Origin: a virus
Taxonomy: Duplodnaviria; Caudoviricetes
Direction: 5' to 3' (one strand)
Length of the DNA: 32,490 bases
Virus record (IMG/VR): IMGVR_UViG_3300005662_000008
Coordinates: 1 to 32,490 of that record
Shown here: piece after piece, positions 1 through 32,490 of the stretch
How the letters are laid out: each line of letters opens with the position of its first letter
How positions within the stretch are numbered: position 1 is the first letter of the stretch
Program-made: the position numbers and the translations under genes
Notes under the pieces: model-generated
The model's input: only the letters and a program-made list of their open reading frames with translations
What the model was told of the DNA's origin: nothing
Databases searched by the model: none

Positions 1-100
1 GCCCCGGCTGCGATGCCGTCTAGCTTGGTTTTGTCAGACGCGGACATTGAACCCGCTACACTCGTGGTGGCCGCCGTAATGCTGATGGCCGGGGTGGTCC
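1..100. repeat. Terminal direct repeat (assembly overlap), copy 1; indicates a circular or circularly permuted genome of 32,390 bp
   Basis: 1-100 is identical to 32391-32490, and an ORF reads through the join in frame. Confidence 0.97.
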
Positions 101-1097
101 CCCCGGACGACACGATAGGGGCTGTCCCGGTCACTGAGGCGACAGCGGCTCCAGCTGTGATGCCATCTAGCTTGGTCTTATCCGATGCGCTCATCGACCC
201 CGCCGCGCTCGTCGTGGCTGCGGTGATACTGATGGCCGGAGTCGTCCCGCCGCTGCTTACGATAGGTGCGGTTCCCGTGACCGAAGCCACTGCCGCACCA
301 GCGGTAATGCCAGCCAGCTTCGTGCGCTCCGCGCTCGTCATGAGGAGCTTGGTGGTGCCTTCTGTGAGGCTATCACTCGTGCCCGTCAGCTCAGAGGTGT
401 CGACCTTCTCGAAGATGGCCGCTGCGCCGCTGACCTTGTACTTCATCACCTCGCCATTTGCGGTACCCCTCGCGCTAGGCAAGTCATACGCGGTAGCCAC
501 AGCCCCCACCCGTACCGCCGGAAGGTCAGAACGGGTACCGGAGAAGGTCGCTGCGGTAACCCCACCCAAGGTCAGGGTCGCCTTAGCCAGCGTGGCGTCT
601 AAGTCAAGCAGGTTGTTAGCGTCCACCTTCAGCTCCGTCTCCGTGCCTGAGTAGACGAGCCTGTTCTTGATGTTGGTGACGTCGGTCTCTATCGCAGTGA
701 GGTCCGTGTTGAGGGTGTCGCCTGTGGTCCCGGTGCGGTAGATATTGGTGGAGTCGAGGACCGCGCTGCTCGCCGCTGAGGTTAACCTGCCCTGTTGGTC
801 TACGGTGATGTTCGCACGCGTGTACGTGCCGGGAGTGACCGCCGTGTTGTCTAGGTCTACGGTAATGGTTCCCGAAGTGGTGATAGGGCCGCCCGTGCTA
901 GTTAGGCCCACACCCCCGCTGACATCGACGCTAGTTACCGTTCCAACGGAACCTCCACCCGGAAGGCTGGACCACCGGATGCGCTTGTTGGTCCCAGCGG
1001 GACCCATCGTCGTGTCGGAGACATCTAGGATGAGTAACTCATCGTTGCTTGCCGCCGTCGCGAGGAGGCTTAGCTGGCTGATTTTGCGGGTAGCCAT
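1..1097 (-). CDS. Tail fibre protein, N-terminal part (continues across the join to 32057; 476 aa total)
   Basis: Manual translation from ATG at 1097 (MATRKISQLSLLATAASNDELLILDV...) has no stop down to base 1 and is in frame with ORF 32057..32437. It has fibre-type motifs GTVTSVDVSGG and VTPGTYTRANITVDQQGRLT, plus MSASDKTKLDGI repeats. Missing from the ORF track because it runs off the edge. Confidence 0.8.
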   Translation of the reverse strand, partial: MATRKISQLSLLATAASNDELLILDVSDTTMGPAGTNKRIRWSSLPGGGSVGTVTSVDVSGGVGLTSTGGPITTSGTITVDLDNTAVTPGTYTRANITVDQQGRLTSAASSAVLDSTNIYRTGTTGDTLNTDLTAIETDVTNIKNRLVYSGTETELKVDANNLLDLDATLAKATLTLGGVTAATFSGTRSDLPAVRVGAVATAYDLPSARGTANGEVMKYKVSGAAAIFEKVDTSELTGTSDSLTEGTTKLLMTSAERTKLAGITAGAAVASVTGTAPIVSSGGTTPAISITAATTSAAGSMSASDKTKLDGITAGAAVASVTGTAPIVSSGGTTPAISITAATTSVAGSMSASDKTKLDGIAAG

Positions 1098-1152
1098 GTT
1101 TCTTCAGGTATTGCTCTAGCTTGGCTAGGTTGACTCGTTTCCGTTTGTTCAT
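1039..1152 (-). CDS. Small basic hypothetical protein (37 aa, MNKRKRVNLAKLEQYLKKHGYPQ...)
   Basis: ATGA overlap with the upstream stop; bridges the gap into the fibre gene start; below the ORF-track size cut-off. Confidence 0.45.
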   Translation of the reverse strand: MNKRKRVNLAKLEQYLKKHGYPQNQPAKPPRDGGKQR

Positions 1153-1721
1153 AGACCAAGGATGCCTCTAATCATGCGCAGTTCGTCCTTGCGCAGGGAG
1201 TATTCTAGGTTCAGGCCCTGCGTGTAGTTCCTAGAGGTAGGCAGCACGTCCTCGTTGGTGCCCGCGTTGTACTCCGGGTAGAGGTTGTTGTTGTAGCACA
1301 GGTACTCAATCAGGCGCTCCTTGTACCAGTTAGCCACCTCCCGTGCGCTGTTGATGATGGGCTTGACCTCCTCGTAGCTCGCTGCGGCGGACTGCTCGCT
1401 CCCCATCACTACGATGCTGTTGTTGATGAAGCGGAGGCGGAGGATAGGGATGACCTCGGCGAACGCGTACTGAACTAGCATGGGCACTACGTAGGTGTCC
1501 AACAGGGTCTTGTAGATGGCGTTCCCAGCGTTGTTGATGGTTCCGTCGGCCACTAGCTCGCGCACCTTGTCGTACAGCCGGGTGCCCAGTACCGGGTGCA
1601 CGTTGCGCTCCTGCGCCATGACGATAGCCGGGAAGAGCAGGTTGTCGTCTACGCTGTCGTTCAGCGCTGTGTCGCGCTTAACGCGAACTGGGCTAGTGAG
1701 GATGGTGGTGTTGACGCTCAT
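1149..1721 (-). CDS. Putative head-tail connector/adaptor protein
   Basis: 190 aa, directly after portal with ATGA overlap; AQERNVHPVLGTRLY and LIEYLCYNNNLYPEY resemble adaptor-like proteins of Bacteroidota phages. Confidence 0.6.
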   Translation of the reverse strand: MSVNTTILTSPVRVKRDTALNDSVDDNLLFPAIVMAQERNVHPVLGTRLYDKVRELVADGTINNAGNAIYKTLLDTYVVPMLVQYAFAEVIPILRLRFINNSIVVMGSEQSAAASYEEVKPIINSAREVANWYKERLIEYLCYNNNLYPEYNAGTNEDVLPTSRNYTQGLNLEYSLRKDELRMIRGILGL

Positions 1722-3526
1722 GATTCACGCTGTTTGCCGCTGCCCTTCGCGCGTGCGTCGGCTGGCTTGTTGGGGTTGTCAGGATGGAAGCCCTTATAGT
1801 CCATATCGTTAGGCCACTGGGCCACCTCCTTGGGGTTGACGGGTAGCGCGTTGGCCTTGCGCTCCGCCGGGGGCAGCGCGTTGATGATTTTACGGGCCTC
1901 CCGGACGCTAATCCGCTCGTTGTTCTTCTTGAGGTAGGTCACCCGCTGCCACCAGTGCCTACATCGAGGGCCTCCCTTGTAGAACCACACGTTGTACGTA
2001 GCCGCCCCGCCCTTCCCGAAGCCGGGGTTAGCGCCACTGGCTGCTTCGATGTCCTCTTTGCGGTAGACCTTGCCCGCACCCACCATCAGGCGGCAGAAGT
2101 CCCGGCTGGGTCCCTTAGGGCCTGTGTTGATTTCCTGCGGAGCGTACTGGTAGCGCACCTTGATGAGCGGCGTGTCCTGTCCCTTGGACTTCGCGTCAGG
2201 CCTGCTCGCGGGCACGCTCGCGAAGGCCCACAGCGCGTCATGGGCAGCCTCCATGTCGTAGTTGACGGGTCGGCTGTCAATCATCTCCCACTCGTCCTCG
2301 TCCACCTCCTCTCCTTGCTCAAGGAGCCACGAAGCCGCGCTGCTTAGGTCGACCTCCGTCAGAGCTGCCGGGGCCTCTTCTTTGACCACCTCTGCCTTGC
2401 TCTCGCCAACCTCGATGAAGTCCGCAGGCTTGAGTGGGCAGAAGTACAGGTCTAGGCTGATTCCGTTGGCCGTAAACACAGGCTCAAGGCCATCGAGAAG
2501 CACCCGCTGGAACGGCACCACTACCGTATGATGAAACAGGGAGTAGCTGTCCCTCAGCTCGTCTGCGTTGTTGCCGAACCCGCTGCCGTCTCCGCGCACG
2601 CCGAACAGGAGCGGAGAGGTAACGCGGTGCCCGCTGAGGACCTTGCTATTGACCTCGCGGCTCAGGTACTCGTACATGGTGTCGGTGCCGTTATTCGCCA
2701 CTGGGGTGAACGTGGGCTGCGTGTCAGTGCCGTCGTTAAACGTGATAAGCACCTTGCCAGCCCCCTCCGCGCCTCCAAATTTGTCGTTTACCTTGGCCTC
2801 GATAAGGCGCTGCTCCTCGTCCGTGGGGATGCCGTTATTGAACGAAATCATCATGGACGGGAAGAGGCCGTTCTTGAGGTTGTTGAGGTGGAACACCTGA
2901 ATCTGATGGTCTAGCTCAATGTACCCGGTGCTGCCTACGTAGTCAGGGATGCCGTAGTAGTGGTACGATGGGCTGTACCGCTTCACGTGCAGCACCCGGC
3001 TGGCCTCCGTGCGGTCCTCTGAGCAGAACGCCTTGATGGCATCCGGCTTGCTGTTCTTCTTAGACCAATCTGCGTTGTAGTAGTAGACGTCGACCTTGCC
3101 CTCTGCGTCCGCGACACCCGCGCGCATCGTGTGCACGGGGAGGTGCTTCAGGCACACCACCTTAGTTCGAGGCCGATTCCAAATGGTGTTGAAGTAGCAC
3201 TGACCATAGAGCTTGAGGTCCATAGCCGCCTTTCTCAGCACGTCCGGCTCGCTGCCCGCCAGTAGGCTCTGAAGGCGCAGCCACTGCTCCTTGTTGCCCT
3301 CATCGAGGTCCTTGTCTGCGGCATCGAGTCCATCGCCGTAAATCATAGCCGACACCCCGTTGACGATGGCGCTGTGGATAGAGCTGCCCATGTACAGTTG
3401 CTCTAGGTAGCGCCCGTACTCGTCCTCCTTGCCGTACATCACCCAGTCCTTCCCCTGCTTCTCCTCAAACAAGGGCACGTCATAGACGGGCATGTCGATG
3501 ACGCTGAATTTGTAGTTACCCTTCAT
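1718..3526 (-). CDS. Portal protein with C-terminal Cys/His-containing extension
   Basis: 602 aa; portal-like motifs DLKLYGQCYF, YYGIPDYVG, NNLKNGLFPSMMI, LSGHRVTSPLLFG; extra C-terminal domain (SRDFCRLM...KGGPRCRHWW). Confidence 0.85.
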   Translation of the reverse strand: MKGNYKFSVIDMPVYDVPLFEEKQGKDWVMYGKEDEYGRYLEQLYMGSSIHSAIVNGVSAMIYGDGLDAADKDLDEGNKEQWLRLQSLLAGSEPDVLRKAAMDLKLYGQCYFNTIWNRPRTKVVCLKHLPVHTMRAGVADAEGKVDVYYYNADWSKKNSKPDAIKAFCSEDRTEASRVLHVKRYSPSYHYYGIPDYVGSTGYIELDHQIQVFHLNNLKNGLFPSMMISFNNGIPTDEEQRLIEAKVNDKFGGAEGAGKVLITFNDGTDTQPTFTPVANNGTDTMYEYLSREVNSKVLSGHRVTSPLLFGVRGDGSGFGNNADELRDSYSLFHHTVVVPFQRVLLDGLEPVFTANGISLDLYFCPLKPADFIEVGESKAEVVKEEAPAALTEVDLSSAASWLLEQGEEVDEDEWEMIDSRPVNYDMEAAHDALWAFASVPASRPDAKSKGQDTPLIKVRYQYAPQEINTGPKGPSRDFCRLMVGAGKVYRKEDIEAASGANPGFGKGGAATYNVWFYKGGPRCRHWWQRVTYLKKNNERISVREARKIINALPPAERKANALPVNPKEVAQWPNDMDYKGFHPDNPNKPADARAKGSGKQRES

Positions 3527-3899
3527 AGGCTTGGTATTGACGAGTGTCTAGGTACGGGGTGAACGTCTGATAGGTGGGGTCGGTGGTGATGCGCTGCAAC
3601 AGGCAATATGCCGCCCCGCGTAGCGTGCTCCCCTCCAGCACCTCCAGCACGTAGAACCCATCCGGGTAGTCCGGTGAGTTCAGTTCCACGCGGCCGGGGG
3701 TGTTGTACGGGGGCACGTTAACCACTAGACCAAAGGTAAGGCTGCGCCCGTCCCACACCGGGGTCGCCGTCGCGTATGTCTCCTTCACGGCTCCAGTGGC
3801 TTCGCTCCGGAGGCGTAATTTGAGGTTAGCGAGGTTAACGATTGTGGTGTTGGTTAGGGTCAGCGTTAGTTGCTGGGTCCCGGTTTGAATCTTGACCAT
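3516..3899 (-). CDS. Hypothetical virion protein (Ig-like/beta-rich)
   Basis: Likely start ATG 3899 (MVKIQTG...); lies between tail-tube-like gene and portal and overlaps the portal start. Confidence 0.6.
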   Translation of the reverse strand: MVKIQTGTQQLTLTLTNTTIVNLANLKLRLRSEATGAVKETYATATPVWDGRSLTFGLVVNVPPYNTPGRVELNSPDYPDGFYVLEVLEGSTLRGAAYCLLQRITTDPTYQTFTPYLDTRQYQAYEG

Positions 3900-3936
3900 C
3901 AGAGGGGAATATACGATGAGGCGTCCGTGTAGCACA

Positions 3937-3960
3937 AAGGCCCGCTGTTAGGCGAGCCTT
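3937..3960 (-). terminator. Stem-loop / probable weak intrinsic terminator after the capsid-tail tube genes
   Basis: Minus-strand RNA AAGGCUCGC-CUAACA-GCGGGCCUU followed by UGUGCU; a G-U pair supports the minus strand. Confidence 0.5.
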
Positions 3961-3974
3961 CGCTGGTGTTTTGC

Positions 3975-4096
3975 AAGAGTCCCGGAACTCTTCTGCAAGA
4001 GTTTGAACTCCTCTTGCAAGAGTTTTCACTCTTCTGCAAGAGTCAAAACTCTTCGTGCAAGAGTTTGAACTCTTATTTAAGAGGTTCTGAACTCTT
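3975..4096. repeat. Phased AAGAGT/ACTCTT array A
   Basis: Alternating hexamers starting at 3975, 3987, 3997, 4007*, 4018, 4028, 4038, 4048, 4059, 4069, 4079*, 4091 (* one mismatch). Confidence 0.92.
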
Positions 4097-4661
4097 ATGC
4101 AGGGTTGGTCACGACGATACTTCCAGTGCCCGTCAAGCCGTCAAACGGCCAATCCGGGTCAGCTGGGTCGGTGCTAGGTGTGACCGCAATCGGGAAGGCC
4201 ACCTCGTCAGCGGTAATCTCCAGCGTGTAACCATGGAGGTCGGTCCGTGCCGTTCCAATGGACATCTGAGCGGTCTTCACCACACAGCCGTTCACCGCAC
4301 CCATCATCCACAGCTGGTCATTCGCATCGAGCACCCAGCAGAACACCCGCCCTTGAATCAGGATTTGGAGCTGGTTGTTGTCGGTTTGAGTGGCCTTGTG
4401 GAGCGTTACCGATGCCTTAGCCATGTAAGCGGCGCTTCCCGCGTCCTCGTTCGTCACGTCACACACGAGGCCGCTCGTGTTCGGGCGAACGTCATAGCGG
4501 TACATGGTGTAGTTCACAGCCCCGTAAGCGGTCCACGTGCCCGACGTGAACACCATAGCCGAGTATGCGAGCGGGTTGAAGTCGGCAAGGTAGATGGCTT
4601 TTACGCCGCCCACCTTGTCCTTACAGGCCAACCCGCGTGCTGAGGTTAGTGAGCAAGGCAT
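4095..4661 (-). CDS. Putative major tail (tube) protein
   Basis: 188 aa right after the capsid gene; N-terminus MPCSLTSARGLACKDKVGGVKAIY and C-terminal GTARTDLHGYTLEIT are typical of this structural family in Bacteroidota phages. Confidence 0.6.
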   Translation of the reverse strand: MPCSLTSARGLACKDKVGGVKAIYLADFNPLAYSAMVFTSGTWTAYGAVNYTMYRYDVRPNTSGLVCDVTNEDAGSAAYMAKASVTLHKATQTDNNQLQILIQGRVFCWVLDANDQLWMMGAVNGCVVKTAQMSIGTARTDLHGYTLEITADEVAFPIAVTPSTDPADPDWPFDGLTGTGSIVVTNPA

Positions 4662-4663
4662 GA

Positions 4664-5644
4664 TTAGGTGAAGTCAAATCCGACAACCCCGTCGGTTGGG
4701 ACGGCCACCTGAATGCCGCACGCAAAGTTCATGTTGATGACCACGTCGTCCTTACCATCGTACTGGTAACGCGGGATGAGCTTCGCCTCCGTTTGCGGCG
4801 TGTACGCGTTAGTTCCAACCACGAGGTTCTCCGGGTAGGTGGCTACCATAACGTCTACCGTGTTCGGGATGCCGATGGTCGGGTAGATGGGGTAACCCAT
4901 GTAGGTAACCGCGTTGAACGCTTGGTTGGTACCCAACAGGTTCACACCCTGATTGCTACCTGACGTGGCGAGCGCCTGCAAGTAGAAGCCATACGCCTCG
5001 TACGAGCAGTAGAAGCCAAATCCGGGCTTCATAGCCACCGCTGGGTTAGCCATCACCTTGTCATAGACGGTAGCGAAGACGGTCAGGATGTTGCTATTGG
5101 ACCATGCCGTGTTGCCCGTGTCGGCCTCAGTGAAGTCAGCACAAGCAGAGGCGTCGATGCCCGCCTCGTCAATCACCCCGTCGTTAGACAGGAAGCCGAG
5201 GCCCCACACAGCACCTGAATCGCCGCGCCACAACAGGGTCTCCAGCTGCTCACCCGCTTTGGCCGCTACCAGCGACACGAGGAAGTCGGTGAACTCCACA
5301 GGGATGTCCCCGTCACGGCGCATCTTGCCTTGTGCGGCTACCCACGTTGGGAAGACGGTCTTCCGGCAGACCTCTTCATAGACCTGAAGTTCGTTCAGGG
5401 TGAGGACCTGCTCAGACAGCGTCAGCACGTTAGCGCTCGCGGGCGTGCACGAGGCGGCCTGAATCGGGTTGGTGCTAACCACGTTGTTGATGACCGCCTT
5501 GCGCGTGATGCCCTCGATAAGGCGGCAGCGGTTCTTGGCGATGGTCTCGGCTGCGTTGATGGCAGCGGTAACGTACGGCAGCGCTAAGTCACCGGCATAG
5601 GTGTTAGCGGATACCGTAAGGTCGAAGTCATACTTCCGGCTCAT
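4664..5644 (-). CDS. Major capsid protein
   Basis: Likely start MSRKYDF at 5644, just after the scaffold stop; ~326 aa; follows protease and scaffold; TYAGDLALPYV, LSEQVLTLNELQV and QLETLLWRGD motifs. Confidence 0.8.
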   Translation of the reverse strand: MSRKYDFDLTVSANTYAGDLALPYVTAAINAAETIAKNRCRLIEGITRKAVINNVVSTNPIQAASCTPASANVLTLSEQVLTLNELQVYEEVCRKTVFPTWVAAQGKMRRDGDIPVEFTDFLVSLVAAKAGEQLETLLWRGDSGAVWGLGFLSNDGVIDEAGIDASACADFTEADTGNTAWSNSNILTVFATVYDKVMANPAVAMKPGFGFYCSYEAYGFYLQALATSGSNQGVNLLGTNQAFNAVTYMGYPIYPTIGIPNTVDVMVATYPENLVVGTNAYTPQTEAKLIPRYQYDGKDDVVINMNFACGIQVAVPTDGVVGFDFT

Positions 5645-5646
5645 AG

Positions 5647-6264
5647 TCAGTAGTGTTTTACTTGATTGATGTGATGCAATGCGGTCTCCCATGCGGAGCT
5701 GAATACCTGCGGCTGCGACTTGGTGGCCTGCTTAGCCGGGGTGTGCTTAACGCCAGCGGTAGCGGGTTGGTTTTCGAGCGCCTCGATACGGCTCATGAGG
5801 GTCTTGAGGTGCTTGGCGGTCTGCGCTGCCATCTCAGTGATGGCCTCGTTCATGGCCTCAACCTCTCCCTCCGGTGCCTCAGGCTTTAGCGCTTGGATAA
5901 TCTCTACGACCTTCTCTACCAAGTCATCTTCGAGGCCAATCTCCGCCAGCTTCTTACGCATGTCGCCGTACTCGTCGCCCATCTCCTCCTTGTCCTTGCC
6001 CGCCTCGACGACCGGGGCCTCCTCTCCGAGCTGGGCGATACGCCCTCCAGCTACAACGAGCTTAGTGCCGTCCTCCAGCATGTACTCGCCATCCGGAACT
6101 ACCTCCGCTTGCCCCTCCTCGTTCATCACGAACACCTCTACACCGATGTCCATCGCTTCGGCTTCGGTGACGACCAGCCGCCCATCGTCCATCCGCGCCT
6201 CCGCGTAGAACTTGTGGACAGTGCCCAGCTTGAGCAGGTCTCTGATTTTGTCGATTGTACGCAT
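5647..6264 (-). CDS. Capsid scaffolding protein
   Basis: Acidic and coiled-coil; VPDGEYMLEDGTKLVV motif; between protease and capsid genes. Confidence 0.7.
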   Translation of the reverse strand: MRTIDKIRDLLKLGTVHKFYAEARMDDGRLVVTEAEAMDIGVEVFVMNEEGQAEVVPDGEYMLEDGTKLVVAGGRIAQLGEEAPVVEAGKDKEEMGDEYGDMRKKLAEIGLEDDLVEKVVEIIQALKPEAPEGEVEAMNEAITEMAAQTAKHLKTLMSRIEALENQPATAGVKHTPAKQATKSQPQVFSSAWETALHHINQVKHY

Positions 6265-6296
6265 ACCTATTGGGTTTATGGGTTAATATGGATTCT

Positions 6297-7079
6297 CTAG
6301 GGCTGTTTCTTTTTGGGGTCTAGGCCGCCCGCTGGGGCAAACATACGCACCCCGGCCACGTCTACCGGGTCGGCACCCACCGCGCTCATGAACAGCTGAG
6401 CGTACAGGTCCGCCTCGCGTGACGCGCGAAAGAGGGGCACGCCGTTGATGGTAAGGACCGGGGTCAGCTCCTCCATAACGAGCGCCTTCAGCTGCTCCAT
6501 CACCGCCGGGTCCTTGGGGCAGTCCTTGCAGGGCTGTGCGAGGTCGATGGCCTTGGCGCTAACCACTTGGTCCACGAAGTAGCCCTCTATGCTGAACCCA
6601 CGGACCTTATCGTCCTTGACCTGATTCCATACCGCCTCGTTGTTGACCTTAACGGACAGCATCCACGTGCCCTCCGGTAGCTTGAACCCGTACAGCGCCG
6701 CCTTGTCGCGTGTGGTGTCTTCGATTAGCCATGACTCCACTACGGTGAGGTCGCTCACTGGCACCTCGTGCTCGTACGTGTGCTGGTTCGTGCGCTCCTC
6801 CTTCATGTACCGTTCAGCCGCCTTGCGGATGGTGTCGGATGTGAAGTACACCTCATACTGCTCACCCGTGAATTCGTCAATCCTGAGGATGCGCTTATCG
6901 GGGATGAGGGCTGGGCCTATGAGCAACCGCCGCTCCTCCTCCAGTGCCGCGAACACGTACTGAGCGTCCGCGCTGAGGTACACGAAATTGGTCTCGATGG
7001 CTGGGAACTTGACTAGGCTGACAGCTTGGATTCCAGCCAGCTCTTCGTCATCGTCGATGAGTAATTCTACCAGTTTCAT
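6297..7079 (-). CDS. Prohead serine protease (XkdF-like)
   Basis: AVSLVKFPAIE, LIGPALIPDKRI, VVESWLIED, LPEGTWM and VRGFSIEGYF motifs. Confidence 0.85.
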   Translation of the reverse strand: MKLVELLIDDDEELAGIQAVSLVKFPAIETNFVYLSADAQYVFAALEEERRLLIGPALIPDKRILRIDEFTGEQYEVYFTSDTIRKAAERYMKEERTNQHTYEHEVPVSDLTVVESWLIEDTTRDKAALYGFKLPEGTWMLSVKVNNEAVWNQVKDDKVRGFSIEGYFVDQVVSAKAIDLAQPCKDCPKDPAVMEQLKALVMEELTPVLTINGVPLFRASREADLYAQLFMSAVGADPVDVAGVRMFAPAGGLDPKKKQP

Positions 7080-7091
7080 GCGTGGTGGGAG

Positions 7092-7200
7092 TTTGCCGTT
7101 TGAGATAGATTTTCTGCCCTCTCTTGCCCTTTCCTTGTTTCTCTAGGCGCGTGGCTATTGACTTGTCTAATCGTTGAATCCATAGGTTCTATAGGCGTTC
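7092..7200. repeat. Non-coding element family 2, copy 1
   Basis: Colinear with 30548-30656: TTTGCCGTTTGAG-N5-TTTTCTGCC...GTTTCTCTAGG...GG.TATT...TTCT.TAGGCGTT. Confidence 0.75.
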
Positions 7201-7217
7201 CGGAAGGGTTGTGAGCG

Positions 7218-9041
7218 TTACTGCAAGATAGACCGATGCGCTAGTTGAGCGTCAATCTGCTGCTGTGTCGTGACCTCATTCGACACCACATACGCCTTGA
7301 TGGGGGTGGGTTCGGTGAGGACGTTCGGCATGGGTGCGGTGGCTGACTGAGCGAAGCTGTTTGGCACCATCGCCTGTGTCATGGTGGGTGGGGTGATGCT
7401 ACCGGTCGACCCCGCGCCGCTGTCAGGGAACTTCTGCTTGGCGATGGTAGCTATCTGCGTGGCACCTGTGATGGCCGCTGTGATGGCCCCCGGAATGCCC
7501 GCTGGGTAACCCAAGCCCACGGGAGGGGCCGCCAGTGCCGCAATGACCGCTTGTGCCGTGCTCATCACCGCCGCTGCCGTCTGAATGCCCTTGGCCCGCT
7601 GGAACGCCTTGCGTTGGGCCTCTATGTCGTCGCTGTCTGACTTGTCATTGAGCACCTGAAGGAAGCTGGCGAACGACTGCGCCATAGCCATGTAGGTGTT
7701 CATGGTGGCAATGCGCTTAGCCACCTTGTCATCCTCGCTCTTCGCCTCATCCTTCACGCTCTTTTTCCGGTACTCTTCCTCGATGGCCGCTAGCTCTTGC
7801 TTCTGCTTCTCCAGTAGTTCAGCCTCACCATGCCCGAACTCGTCAGCTAGGGCGAACAGGGTCTCGTACTTCTTGACCACTGCCGCTATCTCGCGCTCGT
7901 GCGCGGACATAACACCCTCGGCAAGCGCGTCCATCCGCTCGTACTGAGCATCGAGGGCCTCCTGCTCTGCCAGCGCCGCCTCTATGGCGATGGCTGCGGC
8001 CTCTGCGCGCATGGCATTGAGCTTGTTTTGCAGTTCGGTCTGCTTCCCGGCTGACTCCTCGCGCACGTTCAGCAACTCTACCTCTAGCTGGGTCAGCCTC
8101 TCGTAGTCCGCCTCCGTAGCTTCAGTGAGCTTCATGTTGGCCTCTTGAATCCGGACCTCCTCAGCCGCTAACGCCACCCTGCGGTTAAGCAGGCTCTGCT
8201 CCATCTCTACGGCCTTCTTAGCCGCCTCCATCCGCTCCTCCAGTGGCTTGGTGCTGTCCTCCGCCACGAGGTTGTACTCTTGAATCTCCGCGCGCCCTCG
8301 TGCGAAGGCCACCGCTAGGTCACGCTGCGCCTTACGCAAGTCGATGCTGTCCTTAGCCAGCTGGGCGGCTGCCTTAGCGGCACGCGTGATAGCCGGGGCC
8401 ATCTCGACCACCTCCTCAACCAACAGGGCCACCCCCGCCGTTAGCGGGTTCAGGTGGATGGCTGCATCGCCAATCTTCTTAGCCCCCTCGATAGCCGCGT
8501 CCTTGGCCTTAGCGAACTCACCAGCGAACACGTGCCCTATCGCGTCACCTAGCAGACCGAAGCCGTCGATAAGCTTCTGCACTTGGTCCATCACGTACTG
8601 CTTCAACGTAGCGTAGAAGTCCATGATAGCCTGCTTGGGGTTCTTGAACGCGTTAATGAGCGCCTCCCCGAAGGCAGAAACCTTGTCTACGATGACCCCG
8701 AATGCTACCCCGAGGGCTGCGGTGGCCGTCTCCAGCATCTCAGCGCCGCGCTGGGTCTTGGTGAAGTACGCTACGAGGGACCCCACCGCCACTACGAGCG
8801 CCCCGATACCCGTCGACACCATAGCCGCCTTCAGGGACTTGAACCCAGTGCCCGCTGCCTTTAGCCCGTCCTTGATGCCCTTGAATGCCGTAATCATCCC
8901 CCCGGTCATCCGGTCTAGAGCGCCGCTCATCCCGGCTGCCGCCTCGTTGGTTTCCTTGGCGGCCTCGCCAACTCCGGCTACCTCGTCGGCTGCCTTCTTG
9001 GCTCCCTTGACCTTGATGTTAACGTCTATTTCGGTGCTCAT
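7218..9041 (-). CDS. Tape measure protein
   Basis: 607 aa, Ala-rich helical; KAAMVSTGIGALVVAVGSL repeat-type motif; coiled-coil middle; C-terminal PIKAYVVSNEVT. Confidence 0.75.
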   Translation of the reverse strand: MSTEIDVNIKVKGAKKAADEVAGVGEAAKETNEAAAGMSGALDRMTGGMITAFKGIKDGLKAAGTGFKSLKAAMVSTGIGALVVAVGSLVAYFTKTQRGAEMLETATAALGVAFGVIVDKVSAFGEALINAFKNPKQAIMDFYATLKQYVMDQVQKLIDGFGLLGDAIGHVFAGEFAKAKDAAIEGAKKIGDAAIHLNPLTAGVALLVEEVVEMAPAITRAAKAAAQLAKDSIDLRKAQRDLAVAFARGRAEIQEYNLVAEDSTKPLEERMEAAKKAVEMEQSLLNRRVALAAEEVRIQEANMKLTEATEADYERLTQLEVELLNVREESAGKQTELQNKLNAMRAEAAAIAIEAALAEQEALDAQYERMDALAEGVMSAHEREIAAVVKKYETLFALADEFGHGEAELLEKQKQELAAIEEEYRKKSVKDEAKSEDDKVAKRIATMNTYMAMAQSFASFLQVLNDKSDSDDIEAQRKAFQRAKGIQTAAAVMSTAQAVIAALAAPPVGLGYPAGIPGAITAAITGATQIATIAKQKFPDSGAGSTGSITPPTMTQAMVPNSFAQSATAPMPNVLTEPTPIKAYVVSNEVTTQQQIDAQLAHRSILQ

Positions 9042-9213
9042 TGATTCGGTGTTGAATGCCTAGCCACGCCTTGCGCCAAAACCCGCTCCAGCCTGTGTGC
9101 TCGTAATAACCATAGAATATCAGGCCCCGCGTAGTCGGAACGCGGGTTGCTTTGGCTCCTACTCTGATGGCTGCGAGGACCACAGGTCCATAGGCGTTCA
9201 CTTTGCGTCTCAT
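9019..9213 (-). CDS. Small hypothetical protein
   Basis: 64 aa; overlaps both neighbours and fills the gap. Confidence 0.55.
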   Translation of the reverse strand: MRRKVNAYGPVVLAAIRVGAKATRVPTTRGLIFYGYYEHTGWSGFWRKAWLGIQHRINEHRNRR

Positions 9214-12200
9214 TCAGTTATGATGATAGAGTTGTTCTCCATGGACAAAGGTGCGCTATCCTCGTGCAGGATGGAGTCCAAGAACGCCTCCGCTGCCGTG
9301 GTGTCGATGAGGGTGAGGTCTACGTCAATCAGCCAGCTGGTCACCCGGTTTGCGTCCTTGCCGTCGATGGTTATCTCTACGGTGTTGGCTCCGGCAACCA
9401 CGTCGGTACCAACCGCCGCTCGGATGCCTACCTCGCTCTGCACGCGCCCGCCTGAGTGATGGTGCGCGGGCGTGTGGTCCTCGCGAATGCGCACGACCGC
9501 GTTATCGCACTGGACTACGAATAGCTTCTCGATGAACTGATACTCGCCGATTCCCGTGCCCGAGTACGAGGCCACGTCAACCCCTACGAGTCGCGCCCTG
9601 ATGTGCGTAGTGATGTTGTCACGCAGGACCATCACCCCCGCTCCGGCGCCTCCTGAGTCGAGGACACCCCGTGGACTTGCGACCTCTATCGTCCTGCCGG
9701 ACGTAGTTGCGCAGAGGAGGTAGCGTTGGTGTGCCCCTAGAGAGAAGCCGCTAGTGTTGGAGGTCAGGTACACGTCCCGACCATCCGCGTACGGGAAGAT
9801 GCCGTTGGGCATCGAGGCAATTTCGCTAGCCGTCGTGCGCCGAACTGGGATGCGGATAGGCCCGGCACTACCCGGCATGCTGCGGGGAGGCCTGAAGTGC
9901 TCTCCGCTACGGAGGAAGTCACTCGCTGGGTTGGTGCCCCCGCCGCCCGTGGTGGGCCTGCTCCACCAGCACGTGGTCCCGTCCCAGTAATACCCGGCTG
10001 CCTCACAGCAGTCGGCTGTGGGAGTAGCGGCGCTGCCCGCCGGGGTCTCCCATGTGGTGCTGCCGTTAGCGTTGGTGGCCGTCAGGACGAGTTCGCAAGG
10101 CCTTCCGGGGGCTGTGAGCTTGACGTTGGTCAGGGTCTTCAGCAGGCGCGCCCTCGCGACGCCCGTGTCGTCCGGGTTGTAGTCCGCCAAGCTGACCACG
10201 CGGTAGGTCTCGTTGTCAATCCTGATGACATCGGCAAAGCTCAGGTTCCTCACATCGGCGGCGCTTAGCACTACCTCGCAATCAAGCATACGCGCCGCAG
10301 GGTCGTAGAGGTCCGTAAGGTACTGCGCCCAAAACCTGTCATAGAGGCCCTGAGCAAACTGCTCACCCACCACTAGGGTGCTGTAGCTGAAGGTGTGTCG
10401 CCAGTAGAGAGACCACGTAGAGGCCCCGATGACGCGGTCCGTGAAGGGGCTGAAGTGCGGGTACTCCGTCACGGACGTAGCCCCAACGTAGATGGGGTTG
10501 ACGATGGTCTTGAGTTCGTTATAGAATAGCAGCTTCGGCTTGGTGCTTACGGCTTCTGCCTCTCCTGTGTCCGTAGCTCCGTAGTACGTCGGTATGCTCA
10601 CCTGCGTCAGGTGAACGCTCGTGGTCACGTTGCTAGTGGTGACGGGGTACAGGGCCGTGCTGCCGCACAGGGTGGGGGTGGTTAGGTCACCCTGAGCGAA
10701 CTCATCGGCTGCGGTGAACCCGTAGTCCCCTAGCGCCATGCCGAAGTTGGCTTGGTGGTACTGGTTGAGGTAGTCGTTATCGACCCCGTCCGTGAAGCGG
10801 AGGCGCTTCTTGCGTAGGTCGGTGAGGGGTGACAGCACCATAGGTCCGTCCCGGTTGACTAGTCCGCTCCAGTCGCGCTCCTCGCCTGTGAGGAGGTAGT
10901 CCATCATCGGCTCTATCCGCACCACCCTCTCGTCCTCGCTGTCCGTGACCACTACGAGGTTGAAGCGCTCCACTAGTTCACGCAGGAACTCGGCAGCCTT
11001 GACCTGCGGAAGGCCGTCGAGCGGGGCTACGATAGCGCCCGCTGAGGAGCTGGAGTAGCTGATGAACTTGAAGTAGGTGTTCGGCGTGGCTGCAATGACG
11101 ATGTTGCCTGTGCTGAAGGCGGACCCTACGTAGACCTCCAAGTACTCACCCTGTAGCAGGCTCACCTCAGCCGTCAGAACCACCACTGGGGTTACTGCAT
11201 CGCCGGAGGCGTTGACCATGAAGGGTGCTACGGCAGCTACGGTACCTCCCTTCACAAGCCGCACATACCCCACAGAGGTCGCAGCGTAGTTGGTGCAGCA
11301 TAGCGACACCTCGAACAGGGCCGTCATGTCAGCTGGGGCGGTGAACCCATACGTGGTCATATGGGCATCGGGGTCGTAGTTACCCGCCCCGGAAGCCGTC
11401 CATCCGGTAATTTGAGCTTGGTTCCCGCTAGTTACGGTCACTCCGCTAGTCAACCCCACCCGGCTGCCATAATACGGCCTCGTTGCTAGCTCTTTGCTGG
11501 CCGTGCTGAGCAGCAAGTAGAGGTCCGTCATCGGGCTAGTGGTGAGGAAGGTGCTAGACAGCGTCATCCCCGCGTACTCAAAGCACTTCTCTATGATGTG
11601 CTTCACCTGCATCGCAGGCTTGAGGTGGTACGGCTGGAGGTAGTTAGCGCTGTTCAGGCCGTCAGGAACCCCAAAGTCATAGAACAAGCGCCCACCGGGG
11701 GTGTTGCCGTAGTCAGCCAAGGGCACCACAACCACGCCAGCCCCTACCGACCCGTTAGTGATGTCGTTAGTGGTGTCCCAGCTGTCAATCACGTTAGCCG
11801 CCGTGGGTGCGTAGTCGTAGTCATCCAGCCCTATCGGAGACATGGCGGTGAGCACCTCGCTTAGGGTGGCGTCCGCCAGCTTGTTGAATAGCTCTCCTGT
11901 GGTGCCGAGGACGCTCACCTCGTACGTCTCAGCCGTCAAGCTCACTGACCTCAGCTGGAGGTAGCCCTCCGTGACTATCATCCCCTCGCTGCGCACCTCC
12001 GCTCGCGTGCGCACGTCAGCCGCGAACGTGCCTGACACGAGGTTCACGGAGTACCAATGGCCGAAGAACACGTTGTTCTTGGCGCTGAATGGGAGGGTGA
12101 ACGCTCCGCTGTAGGGCGCCTGTCGCGTGAGGGGTGCGCCGGGGTCCGCGAACGCGAAGTTCAGGCGCACGCTCGTCTCATCGCCTAGGTCGAGGTTTAC

Positions 12201-12242
12201 GGGAACCTCCCCCGCCTGCGTGTAAGCTACCAGCTGAATCAT
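9210..12242 (-). CDS. Large tail/baseplate hub-like protein
   Basis: 1010 aa; N-terminal YSGAFTLPFSAKNNVFF and GYLQLRSV; FLRELVERFNLVV; position in tail module. Confidence 0.7.
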   Translation of the reverse strand: MIQLVAYTQAGEVPVNLDLGDETSVRLNFAFADPGAPLTRQAPYSGAFTLPFSAKNNVFFGHWYSVNLVSGTFAADVRTRAEVRSEGMIVTEGYLQLRSVSLTAETYEVSVLGTTGELFNKLADATLSEVLTAMSPIGLDDYDYAPTAANVIDSWDTTNDITNGSVGAGVVVVPLADYGNTPGGRLFYDFGVPDGLNSANYLQPYHLKPAMQVKHIIEKCFEYAGMTLSSTFLTTSPMTDLYLLLSTASKELATRPYYGSRVGLTSGVTVTSGNQAQITGWTASGAGNYDPDAHMTTYGFTAPADMTALFEVSLCCTNYAATSVGYVRLVKGGTVAAVAPFMVNASGDAVTPVVVLTAEVSLLQGEYLEVYVGSAFSTGNIVIAATPNTYFKFISYSSSSAGAIVAPLDGLPQVKAAEFLRELVERFNLVVVTDSEDERVVRIEPMMDYLLTGEERDWSGLVNRDGPMVLSPLTDLRKKRLRFTDGVDNDYLNQYHQANFGMALGDYGFTAADEFAQGDLTTPTLCGSTALYPVTTSNVTTSVHLTQVSIPTYYGATDTGEAEAVSTKPKLLFYNELKTIVNPIYVGATSVTEYPHFSPFTDRVIGASTWSLYWRHTFSYSTLVVGEQFAQGLYDRFWAQYLTDLYDPAARMLDCEVVLSAADVRNLSFADVIRIDNETYRVVSLADYNPDDTGVARARLLKTLTNVKLTAPGRPCELVLTATNANGSTTWETPAGSAATPTADCCEAAGYYWDGTTCWWSRPTTGGGGTNPASDFLRSGEHFRPPRSMPGSAGPIRIPVRRTTASEIASMPNGIFPYADGRDVYLTSNTSGFSLGAHQRYLLCATTSGRTIEVASPRGVLDSGGAGAGVMVLRDNITTHIRARLVGVDVASYSGTGIGEYQFIEKLFVVQCDNAVVRIREDHTPAHHHSGGRVQSEVGIRAAVGTDVVAGANTVEITIDGKDANRVTSWLIDVDLTLIDTTAAEAFLDSILHEDSAPLSMENNSIIITE

Positions 12243-13615
12243 CGGTTGCGGCGATACTTAGCGTACTGAACGCTGATGGAGTATTTGAACAGGCGGTCAT
12301 TCAGGGCCGTCTTAAGCGTGAATGAGGTGTCTTTAACGCTGACCCTAGTCCAAGCCCCGACAGCGTCAGGACGGGCAAGAAACACGGCATCTGAGGCAAA
12401 CAAGGACTCCAACAGGGCCGCGTCAGCGTCACTCACCCAGTCCGTGGTGAGGTTGGCGGTACGGTAACCGGTCGATTTGAAGGTGGTTTTACCGCCCTCT
12501 ACGTCGCTGAAGGGTTGGAAGTCCTGAGCACGCTGCCACGTACCCGCGTCCTTGTAGTAGCTGGACTGCGTGACCTCGTTGCTGTACTCCCTCCGCTTGG
12601 TGAAGTTGAAGTAGTCCCAGCCTCCAGCCCGGTTAATCCACCCGAGGGTCACAGGCGCCCCGTTGTAGCAGTCCAAGTCCACTACCTCAGTAACGAGGTT
12701 GTAGCTGCACGCGACATTGCTAGCGTCAAACAGGCGCATCTCGTAGCGCGTGACATAGCCAGCGGTGATGAGGGAGTGCAGGCCGCTGTCCCCGTTCAGG
12801 ATGAAGCTACCCGGTGCCGTGATGGCTACGGCGGTCATCTGCTCGTTTGTGGTTACGGACGTAGCGGCAACCCCTACCATACTGCTCAGAGTGATTGTCT
12901 CAGTCACCTGCACGTTGGTGTCCGTGCGGTAGTAGCTTGTCTTGAGGGTTCGCGCCGTGCTCCCGAGCGAGCGCCCTGTGCCCGTGTTAGCGGCGTACCA
13001 AAAGCAGTGGACGCGGTAGTCCTGCTTCGTGCAGCGCTGCTTGAGCACTACGCCGCCAAGCTGGGTAGTTTCCGTAATCGGCGTAATCTCCGTAAGCCAC
13101 CCCACCCCGGTAGTGGCCCCTGCGGTTACGCACCGCCATGAAGCCGTGGCTACTCCCTTCAGGGTCACCCCCCTCCATCGCGCGTCGCCCTCGTCGCCCG
13201 CGAACCACACCGCGTTCACCTTGACGTTAGTATGGTCGTAGGTGGTGGTTGGTGGGGTAAGCATGTCGGGGGCCTCTGCGCTGCCCAAGTCCACCTGAAA
13301 CAACCCGGCTGGGGCGTACCCTAGGCTGGTCAGCGTGACCCTCTCATCGGCGTACTCCGGGGCCGCAGCGGCATTGAGCACGAGCGGGTGGTTGAGGTAG
13401 TCGCGGATGACCCGCTGGAGGTCGAAAATACCGTCATCGACCGCGTTAGGCGGGCACCTGAGGATGACGAGCACGTTACCCGCCCCGTCCTTGACGCGGC
13501 ACACGTACCTGAACTTGGGGGCTGAGACGCTGGGGGCGGACAGCCGGAACACCACAGGCCCGAATGCGCTTACGGGGGTGTTGGTTAGGGGCTGCTCTTC
13601 TATGGTTACGGCCAT
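12239..13615 (-). CDS. Tail protein (distal-tail-like)
   Basis: 458 aa; WINRAGGWDYFNF and LTTDWVSDADAALLESLFAS motifs; tail module. Confidence 0.6.
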   Translation of the reverse strand: MAVTIEEQPLTNTPVSAFGPVVFRLSAPSVSAPKFRYVCRVKDGAGNVLVILRCPPNAVDDGIFDLQRVIRDYLNHPLVLNAAAAPEYADERVTLTSLGYAPAGLFQVDLGSAEAPDMLTPPTTTYDHTNVKVNAVWFAGDEGDARWRGVTLKGVATASWRCVTAGATTGVGWLTEITPITETTQLGGVVLKQRCTKQDYRVHCFWYAANTGTGRSLGSTARTLKTSYYRTDTNVQVTETITLSSMVGVAATSVTTNEQMTAVAITAPGSFILNGDSGLHSLITAGYVTRYEMRLFDASNVACSYNLVTEVVDLDCYNGAPVTLGWINRAGGWDYFNFTKRREYSNEVTQSSYYKDAGTWQRAQDFQPFSDVEGGKTTFKSTGYRTANLTTDWVSDADAALLESLFASDAVFLARPDAVGAWTRVSVKDTSFTLKTALNDRLFKYSISVQYAKYRRNR

Positions 13616-13635
13616 GATTTCGGGGTGGTTTTTGC

Positions 13636-13789
13636 AGGAGTTTGAGAAGAGTGCGAAACTCTTACCGAAGAGTTTTCACTCTTGCAATAAGAGTGCAGAA
13701 CTCTTGCAGGCGCTAGTTCTCTACTCACCGAAGAGTTCGGAACTCTTGCAAGAAGAGTTTGCACTCTTGCATAAGAGTATGCACAGAGT
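13636..13789. repeat. Phased AAGAGT/ACTCTT array B (dyad-symmetric about ~13718)
   Basis: Hexamers at 13636*, 13647, 13658, 13668, 13678, 13689, 13700, [25-bp core], 13731, 13742, 13753, 13763, 13773, 13784*. Confidence 0.92.
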
Positions 13790-13792
13790 AGG

Positions 13793-14389
13793 TTATTCAC
13801 CGGATTTCTCGTTAGCGGATTGCATGATGGCCTCAGTGAGGTCCTCCACGTAAGCTATGGCTATCTCACCAGCGTACTTCTTCTCGATTCGGGCGCCTGT
13901 GTCCGTGATGAAGTGGCTAGGCTTGAGGCCGCGCCTGCGGATGGACTGGGCGATGAGCATGGCGAGGGTGTCGTGGCTCATGGCCTTGAAGCGCCCGCCC
14001 TCCCCACGCGGCTTGATGCCTCGCTCGCGCATCCACGTGCGTATGACCGCGACCGGAGGGGCCTTGTCCCTGAACTGGAAGGGAGGCCCGCCTGTGGGGT
14101 TCTCCCCCTGACGAGGCCCGAAGGGGCTGCTCACTGCGCCCCTTACGCCGCTATCGACGAATATCCAGTAGTGGACCTTGGGGGTGAGGTTGACCATCGG
14201 GTTGCCGTCCGGGTCTAACATCAGCTCCGGCGTCATGCTCCTAGTGAGAGCGCCGCTGGCGTTGCGGTCGTCACGCCTGAGCTTCCCCTGCGCGTTACGC
14301 TTCCACAGGAGCGCAAGCCGCATAAGGACCGCGCTGGTCCGGGTGAGGGTTATTTCAATCCCCTCTACGGTAGTGACGAGAACCTCCAC
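13793..14389 (-). CDS. Putative neck/tail-completion protein (HK97 gp10-like)
   Basis: Basic 198 aa; ASGALTRS, YWIFVDSGVRG and IAQSIRRRGLKPSHF motifs; GTG start. Confidence 0.55.
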   Translation of the reverse strand: MEVLVTTVEGIEITLTRTSAVLMRLALLWKRNAQGKLRRDDRNASGALTRSMTPELMLDPDGNPMVNLTPKVHYWIFVDSGVRGAVSSPFGPRQGENPTGGPPFQFRDKAPPVAVIRTWMRERGIKPRGEGGRFKAMSHDTLAMLIAQSIRRRGLKPSHFITDTGARIEKKYAGEIAIAYVEDLTEAIMQSANEKSGE

Positions 14390-14395
14390 TAGACA

Positions 14396-14866
14396 TCACC
14401 CTAGGGGAACCAAACAGAGGTCATTCTCGTTACCCCATTCCAGCGAGACGGTAGTGGCGTACCCCACCAGCAGGTTGTCCATCCGTACGAAGAACGGCTC
14501 GCACATCACGGGTAGCGCCAGCGTCACGCCCTCGCGAAAGAGGTCACTAGACAGGTGGTGCTTCAGCCACGCTATGGTGTCCTTCATCAGGTAGAGCTGA
14601 TTGCTCAGCACCTCGATTCGCTGCTCCTCAGAGGGTGGCTGGAGGGTGGCGATGATGATGTCGATGTCCATGGTGATGGACCCCTCGTCTAGGGTGGCTG
14701 TTCCGGGGGTGATGTACAGCAGCGGGTGGTCAGCGGCGCTTAACTTGGCGATGTCAGCCTCGTCAGTAGGGCCTACCCCGAAGCCGTTGATTTGCTCGTG
14801 GTCGGCCGCGAATGCCCGGAAGCCCTCGATTAGCTGGTAGAGGTTGGTGCTCTGATTAGGTGTCAT
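14396..14866 (-). CDS. Putative tail terminator-like protein
   Basis: Acidic 156 aa; HPLLYITP and CEPFFVRMDNLLVGY motifs; position among neck genes. Confidence 0.5.
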   Translation of the reverse strand: MTPNQSTNLYQLIEGFRAFAADHEQINGFGVGPTDEADIAKLSAADHPLLYITPGTATLDEGSITMDIDIIIATLQPPSEEQRIEVLSNQLYLMKDTIAWLKHHLSSDLFREGVTLALPVMCEPFFVRMDNLLVGYATTVSLEWGNENDLCLVPLG

Positions 14867-15556
14867 TAGGCATCTTGTTACGCTTCAATATATCTAGGTC
14901 TAGTTCGTAGCATAGGAACGTGAAGGCCTCCCGCACCTTGAGGTTGGTCACGGCCTCTATGCGTAGCGCGTCACCCTGCGCTAGGTGGTAAATCGTCGCA
15001 TACCAGCCCCACTTCTCACCCAGCTTGCTCCCTCCTTCTCCATCAAAGATTGGCTCAAAGTCCCGGCGCAGTCCGTTGCGAAATTCAAAAAAAAAGCAAG
15101 CGCCCCTAGGATGACCTCCATCCGCAACAAGCGAAACGACTCCACCTCCTCCACCCCAGCGTACGGGGTAATTTCGTACGCGTCTCCGCGCTTGAAAACC
15201 ACTGGCCTATACAGCACACTGGCAAAGGCCACGAGGTTAGCGTAGAGGTCCTGACAGATGGTCTCTAGGTCAGCGTACTCACCTACCGTCATGGCGCTCA
15301 GGTTGGGGTTGAAGCCGTAGGTGACACCCCCGTGCTCAAACGTGCGCACGAGGGGCCATGTGCGGTCGTCGCTAGGGTCGAACTTGCCCATAACCTCAAT
15401 GACCTTCTCTAGGCTGGCAAGGTCTAGGTAGTTGATGAACTCTCGCGTTACGCCACACGCGATAGCCACCTGCTCAATGGGGTCGTCCGTGTTGTGGATG
15501 GCTTGGAACTGCTCTATGGTCAACTCGCCTAGATGGTCAGGGACGGTAATCTTCAT
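14856..15556 (-). CDS. Tail assembly chaperone, -1 frameshifted long form (GT-like)
   Basis: T9 slippery run at 15087-15095; the -1 frame is open for 79 codons (FFFEFRNGLRRDFEPIF...KWGWYATIYHLAQGD...MPNDT*) and ends overlapping the next start. Confidence 0.75.
14981..15556 (-). CDS. Tail assembly chaperone, short form (G-like)
   Basis: Start MKITVPDH at 15556 in ATGA overlap with the TerL stop; YGFNPNLSAMTVGEYADLE; GALAFFL at the slip site. Confidence 0.7.
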   Translation of the reverse strand: MKITVPDHLGELTIEQFQAIHNTDDPIEQVAIACGVTREFINYLDLASLEKVIEVMGKFDPSDDRTWPLVRTFEHGGVTYGFNPNLSAMTVGEYADLETICQDLYANLVAFASVLYRPVVFKRGDAYEITPYAGVEEVESFRLLRMEVILGALAFFLNFATDCAGTLSQSLMEKEGASWVRSGAGMRRFTT

Positions 15557-16710
15557 CGGATGTGGTATTTCCCGCTGAGGGAGGTGGTTAGCTTGTTTAG
15601 GCAAACATAGCGCACAGCGTCTATGGCGTGGTTCATGGCATCGAGGGGCTGGTTCAGCTGGCGCTCGTTCTTGTCCGTCATCCACTTGTAGTTCCGCATC
15701 TCCTTAGTGAGGTTGAGGCTCCGTGGGGTGACGTGTAGCACGTGCCGCTTCATCACGTCTATGCCTAGCCGGATGCTGTCAGGCCCCTTCTTGCTAGGCT
15801 TGATGTTGAACCCGTGGCGGTGTAGCTCTTCTATGGACTTGGGTTCAGCGCTATCGGCAATGATTTCAGCCCGGTCGGGGAGCACCTCGTTTAGCTCCCT
15901 CACTAGGTCCGGGTTGGTCATCTGCGTGCGGTAGAACAGCTCATCTAGGTAGAGGTGGTGGTCTAGCTTGTAGACGGCAACCACTGCCGTAGGGTCATTG
16001 GTGAAGCCCCAATCTAGGCCGACCCCTACCAGCTTGGCTGCGGGGTCAATCTCGCTAGCCTCCCATGCCGGGAAGATGACGTTCTGCGACACCCCACGCA
16101 TCCCTAGGCCGTAGATGCGCCAGTAGTTCTCGTCTGTCTCGCGCAGGCGCTCAATCTCTGTGATGACCTCCGGCTCTAGGTAGGGGTTGTCTAGGTAGGT
16201 GGTCTGAAAGAACTCCGCGTCCTCCCTAGGGATGAGGTCGTCGTAAATCCAGTGGAACTCGTCAGCTGGGTTGTAGTCGATGATGGCCCGGTCGGTCGTA
16301 CGCAGGATGAGCTGCCGCCAGTCCTCCCTCGTTAGCTCAGTGGCCTCGTTGACGAATAGGATATTGCGCTTGCGCCCCCTGACCTTAGCGGGTTGGTCGA
16401 TGCTGATGAACTCCACTAGGTTGCCGAACAGGTGGTAGGTGTTCTCGGACTTGTTGTGGAGGTTGGGGTGGTACCAGTCCTGCCCCTCCAGTACCGTGAT
16501 GAAGTCCCTAAGCACGGAAGCCCTCAAGCTAGGGAAGGTCTTACGCGCGATGGTGATGGTCCACCCAGCGTTAGCGTTCATCCAGCACCACTCACACAGC
16601 GCTTGGACTATGCTGAAGGTCTTGCCGCTACGGGTGCCCCCCTGATGTATCTGAATCTTGGCCCGACTGGTTTTGACGTGGTAGTACGTGGCGGGTTGCT
16701 TCCGATTCAT
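15553..16710 (-). CDS. terL: Terminase large subunit (PBSX-like)
   Basis: Walker A QGGTRSGKT, Walker B LFVNEATEL, DYNP, GLDWGFTNDP, ADSAEPKSI and NHAIDAVRY. Confidence 0.95.
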   Translation of the reverse strand: MNRKQPATYYHVKTSRAKIQIHQGGTRSGKTFSIVQALCEWCWMNANAGWTITIARKTFPSLRASVLRDFITVLEGQDWYHPNLHNKSENTYHLFGNLVEFISIDQPAKVRGRKRNILFVNEATELTREDWRQLILRTTDRAIIDYNPADEFHWIYDDLIPREDAEFFQTTYLDNPYLEPEVITEIERLRETDENYWRIYGLGMRGVSQNVIFPAWEASEIDPAAKLVGVGLDWGFTNDPTAVVAVYKLDHHLYLDELFYRTQMTNPDLVRELNEVLPDRAEIIADSAEPKSIEELHRHGFNIKPSKKGPDSIRLGIDVMKRHVLHVTPRSLNLTKEMRNYKWMTDKNERQLNQPLDAMNHAIDAVRYVCLNKLTTSLSGKYHIR

Positions 16711-16715
16711 CCGTC

Positions 16716-17360
16716 TCAGGCATTTTGAGCTAGCGCCTTTGAACGATTAGGCCCGTTCCACACCAGCCCTACCCTATGGTCAGGATTGCGCCATCTGCAC
16801 GCTAGCAAATCATTTGCGCTGGCGTTGACGTATCCGGCTGCTTCGAGGGCCTCCACGGAGTCGAATATCCGCGCGTGGCGGTCCTTGGTGAGGTCCACGA
16901 GGTCATCGCGGGTGCCCCCTAAGCTAAACACCACGCTGAGGTTGTCCGGTATGTGGAGCACCTCCTTGAACAGCGGCACCGACTTGGTGTAGGTGTAGAA
17001 GCGAACGTGGGGGCTGTTCTCGATGACATGGAACCACTTGTCCCGGTACTCGCGGCTGTACCAGTCGCCCGCGTCATGCACACGAAGGTAGGTGGGCTTG
17101 CGCTCCTGAATCTCCTTGAGCATCAGGGTAGGGAAGTCAGGCCGCAGGGTCGCCTCGTAACGCTTGCGGTAGACGGGTGCGACGTTGCTCCACAGGTAGG
17201 CCCCGCGCTTGGCGTAGCAGTACTGCTGGCAGGCTCCCGCGAACGGGCACGTGCGTTTGCCCTCAGGGGTCTCTAGGGCAGGGATGCCGAAGTTCATGAC
17301 GCGCTCCCCGGTCAGCTTGCTAGCGTGCCGCAGGGCGGAGTTTTGGCTAAGCAGTTTCAT
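16716..17360 (-). CDS. GP88-like protein (Cys-triad, radical-SAM-like)
   Basis: TCPFAGACQQYCYA, RVHDAGDWYS and FYTYTKS motifs match my recollection of the phage GP88 family. Confidence 0.7.
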   Translation of the reverse strand: MKLLSQNSALRHASKLTGERVMNFGIPALETPEGKRTCPFAGACQQYCYAKRGAYLWSNVAPVYRKRYEATLRPDFPTLMLKEIQERKPTYLRVHDAGDWYSREYRDKWFHVIENSPHVRFYTYTKSVPLFKEVLHIPDNLSVVFSLGGTRDDLVDLTKDRHARIFDSVEALEAAGYVNASANDLLACRWRNPDHRVGLVWNGPNRSKALAQNA

Positions 17361-17691
17361 CGAACCACGTGGGCTTAGTGAGCGGTTGACCAGCCGTGGT
17401 GATGTCGGTGGTCTCTACGTAGCCCCGCGCCTTGCCTTTGGTCTTCAGGTAGAAGATGGTGGCTGTGGCATTGCCCTCTTGGATGAGCTTGTGGAGGTTG
17501 CTCTCAGCGAAGTCCACGGCCACATCGGCCAGCTCCTTTACTGCGGACGCATACTCCGCATCCTCCCGTAGCCAGCGGTAGTGGGTATCGCGGCTCACAT
17601 TCACGGCCTTGCAGGCGGTCGTTACCACTCCTAGGCTCTGCTCTAGCGCCTTAAGCAGTTTCTCTTTTATTGTGTCTGATTTGTCAGGCAT
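17347..17691 (-). CDS. terS: Terminase small subunit (HTH-type)
   Basis: LGVVTTACKAVNVSRDTHYRWL helix-turn-helix; ATIFYLKTKGKARGYVE; upstream of TerL. Confidence 0.75.
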   Translation of the reverse strand: MPDKSDTIKEKLLKALEQSLGVVTTACKAVNVSRDTHYRWLREDAEYASAVKELADVAVDFAESNLHKLIQEGNATATIFYLKTKGKARGYVETTDITTAGQPLTKPTWFDETA

Positions 17692-18499
17692 CTAGGAACG
17701 CTTTTAGGGAGTAGACGATGAGGGAGTTGCGGTAGCCACCTTGCTCGTGGGGTTGGATGGGAGTGACCCCGTGGACGTTCCTCCACGCAGGGTAGACGAG
17801 CATGCTGTTGTCGGGTTGCTCGAAGGTAGCCCCGTAGTCGGGCACGTTTAGACACCCCCCTTGGCTGTTGGAGCGCTTAGTGTAGATGAAGTTCAGGCTA
17901 CCTACGATGTTGCCTGTGTCCACGTGGAACGGGGCTGCCGCGTTGTAGTTGCTGATGCTGGAGGTGAAGTGCTTGCCGAACCGCCACTTGTCATCCACCG
18001 GGGCGATGGCCTCCAGCTGTTGCTGATGCAGTTCAGGGCTGAGTTCCTCTAGCAGGGTCATCCCTAGTTGGCTGATGGCTATCATGGCCTTCACGAAGGT
18101 CTGCGCCTTGGGGTCGCGGTGGGTGCTTGCGTACCCCGGCTTGAGCCTGCGCACACGAGGGTTAGGCTTGATGCTCCCCAGTAGGGTGCTGTACTGCATG
18201 ACCCCTTCGCCTTGCTCGCCCAGCTCCTTGAGGGTACGCCCGGACTCTGTGGCAGCGGTGATGGCTTGGGTGCGGTGGAGGGTGGCTTTAGGGACCCGCT
18301 CGCTGCGGAACTCCTTGTTGGCCACGTCTAGGACGGCCCCCATCCGTACGTCATAGTCGTTCACGTTGCGCACGTACAGGCCTACGGGCTTCCCGTCCTC
18401 GACTAGGAGGCAGTCCTCGTGGATGTTGGGTTCAATGTACACACAGCGCTCACCCACCTTCACCTCGTGGGGCACCTTGGTCAACTCGAGTATTCGCAT
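17684..18499 (-). CDS. TET/JBP-family 2-oxoglutarate/Fe(II) dioxygenase
   Basis: FTSSISNYN-AAPF-HVD (HxD); GGCLNVPDY; distal HGVTPI...YRNSLIVY (H...RxS). Confidence 0.85.
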   Translation of the reverse strand: MRILELTKVPHEVKVGERCVYIEPNIHEDCLLVEDGKPVGLYVRNVNDYDVRMGAVLDVANKEFRSERVPKATLHRTQAITAATESGRTLKELGEQGEGVMQYSTLLGSIKPNPRVRRLKPGYASTHRDPKAQTFVKAMIAISQLGMTLLEELSPELHQQQLEAIAPVDDKWRFGKHFTSSISNYNAAAPFHVDTGNIVGSLNFIYTKRSNSQGGCLNVPDYGATFEQPDNSMLVYPAWRNVHGVTPIQPHEQGGYRNSLIVYSLKAFLDA

Positions 18500-19977
18500 C
18501 GGAGTAATTTGAGAGCGTTTAAAGCACTTTCGCTGGATTGAACTATGCGGTGACTAGGCAGATTGAGAACACGCGTAGAAATGGCCTTCAAATGCCTCTC
18601 TGACTGGTTGCTGCCCCTTGCTGCCCGGCCCTCCGCTCCGTCACCTGCGATTCGGATGACCACGGGGTCCGCCTTGGCGATGAACTTGCTGTTGGAGAAT
18701 CGGTCGCCCTCGAACACGGCTAGCTTCCGTGATTTCTTCACGTAGGCGAGGAACGGGTCTAGGTCGCGCATCACCGCCATAGACAGGCGGTCGCTGCCCT
18801 CAAAGGTGGTGCCATCGTACTTACCCACGACGATGAAGTCGTCCGTCTCCACCCAGTGCACCATGCCCATGCGGTACTTGCGCGCCTCGCTCGTGAGGAG
18901 CTGCTTCATCACCCACGTCTTCCCCACCCCGCAGTTGCCTGTGATGAGTACGCACTGCCTCAACCACGGCTTGCTGCTGACCTTGAATCCTTCTTCTTCC
19001 ATCATGATGACCTCTCCGGTTAGGCGGTAGTGATTCTGTTTCTCCGGGCATAGGCCCCGGTCTAGGAGGTTGTCCTCTAGACGCAGGTGCTTAGGCAGCG
19101 CCCACTTACGGGCCTCCCAAAATACGCTAAAGTCCTCCGTAGGGCATAGCTGCTCGGCCTTCCGGATGCGGTCATGGAACATGTCGTTGTAGACGTTCGG
19201 GTACCTCCGGTTTATCCGGTGCCATCCTTTGTAGCAGCACAGGGTGGTCTCTAGGGTGAAGTACGATACGTCCGGGTGACCTATCCGCTCGCGCGCCTCG
19301 AGCAGGAGGGCCTCCCCTTCCCGCTCCAGCCAGTCGAGGTGGGGTGTGTAGTCCACGCGGTCCTGCTTCCACCAGTCGAGGTCGTCACGCCCTAGGACCT
19401 TGCACAGCCCGTTGCGGTGGCTCTTGCTCCCTGAGATGTCGTCTAGGAACAGCTGGTCGCAATCGAGGGGGATACCCGCAATACGGAGGTATTCCAAGTA
19501 GCTGAAGGTAGACAGCCGCCCGAAGGTGAGGTACTGGTTAGACACCACGTCCCACACTGCCCTGAAATTAGCGTGTTCCGTCCCTACGCACAGGTCTCCG
19601 TAGAACGCGTATTGGGTCTTCCCGTTAAGCGCCGCTTGATAGCTCTCCACGGCCTCCACGAACCTCATCCGCGTGTACCTGCGGTCCGTATCGAACGGCA
19701 GCCGCTCGCGATGGTGGGTGAACCACGCCCGCAGGTCCTCGATGTCAGCTGGAGGGAGCGGGTACTCCTTCCAAATACGGTAGGTGGTCAGAGGGTGCTG
19801 GGTGCAGCCGTTGATGAACGTGAACCACAGCGCCTGCTCCTTGGTCATACCCAGCTCCTTGAACAGGTACGGGAAGACGTAGTACACCCCCCCGGCATGA
19901 GCGCGGTACTTGAGGTGGTACTCGTAGAAGCGGAGGAACGTCTCGCGCCTGTGCTCGTGTAGGCGGTAGTCCATCAC
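18481..19977 (-). CDS. Amino acid:DNA transferase (aGPT-Pplase2-like) fused to a C-terminal P-loop 5-hydroxymethylpyrimidine DNA kinase
   Basis: N-domain MDYRL..RRETF, FGRLSTFSYLEYL, DDISGSKSHRNGLC, ETTLCCYK; C-domain (from ~aa 340) ITGNCGVGKT, GKYDGTTFEGSDRLS, FEGDRF. Confidence 0.82.
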   Translation of the reverse strand: MMDYRLHEHRRETFLRFYEYHLKYRAHAGGVYYVFPYLFKELGMTKEQALWFTFINGCTQHPLTTYRIWKEYPLPPADIEDLRAWFTHHRERLPFDTDRRYTRMRFVEAVESYQAALNGKTQYAFYGDLCVGTEHANFRAVWDVVSNQYLTFGRLSTFSYLEYLRIAGIPLDCDQLFLDDISGSKSHRNGLCKVLGRDDLDWWKQDRVDYTPHLDWLEREGEALLLEARERIGHPDVSYFTLETTLCCYKGWHRINRRYPNVYNDMFHDRIRKAEQLCPTEDFSVFWEARKWALPKHLRLEDNLLDRGLCPEKQNHYRLTGEVIMMEEEGFKVSSKPWLRQCVLITGNCGVGKTWVMKQLLTSEARKYRMGMVHWVETDDFIVVGKYDGTTFEGSDRLSMAVMRDLDPFLAYVKKSRKLAVFEGDRFSNSKFIAKADPVVIRIAGDGAEGRAARGSNQSERHLKAISTRVLNLPSHRIVQSSESALNALKLLRCEYSS

Positions 19978-20909
19978 ATCACGTCACTGCCTACAATCCA
20001 AAAGCAGGTAGTAGGGGTCAGGTACTCAGGCGCCCGCTCCTTGAGGTAGCGGATGCACTTGCCCTCGTAACGGGGGTGGAATCGGATGTCGCCGATGGCT
20101 TCACGCATCTCCTGCTGGTAGGTGCAGTACCCGGTGCCGTTCAGGTTCAGGTAAACCATGTCGTATTTCGCGTTCTCGCTAGCGAAATTGAAGTCAAAAT
20201 ACTCGTCCGTGTCAAGCCCTAGGTTCACCTCAACGACGGCACGGAGCCTCCTCCGAACGTACCCGATGTCATTGCTGCCCATGTTGCCGATGCCCATCAG
20301 CACGATGCGCTTCAACCCCGGCGGTGGGTACATCATGATGCCGTAGAGGATGCTCGTCACGCTGTTGCAGCTGCCGCACGGGATGATTAGGGTCTCCACG
20401 TCCTCCGGTATGTTCATCACCTGCCACGCGCCTACGCGGTGAAATCCCTCTATGTCCCTAAATGAGTTCTTCTCTAGGTCGAGGGTGATGTTGGTCTCTA
20501 GGTAGCGGAACCCCTCCCATGCGAGCGACGCCTTACGCGCCTGCGCCCCGCACGCCTGAGCGTACCCGACCCGGCTGGAGACGATGTGCGCTCCAAACTC
20601 GTGCGCCATGCGGAGGTACTTGTGCTCTAGCGGCTTGCGGACCCCGCTTACGATGTAGCAACCCACGTTGTAGTGGCGGCACGCTGCGGCTATGAACGCG
20701 TGCTGTGGACTTTGGCTGACGCTACCGCTAGCCACGCCCTTCAGGTTACCCTCGTCGTACCACTTGTCGACTAGGTAGATGCACTGCCGGAGCTTGCTTC
20801 CGTTGATGTTGCCGTACCCTAGCGGAGCGAACTTGTCGTCCCGCTTGAAGTACATGCCCCCGTGCCGTTCAACCGGGGTTAGGTCCCTCAGTTTTGACCC
20901 CCACGTCAT
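19974..20909 (-). CDS. PLP-dependent enzyme (fold II), putative DNA-adduct decarboxylase
   Basis: LTPVE...FKRDD...NGSKLRQ (PLP lysine); IPCGSCNS phosphate loop; FHPRYEGK; FWIVG. Confidence 0.82.
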   Translation of the reverse strand: MTWGSKLRDLTPVERHGGMYFKRDDKFAPLGYGNINGSKLRQCIYLVDKWYDEGNLKGVASGSVSQSPQHAFIAAACRHYNVGCYIVSGVRKPLEHKYLRMAHEFGAHIVSSRVGYAQACGAQARKASLAWEGFRYLETNITLDLEKNSFRDIEGFHRVGAWQVMNIPEDVETLIIPCGSCNSVTSILYGIMMYPPPGLKRIVLMGIGNMGSNDIGYVRRRLRAVVEVNLGLDTDEYFDFNFASENAKYDMVYLNLNGTGYCTYQQEMREAIGDIRFHPRYEGKCIRYLKERAPEYLTPTTCFWIVGSDVM

Positions 20910-21502
20910 TCGCCTAGCTCGTCTCGGAGCAGGGTGAGTAGCGCCATCCCCACATCGAAGTTGCGCCTGTTGGCTTCTTTCACTAACTCGTATGCCTCTT
21001 GAAAGAGGTCATTAGGGAAGTTGATGAGGATGCCCCGCTCGGTGCTCTCCGCTATCTTGGTTACGCGCTCGTCTATGCCGCTGAACTCGTCTGAATCCAA
21101 TACCGTGTAGTCCGCATCGACCTCCGGCACCCACACGTGTAGGCCCCAGTCGTTCAGCTGGACAGCGTCCCACGTGTTGCTGAGCATGTCCCAGTCCCAC
21201 TCCCCATAGCTGACGTTGTCCTTGACCACAAACTGCTTGCGCTGCTCCTCAGTCCAGCCCTCGGCTACGATGACAGGCACCTCTTTGAACTTCAGCTCCT
21301 CGAGCGCCTTCAACCGCATGTTGCCCCCTAGCGCCACGTGGTCCTCATCAACCACGATAGGTCGCTTCCACAACATCTCCGGGAACTCCTTTAGGGACTT
21401 GACCAGCTGGCGGTACTTCTCGTCCCGGATGACGCGCGGGTTGTCCGGGTTAGGCTTGATTTGGCTCAGGGGTAGGGTCTGAATCATCGCAGGTGTGTTC
21501 AT
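20906..21502 (-). CDS. ParB/Srx-like N-terminal domain protein
   Basis: IKPNPDNPRVI, RPIVVDED...GGNMRLKAL, FVVKDNVSYGEWD; no ParA nearby. Confidence 0.85.
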   Translation of the reverse strand: MNTPAMIQTLPLSQIKPNPDNPRVIRDEKYRQLVKSLKEFPEMLWKRPIVVDEDHVALGGNMRLKALEELKFKEVPVIVAEGWTEEQRKQFVVKDNVSYGEWDWDMLSNTWDAVQLNDWGLHVWVPEVDADYTVLDSDEFSGIDERVTKIAESTERGILINFPNDLFQEAYELVKEANRRNFDVGMALLTLLRDELGE

Positions 21503-21869
21503 AGATGGTTTTGAGTTCGTTCAGTACGCGTATCATGCACGAGGGGCAGCGCGTGTACTCCTGCCTCCTACCGGTGTACCGCTGGTAGAGGTCGATGGCT
21601 AGGTGCTGGGTTGCCGCTGTGATGGTGTCGTTGAGGGTGATGGCCGCTAGGTGCTGCTCGTAGATGCGCTTGTCTACGGGAGCGAAGGTGCGGTAGTACG
21701 GGAACAGGAGGTTGAGGGCGGTGCGCCGCTCGTCACACCCGCAGTCGCTACCGGCAATGGCCTTAACGACCGCCTTAACCCCGGTGGCGGTAGTGATGGC
21801 GTCGATGGTGTCACCTAGGCCCTTGGCCTTTCTGCGCCGCGTGGGTTTGCTTGATTGCGTCTCTGACAT
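21450..21869 (-). CDS. Conserved hypothetical protein with Cys motifs
   Basis: KGLGDTI...TGVKAVVK...DCGCDERR and CPSC. Confidence 0.7.
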   Translation of the reverse strand: MSETQSSKPTRRRKAKGLGDTIDAITTATGVKAVVKAIAGSDCGCDERRTALNLLFPYYRTFAPVDKRIYEQHLAAITLNDTITAATQHLAIDLYQRYTGRRQEYTRCPSCMIRVLNELKTIYEHTCDDSDPTPEPNQA

Positions 21870-22350
21870 GCTTGATGGCCTTATAGATAGTAGTTCGGCT
21901 GATTCCGGTCTCCTTGGCGAGGGTGTTTAGGGAGTGTCCGTGAGCAACATACACCATAAACACCATCCGCTCAAAATAGGGGTACCGCTCCAACTGCTTC
22001 TCTACAAAGTTACACAGCGCCTCTCTACGTTCCCACTCGCCATCGTCGGGTGTGCTCCACTCCTCTATCTCGTAAGCGGCCGCTCGGTGGCGTTCAACCT
22101 GCTTGCGGTACTTGTAGTGCCATGGGCTGGTCTTGCTGTTGTACTGGTTCATCATGATGCGTGCTATCCAGTACCGCATCTGACCTCGTTCAATCAGGCC
22201 CACCATCCGACCCCGGTCACTCTCGTACAGGATGACCATCACCTCGTGTGCGAGGTCGTCTGCGTCGTGGCGGTTACCCCGCGTGACGGCAACCGCCATC
22301 TTGACGATGGCATCGTAGTTCGAGGTGACGTATTTGTCCAGTGGGTCCAC
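21811..22350 (-). CDS. ECF-type sigma-70-like factor (probable late/middle gene activator)
   Basis: Region 2-like DADDLAHEV...YWIARIMMN; region 4 HTH SLNTLAKETGISRTTIYKAI; start uncertain (GTG 22350 or ATG 22425). Confidence 0.75.
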   Translation of the reverse strand: MDPLDKYVTSNYDAIVKMAVAVTRGNRHDADDLAHEVMVILYESDRGRMVGLIERGQMRYWIARIMMNQYNSKTSPWHYKYRKQVERHRAAAYEIEEWSTPDDGEWERREALCNFVEKQLERYPYFERMVFMVYVAHGHSLNTLAKETGISRTTIYKAIKHVRDAIKQTHAAQKGQGPR

Positions 22351-22453
22351 GTAGAGAAGTATTAAAACAGGCCCTTTGTGGTGGTCAAAAAATGGCCTCG
22401 GAACGCGTTGATTCTCATAGAACAAGCACTTCTCAAGAAGAATAGCCGAGCGG

Positions 22454-22927
22454 TTACTCCGAGCTAGATGATTGATTCTTGCCTAGAGAAAATGCCTCTC
22501 CGTTACTCTCTAGTTCACGGACTTTCGCCCTGAATTCAGCTATCATCGTCTCTAGGTCGTGGGTGCTGAATCGAGCGCTTTGGTTACTCCTCACCTGAAC
22601 CGCCCATGCCGTGCCGGGGCCGTACTTGCGGTCCAAGTTCAACCCAAACTGGTACTGGTGACCTGCGTTGGTGAGGTTGCAGTGCTTACACTGCGGCTTG
22701 ACGTTGAGCGGGTCCCAGCGTGTGGCGTACTTGGCCCTCGTTTGGAAGTGGCCCGCGTCCATCTCCTTCCAGTGCTTCACGGCACCACAGGTCCAGCACT
22801 GCTGGCGTCCAAACGAGTCAGCCCCCGACAGCCGCACCCATTGACTGAATGCGGTATCGAGGGCTGCTACTAGTTTGCTGCGGCTTACTTGTCGTCGCTT
22901 GGGGAGTCGGGCTTGAAGGTGGGCCAT
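22454..22927 (-). CDS. ninG: NinG/Rap-like endonuclease
   Basis: LDTAFSQWVRL, CWTCG, DAGHF, TRWDPLNVKPQCKHCN. Confidence 0.85.
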   Translation of the reverse strand: MAHLQARLPKRRQVSRSKLVAALDTAFSQWVRLSGADSFGRQQCWTCGAVKHWKEMDAGHFQTRAKYATRWDPLNVKPQCKHCNLTNAGHQYQFGLNLDRKYGPGTAWAVQVRSNQSARFSTHDLETMIAEFRAKVRELESNGEAFSLGKNQSSSSE

Positions 22928-23508
22928 ATACCTATCTCTTTGAGTTCAGCGTCGCTGAGGGTGATAGGCTCAAACTTAGGCCTTAACTCGCTAACCCGCT
23001 TCAGGTTTGGGTCCGGGGCCACGCGATGCATGCGCTCGAGCACGTCCGCCCGGTACTCGCCCTCGTACGCGCGGAACGCGTCCATGAGTTCGCGGGTGCG
23101 GAAGGTCCCGAACAGCTTAGGCAGGAGCTTGCCCCGCCGGATGAGGTCGCACACTACGCACACCTCCTCCATCTTCAGCGCTGGGAACTCCGCTAGGAGC
23201 GCATCGCACGCTGTGATGAGGTCGTCTGCATCCTGAAGGGTGTTAGTGGCGCCTACGTCCTTGACGAGCCTGCCGATTTGCAGGGCCAACCACGCCCGCA
23301 TAGTGGACGGGTCCACCTTAACCGCCCGCGCTAACGAGGTGCCTCCCTGCCACGCGCTCGTGGGTGTGAGTTCCCGCCGCACAGCGGAGGCTGCCTCACC
23401 CCCCGCCAGTAGCCCAGTCGCGGAGGGTGTCAACATCGAAGCCAGCTCCGGGGAGGCCCCCCTTGTGCTTAGCTGGTTTGTCAACTGGGAAAATACCTTG
23501 GTATCCAT
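22885..23508 (-). CDS. Hypothetical protein, possible helicase-loader/replication accessory
   Basis: 207 aa directly downstream of and overlapping the initiator; function inferred from position only. Confidence 0.5.
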   Translation of the reverse strand: MDTKVFSQLTNQLSTRGASPELASMLTPSATGLLAGGEAASAVRRELTPTSAWQGGTSLARAVKVDPSTMRAWLALQIGRLVKDVGATNTLQDADDLITACDALLAEFPALKMEEVCVVCDLIRRGKLLPKLFGTFRTRELMDAFRAYEGEYRADVLERMHRVAPDPNLKRVSELRPKFEPITLSDAELKEIGIWPTFKPDSPSDDK

Positions 23509-24154
23509 TGGCTATAGAGTTTTGAATCATGGCGATGGCGACGCGCACATCGCCGCCGCTCTCTAGTTGTAGCTTGTGGAGGGCTGCTTGCTCCCCCCGC
23601 TCCGTGTACGCGCGGATGTTGCGCTCCCGGCGGTCCTTCTTCCACTCGGACCACAAGGCTGCAAACCCATCATCATCCCACGGGAGTTGAACTTGGTTTT
23701 TTACTGGTTCTTCTATTGTGTTTCTTACTTGGTATTGGTTTGGTCGTTCGCCAAAATGCATTTGGTCGTTTGCCAAAATGGATTTCGGCGTTTGACCAAA
23801 TGGATTTGGTGATTCGCCAAATTGGGGCAGCGCTAGGTCGTAGATAGCCCCCACCGGGGCTGTGATGGTGTACCACTTCGTCCGGTCCATACCCATGCGG
23901 TTGAACTGGGACACCTCTATGGCCGAATCCTTCTCTAGGTTCCTGAGCACCCTACGTATCTGCTCAGCCGTCCAGTAGGGGAAGAACACGCTAAAGGCCC
24001 GTGCGCTGTTGTATGTCCACACCCGACCCTCGTGGAGGTTGAGTCCGTTCGCTTGGTTGTAGACCACCCAGTAGACGAGGTGATGGAGCATGATTGCCCC
24101 ATCGACCCCGTACCGCTGAGCAGCTACAGCGTTGAAATAAACGTCTCGCCTCAT
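23396..24154 (-). CDS. Replication initiator protein (lambda O-like organisation)
   Basis: N-terminal wHTH-type YGVDGAIMLHHLVYW...WTYNS...FPYWTAEQIRR; internal iterons; C-terminal WSEWKKDR...SIANGYQGIF. Confidence 0.8.
   Translation of the reverse strand: MRRDVYFNAVAAQRYGVDGAIMLHHLVYWVVYNQANGLNLHEGRVWTYNSARAFSVFFPYWTAEQIRRVLRNLEKDSAIEVSQFNRMGMDRTKWYTITAPVGAIYDLALPQFGESPNPFGQTPKSILANDQMHFGERPNQYQVRNTIEEPVKNQVQLPWDDDGFAALWSEWKKDRRERNIRAYTERGEQAALHKLQLESGGDVRVAIAMIQNSIANGYQGIFPVDKPAKHKGGLPGAGFDVDTLRDWATGGG
23739..23826. repeat. Four 22-bp iterons; probable replication origin
   Basis: TTTGGTCGTTCGCCAAAATGCA / TTTGGTCGTTTGCCAAAATGGA / TTTCGGCGTTTGACCAAATGGA / TTTGGTGATTCGCCAAATTGGG, with an AT-rich tract next to them at ~23690-23738. 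Confidence 0.85.
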
Positions 24155-24378
24155 TTGAGTGGCCTCTCCGGTAACGAATAGTGATGCCTTAGGACAACGT
24201 CTACCACTTCGGTAATCGTTACTCTCCCGGTACCGGAGATGGCTTTCGTGTGCTTGAGCATGGGCAGCGGGTTGCGCTGAACCCAGTTGGTTACCGTCAT
24301 AGCGGATACCCCAAGCTGCTCGGCCATCCTCGCCTGCGTGCCATACACGCTCCTAATCATTAGCTTAAGGTCGCTCAT
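24151..24378 (-). CDS. Cro/XRE-like HTH protein
   Basis: TQARMAEQLGVSAMTVTNWV; likely start MSDLKL at 24378. Confidence 0.75.
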   Translation of the reverse strand: MSDLKLMIRSVYGTQARMAEQLGVSAMTVTNWVQRNPLPMLKHTKAISGTGRVTITEVVDVVLRHHYSLPERPLK

Positions 24379-24805
24379 CGCTCGGCGGGATTGCAGCCAA
24401 CGCGTCACGCATCCGGAGCAGCGTGCGGGCTTGGTTCATCAACGTGGCTTCGCTATCGACCGGAGTGCCAGCGGCCATGTTCCACTGAATGGCCTGACCC
24501 AAGGCCCATGACGCGTCTATGCGCGCCTGAAGGTTTGGGTCTGACGCTCTCGCGCCCCCGCCCCCGAACCCGCCTCGCGGCGCGTTAGGGTCCTGCTTGC
24601 TGAGCTTGAGCCGGGGTGTGCCCCGGAACTCGCCAGTGACCTCGTACCACACGGTATCCCCCTCCTTCCATGGTGGGGGCTGGGTCTTTGAGGAGGCTTC
24701 ACCCTCCACCCCGTCTGCGAATGCGACGGAGTATTTGAACATGCGTCCGTACTGGCCATCGTAGTGGCCCATTCCCTGTACTTGGGTAATTGTGGTCTGT
24801 GTCAT
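24365..24805 (-). CDS. Putative single-stranded DNA-binding (OB-fold-like) protein
   Basis: Likely start MTQTT at 24805; beta-rich N-domain, Gly-rich linker (PRGGFGGGG) and helical tail; upstream of the initiator. Confidence 0.45.
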   Translation of the reverse strand: MTQTTITQVQGMGHYDGQYGRMFKYSVAFADGVEGEASSKTQPPPWKEGDTVWYEVTGEFRGTPRLKLSKQDPNAPRGGFGGGGARASDPNLQARIDASWALGQAIQWNMAAGTPVDSEATLMNQARTLLRMRDALAAIPPSDERP

Positions 24806-24844
24806 TGCTATGACTGATTTTAGGTGTTTAACAAAGGTTTCAAT

Positions 24845-24942
24845 ACTCTTCTGCAAGAGTTTTGCATCTTCTCACAAGAGTTTCAAACTCTTGCAACGCT
24901 AGGTTTCTATTCACGGAACTCTTGCAAACTCTTGCAGCGAGT
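24845..24942. repeat. Phased AAGAGT/ACTCTT array C
   Basis: Hexamers at 24845, 24855, 24865*, 24876, 24887, [25-bp core similar to array B], 24918, 24928, 24937* (* degenerate). Confidence 0.88.
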
Positions 24943-25273
24943 CCTTAATTCCTTCTTGTTCCTCTACGGCCCAATCTATCCATTGGACCAAGGGGTAAAC
25001 GAACTTGTTGAAGCCACTCAGCGGGATGTCCGGTTCAGGGGTGACGAAGTACATCTCCCGATGGGTATCGGTGGAGTAGTAGCCTAGGTGGGTGTAATGG
25101 CCCTGTTTCCAGCAGGCCATCAACCAATGGTAGTCGCGAGCGTGCCGCTCCGTGATGAAGTACAGCCGGGCAGTGTCCGTGCTGAAAATCGTAGGCAGGT
25201 ACCGATAGACCCCGGTAGGGCCGTCCGGGTCGTCCTTCCACACCCAGTTAGGTGGGGCTATTTGACTGGCCAT
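24911..25273 (-). CDS. Hypothetical protein
   Basis: 120 aa; A/C-rich leader; 3' end overlaps array C. Confidence 0.65.
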   Translation of the reverse strand: MASQIAPPNWVWKDDPDGPTGVYRYLPTIFSTDTARLYFITERHARDYHWLMACWKQGHYTHLGYYSTDTHREMYFVTPEPDIPLSGFNKFVYPLVQWIDWAVEEQEGIKDSLQEFARVP

Positions 25274-25532
25274 GGGTGTTGGTTGAGTTGACGTAATCGA
25301 AGTCGGTCAGTAGCGCCTCCATCGCCGCGTGCGCATCGCTCTCTATGACGTAGAGCAGGTACCTAAGGCGCTCGATAGGGTTGGCCCTAGGGTCACCCTC
25401 TACCTTCGCCATGCGCCTGCCAGCCAGTTCCAGTTTGCGCAGCGCGTCATTCCACTCCTGACGTGCTCTCACGCGTTCTGAGGTAGCGAGGTTACCTCCC
25501 ATGGGGTCGTGTGGTTCGTTGGTGTAGCTCAT
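25248..25532 (-). CDS. Hypothetical protein
   Basis: 94 aa; ATGA-coupled to the upstream gene. Confidence 0.65.
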   Translation of the reverse strand: MSYTNEPHDPMGGNLATSERVRARQEWNDALRKLELAGRRMAKVEGDPRANPIERLRYLLYVIESDAHAAMEALLTDFDYVNSTNTHGQSNSPT

Positions 25533-25930
25533 GATACAATCGTTGATTCTTGGCTAGTTTCTGCGTCCCGTTCTTTCTTGGCCTGCTCAGCGCGCTCGAT
25601 GTCGGCGTTGAGGTCGGCCGCTATGTGGCCCCTCACCCAGTCCACCACCTCGTGCCACGACACCCGGTCGTTTAGCTCAGTGATGATGACGCCTCCAATG
25701 GGGTCCTTGCGCAGGTTGCGCGTGTCGTCGGTCCATAGCTCGTGGACCTTGATGATGACCCGTTCATGGAACTCCCAGTCATGCGAGCGCACCCGCTTCG
25801 CGCTCAGGTAGTCACACAAGAAGGGCAGTAGTTGGTTCTTCCACATCCAGCGCTGCATAGCGTGGGTTCCGAGGTCGATGACGCAGGAGTACTTGTGTAG
25901 CTCCTTGTAGTTAGGTCCGTTGTGGTTCAT
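25529..25930 (-). CDS. Hypothetical protein
   Basis: 133 aa; coupled overlaps on both sides. Confidence 0.7.
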   Translation of the reverse strand: MNHNGPNYKELHKYSCVIDLGTHAMQRWMWKNQLLPFLCDYLSAKRVRSHDWEFHERVIIKVHELWTDDTRNLRKDPIGGVIITELNDRVSWHEVVDWVRGHIAADLNADIERAEQAKKERDAETSQESTIVS

Positions 25931-26073
25931 GGTTCAGTGGTTTGAATGCACCAGTTCTCAAGGTAGTTTAGGGCGTTCTCTGCCTGCTTGATGTGCAGGG
26001 CAGCGTAGTCGTCAGCTGGCTCTACGGTAGCGATGAATGACCGCAGAATCTCTAGGGCACGTTCCTGTGTCAT
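25927..26073 (-). CDS. Small hypothetical protein (48 aa, MTQERALEILRSFIATVEPADDY...)
   Basis: Manual translation; TAATG and ATGA overlaps with both neighbours; absent from the ORF track. Confidence 0.65.
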   Translation of the reverse strand: MTQERALEILRSFIATVEPADDYAALHIKQAENALNYLENWCIQTTEP

Positions 26074-26468
26074 TAGCTGAACAGGGTTTGGGCTTCGTTG
26101 CTGGCCTCCGTGGGCTTCGCGGTTACGCCGTAGAACTGCTTAGCGCGTACCCACATGTCCGTTACCGCAGCGAGTGCCTTCGCCTCCTCCTCGTACCCGT
26201 ACGAGCGAGCGCACTGCACGACCCCGTAGAGGGAATCGAGCATCGAGCAAGCCAGCTCGTAATTGCCGCCTAGATAGGCGTCCATCCCAGTGTAGAGCAC
26301 GCACAGCCGGGTGTTGGCCTTGATGAGCTGGTGCATAGCCAGCTTGCGCTTGTGCGCTGGGGTCTTGTTGATTTCGGCGTAGAGCGCTGCGAGCGCTTCA
26401 GCGGTCAGGGTGGCGGCACGCTGTACGTGGCTATCCACCGGGGTCAGTAGTTGATTCATTACATCCAT
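26073..26468 (-). CDS. Hypothetical protein (helical)
   Basis: 131 aa in a tightly packed operon. Confidence 0.65.
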   Translation of the reverse strand: MDVMNQLLTPVDSHVQRAATLTAEALAALYAEINKTPAHKRKLAMHQLIKANTRLCVLYTGMDAYLGGNYELACSMLDSLYGVVQCARSYGYEEEAKALAAVTDMWVRAKQFYGVTAKPTEASNEAQTLFS

Positions 26469-26662
26469 GGGTTTAACTGGTTCTCGACTTCTAGTAACTC
26501 CCGCATCGCATCGGCTGCGGCTTCGCGGGCAAGGTGCAGGCGCCTGCTCTGCTCGCCCTCGTGTATGCTCCGCTCCATGCCTAGGCGGAACATCAGCTCA
26601 GCTACGTCGCTCTGAAGGCCGATGACGTTAGCGAGCAGCTGGCGTACTTCGTTCTCAGGCAT
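26459..26662 (-). CDS. Hypothetical protein
   Basis: 67 aa, coiled-coil-like, overlapping neighbours. Confidence 0.6.
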   Translation of the reverse strand: MPENEVRQLLANVIGLQSDVAELMFRLGMERSIHEGEQSRRLHLAREAAADAMRELLEVENQLNPWM

Positions 26663-27128
26663 CGGCTCGGGGTGTGGTGTCGCTTACGATATCCTCCAGC
26701 TCGGCGCATAGCTCGATGAGGTCGTCGGAGGTCATGTCATACAGGTCATTGAGGTGGATGCCGTCGAACATGTCCTCCCACCGCACGTCTACCTGTGTCT
26801 CGATGGTGATTTCCCCGCTGACCCGGCCATAGCCGCCCGTGAGGTCCTCCTGCACCTCCACGTCCACGCTAATGCGCTCCTGCGTGCTCGTGAGGGCGTC
26901 CCGGACATCCTTAACCGCCTCTTGGTAGACGTGCTTGCACACCGCCTCGAGGTGCTGCCGGGTTAACAGGATGCCGTTCTCGCCACTTTCTTGACCTTGG
27001 CTAGGGGCGGCGTTAGACATGGCTGCGAGCGCCTCTGTGAGGGCTGCAATTTGCTTGCTGGCGTGGTCCAGCGCTTGAACCAAGTGGTTCATTGTGGCCG
27101 TGTGGCCTTCGTTAGTGGTTCCCATCAT
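26655..27128 (-). CDS. Acidic hypothetical protein
   Basis: 157 aa (alternative start 27092); Asp/Glu-rich C-terminal half. Confidence 0.65.
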   Translation of the reverse strand: MMGTTNEGHTATMNHLVQALDHASKQIAALTEALAAMSNAAPSQGQESGENGILLTRQHLEAVCKHVYQEAVKDVRDALTSTQERISVDVEVQEDLTGGYGRVSGEITIETQVDVRWEDMFDGIHLNDLYDMTSDDLIELCAELEDIVSDTTPRADA

Positions 27129-27150
27129 TGCTTGATTTAGGGAGGTTAAT

Positions 27151-27175
27151 GGGGAGCAGGACCCTCCTGCCCCCC
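27151..27175 (-). terminator. GC-rich stem-loop after ardC (terminator or processing/stability hairpin)
   Basis: Minus RNA GGGGGGCAGGA-GGG-UCCUGCUCCCC; weak U tail. Confidence 0.4.
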
Positions 27176-27183
27176 GGTTAGAA

Positions 27184-28092
27184 TTAGTTGCCTAGGATGT
27201 GCTCTACGGCTGCGCTCGCCTGCTGCGCCGCGTACACGACCATGCGAGGGTGGTCCTTGAGCTGCTTGACCCAGCCGTTGATGTAGGCCTGTGATTGGTC
27301 GGCGCGCCACTCGACTCCGGCCAGTGCGCTGAGGTACTCGGCGCCGATTTCGGCTACCAGCTCTTCCTGAGCGTAGCTGTCGGTGCCGAAGCCCTGCACG
27401 TCCACTACGCCTGCGCGCTTCAGGCGGGTCGTGTGACCCGTGCTGTGAATCATCTCGTGGAACAGCGTGTGGGCGTAAGCCTCTCCCGCCACGAAGGTGG
27501 TGGCCTCGGGCATCTGAATCAGGTCAGCAGAGGGGCGGTAGTAGGCCTTATTGCCCCCGTGGTTCAGGGTGGGGCGGTTAGCGTAGCCCTCCCACACCCA
27601 CTCCCATCCGGTGGCTGGTGTGAACTCGTCGCTCGTGGGGGCGACGCGACGCGGGTCGAGGCCCTCAACCTGAGCTACGTTGAACACGTTGTAGGAGCGG
27701 AGGGTCCAGCGCTCGTCGCACTCGGACTTCTTGATGCCCGCCTTCTTCAGCTCAGCCTCGGAGTACCACTTACCCGTCTCAGTGTGGCAGTAGGACACTA
27801 CCCAGTAGATGACGCAGGTGCTCTTGCTGCCCTTAGCGACCTTCCCGCCTGCCTCGCTCGCCTGCTTGAAGGTCATCCACTCGTTAGCGGTGAACCCGAA
27901 GTCAGTCATAGCTGCGTTCAGGAGGAAGACGTTGACACCCCGGTAGCGGGTCTTGGTAGCCCAGTTCATCGGAGCGTCATCGGCGCCGCCCCAAGGACGG
28001 AACCAAGACAGGCCGCGCTGCTGAAGGCCCTCGATGACACGCTGGGTGATTGACTCGTAGAGGTCGGTGCGGGTGGTGGTGGTGGTAGCCAT
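27184..28092 (-). CDS. ardC: ArdC-like antirestriction protein (ssDNA-binding domain plus zincin-like domain)
   Basis: LYESITQRVIEGL..WFRPW, YRGVNVFLL, WMTFKQA...GGKVAKG, YNVFNVAQVEG, AYYRPSADLIQMP, HEMIHSTGH, YAQEELVAEIGA. Confidence 0.92.
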   Translation of the reverse strand: MATTTTTRTDLYESITQRVIEGLQQRGLSWFRPWGGADDAPMNWATKTRYRGVNVFLLNAAMTDFGFTANEWMTFKQASEAGGKVAKGSKSTCVIYWVVSYCHTETGKWYSEAELKKAGIKKSECDERWTLRSYNVFNVAQVEGLDPRRVAPTSDEFTPATGWEWVWEGYANRPTLNHGGNKAYYRPSADLIQMPEATTFVAGEAYAHTLFHEMIHSTGHTTRLKRAGVVDVQGFGTDSYAQEELVAEIGAEYLSALAGVEWRADQSQAYINGWVKQLKDHPRMVVYAAQQASAAVEHILGN

Positions 28093-28125
28093 GGCTGGTG
28101 TGGTTGGTTGGTTTGTTTGACGGCA

Positions 28126-28158
28126 CTAAGATGGGGTGATTGCGAACGGAAAACCAAA
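28126..28158 (-). promoter_or_regulatory. Bacteroidota-type promoter for ardC (variant)
   Basis: TTTG-N21-CATCTTAG with an upstream A/T tract; same AATTTGG context and spacing as the 29544-29576 promoter. Confidence 0.55.
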
Positions 28159-28193
28159 TTTTCCTTTGACTTTTTTTTGCTTTCCTAGCCCGC

Positions 28194-28466
28194 TTAGCGG
28201 ATGCGGACCATGATTGCAATGGCTAGCGCTTGGAGGCTAGGATGTAGCTTGACTCCAGCCGCTCGTGCCTCGTGCACGTACTGCCAAACCACGTGCTTGA
28301 TAGGGAAGGGACACTCCATCAGGAAGTCCAGCTTCGCGGCTGCGAGCAGGCCCGTGTCCTGCGCTACGTGTAGGTTGAGGACCTCCGCGAACTGCTGGCG
28401 GTCCGCGCACCAGTTCCAGTCCTCTGCGAGGTCCCGGAGGCGCTGTGGGTCGAGTGCGTTAATCAC
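28194..28466 (-). CDS. Early hypothetical protein
   Basis: 90 aa; GTGA overlap with the upstream gene. Confidence 0.55.
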   Translation of the reverse strand: MINALDPQRLRDLAEDWNWCADRQQFAEVLNLHVAQDTGLLAAAKLDFLMECPFPIKHVVWQYVHEARAAGVKLHPSLQALAIAIMVRIR

Positions 28467-28738
28467 CGGAGGTCAACGTATACGTGAACAGGGCAGCAGG
28501 TCGAGTAGTGGTCACCCACTACGCACCGGGTGAAGTGCGGTTCATAGTCGCACTCTAGGTACACCCGTGCACGCGCAGCCTCTACCGTCATCTCGTGGTT
28601 CCAAGCCACGCTCTCTACGATGCCCTTGAGCCAGTCGTTGAGCTGTACGGATTCGGTTTCGTTCAGGCCGGAGTAGTCGGCGTTGACGATGGCACTAGAG
28701 TAGTGCTCGCCTACTGAGAAGGTATCGAATAGTTCCAT
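28463..28738 (-). CDS. Early hypothetical protein with Cys-containing C-terminus
   Basis: 91 aa; SAIVNADYSGLNETE...EPHFTRC. Confidence 0.7.
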   Translation of the reverse strand: MELFDTFSVGEHYSSAIVNADYSGLNETESVQLNDWLKGIVESVAWNHEMTVEAARARVYLECDYEPHFTRCVVGDHYSTCCPVHVYVDLR

Positions 28739-28770
28739 GGTAGGGGTTGTTCTAGGTGAAGGTGAGAAAG

Positions 28771-29004
28771 TTAAATCTCGTTAGCCTTTCGGTTCAGCTC
28801 ATCCTTTACGTAAGGGCACGCTTCAAGGAAGCGGGTCCACTCAGCATCCGGGTTAACTTCAAGCGTCATGTCGCTGTACTCGATGGTCAGGTACTTGACG
28901 AACTCGATGCGTGCCCACGCTACCGTGGGGGTGAAAGACATCTCGAAGGCAATGTCACTCAGGTGTGAAGCGACGAGGAGGCGGAGGGAGGTGGTGTAGG
29001 ACAT
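28771..29004 (-). CDS. Early hypothetical protein
   Basis: 77 aa; conserved leader GTCAAAC-N6-AACCACACCA. Confidence 0.7.
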   Translation of the reverse strand: MSYTTSLRLLVASHLSDIAFEMSFTPTVAWARIEFVKYLTIEYSDMTLEVNPDAEWTRFLEACPYVKDELNRKANEI

Positions 29005-29039
29005 TGTGGTGTGGTTGAGGGTGTTTGACTGGTTGGTGA

Positions 29040-29255
29040 TTAGAGGGCCGGGATGAAGCTGCGAGCGAAGTCCAGTGCGTCTGAGACGACTACGTCAGTG
29101 ATGTCAACGCTGTAGTACTCGCAGGCCAGCTCCAGTGCGTGGTGGAATCGGTCCATGGTAGGCGTCAGTCCGTTGACGTGCTTCCATGTGAACAGGATGT
29201 CGCTTGCGTGTTGGGCTGCGAGCGCTTCGGTCGAGGTGAGGTTGATGAAGTCCAT
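29040..29255 (-). CDS. Early hypothetical protein
   Basis: 71 aa; conserved leader GTCAAAC-N5-AACCACACCA. Confidence 0.7.
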   Translation of the reverse strand: MDFINLTSTEALAAQHASDILFTWKHVNGLTPTMDRFHHALELACEYYSVDITDVVVSDALDFARSFIPAL

Positions 29256-29287
29256 GGTGGTGTGGTTGAGAGGTTTGACAGGTTTGA

Positions 29288-29515
29288 TTAGCCAGCGATG
29301 GTGTAGACGGGGCGGATAGCGTAGCCGCGAACCCCGTTGTAGTCGGTACGTGGGTAGTACGCCTCGAAGTAGCCCTCCGGCACGCTGTCGTAGCGAACCG
29401 CGATGTACTCCTCGCCGTGCTTGATGTCGGTGAATACAACTACGCCTTGCTCGTACTGGTTAGTGTCAGGGTTGACTCCGATGACGCGCTGGCCGGGGGT
29501 GAAGGGGTGGCTCAT
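29288..29515 (-). CDS. First early gene, SH3-like small protein
   Basis: Likely start MSHPFTPGQRVIG at 29515, directly after the promoter and AACCACACA leader. Confidence 0.7.
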   Translation of the reverse strand: MSHPFTPGQRVIGVNPDTNQYEQGVVVFTDIKHGEEYIAVRYDSVPEGYFEAYYPRTDYNGVRGYAIRPVYTIAG

Positions 29516-29543
29516 TGTGTGGTTGTTTGTTGTTTGAACACCG

Positions 29544-29576
29544 CAAAGATAAGCCCTAAACCAAATACAATCCAAA
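29544..29576 (-). promoter_or_regulatory. Consensus Bacteroidota sigma-ABfr-type early promoter
   Basis: TTTG (-33)-N21-TATCTTTG (-7, TAnnTTTG), with upstream A/T tracts at 29577-29597. Confidence 0.8.
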
Positions 29577-29628
29577 TTTATTTTTGAGAAATTTTTGGTT
29601 TGCCTATGCTGCTAGGCGTTTGCAGGGC

Positions 29629-29678
29629 AAAAAAAAATCAGCCCCCACTGGCGTCGAATACGCTCGGGAGGGCTGATT
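29629..29678 (-). terminator. Intrinsic terminator separating late/lysis and early regions
   Basis: AAUCAGCCC...GGGCUGAUU stem with inner GCGU/ACGC pairing, running into a U9 tract. Confidence 0.8.
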
Positions 29679-29712
29679 AGGGTCAAACAAACTGGGAACC
29701 ACACCAGTTCTA
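29629..29712 (-). ncRNA. Candidate ~85-nt antisense sRNA against early-gene leaders
   Basis: Candidate promoter CTTG-N19-TACCTTCG (29715-29745); hairpin AACUGG-UGUGGUUC-CCAGUU; complementary to leaders at 28095-28121, 29007-29029, 29258-29279; ends in the terminator. Confidence 0.55.
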
Positions 29713-29723
29713 GGCGAAGGTAG

Positions 29724-29954
29724 CTATTCCTCCATGAAACTCAAGCACAGGGGCAGGACCCCTACCGCGCACATAGCCACAGCCTCCCACGTTACCCCGT
29801 GGGCCACTACGTCATTGCAGGCGGTAGCCGCAATCACGCCGCCTACGGTGCGCTTAGCGGACCAGCGCTTGAGGTCGCCCTTGGTCTTGAAGGCCTCCGT
29901 GATGTCGAGCGCGCTTATACTAGATAACACACGCGTCCATGGGCGAGCGCTCAT
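29724..29954 (-). CDS. Small membrane protein, holin-like
   Basis: 76 aa with two hydrophobic segments; lysis module. Confidence 0.55.
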   Translation of the reverse strand: MSARPWTRVLSSISALDITEAFKTKGDLKRWSAKRTVGGVIAATACNDVVAHGVTWEAVAMCAVGVLPLCLSFMEE

Positions 29955-30112
29955 CGCTTACGGCGGTCGGGGACGAACCCGTCTATCAGGCGGTCGATAA
30001 GCGTGAAGACCTTGTTGTCGTGCTCCGTAGGGGTGATGTTGACGATGACCTTGAACAGGGCCATAGTGGCGAGCAGCAGCTCAGCCCAGTGGTTGATTAG
30101 GATGTCTTTCAT
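29951..30112 (-). CDS. Small membrane protein, holin-like (53 aa, MKDILINHWAELLLATMALFKVIVNITPTEHDNK...)
   Basis: Manual translation; ATGA overlaps on both sides; one TM segment and a basic tail; absent from the ORF track. Confidence 0.7.
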   Translation of the reverse strand: MKDILINHWAELLLATMALFKVIVNITPTEHDNKVFTLIDRLIDGFVPDRRKR

Positions 30113-30537
30113 GGGTTAGAGATTAGGTGGGGGAACTTAGCGGAAACCTTGAAGCTAGGGCAGGCCTTAGCATCGGTGTAGTCGTTGTGCCCAGCTACCG
30201 CGAAGTGTTTGAGAAACGCGTGCCTGAGCGTGTGCACGAGGGCGGTGAAGCTGGCCTGCTGTGCGGGGTTCATCGTGTCCTTGGGCTTGCCCTTGGGGTC
30301 CACCCCTCCGACGTACACGACACCGATTTGATGGTTGTGGCCCTTCGTGTGCGAACCCGTGCGCGTGAGCGGGCGACCCGGCTCAATCACCCCATCGGCC
30401 CGGATGACGTAATGGTACCCGACGTCTGACCACCCCCTGTCGCGGTGCCACTGGCGGATGGTCGCAGCCCCAATTTTGGGGTCCGGCTGACTGGCTGTGC
30501 AGTGGAGAATGATGGTGTCTGCGGGGATGATTTCCAT
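30109..30537 (-). CDS. Endolysin, N-acetylmuramoyl-L-alanine amidase (T7 lysozyme-like)
   Basis: IILHCTAS, WHRDRGWSDVGYHYVI, GSHTKGHN, GHND...KACPSF. Confidence 0.93.
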   Translation of the reverse strand: MEIIPADTIILHCTASQPDPKIGAATIRQWHRDRGWSDVGYHYVIRADGVIEPGRPLTRTGSHTKGHNHQIGVVYVGGVDPKGKPKDTMNPAQQASFTALVHTLRHAFLKHFAVAGHNDYTDAKACPSFKVSAKFPHLISNP

Positions 30538-30547
30538 GGGGTCCTAA

Positions 30548-30656
30548 TTTGCCGTTTGAGGTACTTTTTCTGCCGTTTCCGGCATTCTAGCCGTTTCTCT
30601 AGGGCTTCGGTTATTTCTTCTGAGAAGTGCTTATTGGCTGATTCTCTAGGCGTTAC
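30548..30656. repeat. Non-coding element family 2, copy 2
   Basis: Colinear with 7092-7200. Confidence 0.75.
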
Positions 30657-30892
30657 AAACGTGTTTTTCTTGGGGCGGGTTCATGGCTGTCAAGGCCGTT
30701 GCGGGCCAACATCAGCTTGATTTCGGTCACCAACGACACCAGTTCACGCAGGGTTTGGCGCACCTCATCGTGGCCCGCCTCCAGCGCATCCACCCGACCT
30801 CTCAGCCGGGTAAGCTCGTTGTTCACCTTCACCCACTGCGCCACCAATGCCAGCAGCAAGGTCAGCGCCACACCCAACGTGTCGAGGTTCAT
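30653..30892 (-). CDS. Membrane-anchored coiled-coil protein (lysis-associated?)
   Basis: N-terminal TM segment followed by heptad repeats; upstream of the endolysin. Confidence 0.6.
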   Translation of the reverse strand: MNLDTLGVALTLLLALVAQWVKVNNELTRLRGRVDALEAGHDEVRQTLRELVSLVTEIKLMLARNGLDSHEPAPRKTRL

Positions 30893-31101
30893 GACTGCGG
30901 CTTGAGGTCATCGGGCCAATCCGGCGGCACCCCCGTGACGGGTCGATAGAAGATGTCTTCAGTGTCCTCGTACCAGTCGCCGATGTGAATGTTGAGGTCA
31001 ACATCTTGGACCACCGCGTCATGCGGGTGAGGGTAGTTTGGGGCTTCGTCTGCGACGATGCGGTCAATGACGTAGTTCCCCTTGATTACGACGTATATCA
31101 T
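30889..31101 (-). CDS. Small acidic protein, probable fibre/adhesin chaperone
   Basis: Likely start MIYVVIKGNYVIDRIV at 31101 (TAATG overlap); IGDWY...FYRP; follows the Gly-rich gene. Confidence 0.6.
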   Translation of the reverse strand: MIYVVIKGNYVIDRIVADEAPNYPHPHDAVVQDVDLNIHIGDWYEDTEDIFYRPVTGVPPDWPDDLKPQS

Positions 31102-32060
31102 TAGATAGTGTATTCGATTACAAAGCAAAGACCTCCAGCCCCGCTACCACCCGCACCACTAGCGTTACCATTCCGGGAACCACCCCCTCCTGAACCCGCT
31201 CCTCCGTACAAGCCCCCGTTGCCCCCGTTGCCACCTGTGCCAGTGATGGAGCTTGCGCCACTGCCGCCACTGACACCTAGCTTGTAACTCGGTGATAGGG
31301 CCGCGATACGGGGAGGCCATACCATGCGGTCTACCGCGTTATTGGTGCCGTTCAACCCGTTCGCGCCCGCTGCTCCGCCTCCCTGAATCCTTGTGGTGGC
31401 GGTTCCATTGAACAAGTAAAACTGGTTGCCTTGGTTGCCTGTACCGATGGAGTTTGCGGTGTTGTTGCCGCCTCCTGATGGCGCTCCTAATACGTTGACT
31501 ATTTGGTCTCCGAAGTTGGTTGCCAATGACTGCGACTGACCCGAAGAACCCTGTCCTCCAGCAGCGCTGGCGCTTCTGCCCTCTGAACCCGGAAAGCTAC
31601 CCCAACCATAGGCGGGAGTGTGGCTATTAATCTGACGTTGCCCGCCGCCCAATCGGTTAGTTGCGCCTAACCCTCCCAATGCCATACAATGCGACCCAAA
31701 TGACGTGTTGCCGCCTGTGCCTCCATTGTTGCCTACGGTGCTTGCCGTTAACTGCGGTGTGCCCCCCGTTCCCCCTGCTCCGATAGTTACGGTCTCGGTA
31801 GCGCCTAGTGAAGCTGCCATGACCTGTGTCCACGAGATAGATGGCGCGCCTCCCCCGCCTCCGCCGGGTGCTGCAACGCCACTTCCGAACTGCCCGCCCG
31901 ATGCGCCCCCACCGCCTGCGCCTAGACACAGAACCTCGATAAAGACAAGGCCCGATGGCTTCGTCCACGTGGTGCCACTTACGTATTCCCGTAGGGTTTG
32001 GGTGAGGGTCCCGCCGCCCCCGCTGGGGTTGTTCGCGGGCAACGCGAATTCGCCTATCAT
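31101..32060 (-). CDS. Glycine-rich tail adhesin/receptor-binding-like protein
   Basis: TWTKPSG...EVLCLGAGGGGASG, TVTIGAGGTGG, GGNTSFGS and C-terminal GGSGAGGLCFVIEY. Confidence 0.75.
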   Translation of the reverse strand: MIGEFALPANNPSGGGGTLTQTLREYVSGTTWTKPSGLVFIEVLCLGAGGGGASGGQFGSGVAAPGGGGGGAPSISWTQVMAASLGATETVTIGAGGTGGTPQLTASTVGNNGGTGGNTSFGSHCMALGGLGATNRLGGGQRQINSHTPAYGWGSFPGSEGRSASAAGGQGSSGQSQSLATNFGDQIVNVLGAPSGGGNNTANSIGTGNQGNQFYLFNGTATTRIQGGGAAGANGLNGTNNAVDRMVWPPRIAALSPSYKLGVSGGSGASSITGTGGNGGNGGLYGGAGSGGGGSRNGNASGAGGSGAGGLCFVIEYTI

Positions 32061-32490
32061 TGCTTGTAGATGTTCAGTGTGACCGTAATGCTAGCCGCCG
32101 GAAGGTTCGTGCTGTAAATCTTGACTGCACCTGCGCTGCTGTCCGTCTGTGGCAACATCTGCGCGGTACGTATGGTGGCGGCACTAGCGTTGTCCGGGAT
32201 GATGTTGACGATGCTAGTGGAGGTAATGGCCGCGTCAGATATGCTCGCCTCGTAGACACCCGACACCAAGCTCCACGCGCCTGTGGCGACGGTCTTCCCG
32301 GTAACTTGAGTGATGGACGGGATGGTGGGCTTGTTCAGGATTTGCGCATCCCCACTGACTGCGGTCCAATCTGCATTGACATTTACCTCAGCCCCGGCTG
32401 CGATGCCGTCTAGCTTGGTTTTGTCAGACGCGGACATTGAACCCGCTACACTCGTGGTGGCCGCCGTAATGCTGATGGCCGGGGTGGTCC
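32057..32490 (-). CDS. Tail fibre protein, C-terminal part (continuation of 1..1097)
   Basis: KLDGIAAGAEVNVNADWTAVSGDAQILNKP followed by a beta-rich terminal domain; in frame across the join. Confidence 0.8.
   Translation of the reverse strand, partial: TTPAISITAATTSVAGSMSASDKTKLDGIAAGAEVNVNADWTAVSGDAQILNKPTIPSITQVTGKTVATGAWSLVSGVYEASISDAAITSTSIVNIIPDNASAATIRTAQMLPQTDSSAGAVKIYSTNLPAASITVTLNIYKQ
32391..32490. repeat. Terminal direct repeat (assembly overlap), copy 2
   Basis: Identical to 1-100. Confidence 0.97.

Follow-up and report, generated by a model that had tools for sequence, protein, structure and literature searches.

Short repeated words set along or around a genome are known from several systems. 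The hr elements of baculoviruses are eukaryotic enhancers and origins with longer units; like the three arrays described here they are palindrome arrays dispersed between genes round a circular viral genome and vary between relatives, whereas in our phage the lambda-O-like initiator is separate, its four iteron-like 22-bp repeats (23739–23826) lying apart from the arrays. The pac hexamers of phage P1 and the dispersed centromeres of phage N15 are likewise short words phased along, or spread round, a phage genome. Those sites have known phage proteins as partners and are indispensable, whereas the arrays are missing from relatives in which the same terminase genes are retained. The centromere parH of TP228, an array bound by the ribbon-helix-helix protein ParG, resembles them in being ~100–150 bp long and made of short boxes whose spacers vary, a layout that suits cooperative coating, and its box, ACTC, is the start of the phage ACTCTT (PMC3130281). 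Compared with parH, the phage arrays differ in their strict 10.5-bp alternation, three dispersed copies, optional presence between strains and lytic-looking phage, and they have neither a ParA/ParF motor nor a binder gene beside them. REP/BIME elements with their TnpA-REP enzymes, subclass 2.6 in particular, share with the arrays short palindromes past gene ends, inverted neighbours, a mosaic of units and linkers, and presence or absence between strains (PMC3733652; PMC6006769); the arrays depart from them in having no GTAG/CGTC foot, very short A/T-rich stems, three loci only, no transposase found and no bacterial copy of a strict search pattern. The sequence-only reading knew of no described element like the arrays, and the literature searched (most subscription journals lying outside it) agrees, holding no description of one.

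The window, the whole stretch of 32,490 nucleotides that was analysed, closes through a terminal overlap of 100 bp into a circle of 32,390 bp, a Bacteroidota-type phage from freshwater. AAGAGT/ACTCTT has 29 exact matches in the genome (both strands) against 10.5 ± 3.8 in 100 shuffles, none of which gave 29. All except two isolated copies (at 7772 and 8276) lie within three arrays, 10 in array 1, 11 in array 2 and 6 in array 3, and in an all-hexamer scan only words overlapping these arrays exceeded four copies per 160 bp. The genome-wide scan and periodicity check confirm what had been seen by eye, three helically phased arrays with no clustering of the hexamer elsewhere. The arrays had also been said to divide the circle roughly into thirds, as they do: the arcs between them are 9,677, 11,181 and 11,532 bp, an evenness expected ~1% of the time by a post hoc test.

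Hexamer starts in the arrays are spaced by 10–12 bp; longer gaps (21, 22 and 31 bp) are degenerate copies or a common insert, and both 31-bp gaps (arrays 2 and 3) derive from this one insert and are not independent. The best period is 10.4–10.55 bp. At 10.5 bp the phase coherence of arrays 1, 2 and 3 reaches 0.93, 0.97 and 0.98, with p < 1/20,000 (arrays 1 and 2) and p = 0.00015 (array 3) under a null model of random non-overlapping hexamer placement. The arrays are palindromic in two registers, AAGAGT-N4-6-ACTCTT and ACTCTT-N4-5-AAGAGT, and the linker from ACTCTT to AAGAGT is always 4–5 nt, never the 2 nt of a perfect palindrome. Each hexamer position is conserved in 31–33 of the 34 half-site copies, with a preference for T on the 3′ side (22/34) and TGC on the 5′ side of many. 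By TRF, array 1 is a degenerate tandem repeat with a 20/21-bp unit (score 128; 5.7 copies with 77% matches), as is part of array 2, so the 10.5-bp phasing can be inherited from a tandem unit. The earlier view that the arrays are neither CRISPR, nor origin iterons, nor simple tandem repeats is thus right on the first two counts, and wrong on the third for array 1 and part of array 2. A CRISPR- or TIGR-type guide array is rejected by linkers of 4–6 nt, no annotated cas or tas gene and no Rfam match (none at gathering over the window and, for array 2, none even at E ≤ 1), and origin iterons are rejected because the iteron-like 22-bp repeats sit elsewhere.

All three arrays, none assigned to a strand, lie inside transcription units, and two start at a stop codon. 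Array 1 (3972–4096) comprises six palindromic units with 10 exact and two one-mismatch hexamers; it begins at the stop codon of the gene next after the major capsid gene and precedes the hairpin that closes the capsid operon (3933–3960, minus strand). From the sequence and from relatives, which carry a hairpin plus T-run at this position, the hairpin is the putative terminator of that operon, although a consensus scan made no terminator call there on the minus strand. Array 2 (13619–13792) has 11 exact and two one-mismatch hexamers and a 25-nt insert; it occupies the junction of genes 13793–14389 and 12239–13615 (in relatives these two genes abut or overlap), and its last part is an A-rich leader for the downstream gene. 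Array 3 (24840–24933, edges ± 2 nt) is a 94-nt insertion near the 3′ end of gene 24911–25273, to which it gives a new TGA. Part of array 2 (13700–13754, minus strand; repeat family D9) is homologous to ~24874–24934 in array 3, with 46 invariant columns; this segment includes the insert behind the 31-bp gap and has the same orientation relative to transcription in both. The arrays are mosaics of common pieces, and the three are not identical copies.

In relatives the sites are empty, in 62/62 distinct rows examined at site 1, 17/17 at site 2 and 8/8 at site 3. G001, the complete relative closest to the phage, has no array of AAGAGT or any other hexamer, and a detector of alternating phased arrays of any hexamer, applied to relatives' loci totalling 1.40 Mb (the best 80 of 323 and the best 80 of 222 capsid relatives, with a few later additions), found only this species. 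Strain L205, which is 97–98% identical, lacks array 3; there the homologue of gene 24911–25273 continues into the start of the following gene. The three-way layout is therefore not required. Array 1 is present with one substitution in L041, X9 and X11, array 2 is unchanged in L032, and no change in copy number occurs among the same-species copies seen. From 3945 onwards run X13 has another sequence at site 1 (judged on 30 of its 161 loose letters) and may carry an empty allele or a variant array. Array 1 differs from that of L041 at 1/123 positions, compared with 12.5% at four-fold sites, and array 2 from that of L032 at 0/157, compared with 8.2%; four-fold-site windows of equal size never have fewer than five differences. 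Other intergenic DNA is equally conserved (2.2% and 1.4% differences), so conservation does not single out a protein site. The linkers, earlier taken to be free, vary within an array and are conserved between strains. Absence from relatives had been named as evidence against a functional array, and it is found in part: the relatives examined are empty and L205 lacks array 3. At the sequence level these comparisons show the arrays to be later, optional insertions at gene junctions, in this species only.

A strict four-hexamer pattern has no match in 185,579 GTDB genomes, so no host copy was found, and blastn against cultured phages and plasmids gave chance-level matches only. A three-hexamer scan of IMG/VR yielded 38 loci, six from the same species and 32 with just 3–4 half-sites (14 of the 17 checked lie within ORFs); a relaxed GAGT/ACTC scan yielded eight, namely four from the same species, two copies of one chance-like match and two unrelated tandem palindromes. 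A capsid-profile scan of GTDB found one contig in a Parvibaculum bin, which gave no host clue. The arrays are known from one species so far.

Sites for the phage's own ParB-like, terminase, HTH or modification proteins (centromere, loading site or operator) had been among the suggestions, and these are weakened. G001 retains orthologues of all of them (ParB-like 57%, TerS 78%, Cro-like HTH 43%, TET/JBP 61% and ADDT 73%) without an array, so a centromere or packaging role is a weak reading. A partition centromere would be a short-repeat array suited to cooperative coating, as the arrays are; it would also be kept in relatives that have the partner genes, which is not so in G001 or, for array 3, in L205, and would share its replicon with a cognate binding protein and an NTPase motor. 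The sole Pfam match of the ParB-like protein is to the N-terminal domain of ParB (ParB_N), and neither ParA, ParM nor TubZ is among the annotated genes (46 ORFs in PHROGs, 33 Pfam scans).

Our preferred reading, held tentatively, is that the arrays are optional docking or decoy sites for a candidate sequence-specific DNA-binding protein, probably of the host, which would sit cooperatively along one helix face of the double-stranded array. Of the sequence-only proposal that a protein coats or wraps one face of the DNA, the multi-site binding array still appears the best reading, while its free linkers and its phage-protein centromere or operator options fall away. The reading starts from late insertion, in this species only, of common pieces into junctions where relatives have an empty site or overlapping genes; at least one close strain lacks such an insertion, and the inserted DNA is as conserved as the phage's other intergenic DNA, far above four-fold sites. 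Half-sites that stay constant while loops vary, mixed polarity, and identical stems that would mis-pair in RNA seem more readily explained by a protein reading the major groove of duplex DNA than by a single RNA fold. The hexamer fits AANNGT, and among 2,048 gapped motifs this one ranks first for depletion in the phage genes (42 observed vs 99 in per-gene codon shuffles, z −6.4); observed/expected counts are 33/94 in the window, 7/31 in L205 and 12/41 in L041, and the ratio in 15 other relatives is 0.50–1.09. Under-use of this core in the genes and its accumulation in the arrays hint at a decoy that captures a silencing or defence protein of the host; such a pattern would be expected where scattered sites carry a cost and a dedicated sink brings a benefit. 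The decoy option thus survives with a possible, soft signal of motif avoidance. AANNTT and AANNNT are nearly as depleted, however, and the exact hexamer is just mildly rare outside the arrays (2 vs 4.8, z −1.4), so the avoidance may be compositional or summed restriction-site avoidance. A restriction-site decoy is rejected, with 0/18 zero-count 4–6-mers found in the arrays, and no zero-count bipartite motif is enriched there beyond multiple testing. The terminase families (Terminase_3 and Sf6-like TerS) point to headful, circularly permuted packaging, and with arrays ~11 kb apart any injected molecule might, speculatively, carry one copy in its first third. A gene-free counter-defence device combining all this, with a host protein's word purged from the genes and dozens of phased copies held in three optional DNA sponges, spaced for early delivery in any circularly permuted genome and possibly with an orphan SH3-like partner, is rather unlikely as a whole. 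Phages are usually found to counter defences with proteins, and sometimes with RNAs; a decoy, if true, would be a purely cis-acting, strain-variable DNA device missed by gene-centred screens, and the array is a ready bait for fetching the host protein.

The transcribed setting, stop-codon starts, RNA-library cover and strong folding fit RNA or REP readings equally well. REP/BIME-like mosaic palindromes, non-autonomous, inserted at gene junctions through a host HUH (TnpA-REP-type) enzyme or by inter-locus copying and kept for a mild mRNA effect, are unlikely but have a real chance of being the answer. The arrays are extragenic mosaics of common pieces, just past the ends of co-directional genes, with inverted neighbours, constant stems, variable loops and strain-level presence or absence, as in REPs (PMC3733652). 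The common insert ends CTAGCG before a CAAGA stem, which recalls the GCTAG-footed repeats of Bacteroidetes subclass 2.6 (PMC6006769), a likeness judged by eye, with no score, that could be chance. At sites 2 and 3 the inserted DNA splits a YAATC-like junction between its AA and its TC/CC, and it ends GAAA (n = 2, one comparison distant). However, REP units are 20–40-bp palindromes with a GTAG or CGTC foot or, in subclass 2.6, a GCTAG-type one, whereas here the stems are 6–7 bp and A/T-rich with no GTAG/CGTC foot, AAGAGT is not in the REP table (PMC6006769), no TnpA-REP (RAYT) gene is among the annotated phage genes, GTDB (strict pattern), plasmids and cultured phages hold no copies, and the three arrays are no identical copies of one another. 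If REP-like, host-type palindromic elements would have colonized a phage and been kept by selection. A neutral by-product of template switching and tandem slippage would account for the degenerate 21-bp tandem make-up, dispensability in L205 and species restriction; it was already unlikely and we rate it very improbable, as two arrays diverge far less than four-fold sites, one word and a common segment recur at three distant loci, and copy number is constant in the same-species copies seen.

Multi-hairpin mRNA modules, which would stabilize transcripts, undergo processing or sequester a host defence protein that binds or cuts RNA, are distinctly unlikely. All arrays fold much better than shuffles (z −3.5 to −6.7) and occupy junctions that are transcribed. 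Array 1 falls in the inferred 3′ UTR of the capsid operon; an RNA-library contig (3966–4180) covers it and stops at 3966, and 3400–3960 has no cover, although contigs cannot reveal ends or strand. Of the six 4-nt sense-strand loops, three are GNRA, and linker conservation and the kept orientation of the common segment also fit. Against this, the stems are identical without compensatory change, minimum-energy folds on both strands are alternative long-range pairings with ensemble frequency ≤ 0.05, Rfam has no match, and linker polarity is reversed between arrays 1 and 2 (repeat family I3). Improbable, too, is a two-part system of the phage in which an orphan early protein of 76 residues with a predicted SH3-like barrel (29288–29518, minus strand), a candidate partner, coats the three arrays, set at even distances, and thereby organises, protects or segregates the genome. 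The even spacing (p ~0.01) favours it, and neither the gene nor the arrays are found outside this species. This is the sole phage gene that tracks the arrays in the two informative strains: it and array 3 are the only large indels between L205 and the window in 14.3 kb, and it is present in L041, which has array 1. These two strains cover different arrays, however, the gene lies between repeated leader words in an early region with cassette turnover, and no motor is annotated. It is absent also from L212, which covers no array site. Two protein searches found no homologues bar two repeat-protein matches on short stretches, and the single-sequence fold (pLDDT 47.7) is too poor for a fold search; atlas leads for the gene are DsrB and DUF1918.

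The AAGAGT/ACTCTT half-sites are concentrated in three arrays (array 1, 3972..4096; array 2, 13619..13792; array 3, 24840..24933) that contain 27 of the 29 exact AAGAGT matches in the window; 100 shuffles gave a mean of 10.5 matches and a maximum of 20. Half-site starts are 10-12 bp apart with a 10.5-bp phase coherence of 0.93-0.98, and both the clustering and the helical phasing described in the sequence-only reading are thus confirmed. Each hexamer position is conserved in 31-33 of the 34 half-sites (exact and degenerate), and T follows in 22. In the ACTCTT-to-AAGAGT register the linkers are 4-5 nt long, frequently with TGCA inside, and their polarity in array 1 is opposite to that in array 2. 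A homologous segment with 46 invariant columns occurs in both array 2 and array 3, in identical orientation relative to transcription. The sequence-only reading had also denied a simple tandem repeat, but TRF describes array 1 as a 21-bp tandem (5.7 copies, 77%) and part of array 2 similarly, so the phasing may be partly inherited from the tandem unit. The arcs between arrays (9,677, 11,181 and 11,532 bp) agree with the proposed division of the circle into rough thirds, an evenness equalled by 145 of 15,180 gene-junction triples.

Comparison with same-species strains gives 1 difference in 123 sites for array 1 (L041; four-fold sites 12.5%) and 0 in 157 for array 2 (L032; four-fold sites 8.2%). 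The linkers alone differ at 1 of 69 and 0 of 91 sites respectively, and every equal-length run of four-fold sites holds at least five differences. Metagenome runs X9 and X11 carry the same one change in array 1 as L041, back to consensus, with flank differences beginning 8 and 19 nt away. The arrays are under constraint; its kind is left unspecified by the divergence rate, because other intergenic DNA diverges at the same rate (2.2% and 1.4%).

The arrays are late, optional insertions, since the sites are without an array in relatives, array 3 is missing in one strain and a sequencing run carries another site-1 allele. Among relatives drawn from the best 80 of 323 viral and best 80 of 222 metagenome capsid relatives (duplicates removed), array 1 is absent in 62 of 62 non-self rows, where a hairpin and short leader occupy the site. 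At site 2 the flanking genes abut or overlap (17 of 17 rows), and array 3 is absent in all eight relative rows. In strain L205 (97-98% identical, about 14 kb), which lacks array 3, the gene upstream of site 3 extends to overlap the start of the next; relative to this strain, the window carries 94 added bases together with a new stop codon and a remnant that has diverged. Run X13 departs from the window at 3945 with a different site-1 allele (30 of 161 letters seen). The closest complete relative, G001 (33 kb), has no array despite retaining the ParB-like, TerS, HTH, sigma and modification genes. When 1.40 Mb of relatives' loci was screened for phased arrays in which any hexamer alternates in orientation, only the species of the window was found. 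Beyond that species, neither pattern searches in IMG/VR and GTDB nor blastn against cultured phages and plasmids gave a true array. Two unrelated low-GC viral contigs (L216:1990-2050, L221:4995-5070) have tandem palindromes of their own with a GAGT/ACTC core. Downstream of site 1, relatives such as L045 and L121 have a hairpin, a T-run and a TATAT-like word ~10 nt before the start codon, which suggests that late transcripts may be near-leaderless throughout the family. The portal-side DNA of same-species strain L212 (1-2700) is only ~75% identical, and this strain is likely a recombinant of the structural module.

The arrays are real, unusual, constrained, optional, limited to one phage species and without a name, and their partner is only a candidate. 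Their insertion, optional status and constraint are established. We propose, with rather less than even confidence, that they are double-stranded docking sites for a sequence-specific protein, probably of host origin, and act as a sink. The binder would read the duplex DNA and would come from the host, the arrays serving as a decoy; their even spacing might, speculatively, be connected with headful packaging. A centromere-like role, one option of the sequence-only reading, failed the motor and co-inheritance tests: PMC3130281 describes parH as tetramer boxes that ParG coats over ~100 bp, which the arrays resemble in look, but with no motor among the annotated genes and no co-inheritance. An origin resembling REP/BIME elements, short extragenic palindromes defined in PMC3733652 and PMC6006769, is somewhat unlikely, though compatible with a later function; placement and inverted neighbours agree, whereas no transposase gene was found among the annotated phage genes, foot and copy number may not fit either, and a term search of the REP repeat table of PMC6006769 found no AAGAGT. 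The 5-6-mer repeats beside TwoAYGGAY RNAs (bioRxiv 10.64898/2026.09.22.753630) run in one orientation, a layout unlike that of the arrays. No published description of such an element was found in the literature searched. Phage P1 pac and the centromeres of phage N15 are further elements for comparison.

Action as RNA is less likely still. One RNA-library contig spans 3966-4180 with no differences (3400-3960 being uncovered), but such contigs carry no information on strand or ends, and DNA may be present. On all six array strands the predicted folding is stronger than in shuffled sequence (z -3.5 to -6.7), which any array of palindromes would show, but with no dominant fold, and Rfam gave no match. 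We hold it improbable that the arrays pair with a predicted SH3-like phage protein, the candidate partner being a 76-aa gene at 29288-29518. This gene and array 3 are the two large indels between L205 and the window, and L041 has both the gene and array 1, but only these two strains are informative, so linkage cannot be called; L212 lacks the gene and covers no array site. Searches of 5.8 billion and of 1.84 billion proteins gave no real homologue of the 76-aa product, and its SH3-like atlas leads (DsrB 0.92; DUF1918 TM 0.60) stand beside a poor model of our own. Beside the constraint, that the arrays are neutral seems the most doubtful of all.

The genome is a 32,390-bp circle with a 100-bp overlap of its ends (recorded as direct repeats, 100% complete), and all annotated genes are on the minus strand. 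They include portal, capsid, tape measure, Terminase_3 and an Sf6-like small subunit, a TET/JBP-ADDT-PLP-ParB_N modification cluster, and sigma-like, NinG, lambda-O-like initiator, Cro-like HTH and ArdC genes. The capsid matches only Nonlabens phages among cultured phages (23%) and the best plasmid matches of ArdC are from Hymenobacter, from which we infer a Bacteroidota host; the runs compared are recorded as freshwater, aquatic or 'fungus' metagenomes. A 27.9-kb contig in a Parvibaculum bin (L206), whose capsid gene belongs to this family (38%), is probably mis-binned. Four 22-bp direct repeats within the initiator gene (23739-23826) are likely origin iterons, and two related intergenic pairs (7092-7147 with 30548-30603, 75% direct; 22402-22449 with 30607-30654, 71% inverted) are perhaps late-promoter or regulator sites. 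The cluster at 16716-21502 (GP88, TET/JBP, ADDT fused to a P-loop kinase-like domain, PLP enzyme, ParB_N), with no annotated C5 methyltransferase, resembles a pathway for hypermodifying bases after replication; it is common to G001 and mostly absent from relative G005.

Outside the arrays GATC (0 vs about 220-250 expected in the window), CCWGG, AGACT, CCAGA and 14 hexamers (e.g. CCCGGG, CCGCGG, CTGCAG, GAGCTC) are all absent, and CAGNCTG, CACNGTG and CCCNGGG are also missing from the window. Such avoidance suggests that the host has many restriction systems, even though the phage carries its own modification cluster. The arrays contain 0 of 18 avoided motifs, and restriction-site baits were rejected. 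Among 2,048 gapped dinucleotide pairs, the genes are most strongly depleted of AANNGT (42 vs 99, z -6.4), a pair that the hexamer contains; a match of the top pair to the hexamer has a chance of about 3 in 1,000 (post hoc, three such pairs per hexamer). The AANNGT ratio is 0.23-0.35 in three same-species sets (L205 included) and 0.50-1.09 in 15 other relatives. The signal is weakened by the exact-hexamer count outside the arrays (2 vs 4.8, z -1.4), by an equal depletion of AANNTT and by a contribution from AACNGT avoidance. Coding DNA is poor in A-N3-T and A-N4-T pairs (ratios 0.87-0.88, z -6 to -8) but not in A-N2-T or A-N5-T, a pattern possibly tied to base modification.

What the first reader, a model, noticed from the sequence alone, without database searches (positions are those of the whole stretch)
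17684..20909. Candidate fully post-replicative pyrimidine hypermodification pathway started by a TET/JBP dioxygenase
Seen: three overlapping genes encoding a PLP fold-II enzyme, an amino acid:DNA transferase-kinase fusion and a TET/JBP dioxygenase. The genome looks complete, yet I find no dUMP hydroxymethyltransferase, dCMP deaminase, DNA polymerase, C5-methyltransferase or glycosyltransferase. Established: in ViI/M6-type phages, 5-hmU is made at nucleotide level and incorporated during replication; a DNA kinase, an amino acid transferase and a PLP decarboxylase then give bases such as 5-NeOmdU. Characterised phage TETs act on 5mC made by a linked methyltransferase and feed glycosyltransferases. 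Inference: here TET/JBP oxidises thymine in DNA to 5-hmU (JBP-like), which is phosphorylated, displaced by serine or another amino acid, then decarboxylated. That would be a three-gene route working on host-replicated DNA. Such neighbourhoods have been predicted computationally, but I know of no biochemical demonstration.
Basis: partly seen in the sequence, partly recalled or inferred. Interest (0 to 1): 0.88.

Follow-up and report, generated by a model that had tools for sequence, protein, structure and literature searches.

The report
Four-gene phage thymine hypermodification cassette
A small freshwater phage carries four overlapping genes beside its DNA-packaging genes that likely oxidise thymine in finished DNA and turn it into a bulky amino-ether base; the design is already published, but this oxidase belongs to a lineage for which I found no test, and it is predicted to bind its ParB-like helper directly.

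Summary
The three genes are real, and the circular 32.4-kb genome shows no nucleotide-level route or C5-methyltransferase. The idea is not new. Lee et al. predicted such clusters, and O'Toole et al. (PNAS 2026) showed that phage dioxygenases oxidise thymine in DNA, some only with ParB. This scan has met the design on other DNA several times. The transferase and PLP enzyme fall in the ViI serine-pathway families, so 5-NeOmdU is the likely product; nothing was measured. Two points are added. First, the dioxygenase lies outside the tested clades C1/C2 as sampled, in a large MED4-184-like lineage whose tailoring genes are swapped between ParB and the dioxygenase. Second, the ParB tail tracks the dioxygenase clade (129 of 135 held-out assignments, none crossed), and a complex model puts the dioxygenase on that tail (score 0.69, best control 0.01). 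Against a dense shield, the genome has purged restriction sites that ViI's base protects. My searches found no full reconstitution in print. Verdict: new variant of a known kind.

The parts
20906..21502 (-). ParB-like protein (198 aa): nucleotide-binding domain, linker and short C-terminal domain; likely activator of the dioxygenase.
   Evidence: PF02195; 47% over 162 aa to the L149 protein that matches ParB176 by eye; tail tracks dioxygenase clade; complex model, interface residues 122-178
19974..20909 (-). PLP fold-II enzyme of the ViI gp226 type (311 aa); likely DNA-linked amino-acid decarboxylase
   Evidence: 34.5% to ViI gp226, E 2.7e-53; M6 gp52 E 0.8; K39 aligns with gp226 K92; phrog_3650, the gp226 family
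18988..19977 (-). Amino acid:DNA transferase half of the 498-aa fusion (start may be the ATG at 19974); likely serine:DNA transferase
   Evidence: PF18724; 28% to ViI gp247, E 2e-26, against E 0.04-0.57 for the glycine and putrescine enzymes; E243 and C247 kept; model matches PUGT 8z2m at Z 17.4, rmsd 3.5, 253 aligned
18481..18972 (-). P-loop kinase half of the fusion; likely 5-hmdU DNA kinase
   Evidence: Walker A at residue 347; phrog_800, the family of M6 gp54 and PaMx11 gp49, E 2.2e-6; profile-profile 96.8%; nucleoside-kinase folds Z about 10; no hit to Pfam's own HMUDK models
17684..18499 (-). TET/JBP dioxygenase (271 aa), MED4-184-like lineage; likely thymine dioxygenase
   Evidence: PF12851; H192, D194, H243, R257 invariant in 30 of 30 aligned; top fold matches CcTet, TET2, CMD1, NgTET1; outside the C1+C2 split
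17347..17691 (-). Terminase small subunit, overlapping the dioxygenase stop by 8 nt
   Evidence: PHROGs; overlap
16716..17360 (-). GP88-family protein with three clustered cysteines; adjacent but probably not part of the pathway
   Evidence: PF17338; absent from the same slot in L017; in 2 of 89 lineage loci
15553..16710 (-). Terminase large subunit
   Evidence: PF04466, PF17288; found in 76 of 89 lineage loci

Best explanation
Four overlapping genes lie directly upstream of the terminase in a circular phage genome, and they likely form a ParB-activated pathway that would convert some thymines of finished DNA into 5-(2-aminoethoxy)methyl-uracil (5-NeOmdU). Step 1 (inferred; shown for other clades): the ParB dimer binds the dioxygenase through its linker and tail and switches it on, and the dioxygenase hydroxylates thymine to 5-hmU. 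Step 2 (inferred from M6/ViI): the kinase half phosphorylates 5-hmU. Step 3 (inferred from ViI gp247): the transferase half, using E243/C247, replaces the phosphate with the hydroxyl of serine. Step 4 (inferred from ViI gp226): the PLP enzyme decarboxylates it. Modification is probably partial and late, tied to packaging. Shown here: genes, overlaps, families, folds, catalytic residues, conserved order. Not shown: any activity, the amino acid, the base.
For: Family placement of each enzyme. No C5-methyltransferase or nucleotide-level enzymes found in the circular genome. In 89 viral loci of this dioxygenase lineage: ParB 82, glycosyltransferase 63, FkbM 10, transferase 11, PLP 9, C5-methyltransferase 3, none of these 3 between ParB and terminase. 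ParB is present in 70 of 71 loci with 1.8 kb or more upstream. Same order in L017 and L056. The 5mYOX176/ParB176 locus (L149) uses the same slot before the terminase with a transferase and kinase. A PLP gene occurs with a ViI-like transferase in 11 of 11 PLP loci and in 0 of 24 loci with other transferases (not dereplicated). Lee et al. show the PLP step needs a free alpha-amine, which O-serinyl-T has and N-glycinyl-T lacks without a radical-SAM isomerase; no gp53-like isomerase was found. ParB tail assigned to its own dioxygenase clade in 129 of 135 held-out cases, 0 crossed, against 104 own and 31 crossed for the N-terminal domain. Complex model: score 0.69, best of 3 controls 0.01; mark reached by 116 of 157 solved complexes and 2 of 215 mismatched pairs (counts hold only roughly here); runs share at least 76% of contacts, partner pLDDT at least 83. 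Synonymous codon changes exceed non-synonymous ones in all four genes against L004 (40 to 12).
Against: The dioxygenase is only 26% identical over 170 aa to 5mYOX176; grouping its lineage with C1 is rejected (AU p 0.0009), so T-oxidation is borrowed from other clades. It lacks the C-terminal extension that C1 enzymes need (14 residues after the last arginine against 35). Many tested ParB pairs gave under 5% 5hmU and no stable ParB complex was caught in vitro. The transferase is only 28% identical to ViI gp247, its tree link is weak (SH-aLRT 84, long branch), and 35 of 46 ViI-like transferase loci have no PLP gene in the fetched DNA, so serine is a best guess. The kinase half misses Pfam's HMUDK models and a profile of the three characterised kinases finds only its P-loop (E 0.025). 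The genome has purged CCWGG and ATCGAT (0 against 67.5 and 10.3), sites that ViI's base protects in vitro: against dense protection.
Confidence: 0.6

Rival explanations
1. Same thymine route, but the transferase attaches another amino acid or amine, so the final base is not 5-NeOmdU and may be undescribed.
For: 28% identity to ViI gp247. Two transferases about 35% identical, of one network cluster, were suspected of using different ligands, and the paper reports diaminopropane for one (PMC13458397). ViI-like transferases often occur without PLP. GP88 with three cysteines lies two genes downstream.
Against: Both transferase and PLP enzyme have the ViI families as best PHROG match (E 2e-69 and 3e-66). 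GP88 is missing from the nearest relative.
Confidence: 0.2
2. One reading: the dioxygenase works alone and ParB has another job, such as packaging.
For: The enzyme lacks the C1 extension, as ParB-independent C2 enzymes do. ParB genes are common beside terminases (recalled).
Against: ParB in 82 of 89 loci; ParB tail tracks the dioxygenase although the genes between them are swapped; complex model passes against its controls.
Confidence: 0.1
3. The substrate is 5-methylcytosine laid by a host methyltransferase, giving a cytosine hypermodification.
For: Both purified T-dioxygenases also oxidised 5mC in vitro. Clade D TET40 gave 0.93% 5hmC, and I could not see whether this lineage is clade D. GGCC, GCGC, CCGG and GCNGC sites are near expected counts. 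No clade A/B enzyme was in my tree.
Against: No phage C5-methyltransferase; 3 of 89 lineage loci have one, outside the cassette; CCWGG and several C-containing six-base palindromes are absent; the characterised kinases and transferases act on 5-hmU.
Confidence: 0.07
4. The cassette is decayed or the dioxygenase does something else, and the DNA is unmodified.
For: Strong restriction-site avoidance; several tested clade C1/D enzymes were inactive.
Against: Catalytic residues intact, open frames in other strains, synonymous excess.
Confidence: 0.03

Closest known systems
ParB-dependent phage T-dioxygenases, 5mYOX clade C1 (5mYOX176/ParB176; O'Toole et al. 2026, PMC13229309)
   Same: ParB without a DNA-binding domain, dioxygenase, amino acid:DNA transferase and kinase in one cassette before the terminase; no C5-methyltransferase; ParB 47% identical to ParB176.
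   Different: Dioxygenase in another lineage (26% over 170 aa; outside C1+C2; no C-terminal extension); different ParB tail; tailoring genes lie between ParB and dioxygenase; transferase and kinase fused; PLP enzyme present (term absent from that paper's supplements).
Salmonella phage ViI 5-NeOmdU pathway (gp243/gp67 kinases, gp247, gp226; Lee et al., PMC8989533)
   Same: Transferase and PLP enzyme of the same PHROG families, with the catalytic Glu/Cys and Lys kept.
   Different: ViI makes 5-hmU as a nucleotide; here no such enzyme is found and a dioxygenase stands in. The kinase is of the M6 gp54 family, not gp243.
Metavirome TET_JBP + thymidine-hypermodification contigs (Lee et al., Fig. 2 sequences 22-25)
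   Same: The same logic, stated there as a prediction; kinase fusions also noted.
   Different: Figure not visible to me, so I cannot say whether this gene order is among them.
Prochlorococcus phage MED4-184 (ParB, FkbM methyltransferase, TET/JBP, terminase) and mycobacteriophage Zemanar (ParB, TET/JBP, transferase, kinase)
   Same: Cultured phages with the closest dioxygenase (43%) and closest transferase (42.5%).
   Different: Other tailoring genes; I found no report of their bases.

Membership tests
TET/JBP (5mYOX) dioxygenases | Profile match, HxD...H iron ligands, 2-oxoglutarate arginine | tested here: met
   PF12851 above cut-off; H192, D194, H243, R257
TET/JBP (5mYOX) dioxygenases | TET-type fold, closer than AlkB/FTO | tested here: met
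   Foldseek ranks CcTet, TET2, CMD1, NgTET1 first (E 7e-12 to 3e-8), then FTO/AlkB
5mYOX clade C1 (ParB-dependent) | Neighbouring ParB without DNA-binding domain; no linked C5-methyltransferase | tested here: met
5mYOX clade C1 (ParB-dependent) | Groups with C1 in a tree | tested here: not met
   C1+C2 split 100/100; AU p 0.0009. C1 was sampled by my motif scan and anchored on L149; untested non-ParB C1 members were not available
5mYOX clade C1 (ParB-dependent) | C-terminal extension | tested here: not met
   14 residues after the last catalytic arginine against 35
5mYOX clade C1 (ParB-dependent) | Oxidises T in DNA, boosted by ParB | not testable with these tools
   Needs an assay
5mYOX clade C2 (ParB-independent) | No ParB neighbour; groups with C2 | tested here: not met
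   ParB present; separate in trees
5mYOX clades A/B (5mC dioxygenases) | Linked C5-methyltransferase | tested here: not met
   None in the genome; 3 of 89 lineage loci, outside the cassette
5mYOX clade D | Groups with TET40/TET73 | not testable with these tools
   Supplement of PMC8256090 could not be read
ViI-type 5-NeOmdU tailoring set | Amino acid:DNA transferase fold with catalytic Glu and Cys | tested here: met
   E243/C247; PUGT Z 17.4
ViI-type 5-NeOmdU tailoring set | gp226-type PLP enzyme with the Schiff-base lysine | tested here: met
   34.5%, K39 aligned with K92
ViI-type 5-NeOmdU tailoring set | 5-hmdU DNA kinase | tested here: inconclusive
   phrog_800 and hhalign 96.8% but no Pfam HMUDK hit
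ViI-type 5-NeOmdU tailoring set | Serine as the transferred ligand | not testable with these tools
   Needs an assay
ViI/M6 whole pathway | dUMP hydroxymethylase supplying 5-hmU before replication | tested here: not met
   No hit

The most novel reading that the evidence does not exclude
The MED4-184-like enzymes are a third, abundant class of phage thymine dioxygenase, switched on by direct binding of a clade-specific ParB linker and tail, and serving as a common handle-maker for swappable sugar, methyl or amino-acid tailoring. This phage makes the ViI base wholly on finished DNA with four genes, and its ParB-dioxygenase pair settles the open question of how ParB activates these enzymes.
Probability: 0.45. 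Interest if true: 0.62.

Novelty: new variant of a known kind. Interest (0 to 1): 0.4.

Why it matters
The pathway idea is published, so the cassette alone would not surprise a specialist. It is still a very compact test set for a chain that I found nowhere reconstituted end to end. It would also extend T-dioxygenase activity to a large lineage (3363 related 90%-clusters among 3857 candidates) that includes a cultured Prochlorococcus phage. O'Toole et al. could not tell whether ParB acts by binding the enzyme; the tail-tracking result and the modelled interface give a specific, cheap test. A four-gene system that puts a primary amine on thymine in any DNA would be a useful labelling tool.

Tried and rejected
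Hidden methyltransferase: the two PHROG 'DNA methyltransferase' labels fall on a protease and on ParB; rejected. 'Queuine tRNA-ribosyltransferase' and 'terminase small subunit' labels on the dioxygenase and kinase families are database names also given to MED4-184's dioxygenase and M6 gp54; not used. GP88 as an isomerase: not conserved with the cassette, the Atlas gives only the GP88 family, and one paper listing was uninformative. Sequence search of the PDB with the fusion and the PLP enzyme found nothing; Foldseek on the two-domain model gave no E below 0.001, though PUGT had probability 1.00. NCBIfam added nothing on the cassette. RNA run X20 gave four short contigs: no evidence of expression. 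Host: 13 genome-bin contigs with this lineage name many phyla, so no host is claimed. Reading the modified sequence context from site avoidance gave no pattern: TG-, TC- and T-free sites are all purged. Iyer et al. 2013 was not held and is known to me only by recall and citation. The supplement of Burke et al. could not be read; it decides whether this lineage is clade D.
Full report
Observation. The window is one circular phage genome: a 100-bp exact terminal repeat, with a tail ORF reading across the junction. All main genes are on the minus strand. The three reported ORFs overlap each other and their neighbours: ParB 20906-21502, PLP enzyme 19974-20909, fusion 18481-19977, dioxygenase 17684-18499, small terminase, GP88, large terminase. 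Near-identical copies exist in two IMG/VR contigs, and 9 of 21 listed runs hold half or more of the sampled words, 3 of them flagged as a possible source; several listed runs are labelled freshwater, lake or aquatic. Contigs of 3 DNA runs cover the region without indels. I found no hydroxymethylase, dCMP deaminase, polymerase, C5-methyltransferase or glycosyltransferase (53 ORFs; tblastn; 655 six-frame segments, with shallow profiles).

What is in print. O'Toole et al. 2026 (PMC13229309; main text parts 1-6 of 7, SI Appendix parts 3-4 of 6, Dataset S11 parts 1-2 of 4 and searches; figures not visible) show that phage dioxygenases oxidise T in DNA, not in nucleotides. Clade C1 enzymes need a ParB and sit with kinases and amino acid:DNA transferases; downstream steps were not tested in the parts I read, and no stable complex was caught. 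Lee et al. (PMC8989533; passages and sections 17, 19, 23) established the kinase, transferase and PLP steps and predicted TET_JBP-started clusters. Burke et al. 2021 (PMC8256090; parts 1-3 of 6) had TET89 oxidising T. I also saw passages of PMC11472151, PMC13458397, PMC6449724 and part 1 of PMC11955845. Searches found no end-to-end reconstitution; that library lacks most subscription journals. The scan's own notes list 8 similar cassettes on other DNA.

The tailoring enzymes. I fetched ViI, M6, PaMx11 and PhiW-14 loci. The PLP enzyme is 34.5% identical to ViI gp226 and keeps the lysine aligned with K92; M6 gp52 is not detected. The transferase half is 28% identical to ViI gp247 and scores E 0.04-0.57 against the glycine and putrescine enzymes. 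A 32-row tree puts it on the ViI side, weakly. It keeps the ExxxC pair, and its model matches the PaMx11 structure at Z 17.4. PHROGs gives the ViI families for both. The kinase half is the weakest link by sequence: same PHROG as M6 gp54, profile-profile 96.8%, kinase fold, but no Pfam HMUDK hit. PLP genes went with ViI-like transferases in 11 of 11 loci and 0 of 24 others; 35 of 46 ViI-like loci had none nearby (duplicates not removed, flanks limited).

The dioxygenase. It has the iron and 2-oxoglutarate residues and a TET fold. Its closest cultured relative is in Prochlorococcus phage MED4-184 (43%). A motif scan of IMG/VR returned L149, whose two proteins match 5mYOX176 and ParB176 by eye. 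The window enzyme is 26% identical to that over 170 aa. Trees of 68 and 28 rows, drawn from 188 collected sequences, place it in a fully supported lineage outside C1+C2, and forcing it with C1 is rejected (long branches, no clade A/B/D rows). So it works like a C1 system but is not a C1 member as sampled.

The lineage. I mapped 89 loci: 10 and 79 from the best 80 of 523, leaving out the two near-copies of the window; they form 57 clusters at 90%. The pattern is mostly ParB, tailoring gene(s), dioxygenase, terminase; in the L093-type PLP loci two ParB genes precede the dioxygenase and the tailoring genes follow it. Tailoring is a TET-associated glycosyltransferase in 63, FkbM in 10, transferase in 11, PLP in 9; a C5-methyltransferase lies nearby in 3, never inside. 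Enzymes 90% or more alike carry either a glycosyltransferase or a kinase/transferase set, as expected if the dioxygenase makes a common hydroxymethyl handle.

ParB. Its N-terminal part resembles ParB176, its tail does not. Profiles of the last 55 residues sent held-out ParBs to their own dioxygenase clade in 77 of 79 cases, none crossed, and in 129 of 135 after dereplication to 54 clusters over 5 splits; the N-terminal domain crossed in 17 of 79 and 31 of 135. In this lineage swapped genes usually separate ParB from the dioxygenase, so adjacency alone explains this poorly; shared descent of whole cassettes is not excluded. A model of two ParB with one dioxygenase scored 0.69 against a best control of 0.01; the mark was reached by 116 of 157 solved complexes and 2 of 215 mismatched pairs (roughly applicable); runs share at least 76% of contacts and partner pLDDT is at least 83. 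All confident ParB contacts lie in residues 122-178. Solved structures match only ParB profile positions 3-99, so I see no solved template for this interface. This supports binding; it does not show it.

Results against. The genome has no GATC (108.6 expected), CCWGG (67.5), AGWCT, ATCGAT, GAGCTC or CTGCAG. ViI DNA resists cutting at CCTGG and ATCGAT. Either modification here is sparse, or it comes late and leaves replicating DNA bare; I cannot tell which. The lack of the C1 extension fits a ParB-independent enzyme as well.

Verdict. Observation confirmed; interpretation partly supported. Best reading: a four-gene, ParB-activated, post-replicative route to 5-NeOmdU (0.6); some thymine hypermodification about 0.9. 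New variant of a known kind, interest 0.4.

Noticed in passing
window, whole genome: Complete or near-complete avoidance of many restriction-type sites (GATC 0 against 108.6, CCWGG 0 against 67.5, AGWCT 0 against 24.7, ACWGT 2 against 34.4, seven six-base palindromes at 0). L017 and L056 also lack GATC.
   Followed up: partly
L076:2005-3816 and L097:3480-5291: Cassettes with only ParB, kinase and dioxygenase before the terminase, no transferase or glycosyltransferase in the slot: the end product could be phosphorylated 5-hmU itself.
   Followed up: no
L090, L095, L110: Glycosyltransferase plus a sulfotransferase-family gene between ParB and the dioxygenase.
   Followed up: no
L080, L088, L092, L093, L112, L114, L117: Two tandem ParB genes before the dioxygenase, with the PLP gene (and transferase and kinase where the contig reaches) after it.
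   Followed up: no
L001:6647-8771: Cultured Prochlorococcus phage MED4-184 has ParB (annotated 'DNA methylase'), FkbM methyltransferase and this dioxygenase lineage (annotated 'queuine tRNA-ribosyltransferase'); a ready source of virion DNA.
   Followed up: partly
L002:1-3465: Mycobacteriophage Zemanar has ParB, dioxygenase, a transferase 42.5% identical to the window's and a kinase, with no PLP gene in the 9 kb fetched.
   Followed up: partly
L019, L021, L026, L031, L161, L172, L221: An unassigned gene of about 250 aa sits between a C1-type dioxygenase and a ViI-like transferase, where no PLP gene is seen.
   Followed up: no
window 16716-17360: GP88-family gene inserted between the two terminase genes, cysteines at 38, 44, 48.
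   Followed up: partly
window 27184-28092: ArdC-like anti-restriction protein (ArdcN and MPTase-PolyVal domains): a second counter-restriction device.
   Followed up: no
window 21811-22425: Phage-encoded ECF-type sigma factor two genes upstream of ParB, possibly driving the late operon.
   Followed up: no
L005, L008, L014, L094, L108 ParB genes: Within one dioxygenase lineage, clearly different ParB N-terminal domains carry the same linker motif and tail.
   Followed up: partly

Follow-up and report, generated by a model that had tools for sequence, protein, structure and literature searches.

How lytic phages without a visible repressor shut off their early and anti-restriction genes is poorly understood, and the phage small RNAs covered in the consulted sections of a recent review are mostly cis-antisense, linked to lysogeny or directed at host mRNAs (PMC12197685). 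The virus record IMGVR_UViG_3300005662_000008 raises this question at a single short stretch of DNA, where an inverted copy of the motif that precedes the early genes, including the anti-restriction gene ardC, lies between the lysis genes and the early promoter. An initial annotation had proposed that this copy belongs to a free-standing RNA that pairs with the early leaders in trans. Does it encode an RNA that silences the phage's own early genes? In what follows, the window is the whole stretch of DNA analysed (32,490 nt), and coordinates without a locus prefix refer to it.

Genome setting of the locus

The window, a complete virus record, has direct terminal repeats and a G+C content of 59%, and its minus strand carries all recognisable genes. 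In order of transcription, tail and lysis genes are followed by the anti-leader unit, the early promoter, small unknown genes and ardC, downstream of which lie genes for a Cro-like helix-turn-helix (HTH) protein, a replication initiator, NinG and a sigma-like protein, and then a DNA-modification cluster, terminase and head genes. The lysis cluster comprises an amidase endolysin (30109-30537, minus strand; Pfam Amidase_2, E 2.5e-12; phrog_822) and two small genes of 53 and 76 amino acids (aa). The second of these, a conserved hydrophobic gene at the end of the cluster (29724-29954, minus), had no Pfam or PHROG match; it has 301 homologues and served as the synteny anchor. The ArdC-family anti-restriction gene occupies 27184-28092 (minus; Pfam ArdcN, E 1.4e-27; MPTase-PolyVal, E 8.7e-33; phrog_7245). 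Elsewhere in the window, 17684-21502 holds a probable DNA hypermodification cluster (Tet_JBP oxygenase, an amino acid:DNA transferase with a P-loop domain, PALP-like and ParB_N), and the replication initiator gene contains four 22-nt direct repeats (23739-23826) that we take to resemble the iterons of a lambdoid origin.

Three features point to a host among the Bacteroidota, namely the canonical -7 box of the early promoter (TATCTTTG, 29544-29551, minus), which is conserved in position in relatives and matches TAnnTTTG, taken here as the Bacteroidota -7 consensus; early-gene leaders that have no obvious Shine-Dalgarno motifs; and a terminase whose best matches in cultured phages (40-41%) were to Parabacteroides and Phocaeicola phages. 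At the DNA level, cultured phages gave no match over the anti-leader unit. A genome scan for prophages returned just four short MAG contigs with mixed labels, which were not counted as host evidence. No integrase or antirepressor family was detected among 47 ORFs (Pfam and PHROGs) and six further ORFs (Pfam). The initial annotation had described the phage as having no obvious CI/integrase module; the integrase part of this stood for the ORFs scanned, and the Pfam scan placed a Cro/CI-like HTH gene of 75 aa at 24151-24378. Its suggestion that the RNA acts as an immunity factor is poorly supported, since no integrase was found and the prophage scan gave so little.

An inverted leader motif within a predicted small RNA

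On the plus strand, positions 29682-29707 consist of an 11-nt block, a 4-nt spacer and a second 11-nt block. Both blocks recur, as had been noted, 5 nt apart in the ardC leader on the minus strand (28121-28095), where they end 2 nt short of the ATG of the gene (28092). The bipartite 11+11 pattern has exactly two occurrences in the window, one per strand, against a first-order Markov expectation of 2.6e-9. Four sense copies of the leader motif stand at early starts (ardC at 28092, and genes 29004, 29255 and 29515), and 29682-29707 is the sole inverted copy. The motif is asymmetric, and its spacer is 4 nt in the inverted copy compared to 5–6 nt in the leaders.

Read from the minus strand, the inverted copy forms part of a predicted non-coding RNA of about 80–85 nt (29629-29712), the 5' end of which was placed from the -7 box. 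The predicted fold of minus-strand 29712-29625 contains a 7-bp hairpin (one G·U) with an 8-nt loop, followed by an 11-bp terminator stem and nine U, with a fold z of -3.36 and 0/200 shuffles folding as well. Seed A (29697-29707, minus) is complementary to the 11 nt nearest the AUG in the ardC leader and to 10 nt in the 29004 and 29255 leaders, while seed B (29682-29692, minus) is complementary to the GUCAAAC-type element that opens the early leaders. About half of the seed region is unpaired in the prediction (0.52), and seed A lies partly within the loop of the predicted hairpin (29689-29710); the earlier placement of the seed in a hairpin loop agrees with this prediction, made for the window's unit, with a stem of 7 bp and not the 6 bp first described.

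The unit starts about 12 nt past the last lysis-cluster gene. The candidate promoter annotated there (CTTG-N19-TACCTTCG, 29745-29715) and the U9 terminator are both present. The candidate -33 box CTTG (29742-29745, minus), to which we assign a putative function, falls inside the final codons of the 76-aa gene, and the candidate -7 box TACCTTCG (29715-29722, minus) is one change from TAnnTTTG, the Bacteroidota housekeeping type. The intrinsic terminator (29629-29678, minus; 11-bp stem and U9) is also the first terminator past the lysis genes. A search of Rfam yielded no family at the gathering threshold and three chance hits only (E 0.52-1.4). One RNA run (share 0.06) aligned to 20000-32490 as five short contigs, none of which covered the unit in this single run.

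Predicted targets among the leaders of the window

Pairing was screened against the 50 gene leaders of the window, with duplex energies calculated before and after correction for accessibility (kcal/mol). The best predicted target was the ardC leader (28093-28121, minus; 11+11 nt), with a duplex energy of -33.7 and a corrected energy of -23.0, the best of the 50. It was followed by the leaders of gene 29004 (29005-29029, minus; 7+10 nt; -27.1, corrected -18.0) and gene 29255 (29256-29279, minus; 7+10 nt; -24.1, corrected -13.6), so that three of the leaders proposed as targets in the initial annotation headed the corrected ranking. The leader of the first early gene, 29515, appears to be a partial target, again as proposed (29516-29537, minus; 8+8 nt; -21.8, corrected -6.1). 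After correction, the top six leaders all belonged to early-region genes, with weak energies at ranks 4–6 (27128, 25930 and 29515; -7.3 to -6.1). The element shared by the early leaders is 22–29 nt long, C/A-rich and predicted to be unpaired.

On raw duplex energy the ardC leader was not unique, as one sense window lay below it (-35.9) and several others came within 1 kcal/mol. Because GC-rich coding windows match the ardC leader on this measure, specificity would reside in exact pairing to unstructured leaders. An 8-nt match at the start of gene 25930, which had also been put forward, does exist but is weak on its own, since the window contains six copies of this 8-mer, spread over both strands.

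Covariation of anti-leader and leaders across relatives

Three close relatives that could be aligned (L008, L009 and L010) were identical to the window over the unit and thus gave no covariation. Two of them (L008 and L010) lack gene 29515 (29288-29515), and as their junction falls within the AACCACAC leader repeat, such repeats also seem to shuffle early genes as cassettes. Since near-identical phages were invariant over the unit, the 76-aa gene was taken as the anchor instead, and relatives were collected through its homologues (best 80 of 292 viral loci) and through lysin and ArdC loci. Briefly, a first set of 90 rows was reduced by 24 (21 without a terminator near the anchor and 3 truncated), and the 66 left were condensed to 35 representatives, of which L269 (false terminator) and L249 (duplicate) were removed by hand, leaving 33 units that include the window itself. 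The gene caller was crude, and three first-ATG positions in this set were corrected by hand. The 40 nt before each terminator were then compared with the first early leader after removal of row and column means, and significance was assessed by a permutation that was not tree-based.

Across the 33 units, the mean pairing energy was -15.6 kcal/mol with the own leader and -12.7 kcal/mol with the leaders of other phages, and 0/100,000 permutations were as extreme (z about -5.4). When one unit was kept for each of 19 clades, z ranged from -3.1 to -4.6 (worst p 0.0025). Units that form an uninterrupted helix of 8 nt or more with their own leader numbered 19/33, compared to 29% of non-own pairs, and a match of that length in the same (sense) orientation occurred in 0/33. 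Helices varied by clade, reaching 12 nt in L213 and running across the start codon in L216, L230, L243 and L262. In the more distant L030 (46% G+C; lysin 50% and ArdC 46% identical), seed B is kept, while the second seed differs and fits the leaders of that phage. A second set of 80 loci, from which 62 were dropped (20 short, 18 duplicates, 15 like the first set and 9 without a terminator), provided 18 new units for replication. Using the two best early leaders per phage, the effect was weaker in these units (own -16.8, other -15.6 kcal/mol; z -2.6, p 0.005). Early leaders paired better than late leaders in 17/29 phages (p 0.011) and 12/17 phages (p 0.045). By these comparisons, the anti-leader covaries with each phage's own leaders, the pattern that the initial annotation had looked to in related phages.

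Much of the pairing reflects GU-rich versus CA-rich composition, as just 12/33 units paired better (p<0.05) than dinucleotide-shuffled versions of themselves. G·U wobbles beside the helices were not enriched (18 observed, 19.1 expected), and this test therefore gives RNA no preference over DNA. Five units (L015, L016, L017, L231 and L265) showed no pairing with the first leader. In L204, L205 and L239 no terminator unit was found at the lysis/early junction, indicating that the element is dispensable in the family.

Promoter box, flipped units and terminator control

A TAnnTT[TCA]G box was located 41–60 nt before the terminator stem in 14/33 units, against 1.0 expected from upstream control windows. 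Overall, the box was present in 23/51 units and faced the other way in 2/51. In a separate screen of 124 ArdC loci, the stretch upstream of each of 85 non-coding terminators was compared with local leaders; seven terminators had z<-3 and none z>+3. Among the seven are L030 and L002, the latter a twin of the window, and one that appears doubtful (L137). The units of L115 (z -3.4) and L074 (z -2.4) are placed opposite the early-gene strand and carry a canonical TATATTTG box, an anti-leader to the phage's own ardC leader and a terminator. That the unit is flipped as a whole in these phages speaks more for a free RNA gene than for an operator or a fold in cis.

Opposite-strand anti-leader units near ardC were recorded on the minus strand at L074:6504-6600, L115:6571-6660, L035:1168-1260 and L033:1851-1930. 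In L068, an unrelated ardC phage with Shine-Dalgarno-type leaders, two stretches (4070-4130 and 4190-4245) are complementary to a repeated early leader, with a hairpin after each. An earlier local-alignment screen of ArdC loci penalised bipartite matches and returned mostly noise; it was used for leads only, and L031, L052, L053 and L060 were inspected.

As a cellular control, we used two genomes related to a MAG labelled Flavobacteriales, in 800 kb of which 49 terminators were found, a small sample that does not represent the real host. The GTTTG/TTTGGT motif was present in 24/33 phage units and 2/49 of these cellular terminators, and the G+T fraction was 0.67 and 0.46, respectively. A general feature of Bacteroidota terminators is ruled out by the 2/49 figure, within the limits of so small a sample from genomes other than the host's. 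A plus-strand gene with the motif as its leader, the possibility against which the initial annotation had set its proposal, was also rejected: the window has no ATG in place, an opposite-facing promoter box occurs in only 2/51 units, and although 40/51 units have an opposite-strand ATG, their longest ORFs have a median of 25 aa and by inspection share no sequence. An invertible promoter between anti-leader and first leader was also considered, but no recombinase was found among the ORFs scanned and no flipped promoter in the listed syntenic units.

Other features came to light around the same junctions. Tandem 9–11-nt repeats, possibly operator arrays or packaging signals, lie just upstream of the early -7 box in L233, L240, L250, L251 and L016. 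In L242, L253, L260 and L264 the first gene seems to be leaderless, starting a few bases past the early -7 box (12 nt from the start of the box in L242 and L253). The window also contains a second inverted pair, formed by 22402-22449 (before the sigma-like gene) and 30607-30654 (before the endolysin), which are 71% complementary over 48 nt (duplex -49.6). L030 has a different inverted pair of roughly 130 nt at the same two places, before the lysin and the sigma-like gene, and no such pair was found there in L232 and L016. This second pair could be an inverted late-promoter copy, or could allow leader-leader RNA pairing that times lysis.

Discussion

Directly supported by the sequences are the complementarity, the position between lysis genes and early promoter, the covariation and the promoter-box enrichment. 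Judged on this comparative evidence the conserved feature is real, and the comparison supports pairing in trans to the phage's own early leaders, a mechanism whose class is itself known. We consider it probable, at roughly two chances in three, that the conserved promoter-box/anti-leader/terminator unit encodes an RNA of ~80 nt that pairs with the phage's own ardC and early leaders and would block their translation. The free-standing, trans-acting RNA of the initial annotation is thus supported by the covariation, by the fixed distance of the promoter box and by the general absence of the motif from cellular terminators. Its view that silencing occurs late in infection is unsupported, the promoter box being of the same host-sigma type as that of the early promoter.

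Transcription would start from the weak, off-consensus TACCTTCG box, and the RNA may also be made as the 3' end of the lysis transcript, with the terminator common to both. Pairing would nucleate at the UGUGGUUC loop and then spread over both seeds, occluding the unstructured A/C-rich initiation region used by Shine-Dalgarno-free Bacteroidota ribosomes, with or without mRNA decay. Initiation in Bacteroidota has been described as relying on upstream adenines and low structure and not on Shine-Dalgarno pairing (PMC6847099), and repression by leader pairing without a Shine-Dalgarno sequence has been reported for GibS (PMC7366714) and FopS (PMC11697453). The promoter shares its host-sigma type with the early promoter but departs from the consensus. 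Accumulation of the RNA would consequently lag behind that of its targets, and we therefore read it as a timer and not strictly as a late switch. Such a slowly accumulating RNA would limit production of the early and anti-restriction proteins to a burst immediately after the DNA enters the cell. As a by-product, a second incoming phage with the same leader type would be silenced as well, making exclusion of superinfecting phages of that leader type plausible.

It is unlikely that the RNA is made but acts mainly on host mRNAs, such as those for an outer-membrane receptor or defence genes, as FopS does. Complementarity to phage leaders would in that case be of secondary importance, since all strong Bacteroidota initiation regions are A/C-rich. 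FopS RNAs share the layout of the unit, repress SusC-type mRNAs and have been reported in a tailed phage (PMC11697453), and a TTCAT anti-start motif is present in 21/33 units. Host targets are also conceivable because, for 23/33 units, the first leader of the same phage is equalled in pairing by over 5% of 310 cellular leaders; for the window, however, 0/310 pair with its seed as well as the ardC or 29004 leaders, an indirect comparison in that the control genomes are not the true host. The difference between own and other leaders would, moreover, be unexpected if the targets were host genes. We regard as equally improbable that there is no separate RNA and that the lysis transcript simply ends in the anti-leader, which folds in cis onto the first early leader when the terminator is read through. 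The best match lies not in the adjacent leader but in the ardC leader 1.6 kb away and, in L189, in a leader 1.9 kb away; the flipped units of L074 and L115 cannot act in cis, and the promoter box is enriched. Consistent with a cis fold are the closeness of the unit to the last lysis-cluster gene (about 12 nt), the predicted pairing of both seeds with the 29515 leader in a read-through transcript, and the 28/51 units that lack the promoter box as defined.

A DNA site has slightly lower odds still. Here the inverted copy would be an extra binding site near the early promoter, within an operator system bound by the product of the Cro-like HTH gene at 24151-24378 or by some other factor of the phage. 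Such a protein is encoded, plasmid ardC regulons are described as relying on DNA elements repeated upstream of their genes (PMC8708921), both this phage and L030 have a second inverted pair that covaries, and an excess of G·U pairs is absent. An operator is harder to reconcile with an asymmetric motif whose spacer differs between the inverted copy (4 nt) and the leaders (5–6 nt), with a pre-terminator copy that is in sense orientation in 0/33 units, with the joint flipping of promoter and terminator along with the unit in L074 and L115, and with pairing that runs over the start codon in the four phages named above. Least probable of all, and in our judgement very unlikely, is that a leader was duplicated in inverted form without any function, or that the copy just reflects the base composition of terminators: one position is kept across many of the 19 clades while changing with the leaders, and the cellular terminators differ from the units both in the motif (2/49 have it) and in their lower G+T content (0.46 vs 0.67). 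Leader repeats do recombine, as the loss of 29515 in L008 and L010 at a junction inside the repeat illustrates, and several relatives have no unit, both of which would fit a sequence without function.

If a trans-acting RNA does silence the early leaders of this phage, the arrangement might be widespread, with Bacteroidota phages giving their early and anti-defence genes a private leader and encoding a coevolving anti-leader RNA as a kind of barcode layer. We hold this extension tentatively, as a little more apt to fail than to hold. Anti-leader look-alikes in unrelated ardC phages (L074, L115, L035 and L068) suggest many independent origins. Were it true, a single short RNA would be enough to silence an entire early regulon with no repressor protein involved, and would exclude superinfecting phages with the same barcode. 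A description of such an RNA was not found in the literature searched, which consisted mainly of the main texts of open-access papers. A single RNA that silences several of its own phage's early leaders would be a directly testable mechanism for transient ArdC expression, and natural matched seed-leader pairs could be used to study Bacteroidota translation initiation without Shine-Dalgarno pairing.

Comparison with known systems

FopS (RF04319) and GibS of Bacteroides thetaiotaomicron are described as having a housekeeping-type promoter, a single-stranded GU-rich 5' part, an intrinsic terminator and a length of 65–70 nt (PMC11697453, PMC7366714). One FopS derives from a 3' UTR, and a FopS sequence in a tailed phage was reported in the same work (PMC11697453). 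The unit resembles this layout, by prediction only, in its -7 box (one change off), its seed (0.52 unpaired) and its terminator, at about 80 nt compared to 65–70 nt. The FopS covariance model gave 0 matches at E<=10 in the window genome, whereas the B. thetaiotaomicron control was matched, and Rfam, including FopS, gave none in 10 related loci at E<=1. FopS is presented as a multi-copy paralogous family that represses host SusC-type mRNAs and binds RbpB (PMC11697453), whereas this unit is single copy in its genome, it is predicted to target early leaders of the phage that encodes it, and its seed varies from phage to phage with those leaders.

The initial annotation had drawn its parallel with phage antisense RNAs. 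C4 RNA uses bipartite short seeds, and the P4 CI RNA is a phage RNA that represses phage genes by short pairing. Like C4, the unit is predicted to be a phage-encoded RNA with two short seeds, here with 11+11 and 7+10 complementarity to phage leaders. The C4 antisense RNA of P1 and P7 (RF01695) lies in the operon that it controls (c4-icd-ant) and, according to the sections consulted, serves lysogeny (PMC8198154); the present unit, in contrast, ends at a separate terminator ahead of the early promoter, has several distinct predicted targets and lies in a genome in which no antirepressor or integrase family was found. RF01695 gave 0 matches at the gathering threshold and at E<=10, in a search for which none of 14 control genomes passed the cut-off, so that it had no strong positive control. 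Kinship to P1 C4 was not borne out, and the Bacteroides RNAs GibS and FopS are closer models.

GcvB of enteric bacteria, which is host-encoded and Hfq-dependent, uses a GU-rich seed to silence CA-rich translation enhancers on several mRNAs. The unit differs in being phage-encoded and without an Rfam match. Outside small RNAs, EGeRS are described as grouping ardC and other establishment genes of pLS20-family plasmids into a transiently expressed regulon, EGeRS1 being structured regions of 420–750 bp and EGeRS2 promoters flanked by Reg operators (PMC8708921). The purpose at ardC appears similar, but the element shared here is an unstructured leader of 22–29 nt and the proposed regulator is an RNA. 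The arrangement of a repeat just before the starts of non-structural genes together with one inverted, gene-less copy recalls the SAS of Cluster K mycobacteriophages, which have a 13-bp G/A-rich consensus and a function called unknown, the word 'antisense' being absent from the main text of that report (PMC3203893). In this phage the leaders are, by inspection, C/A-rich and do not resemble that consensus, the probable host belongs to another phylum, and the inverted copy comes with a candidate promoter, a terminator and covariation support; an anti-leader RNA could explain orphan inverted copies such as that of the Cluster K SAS. Taken together, the best reading is that the unit, a member of neither the FopS nor the C4 family, encodes a FopS/GibS-like trans-acting RNA that would silence the early leaders of its own phage.
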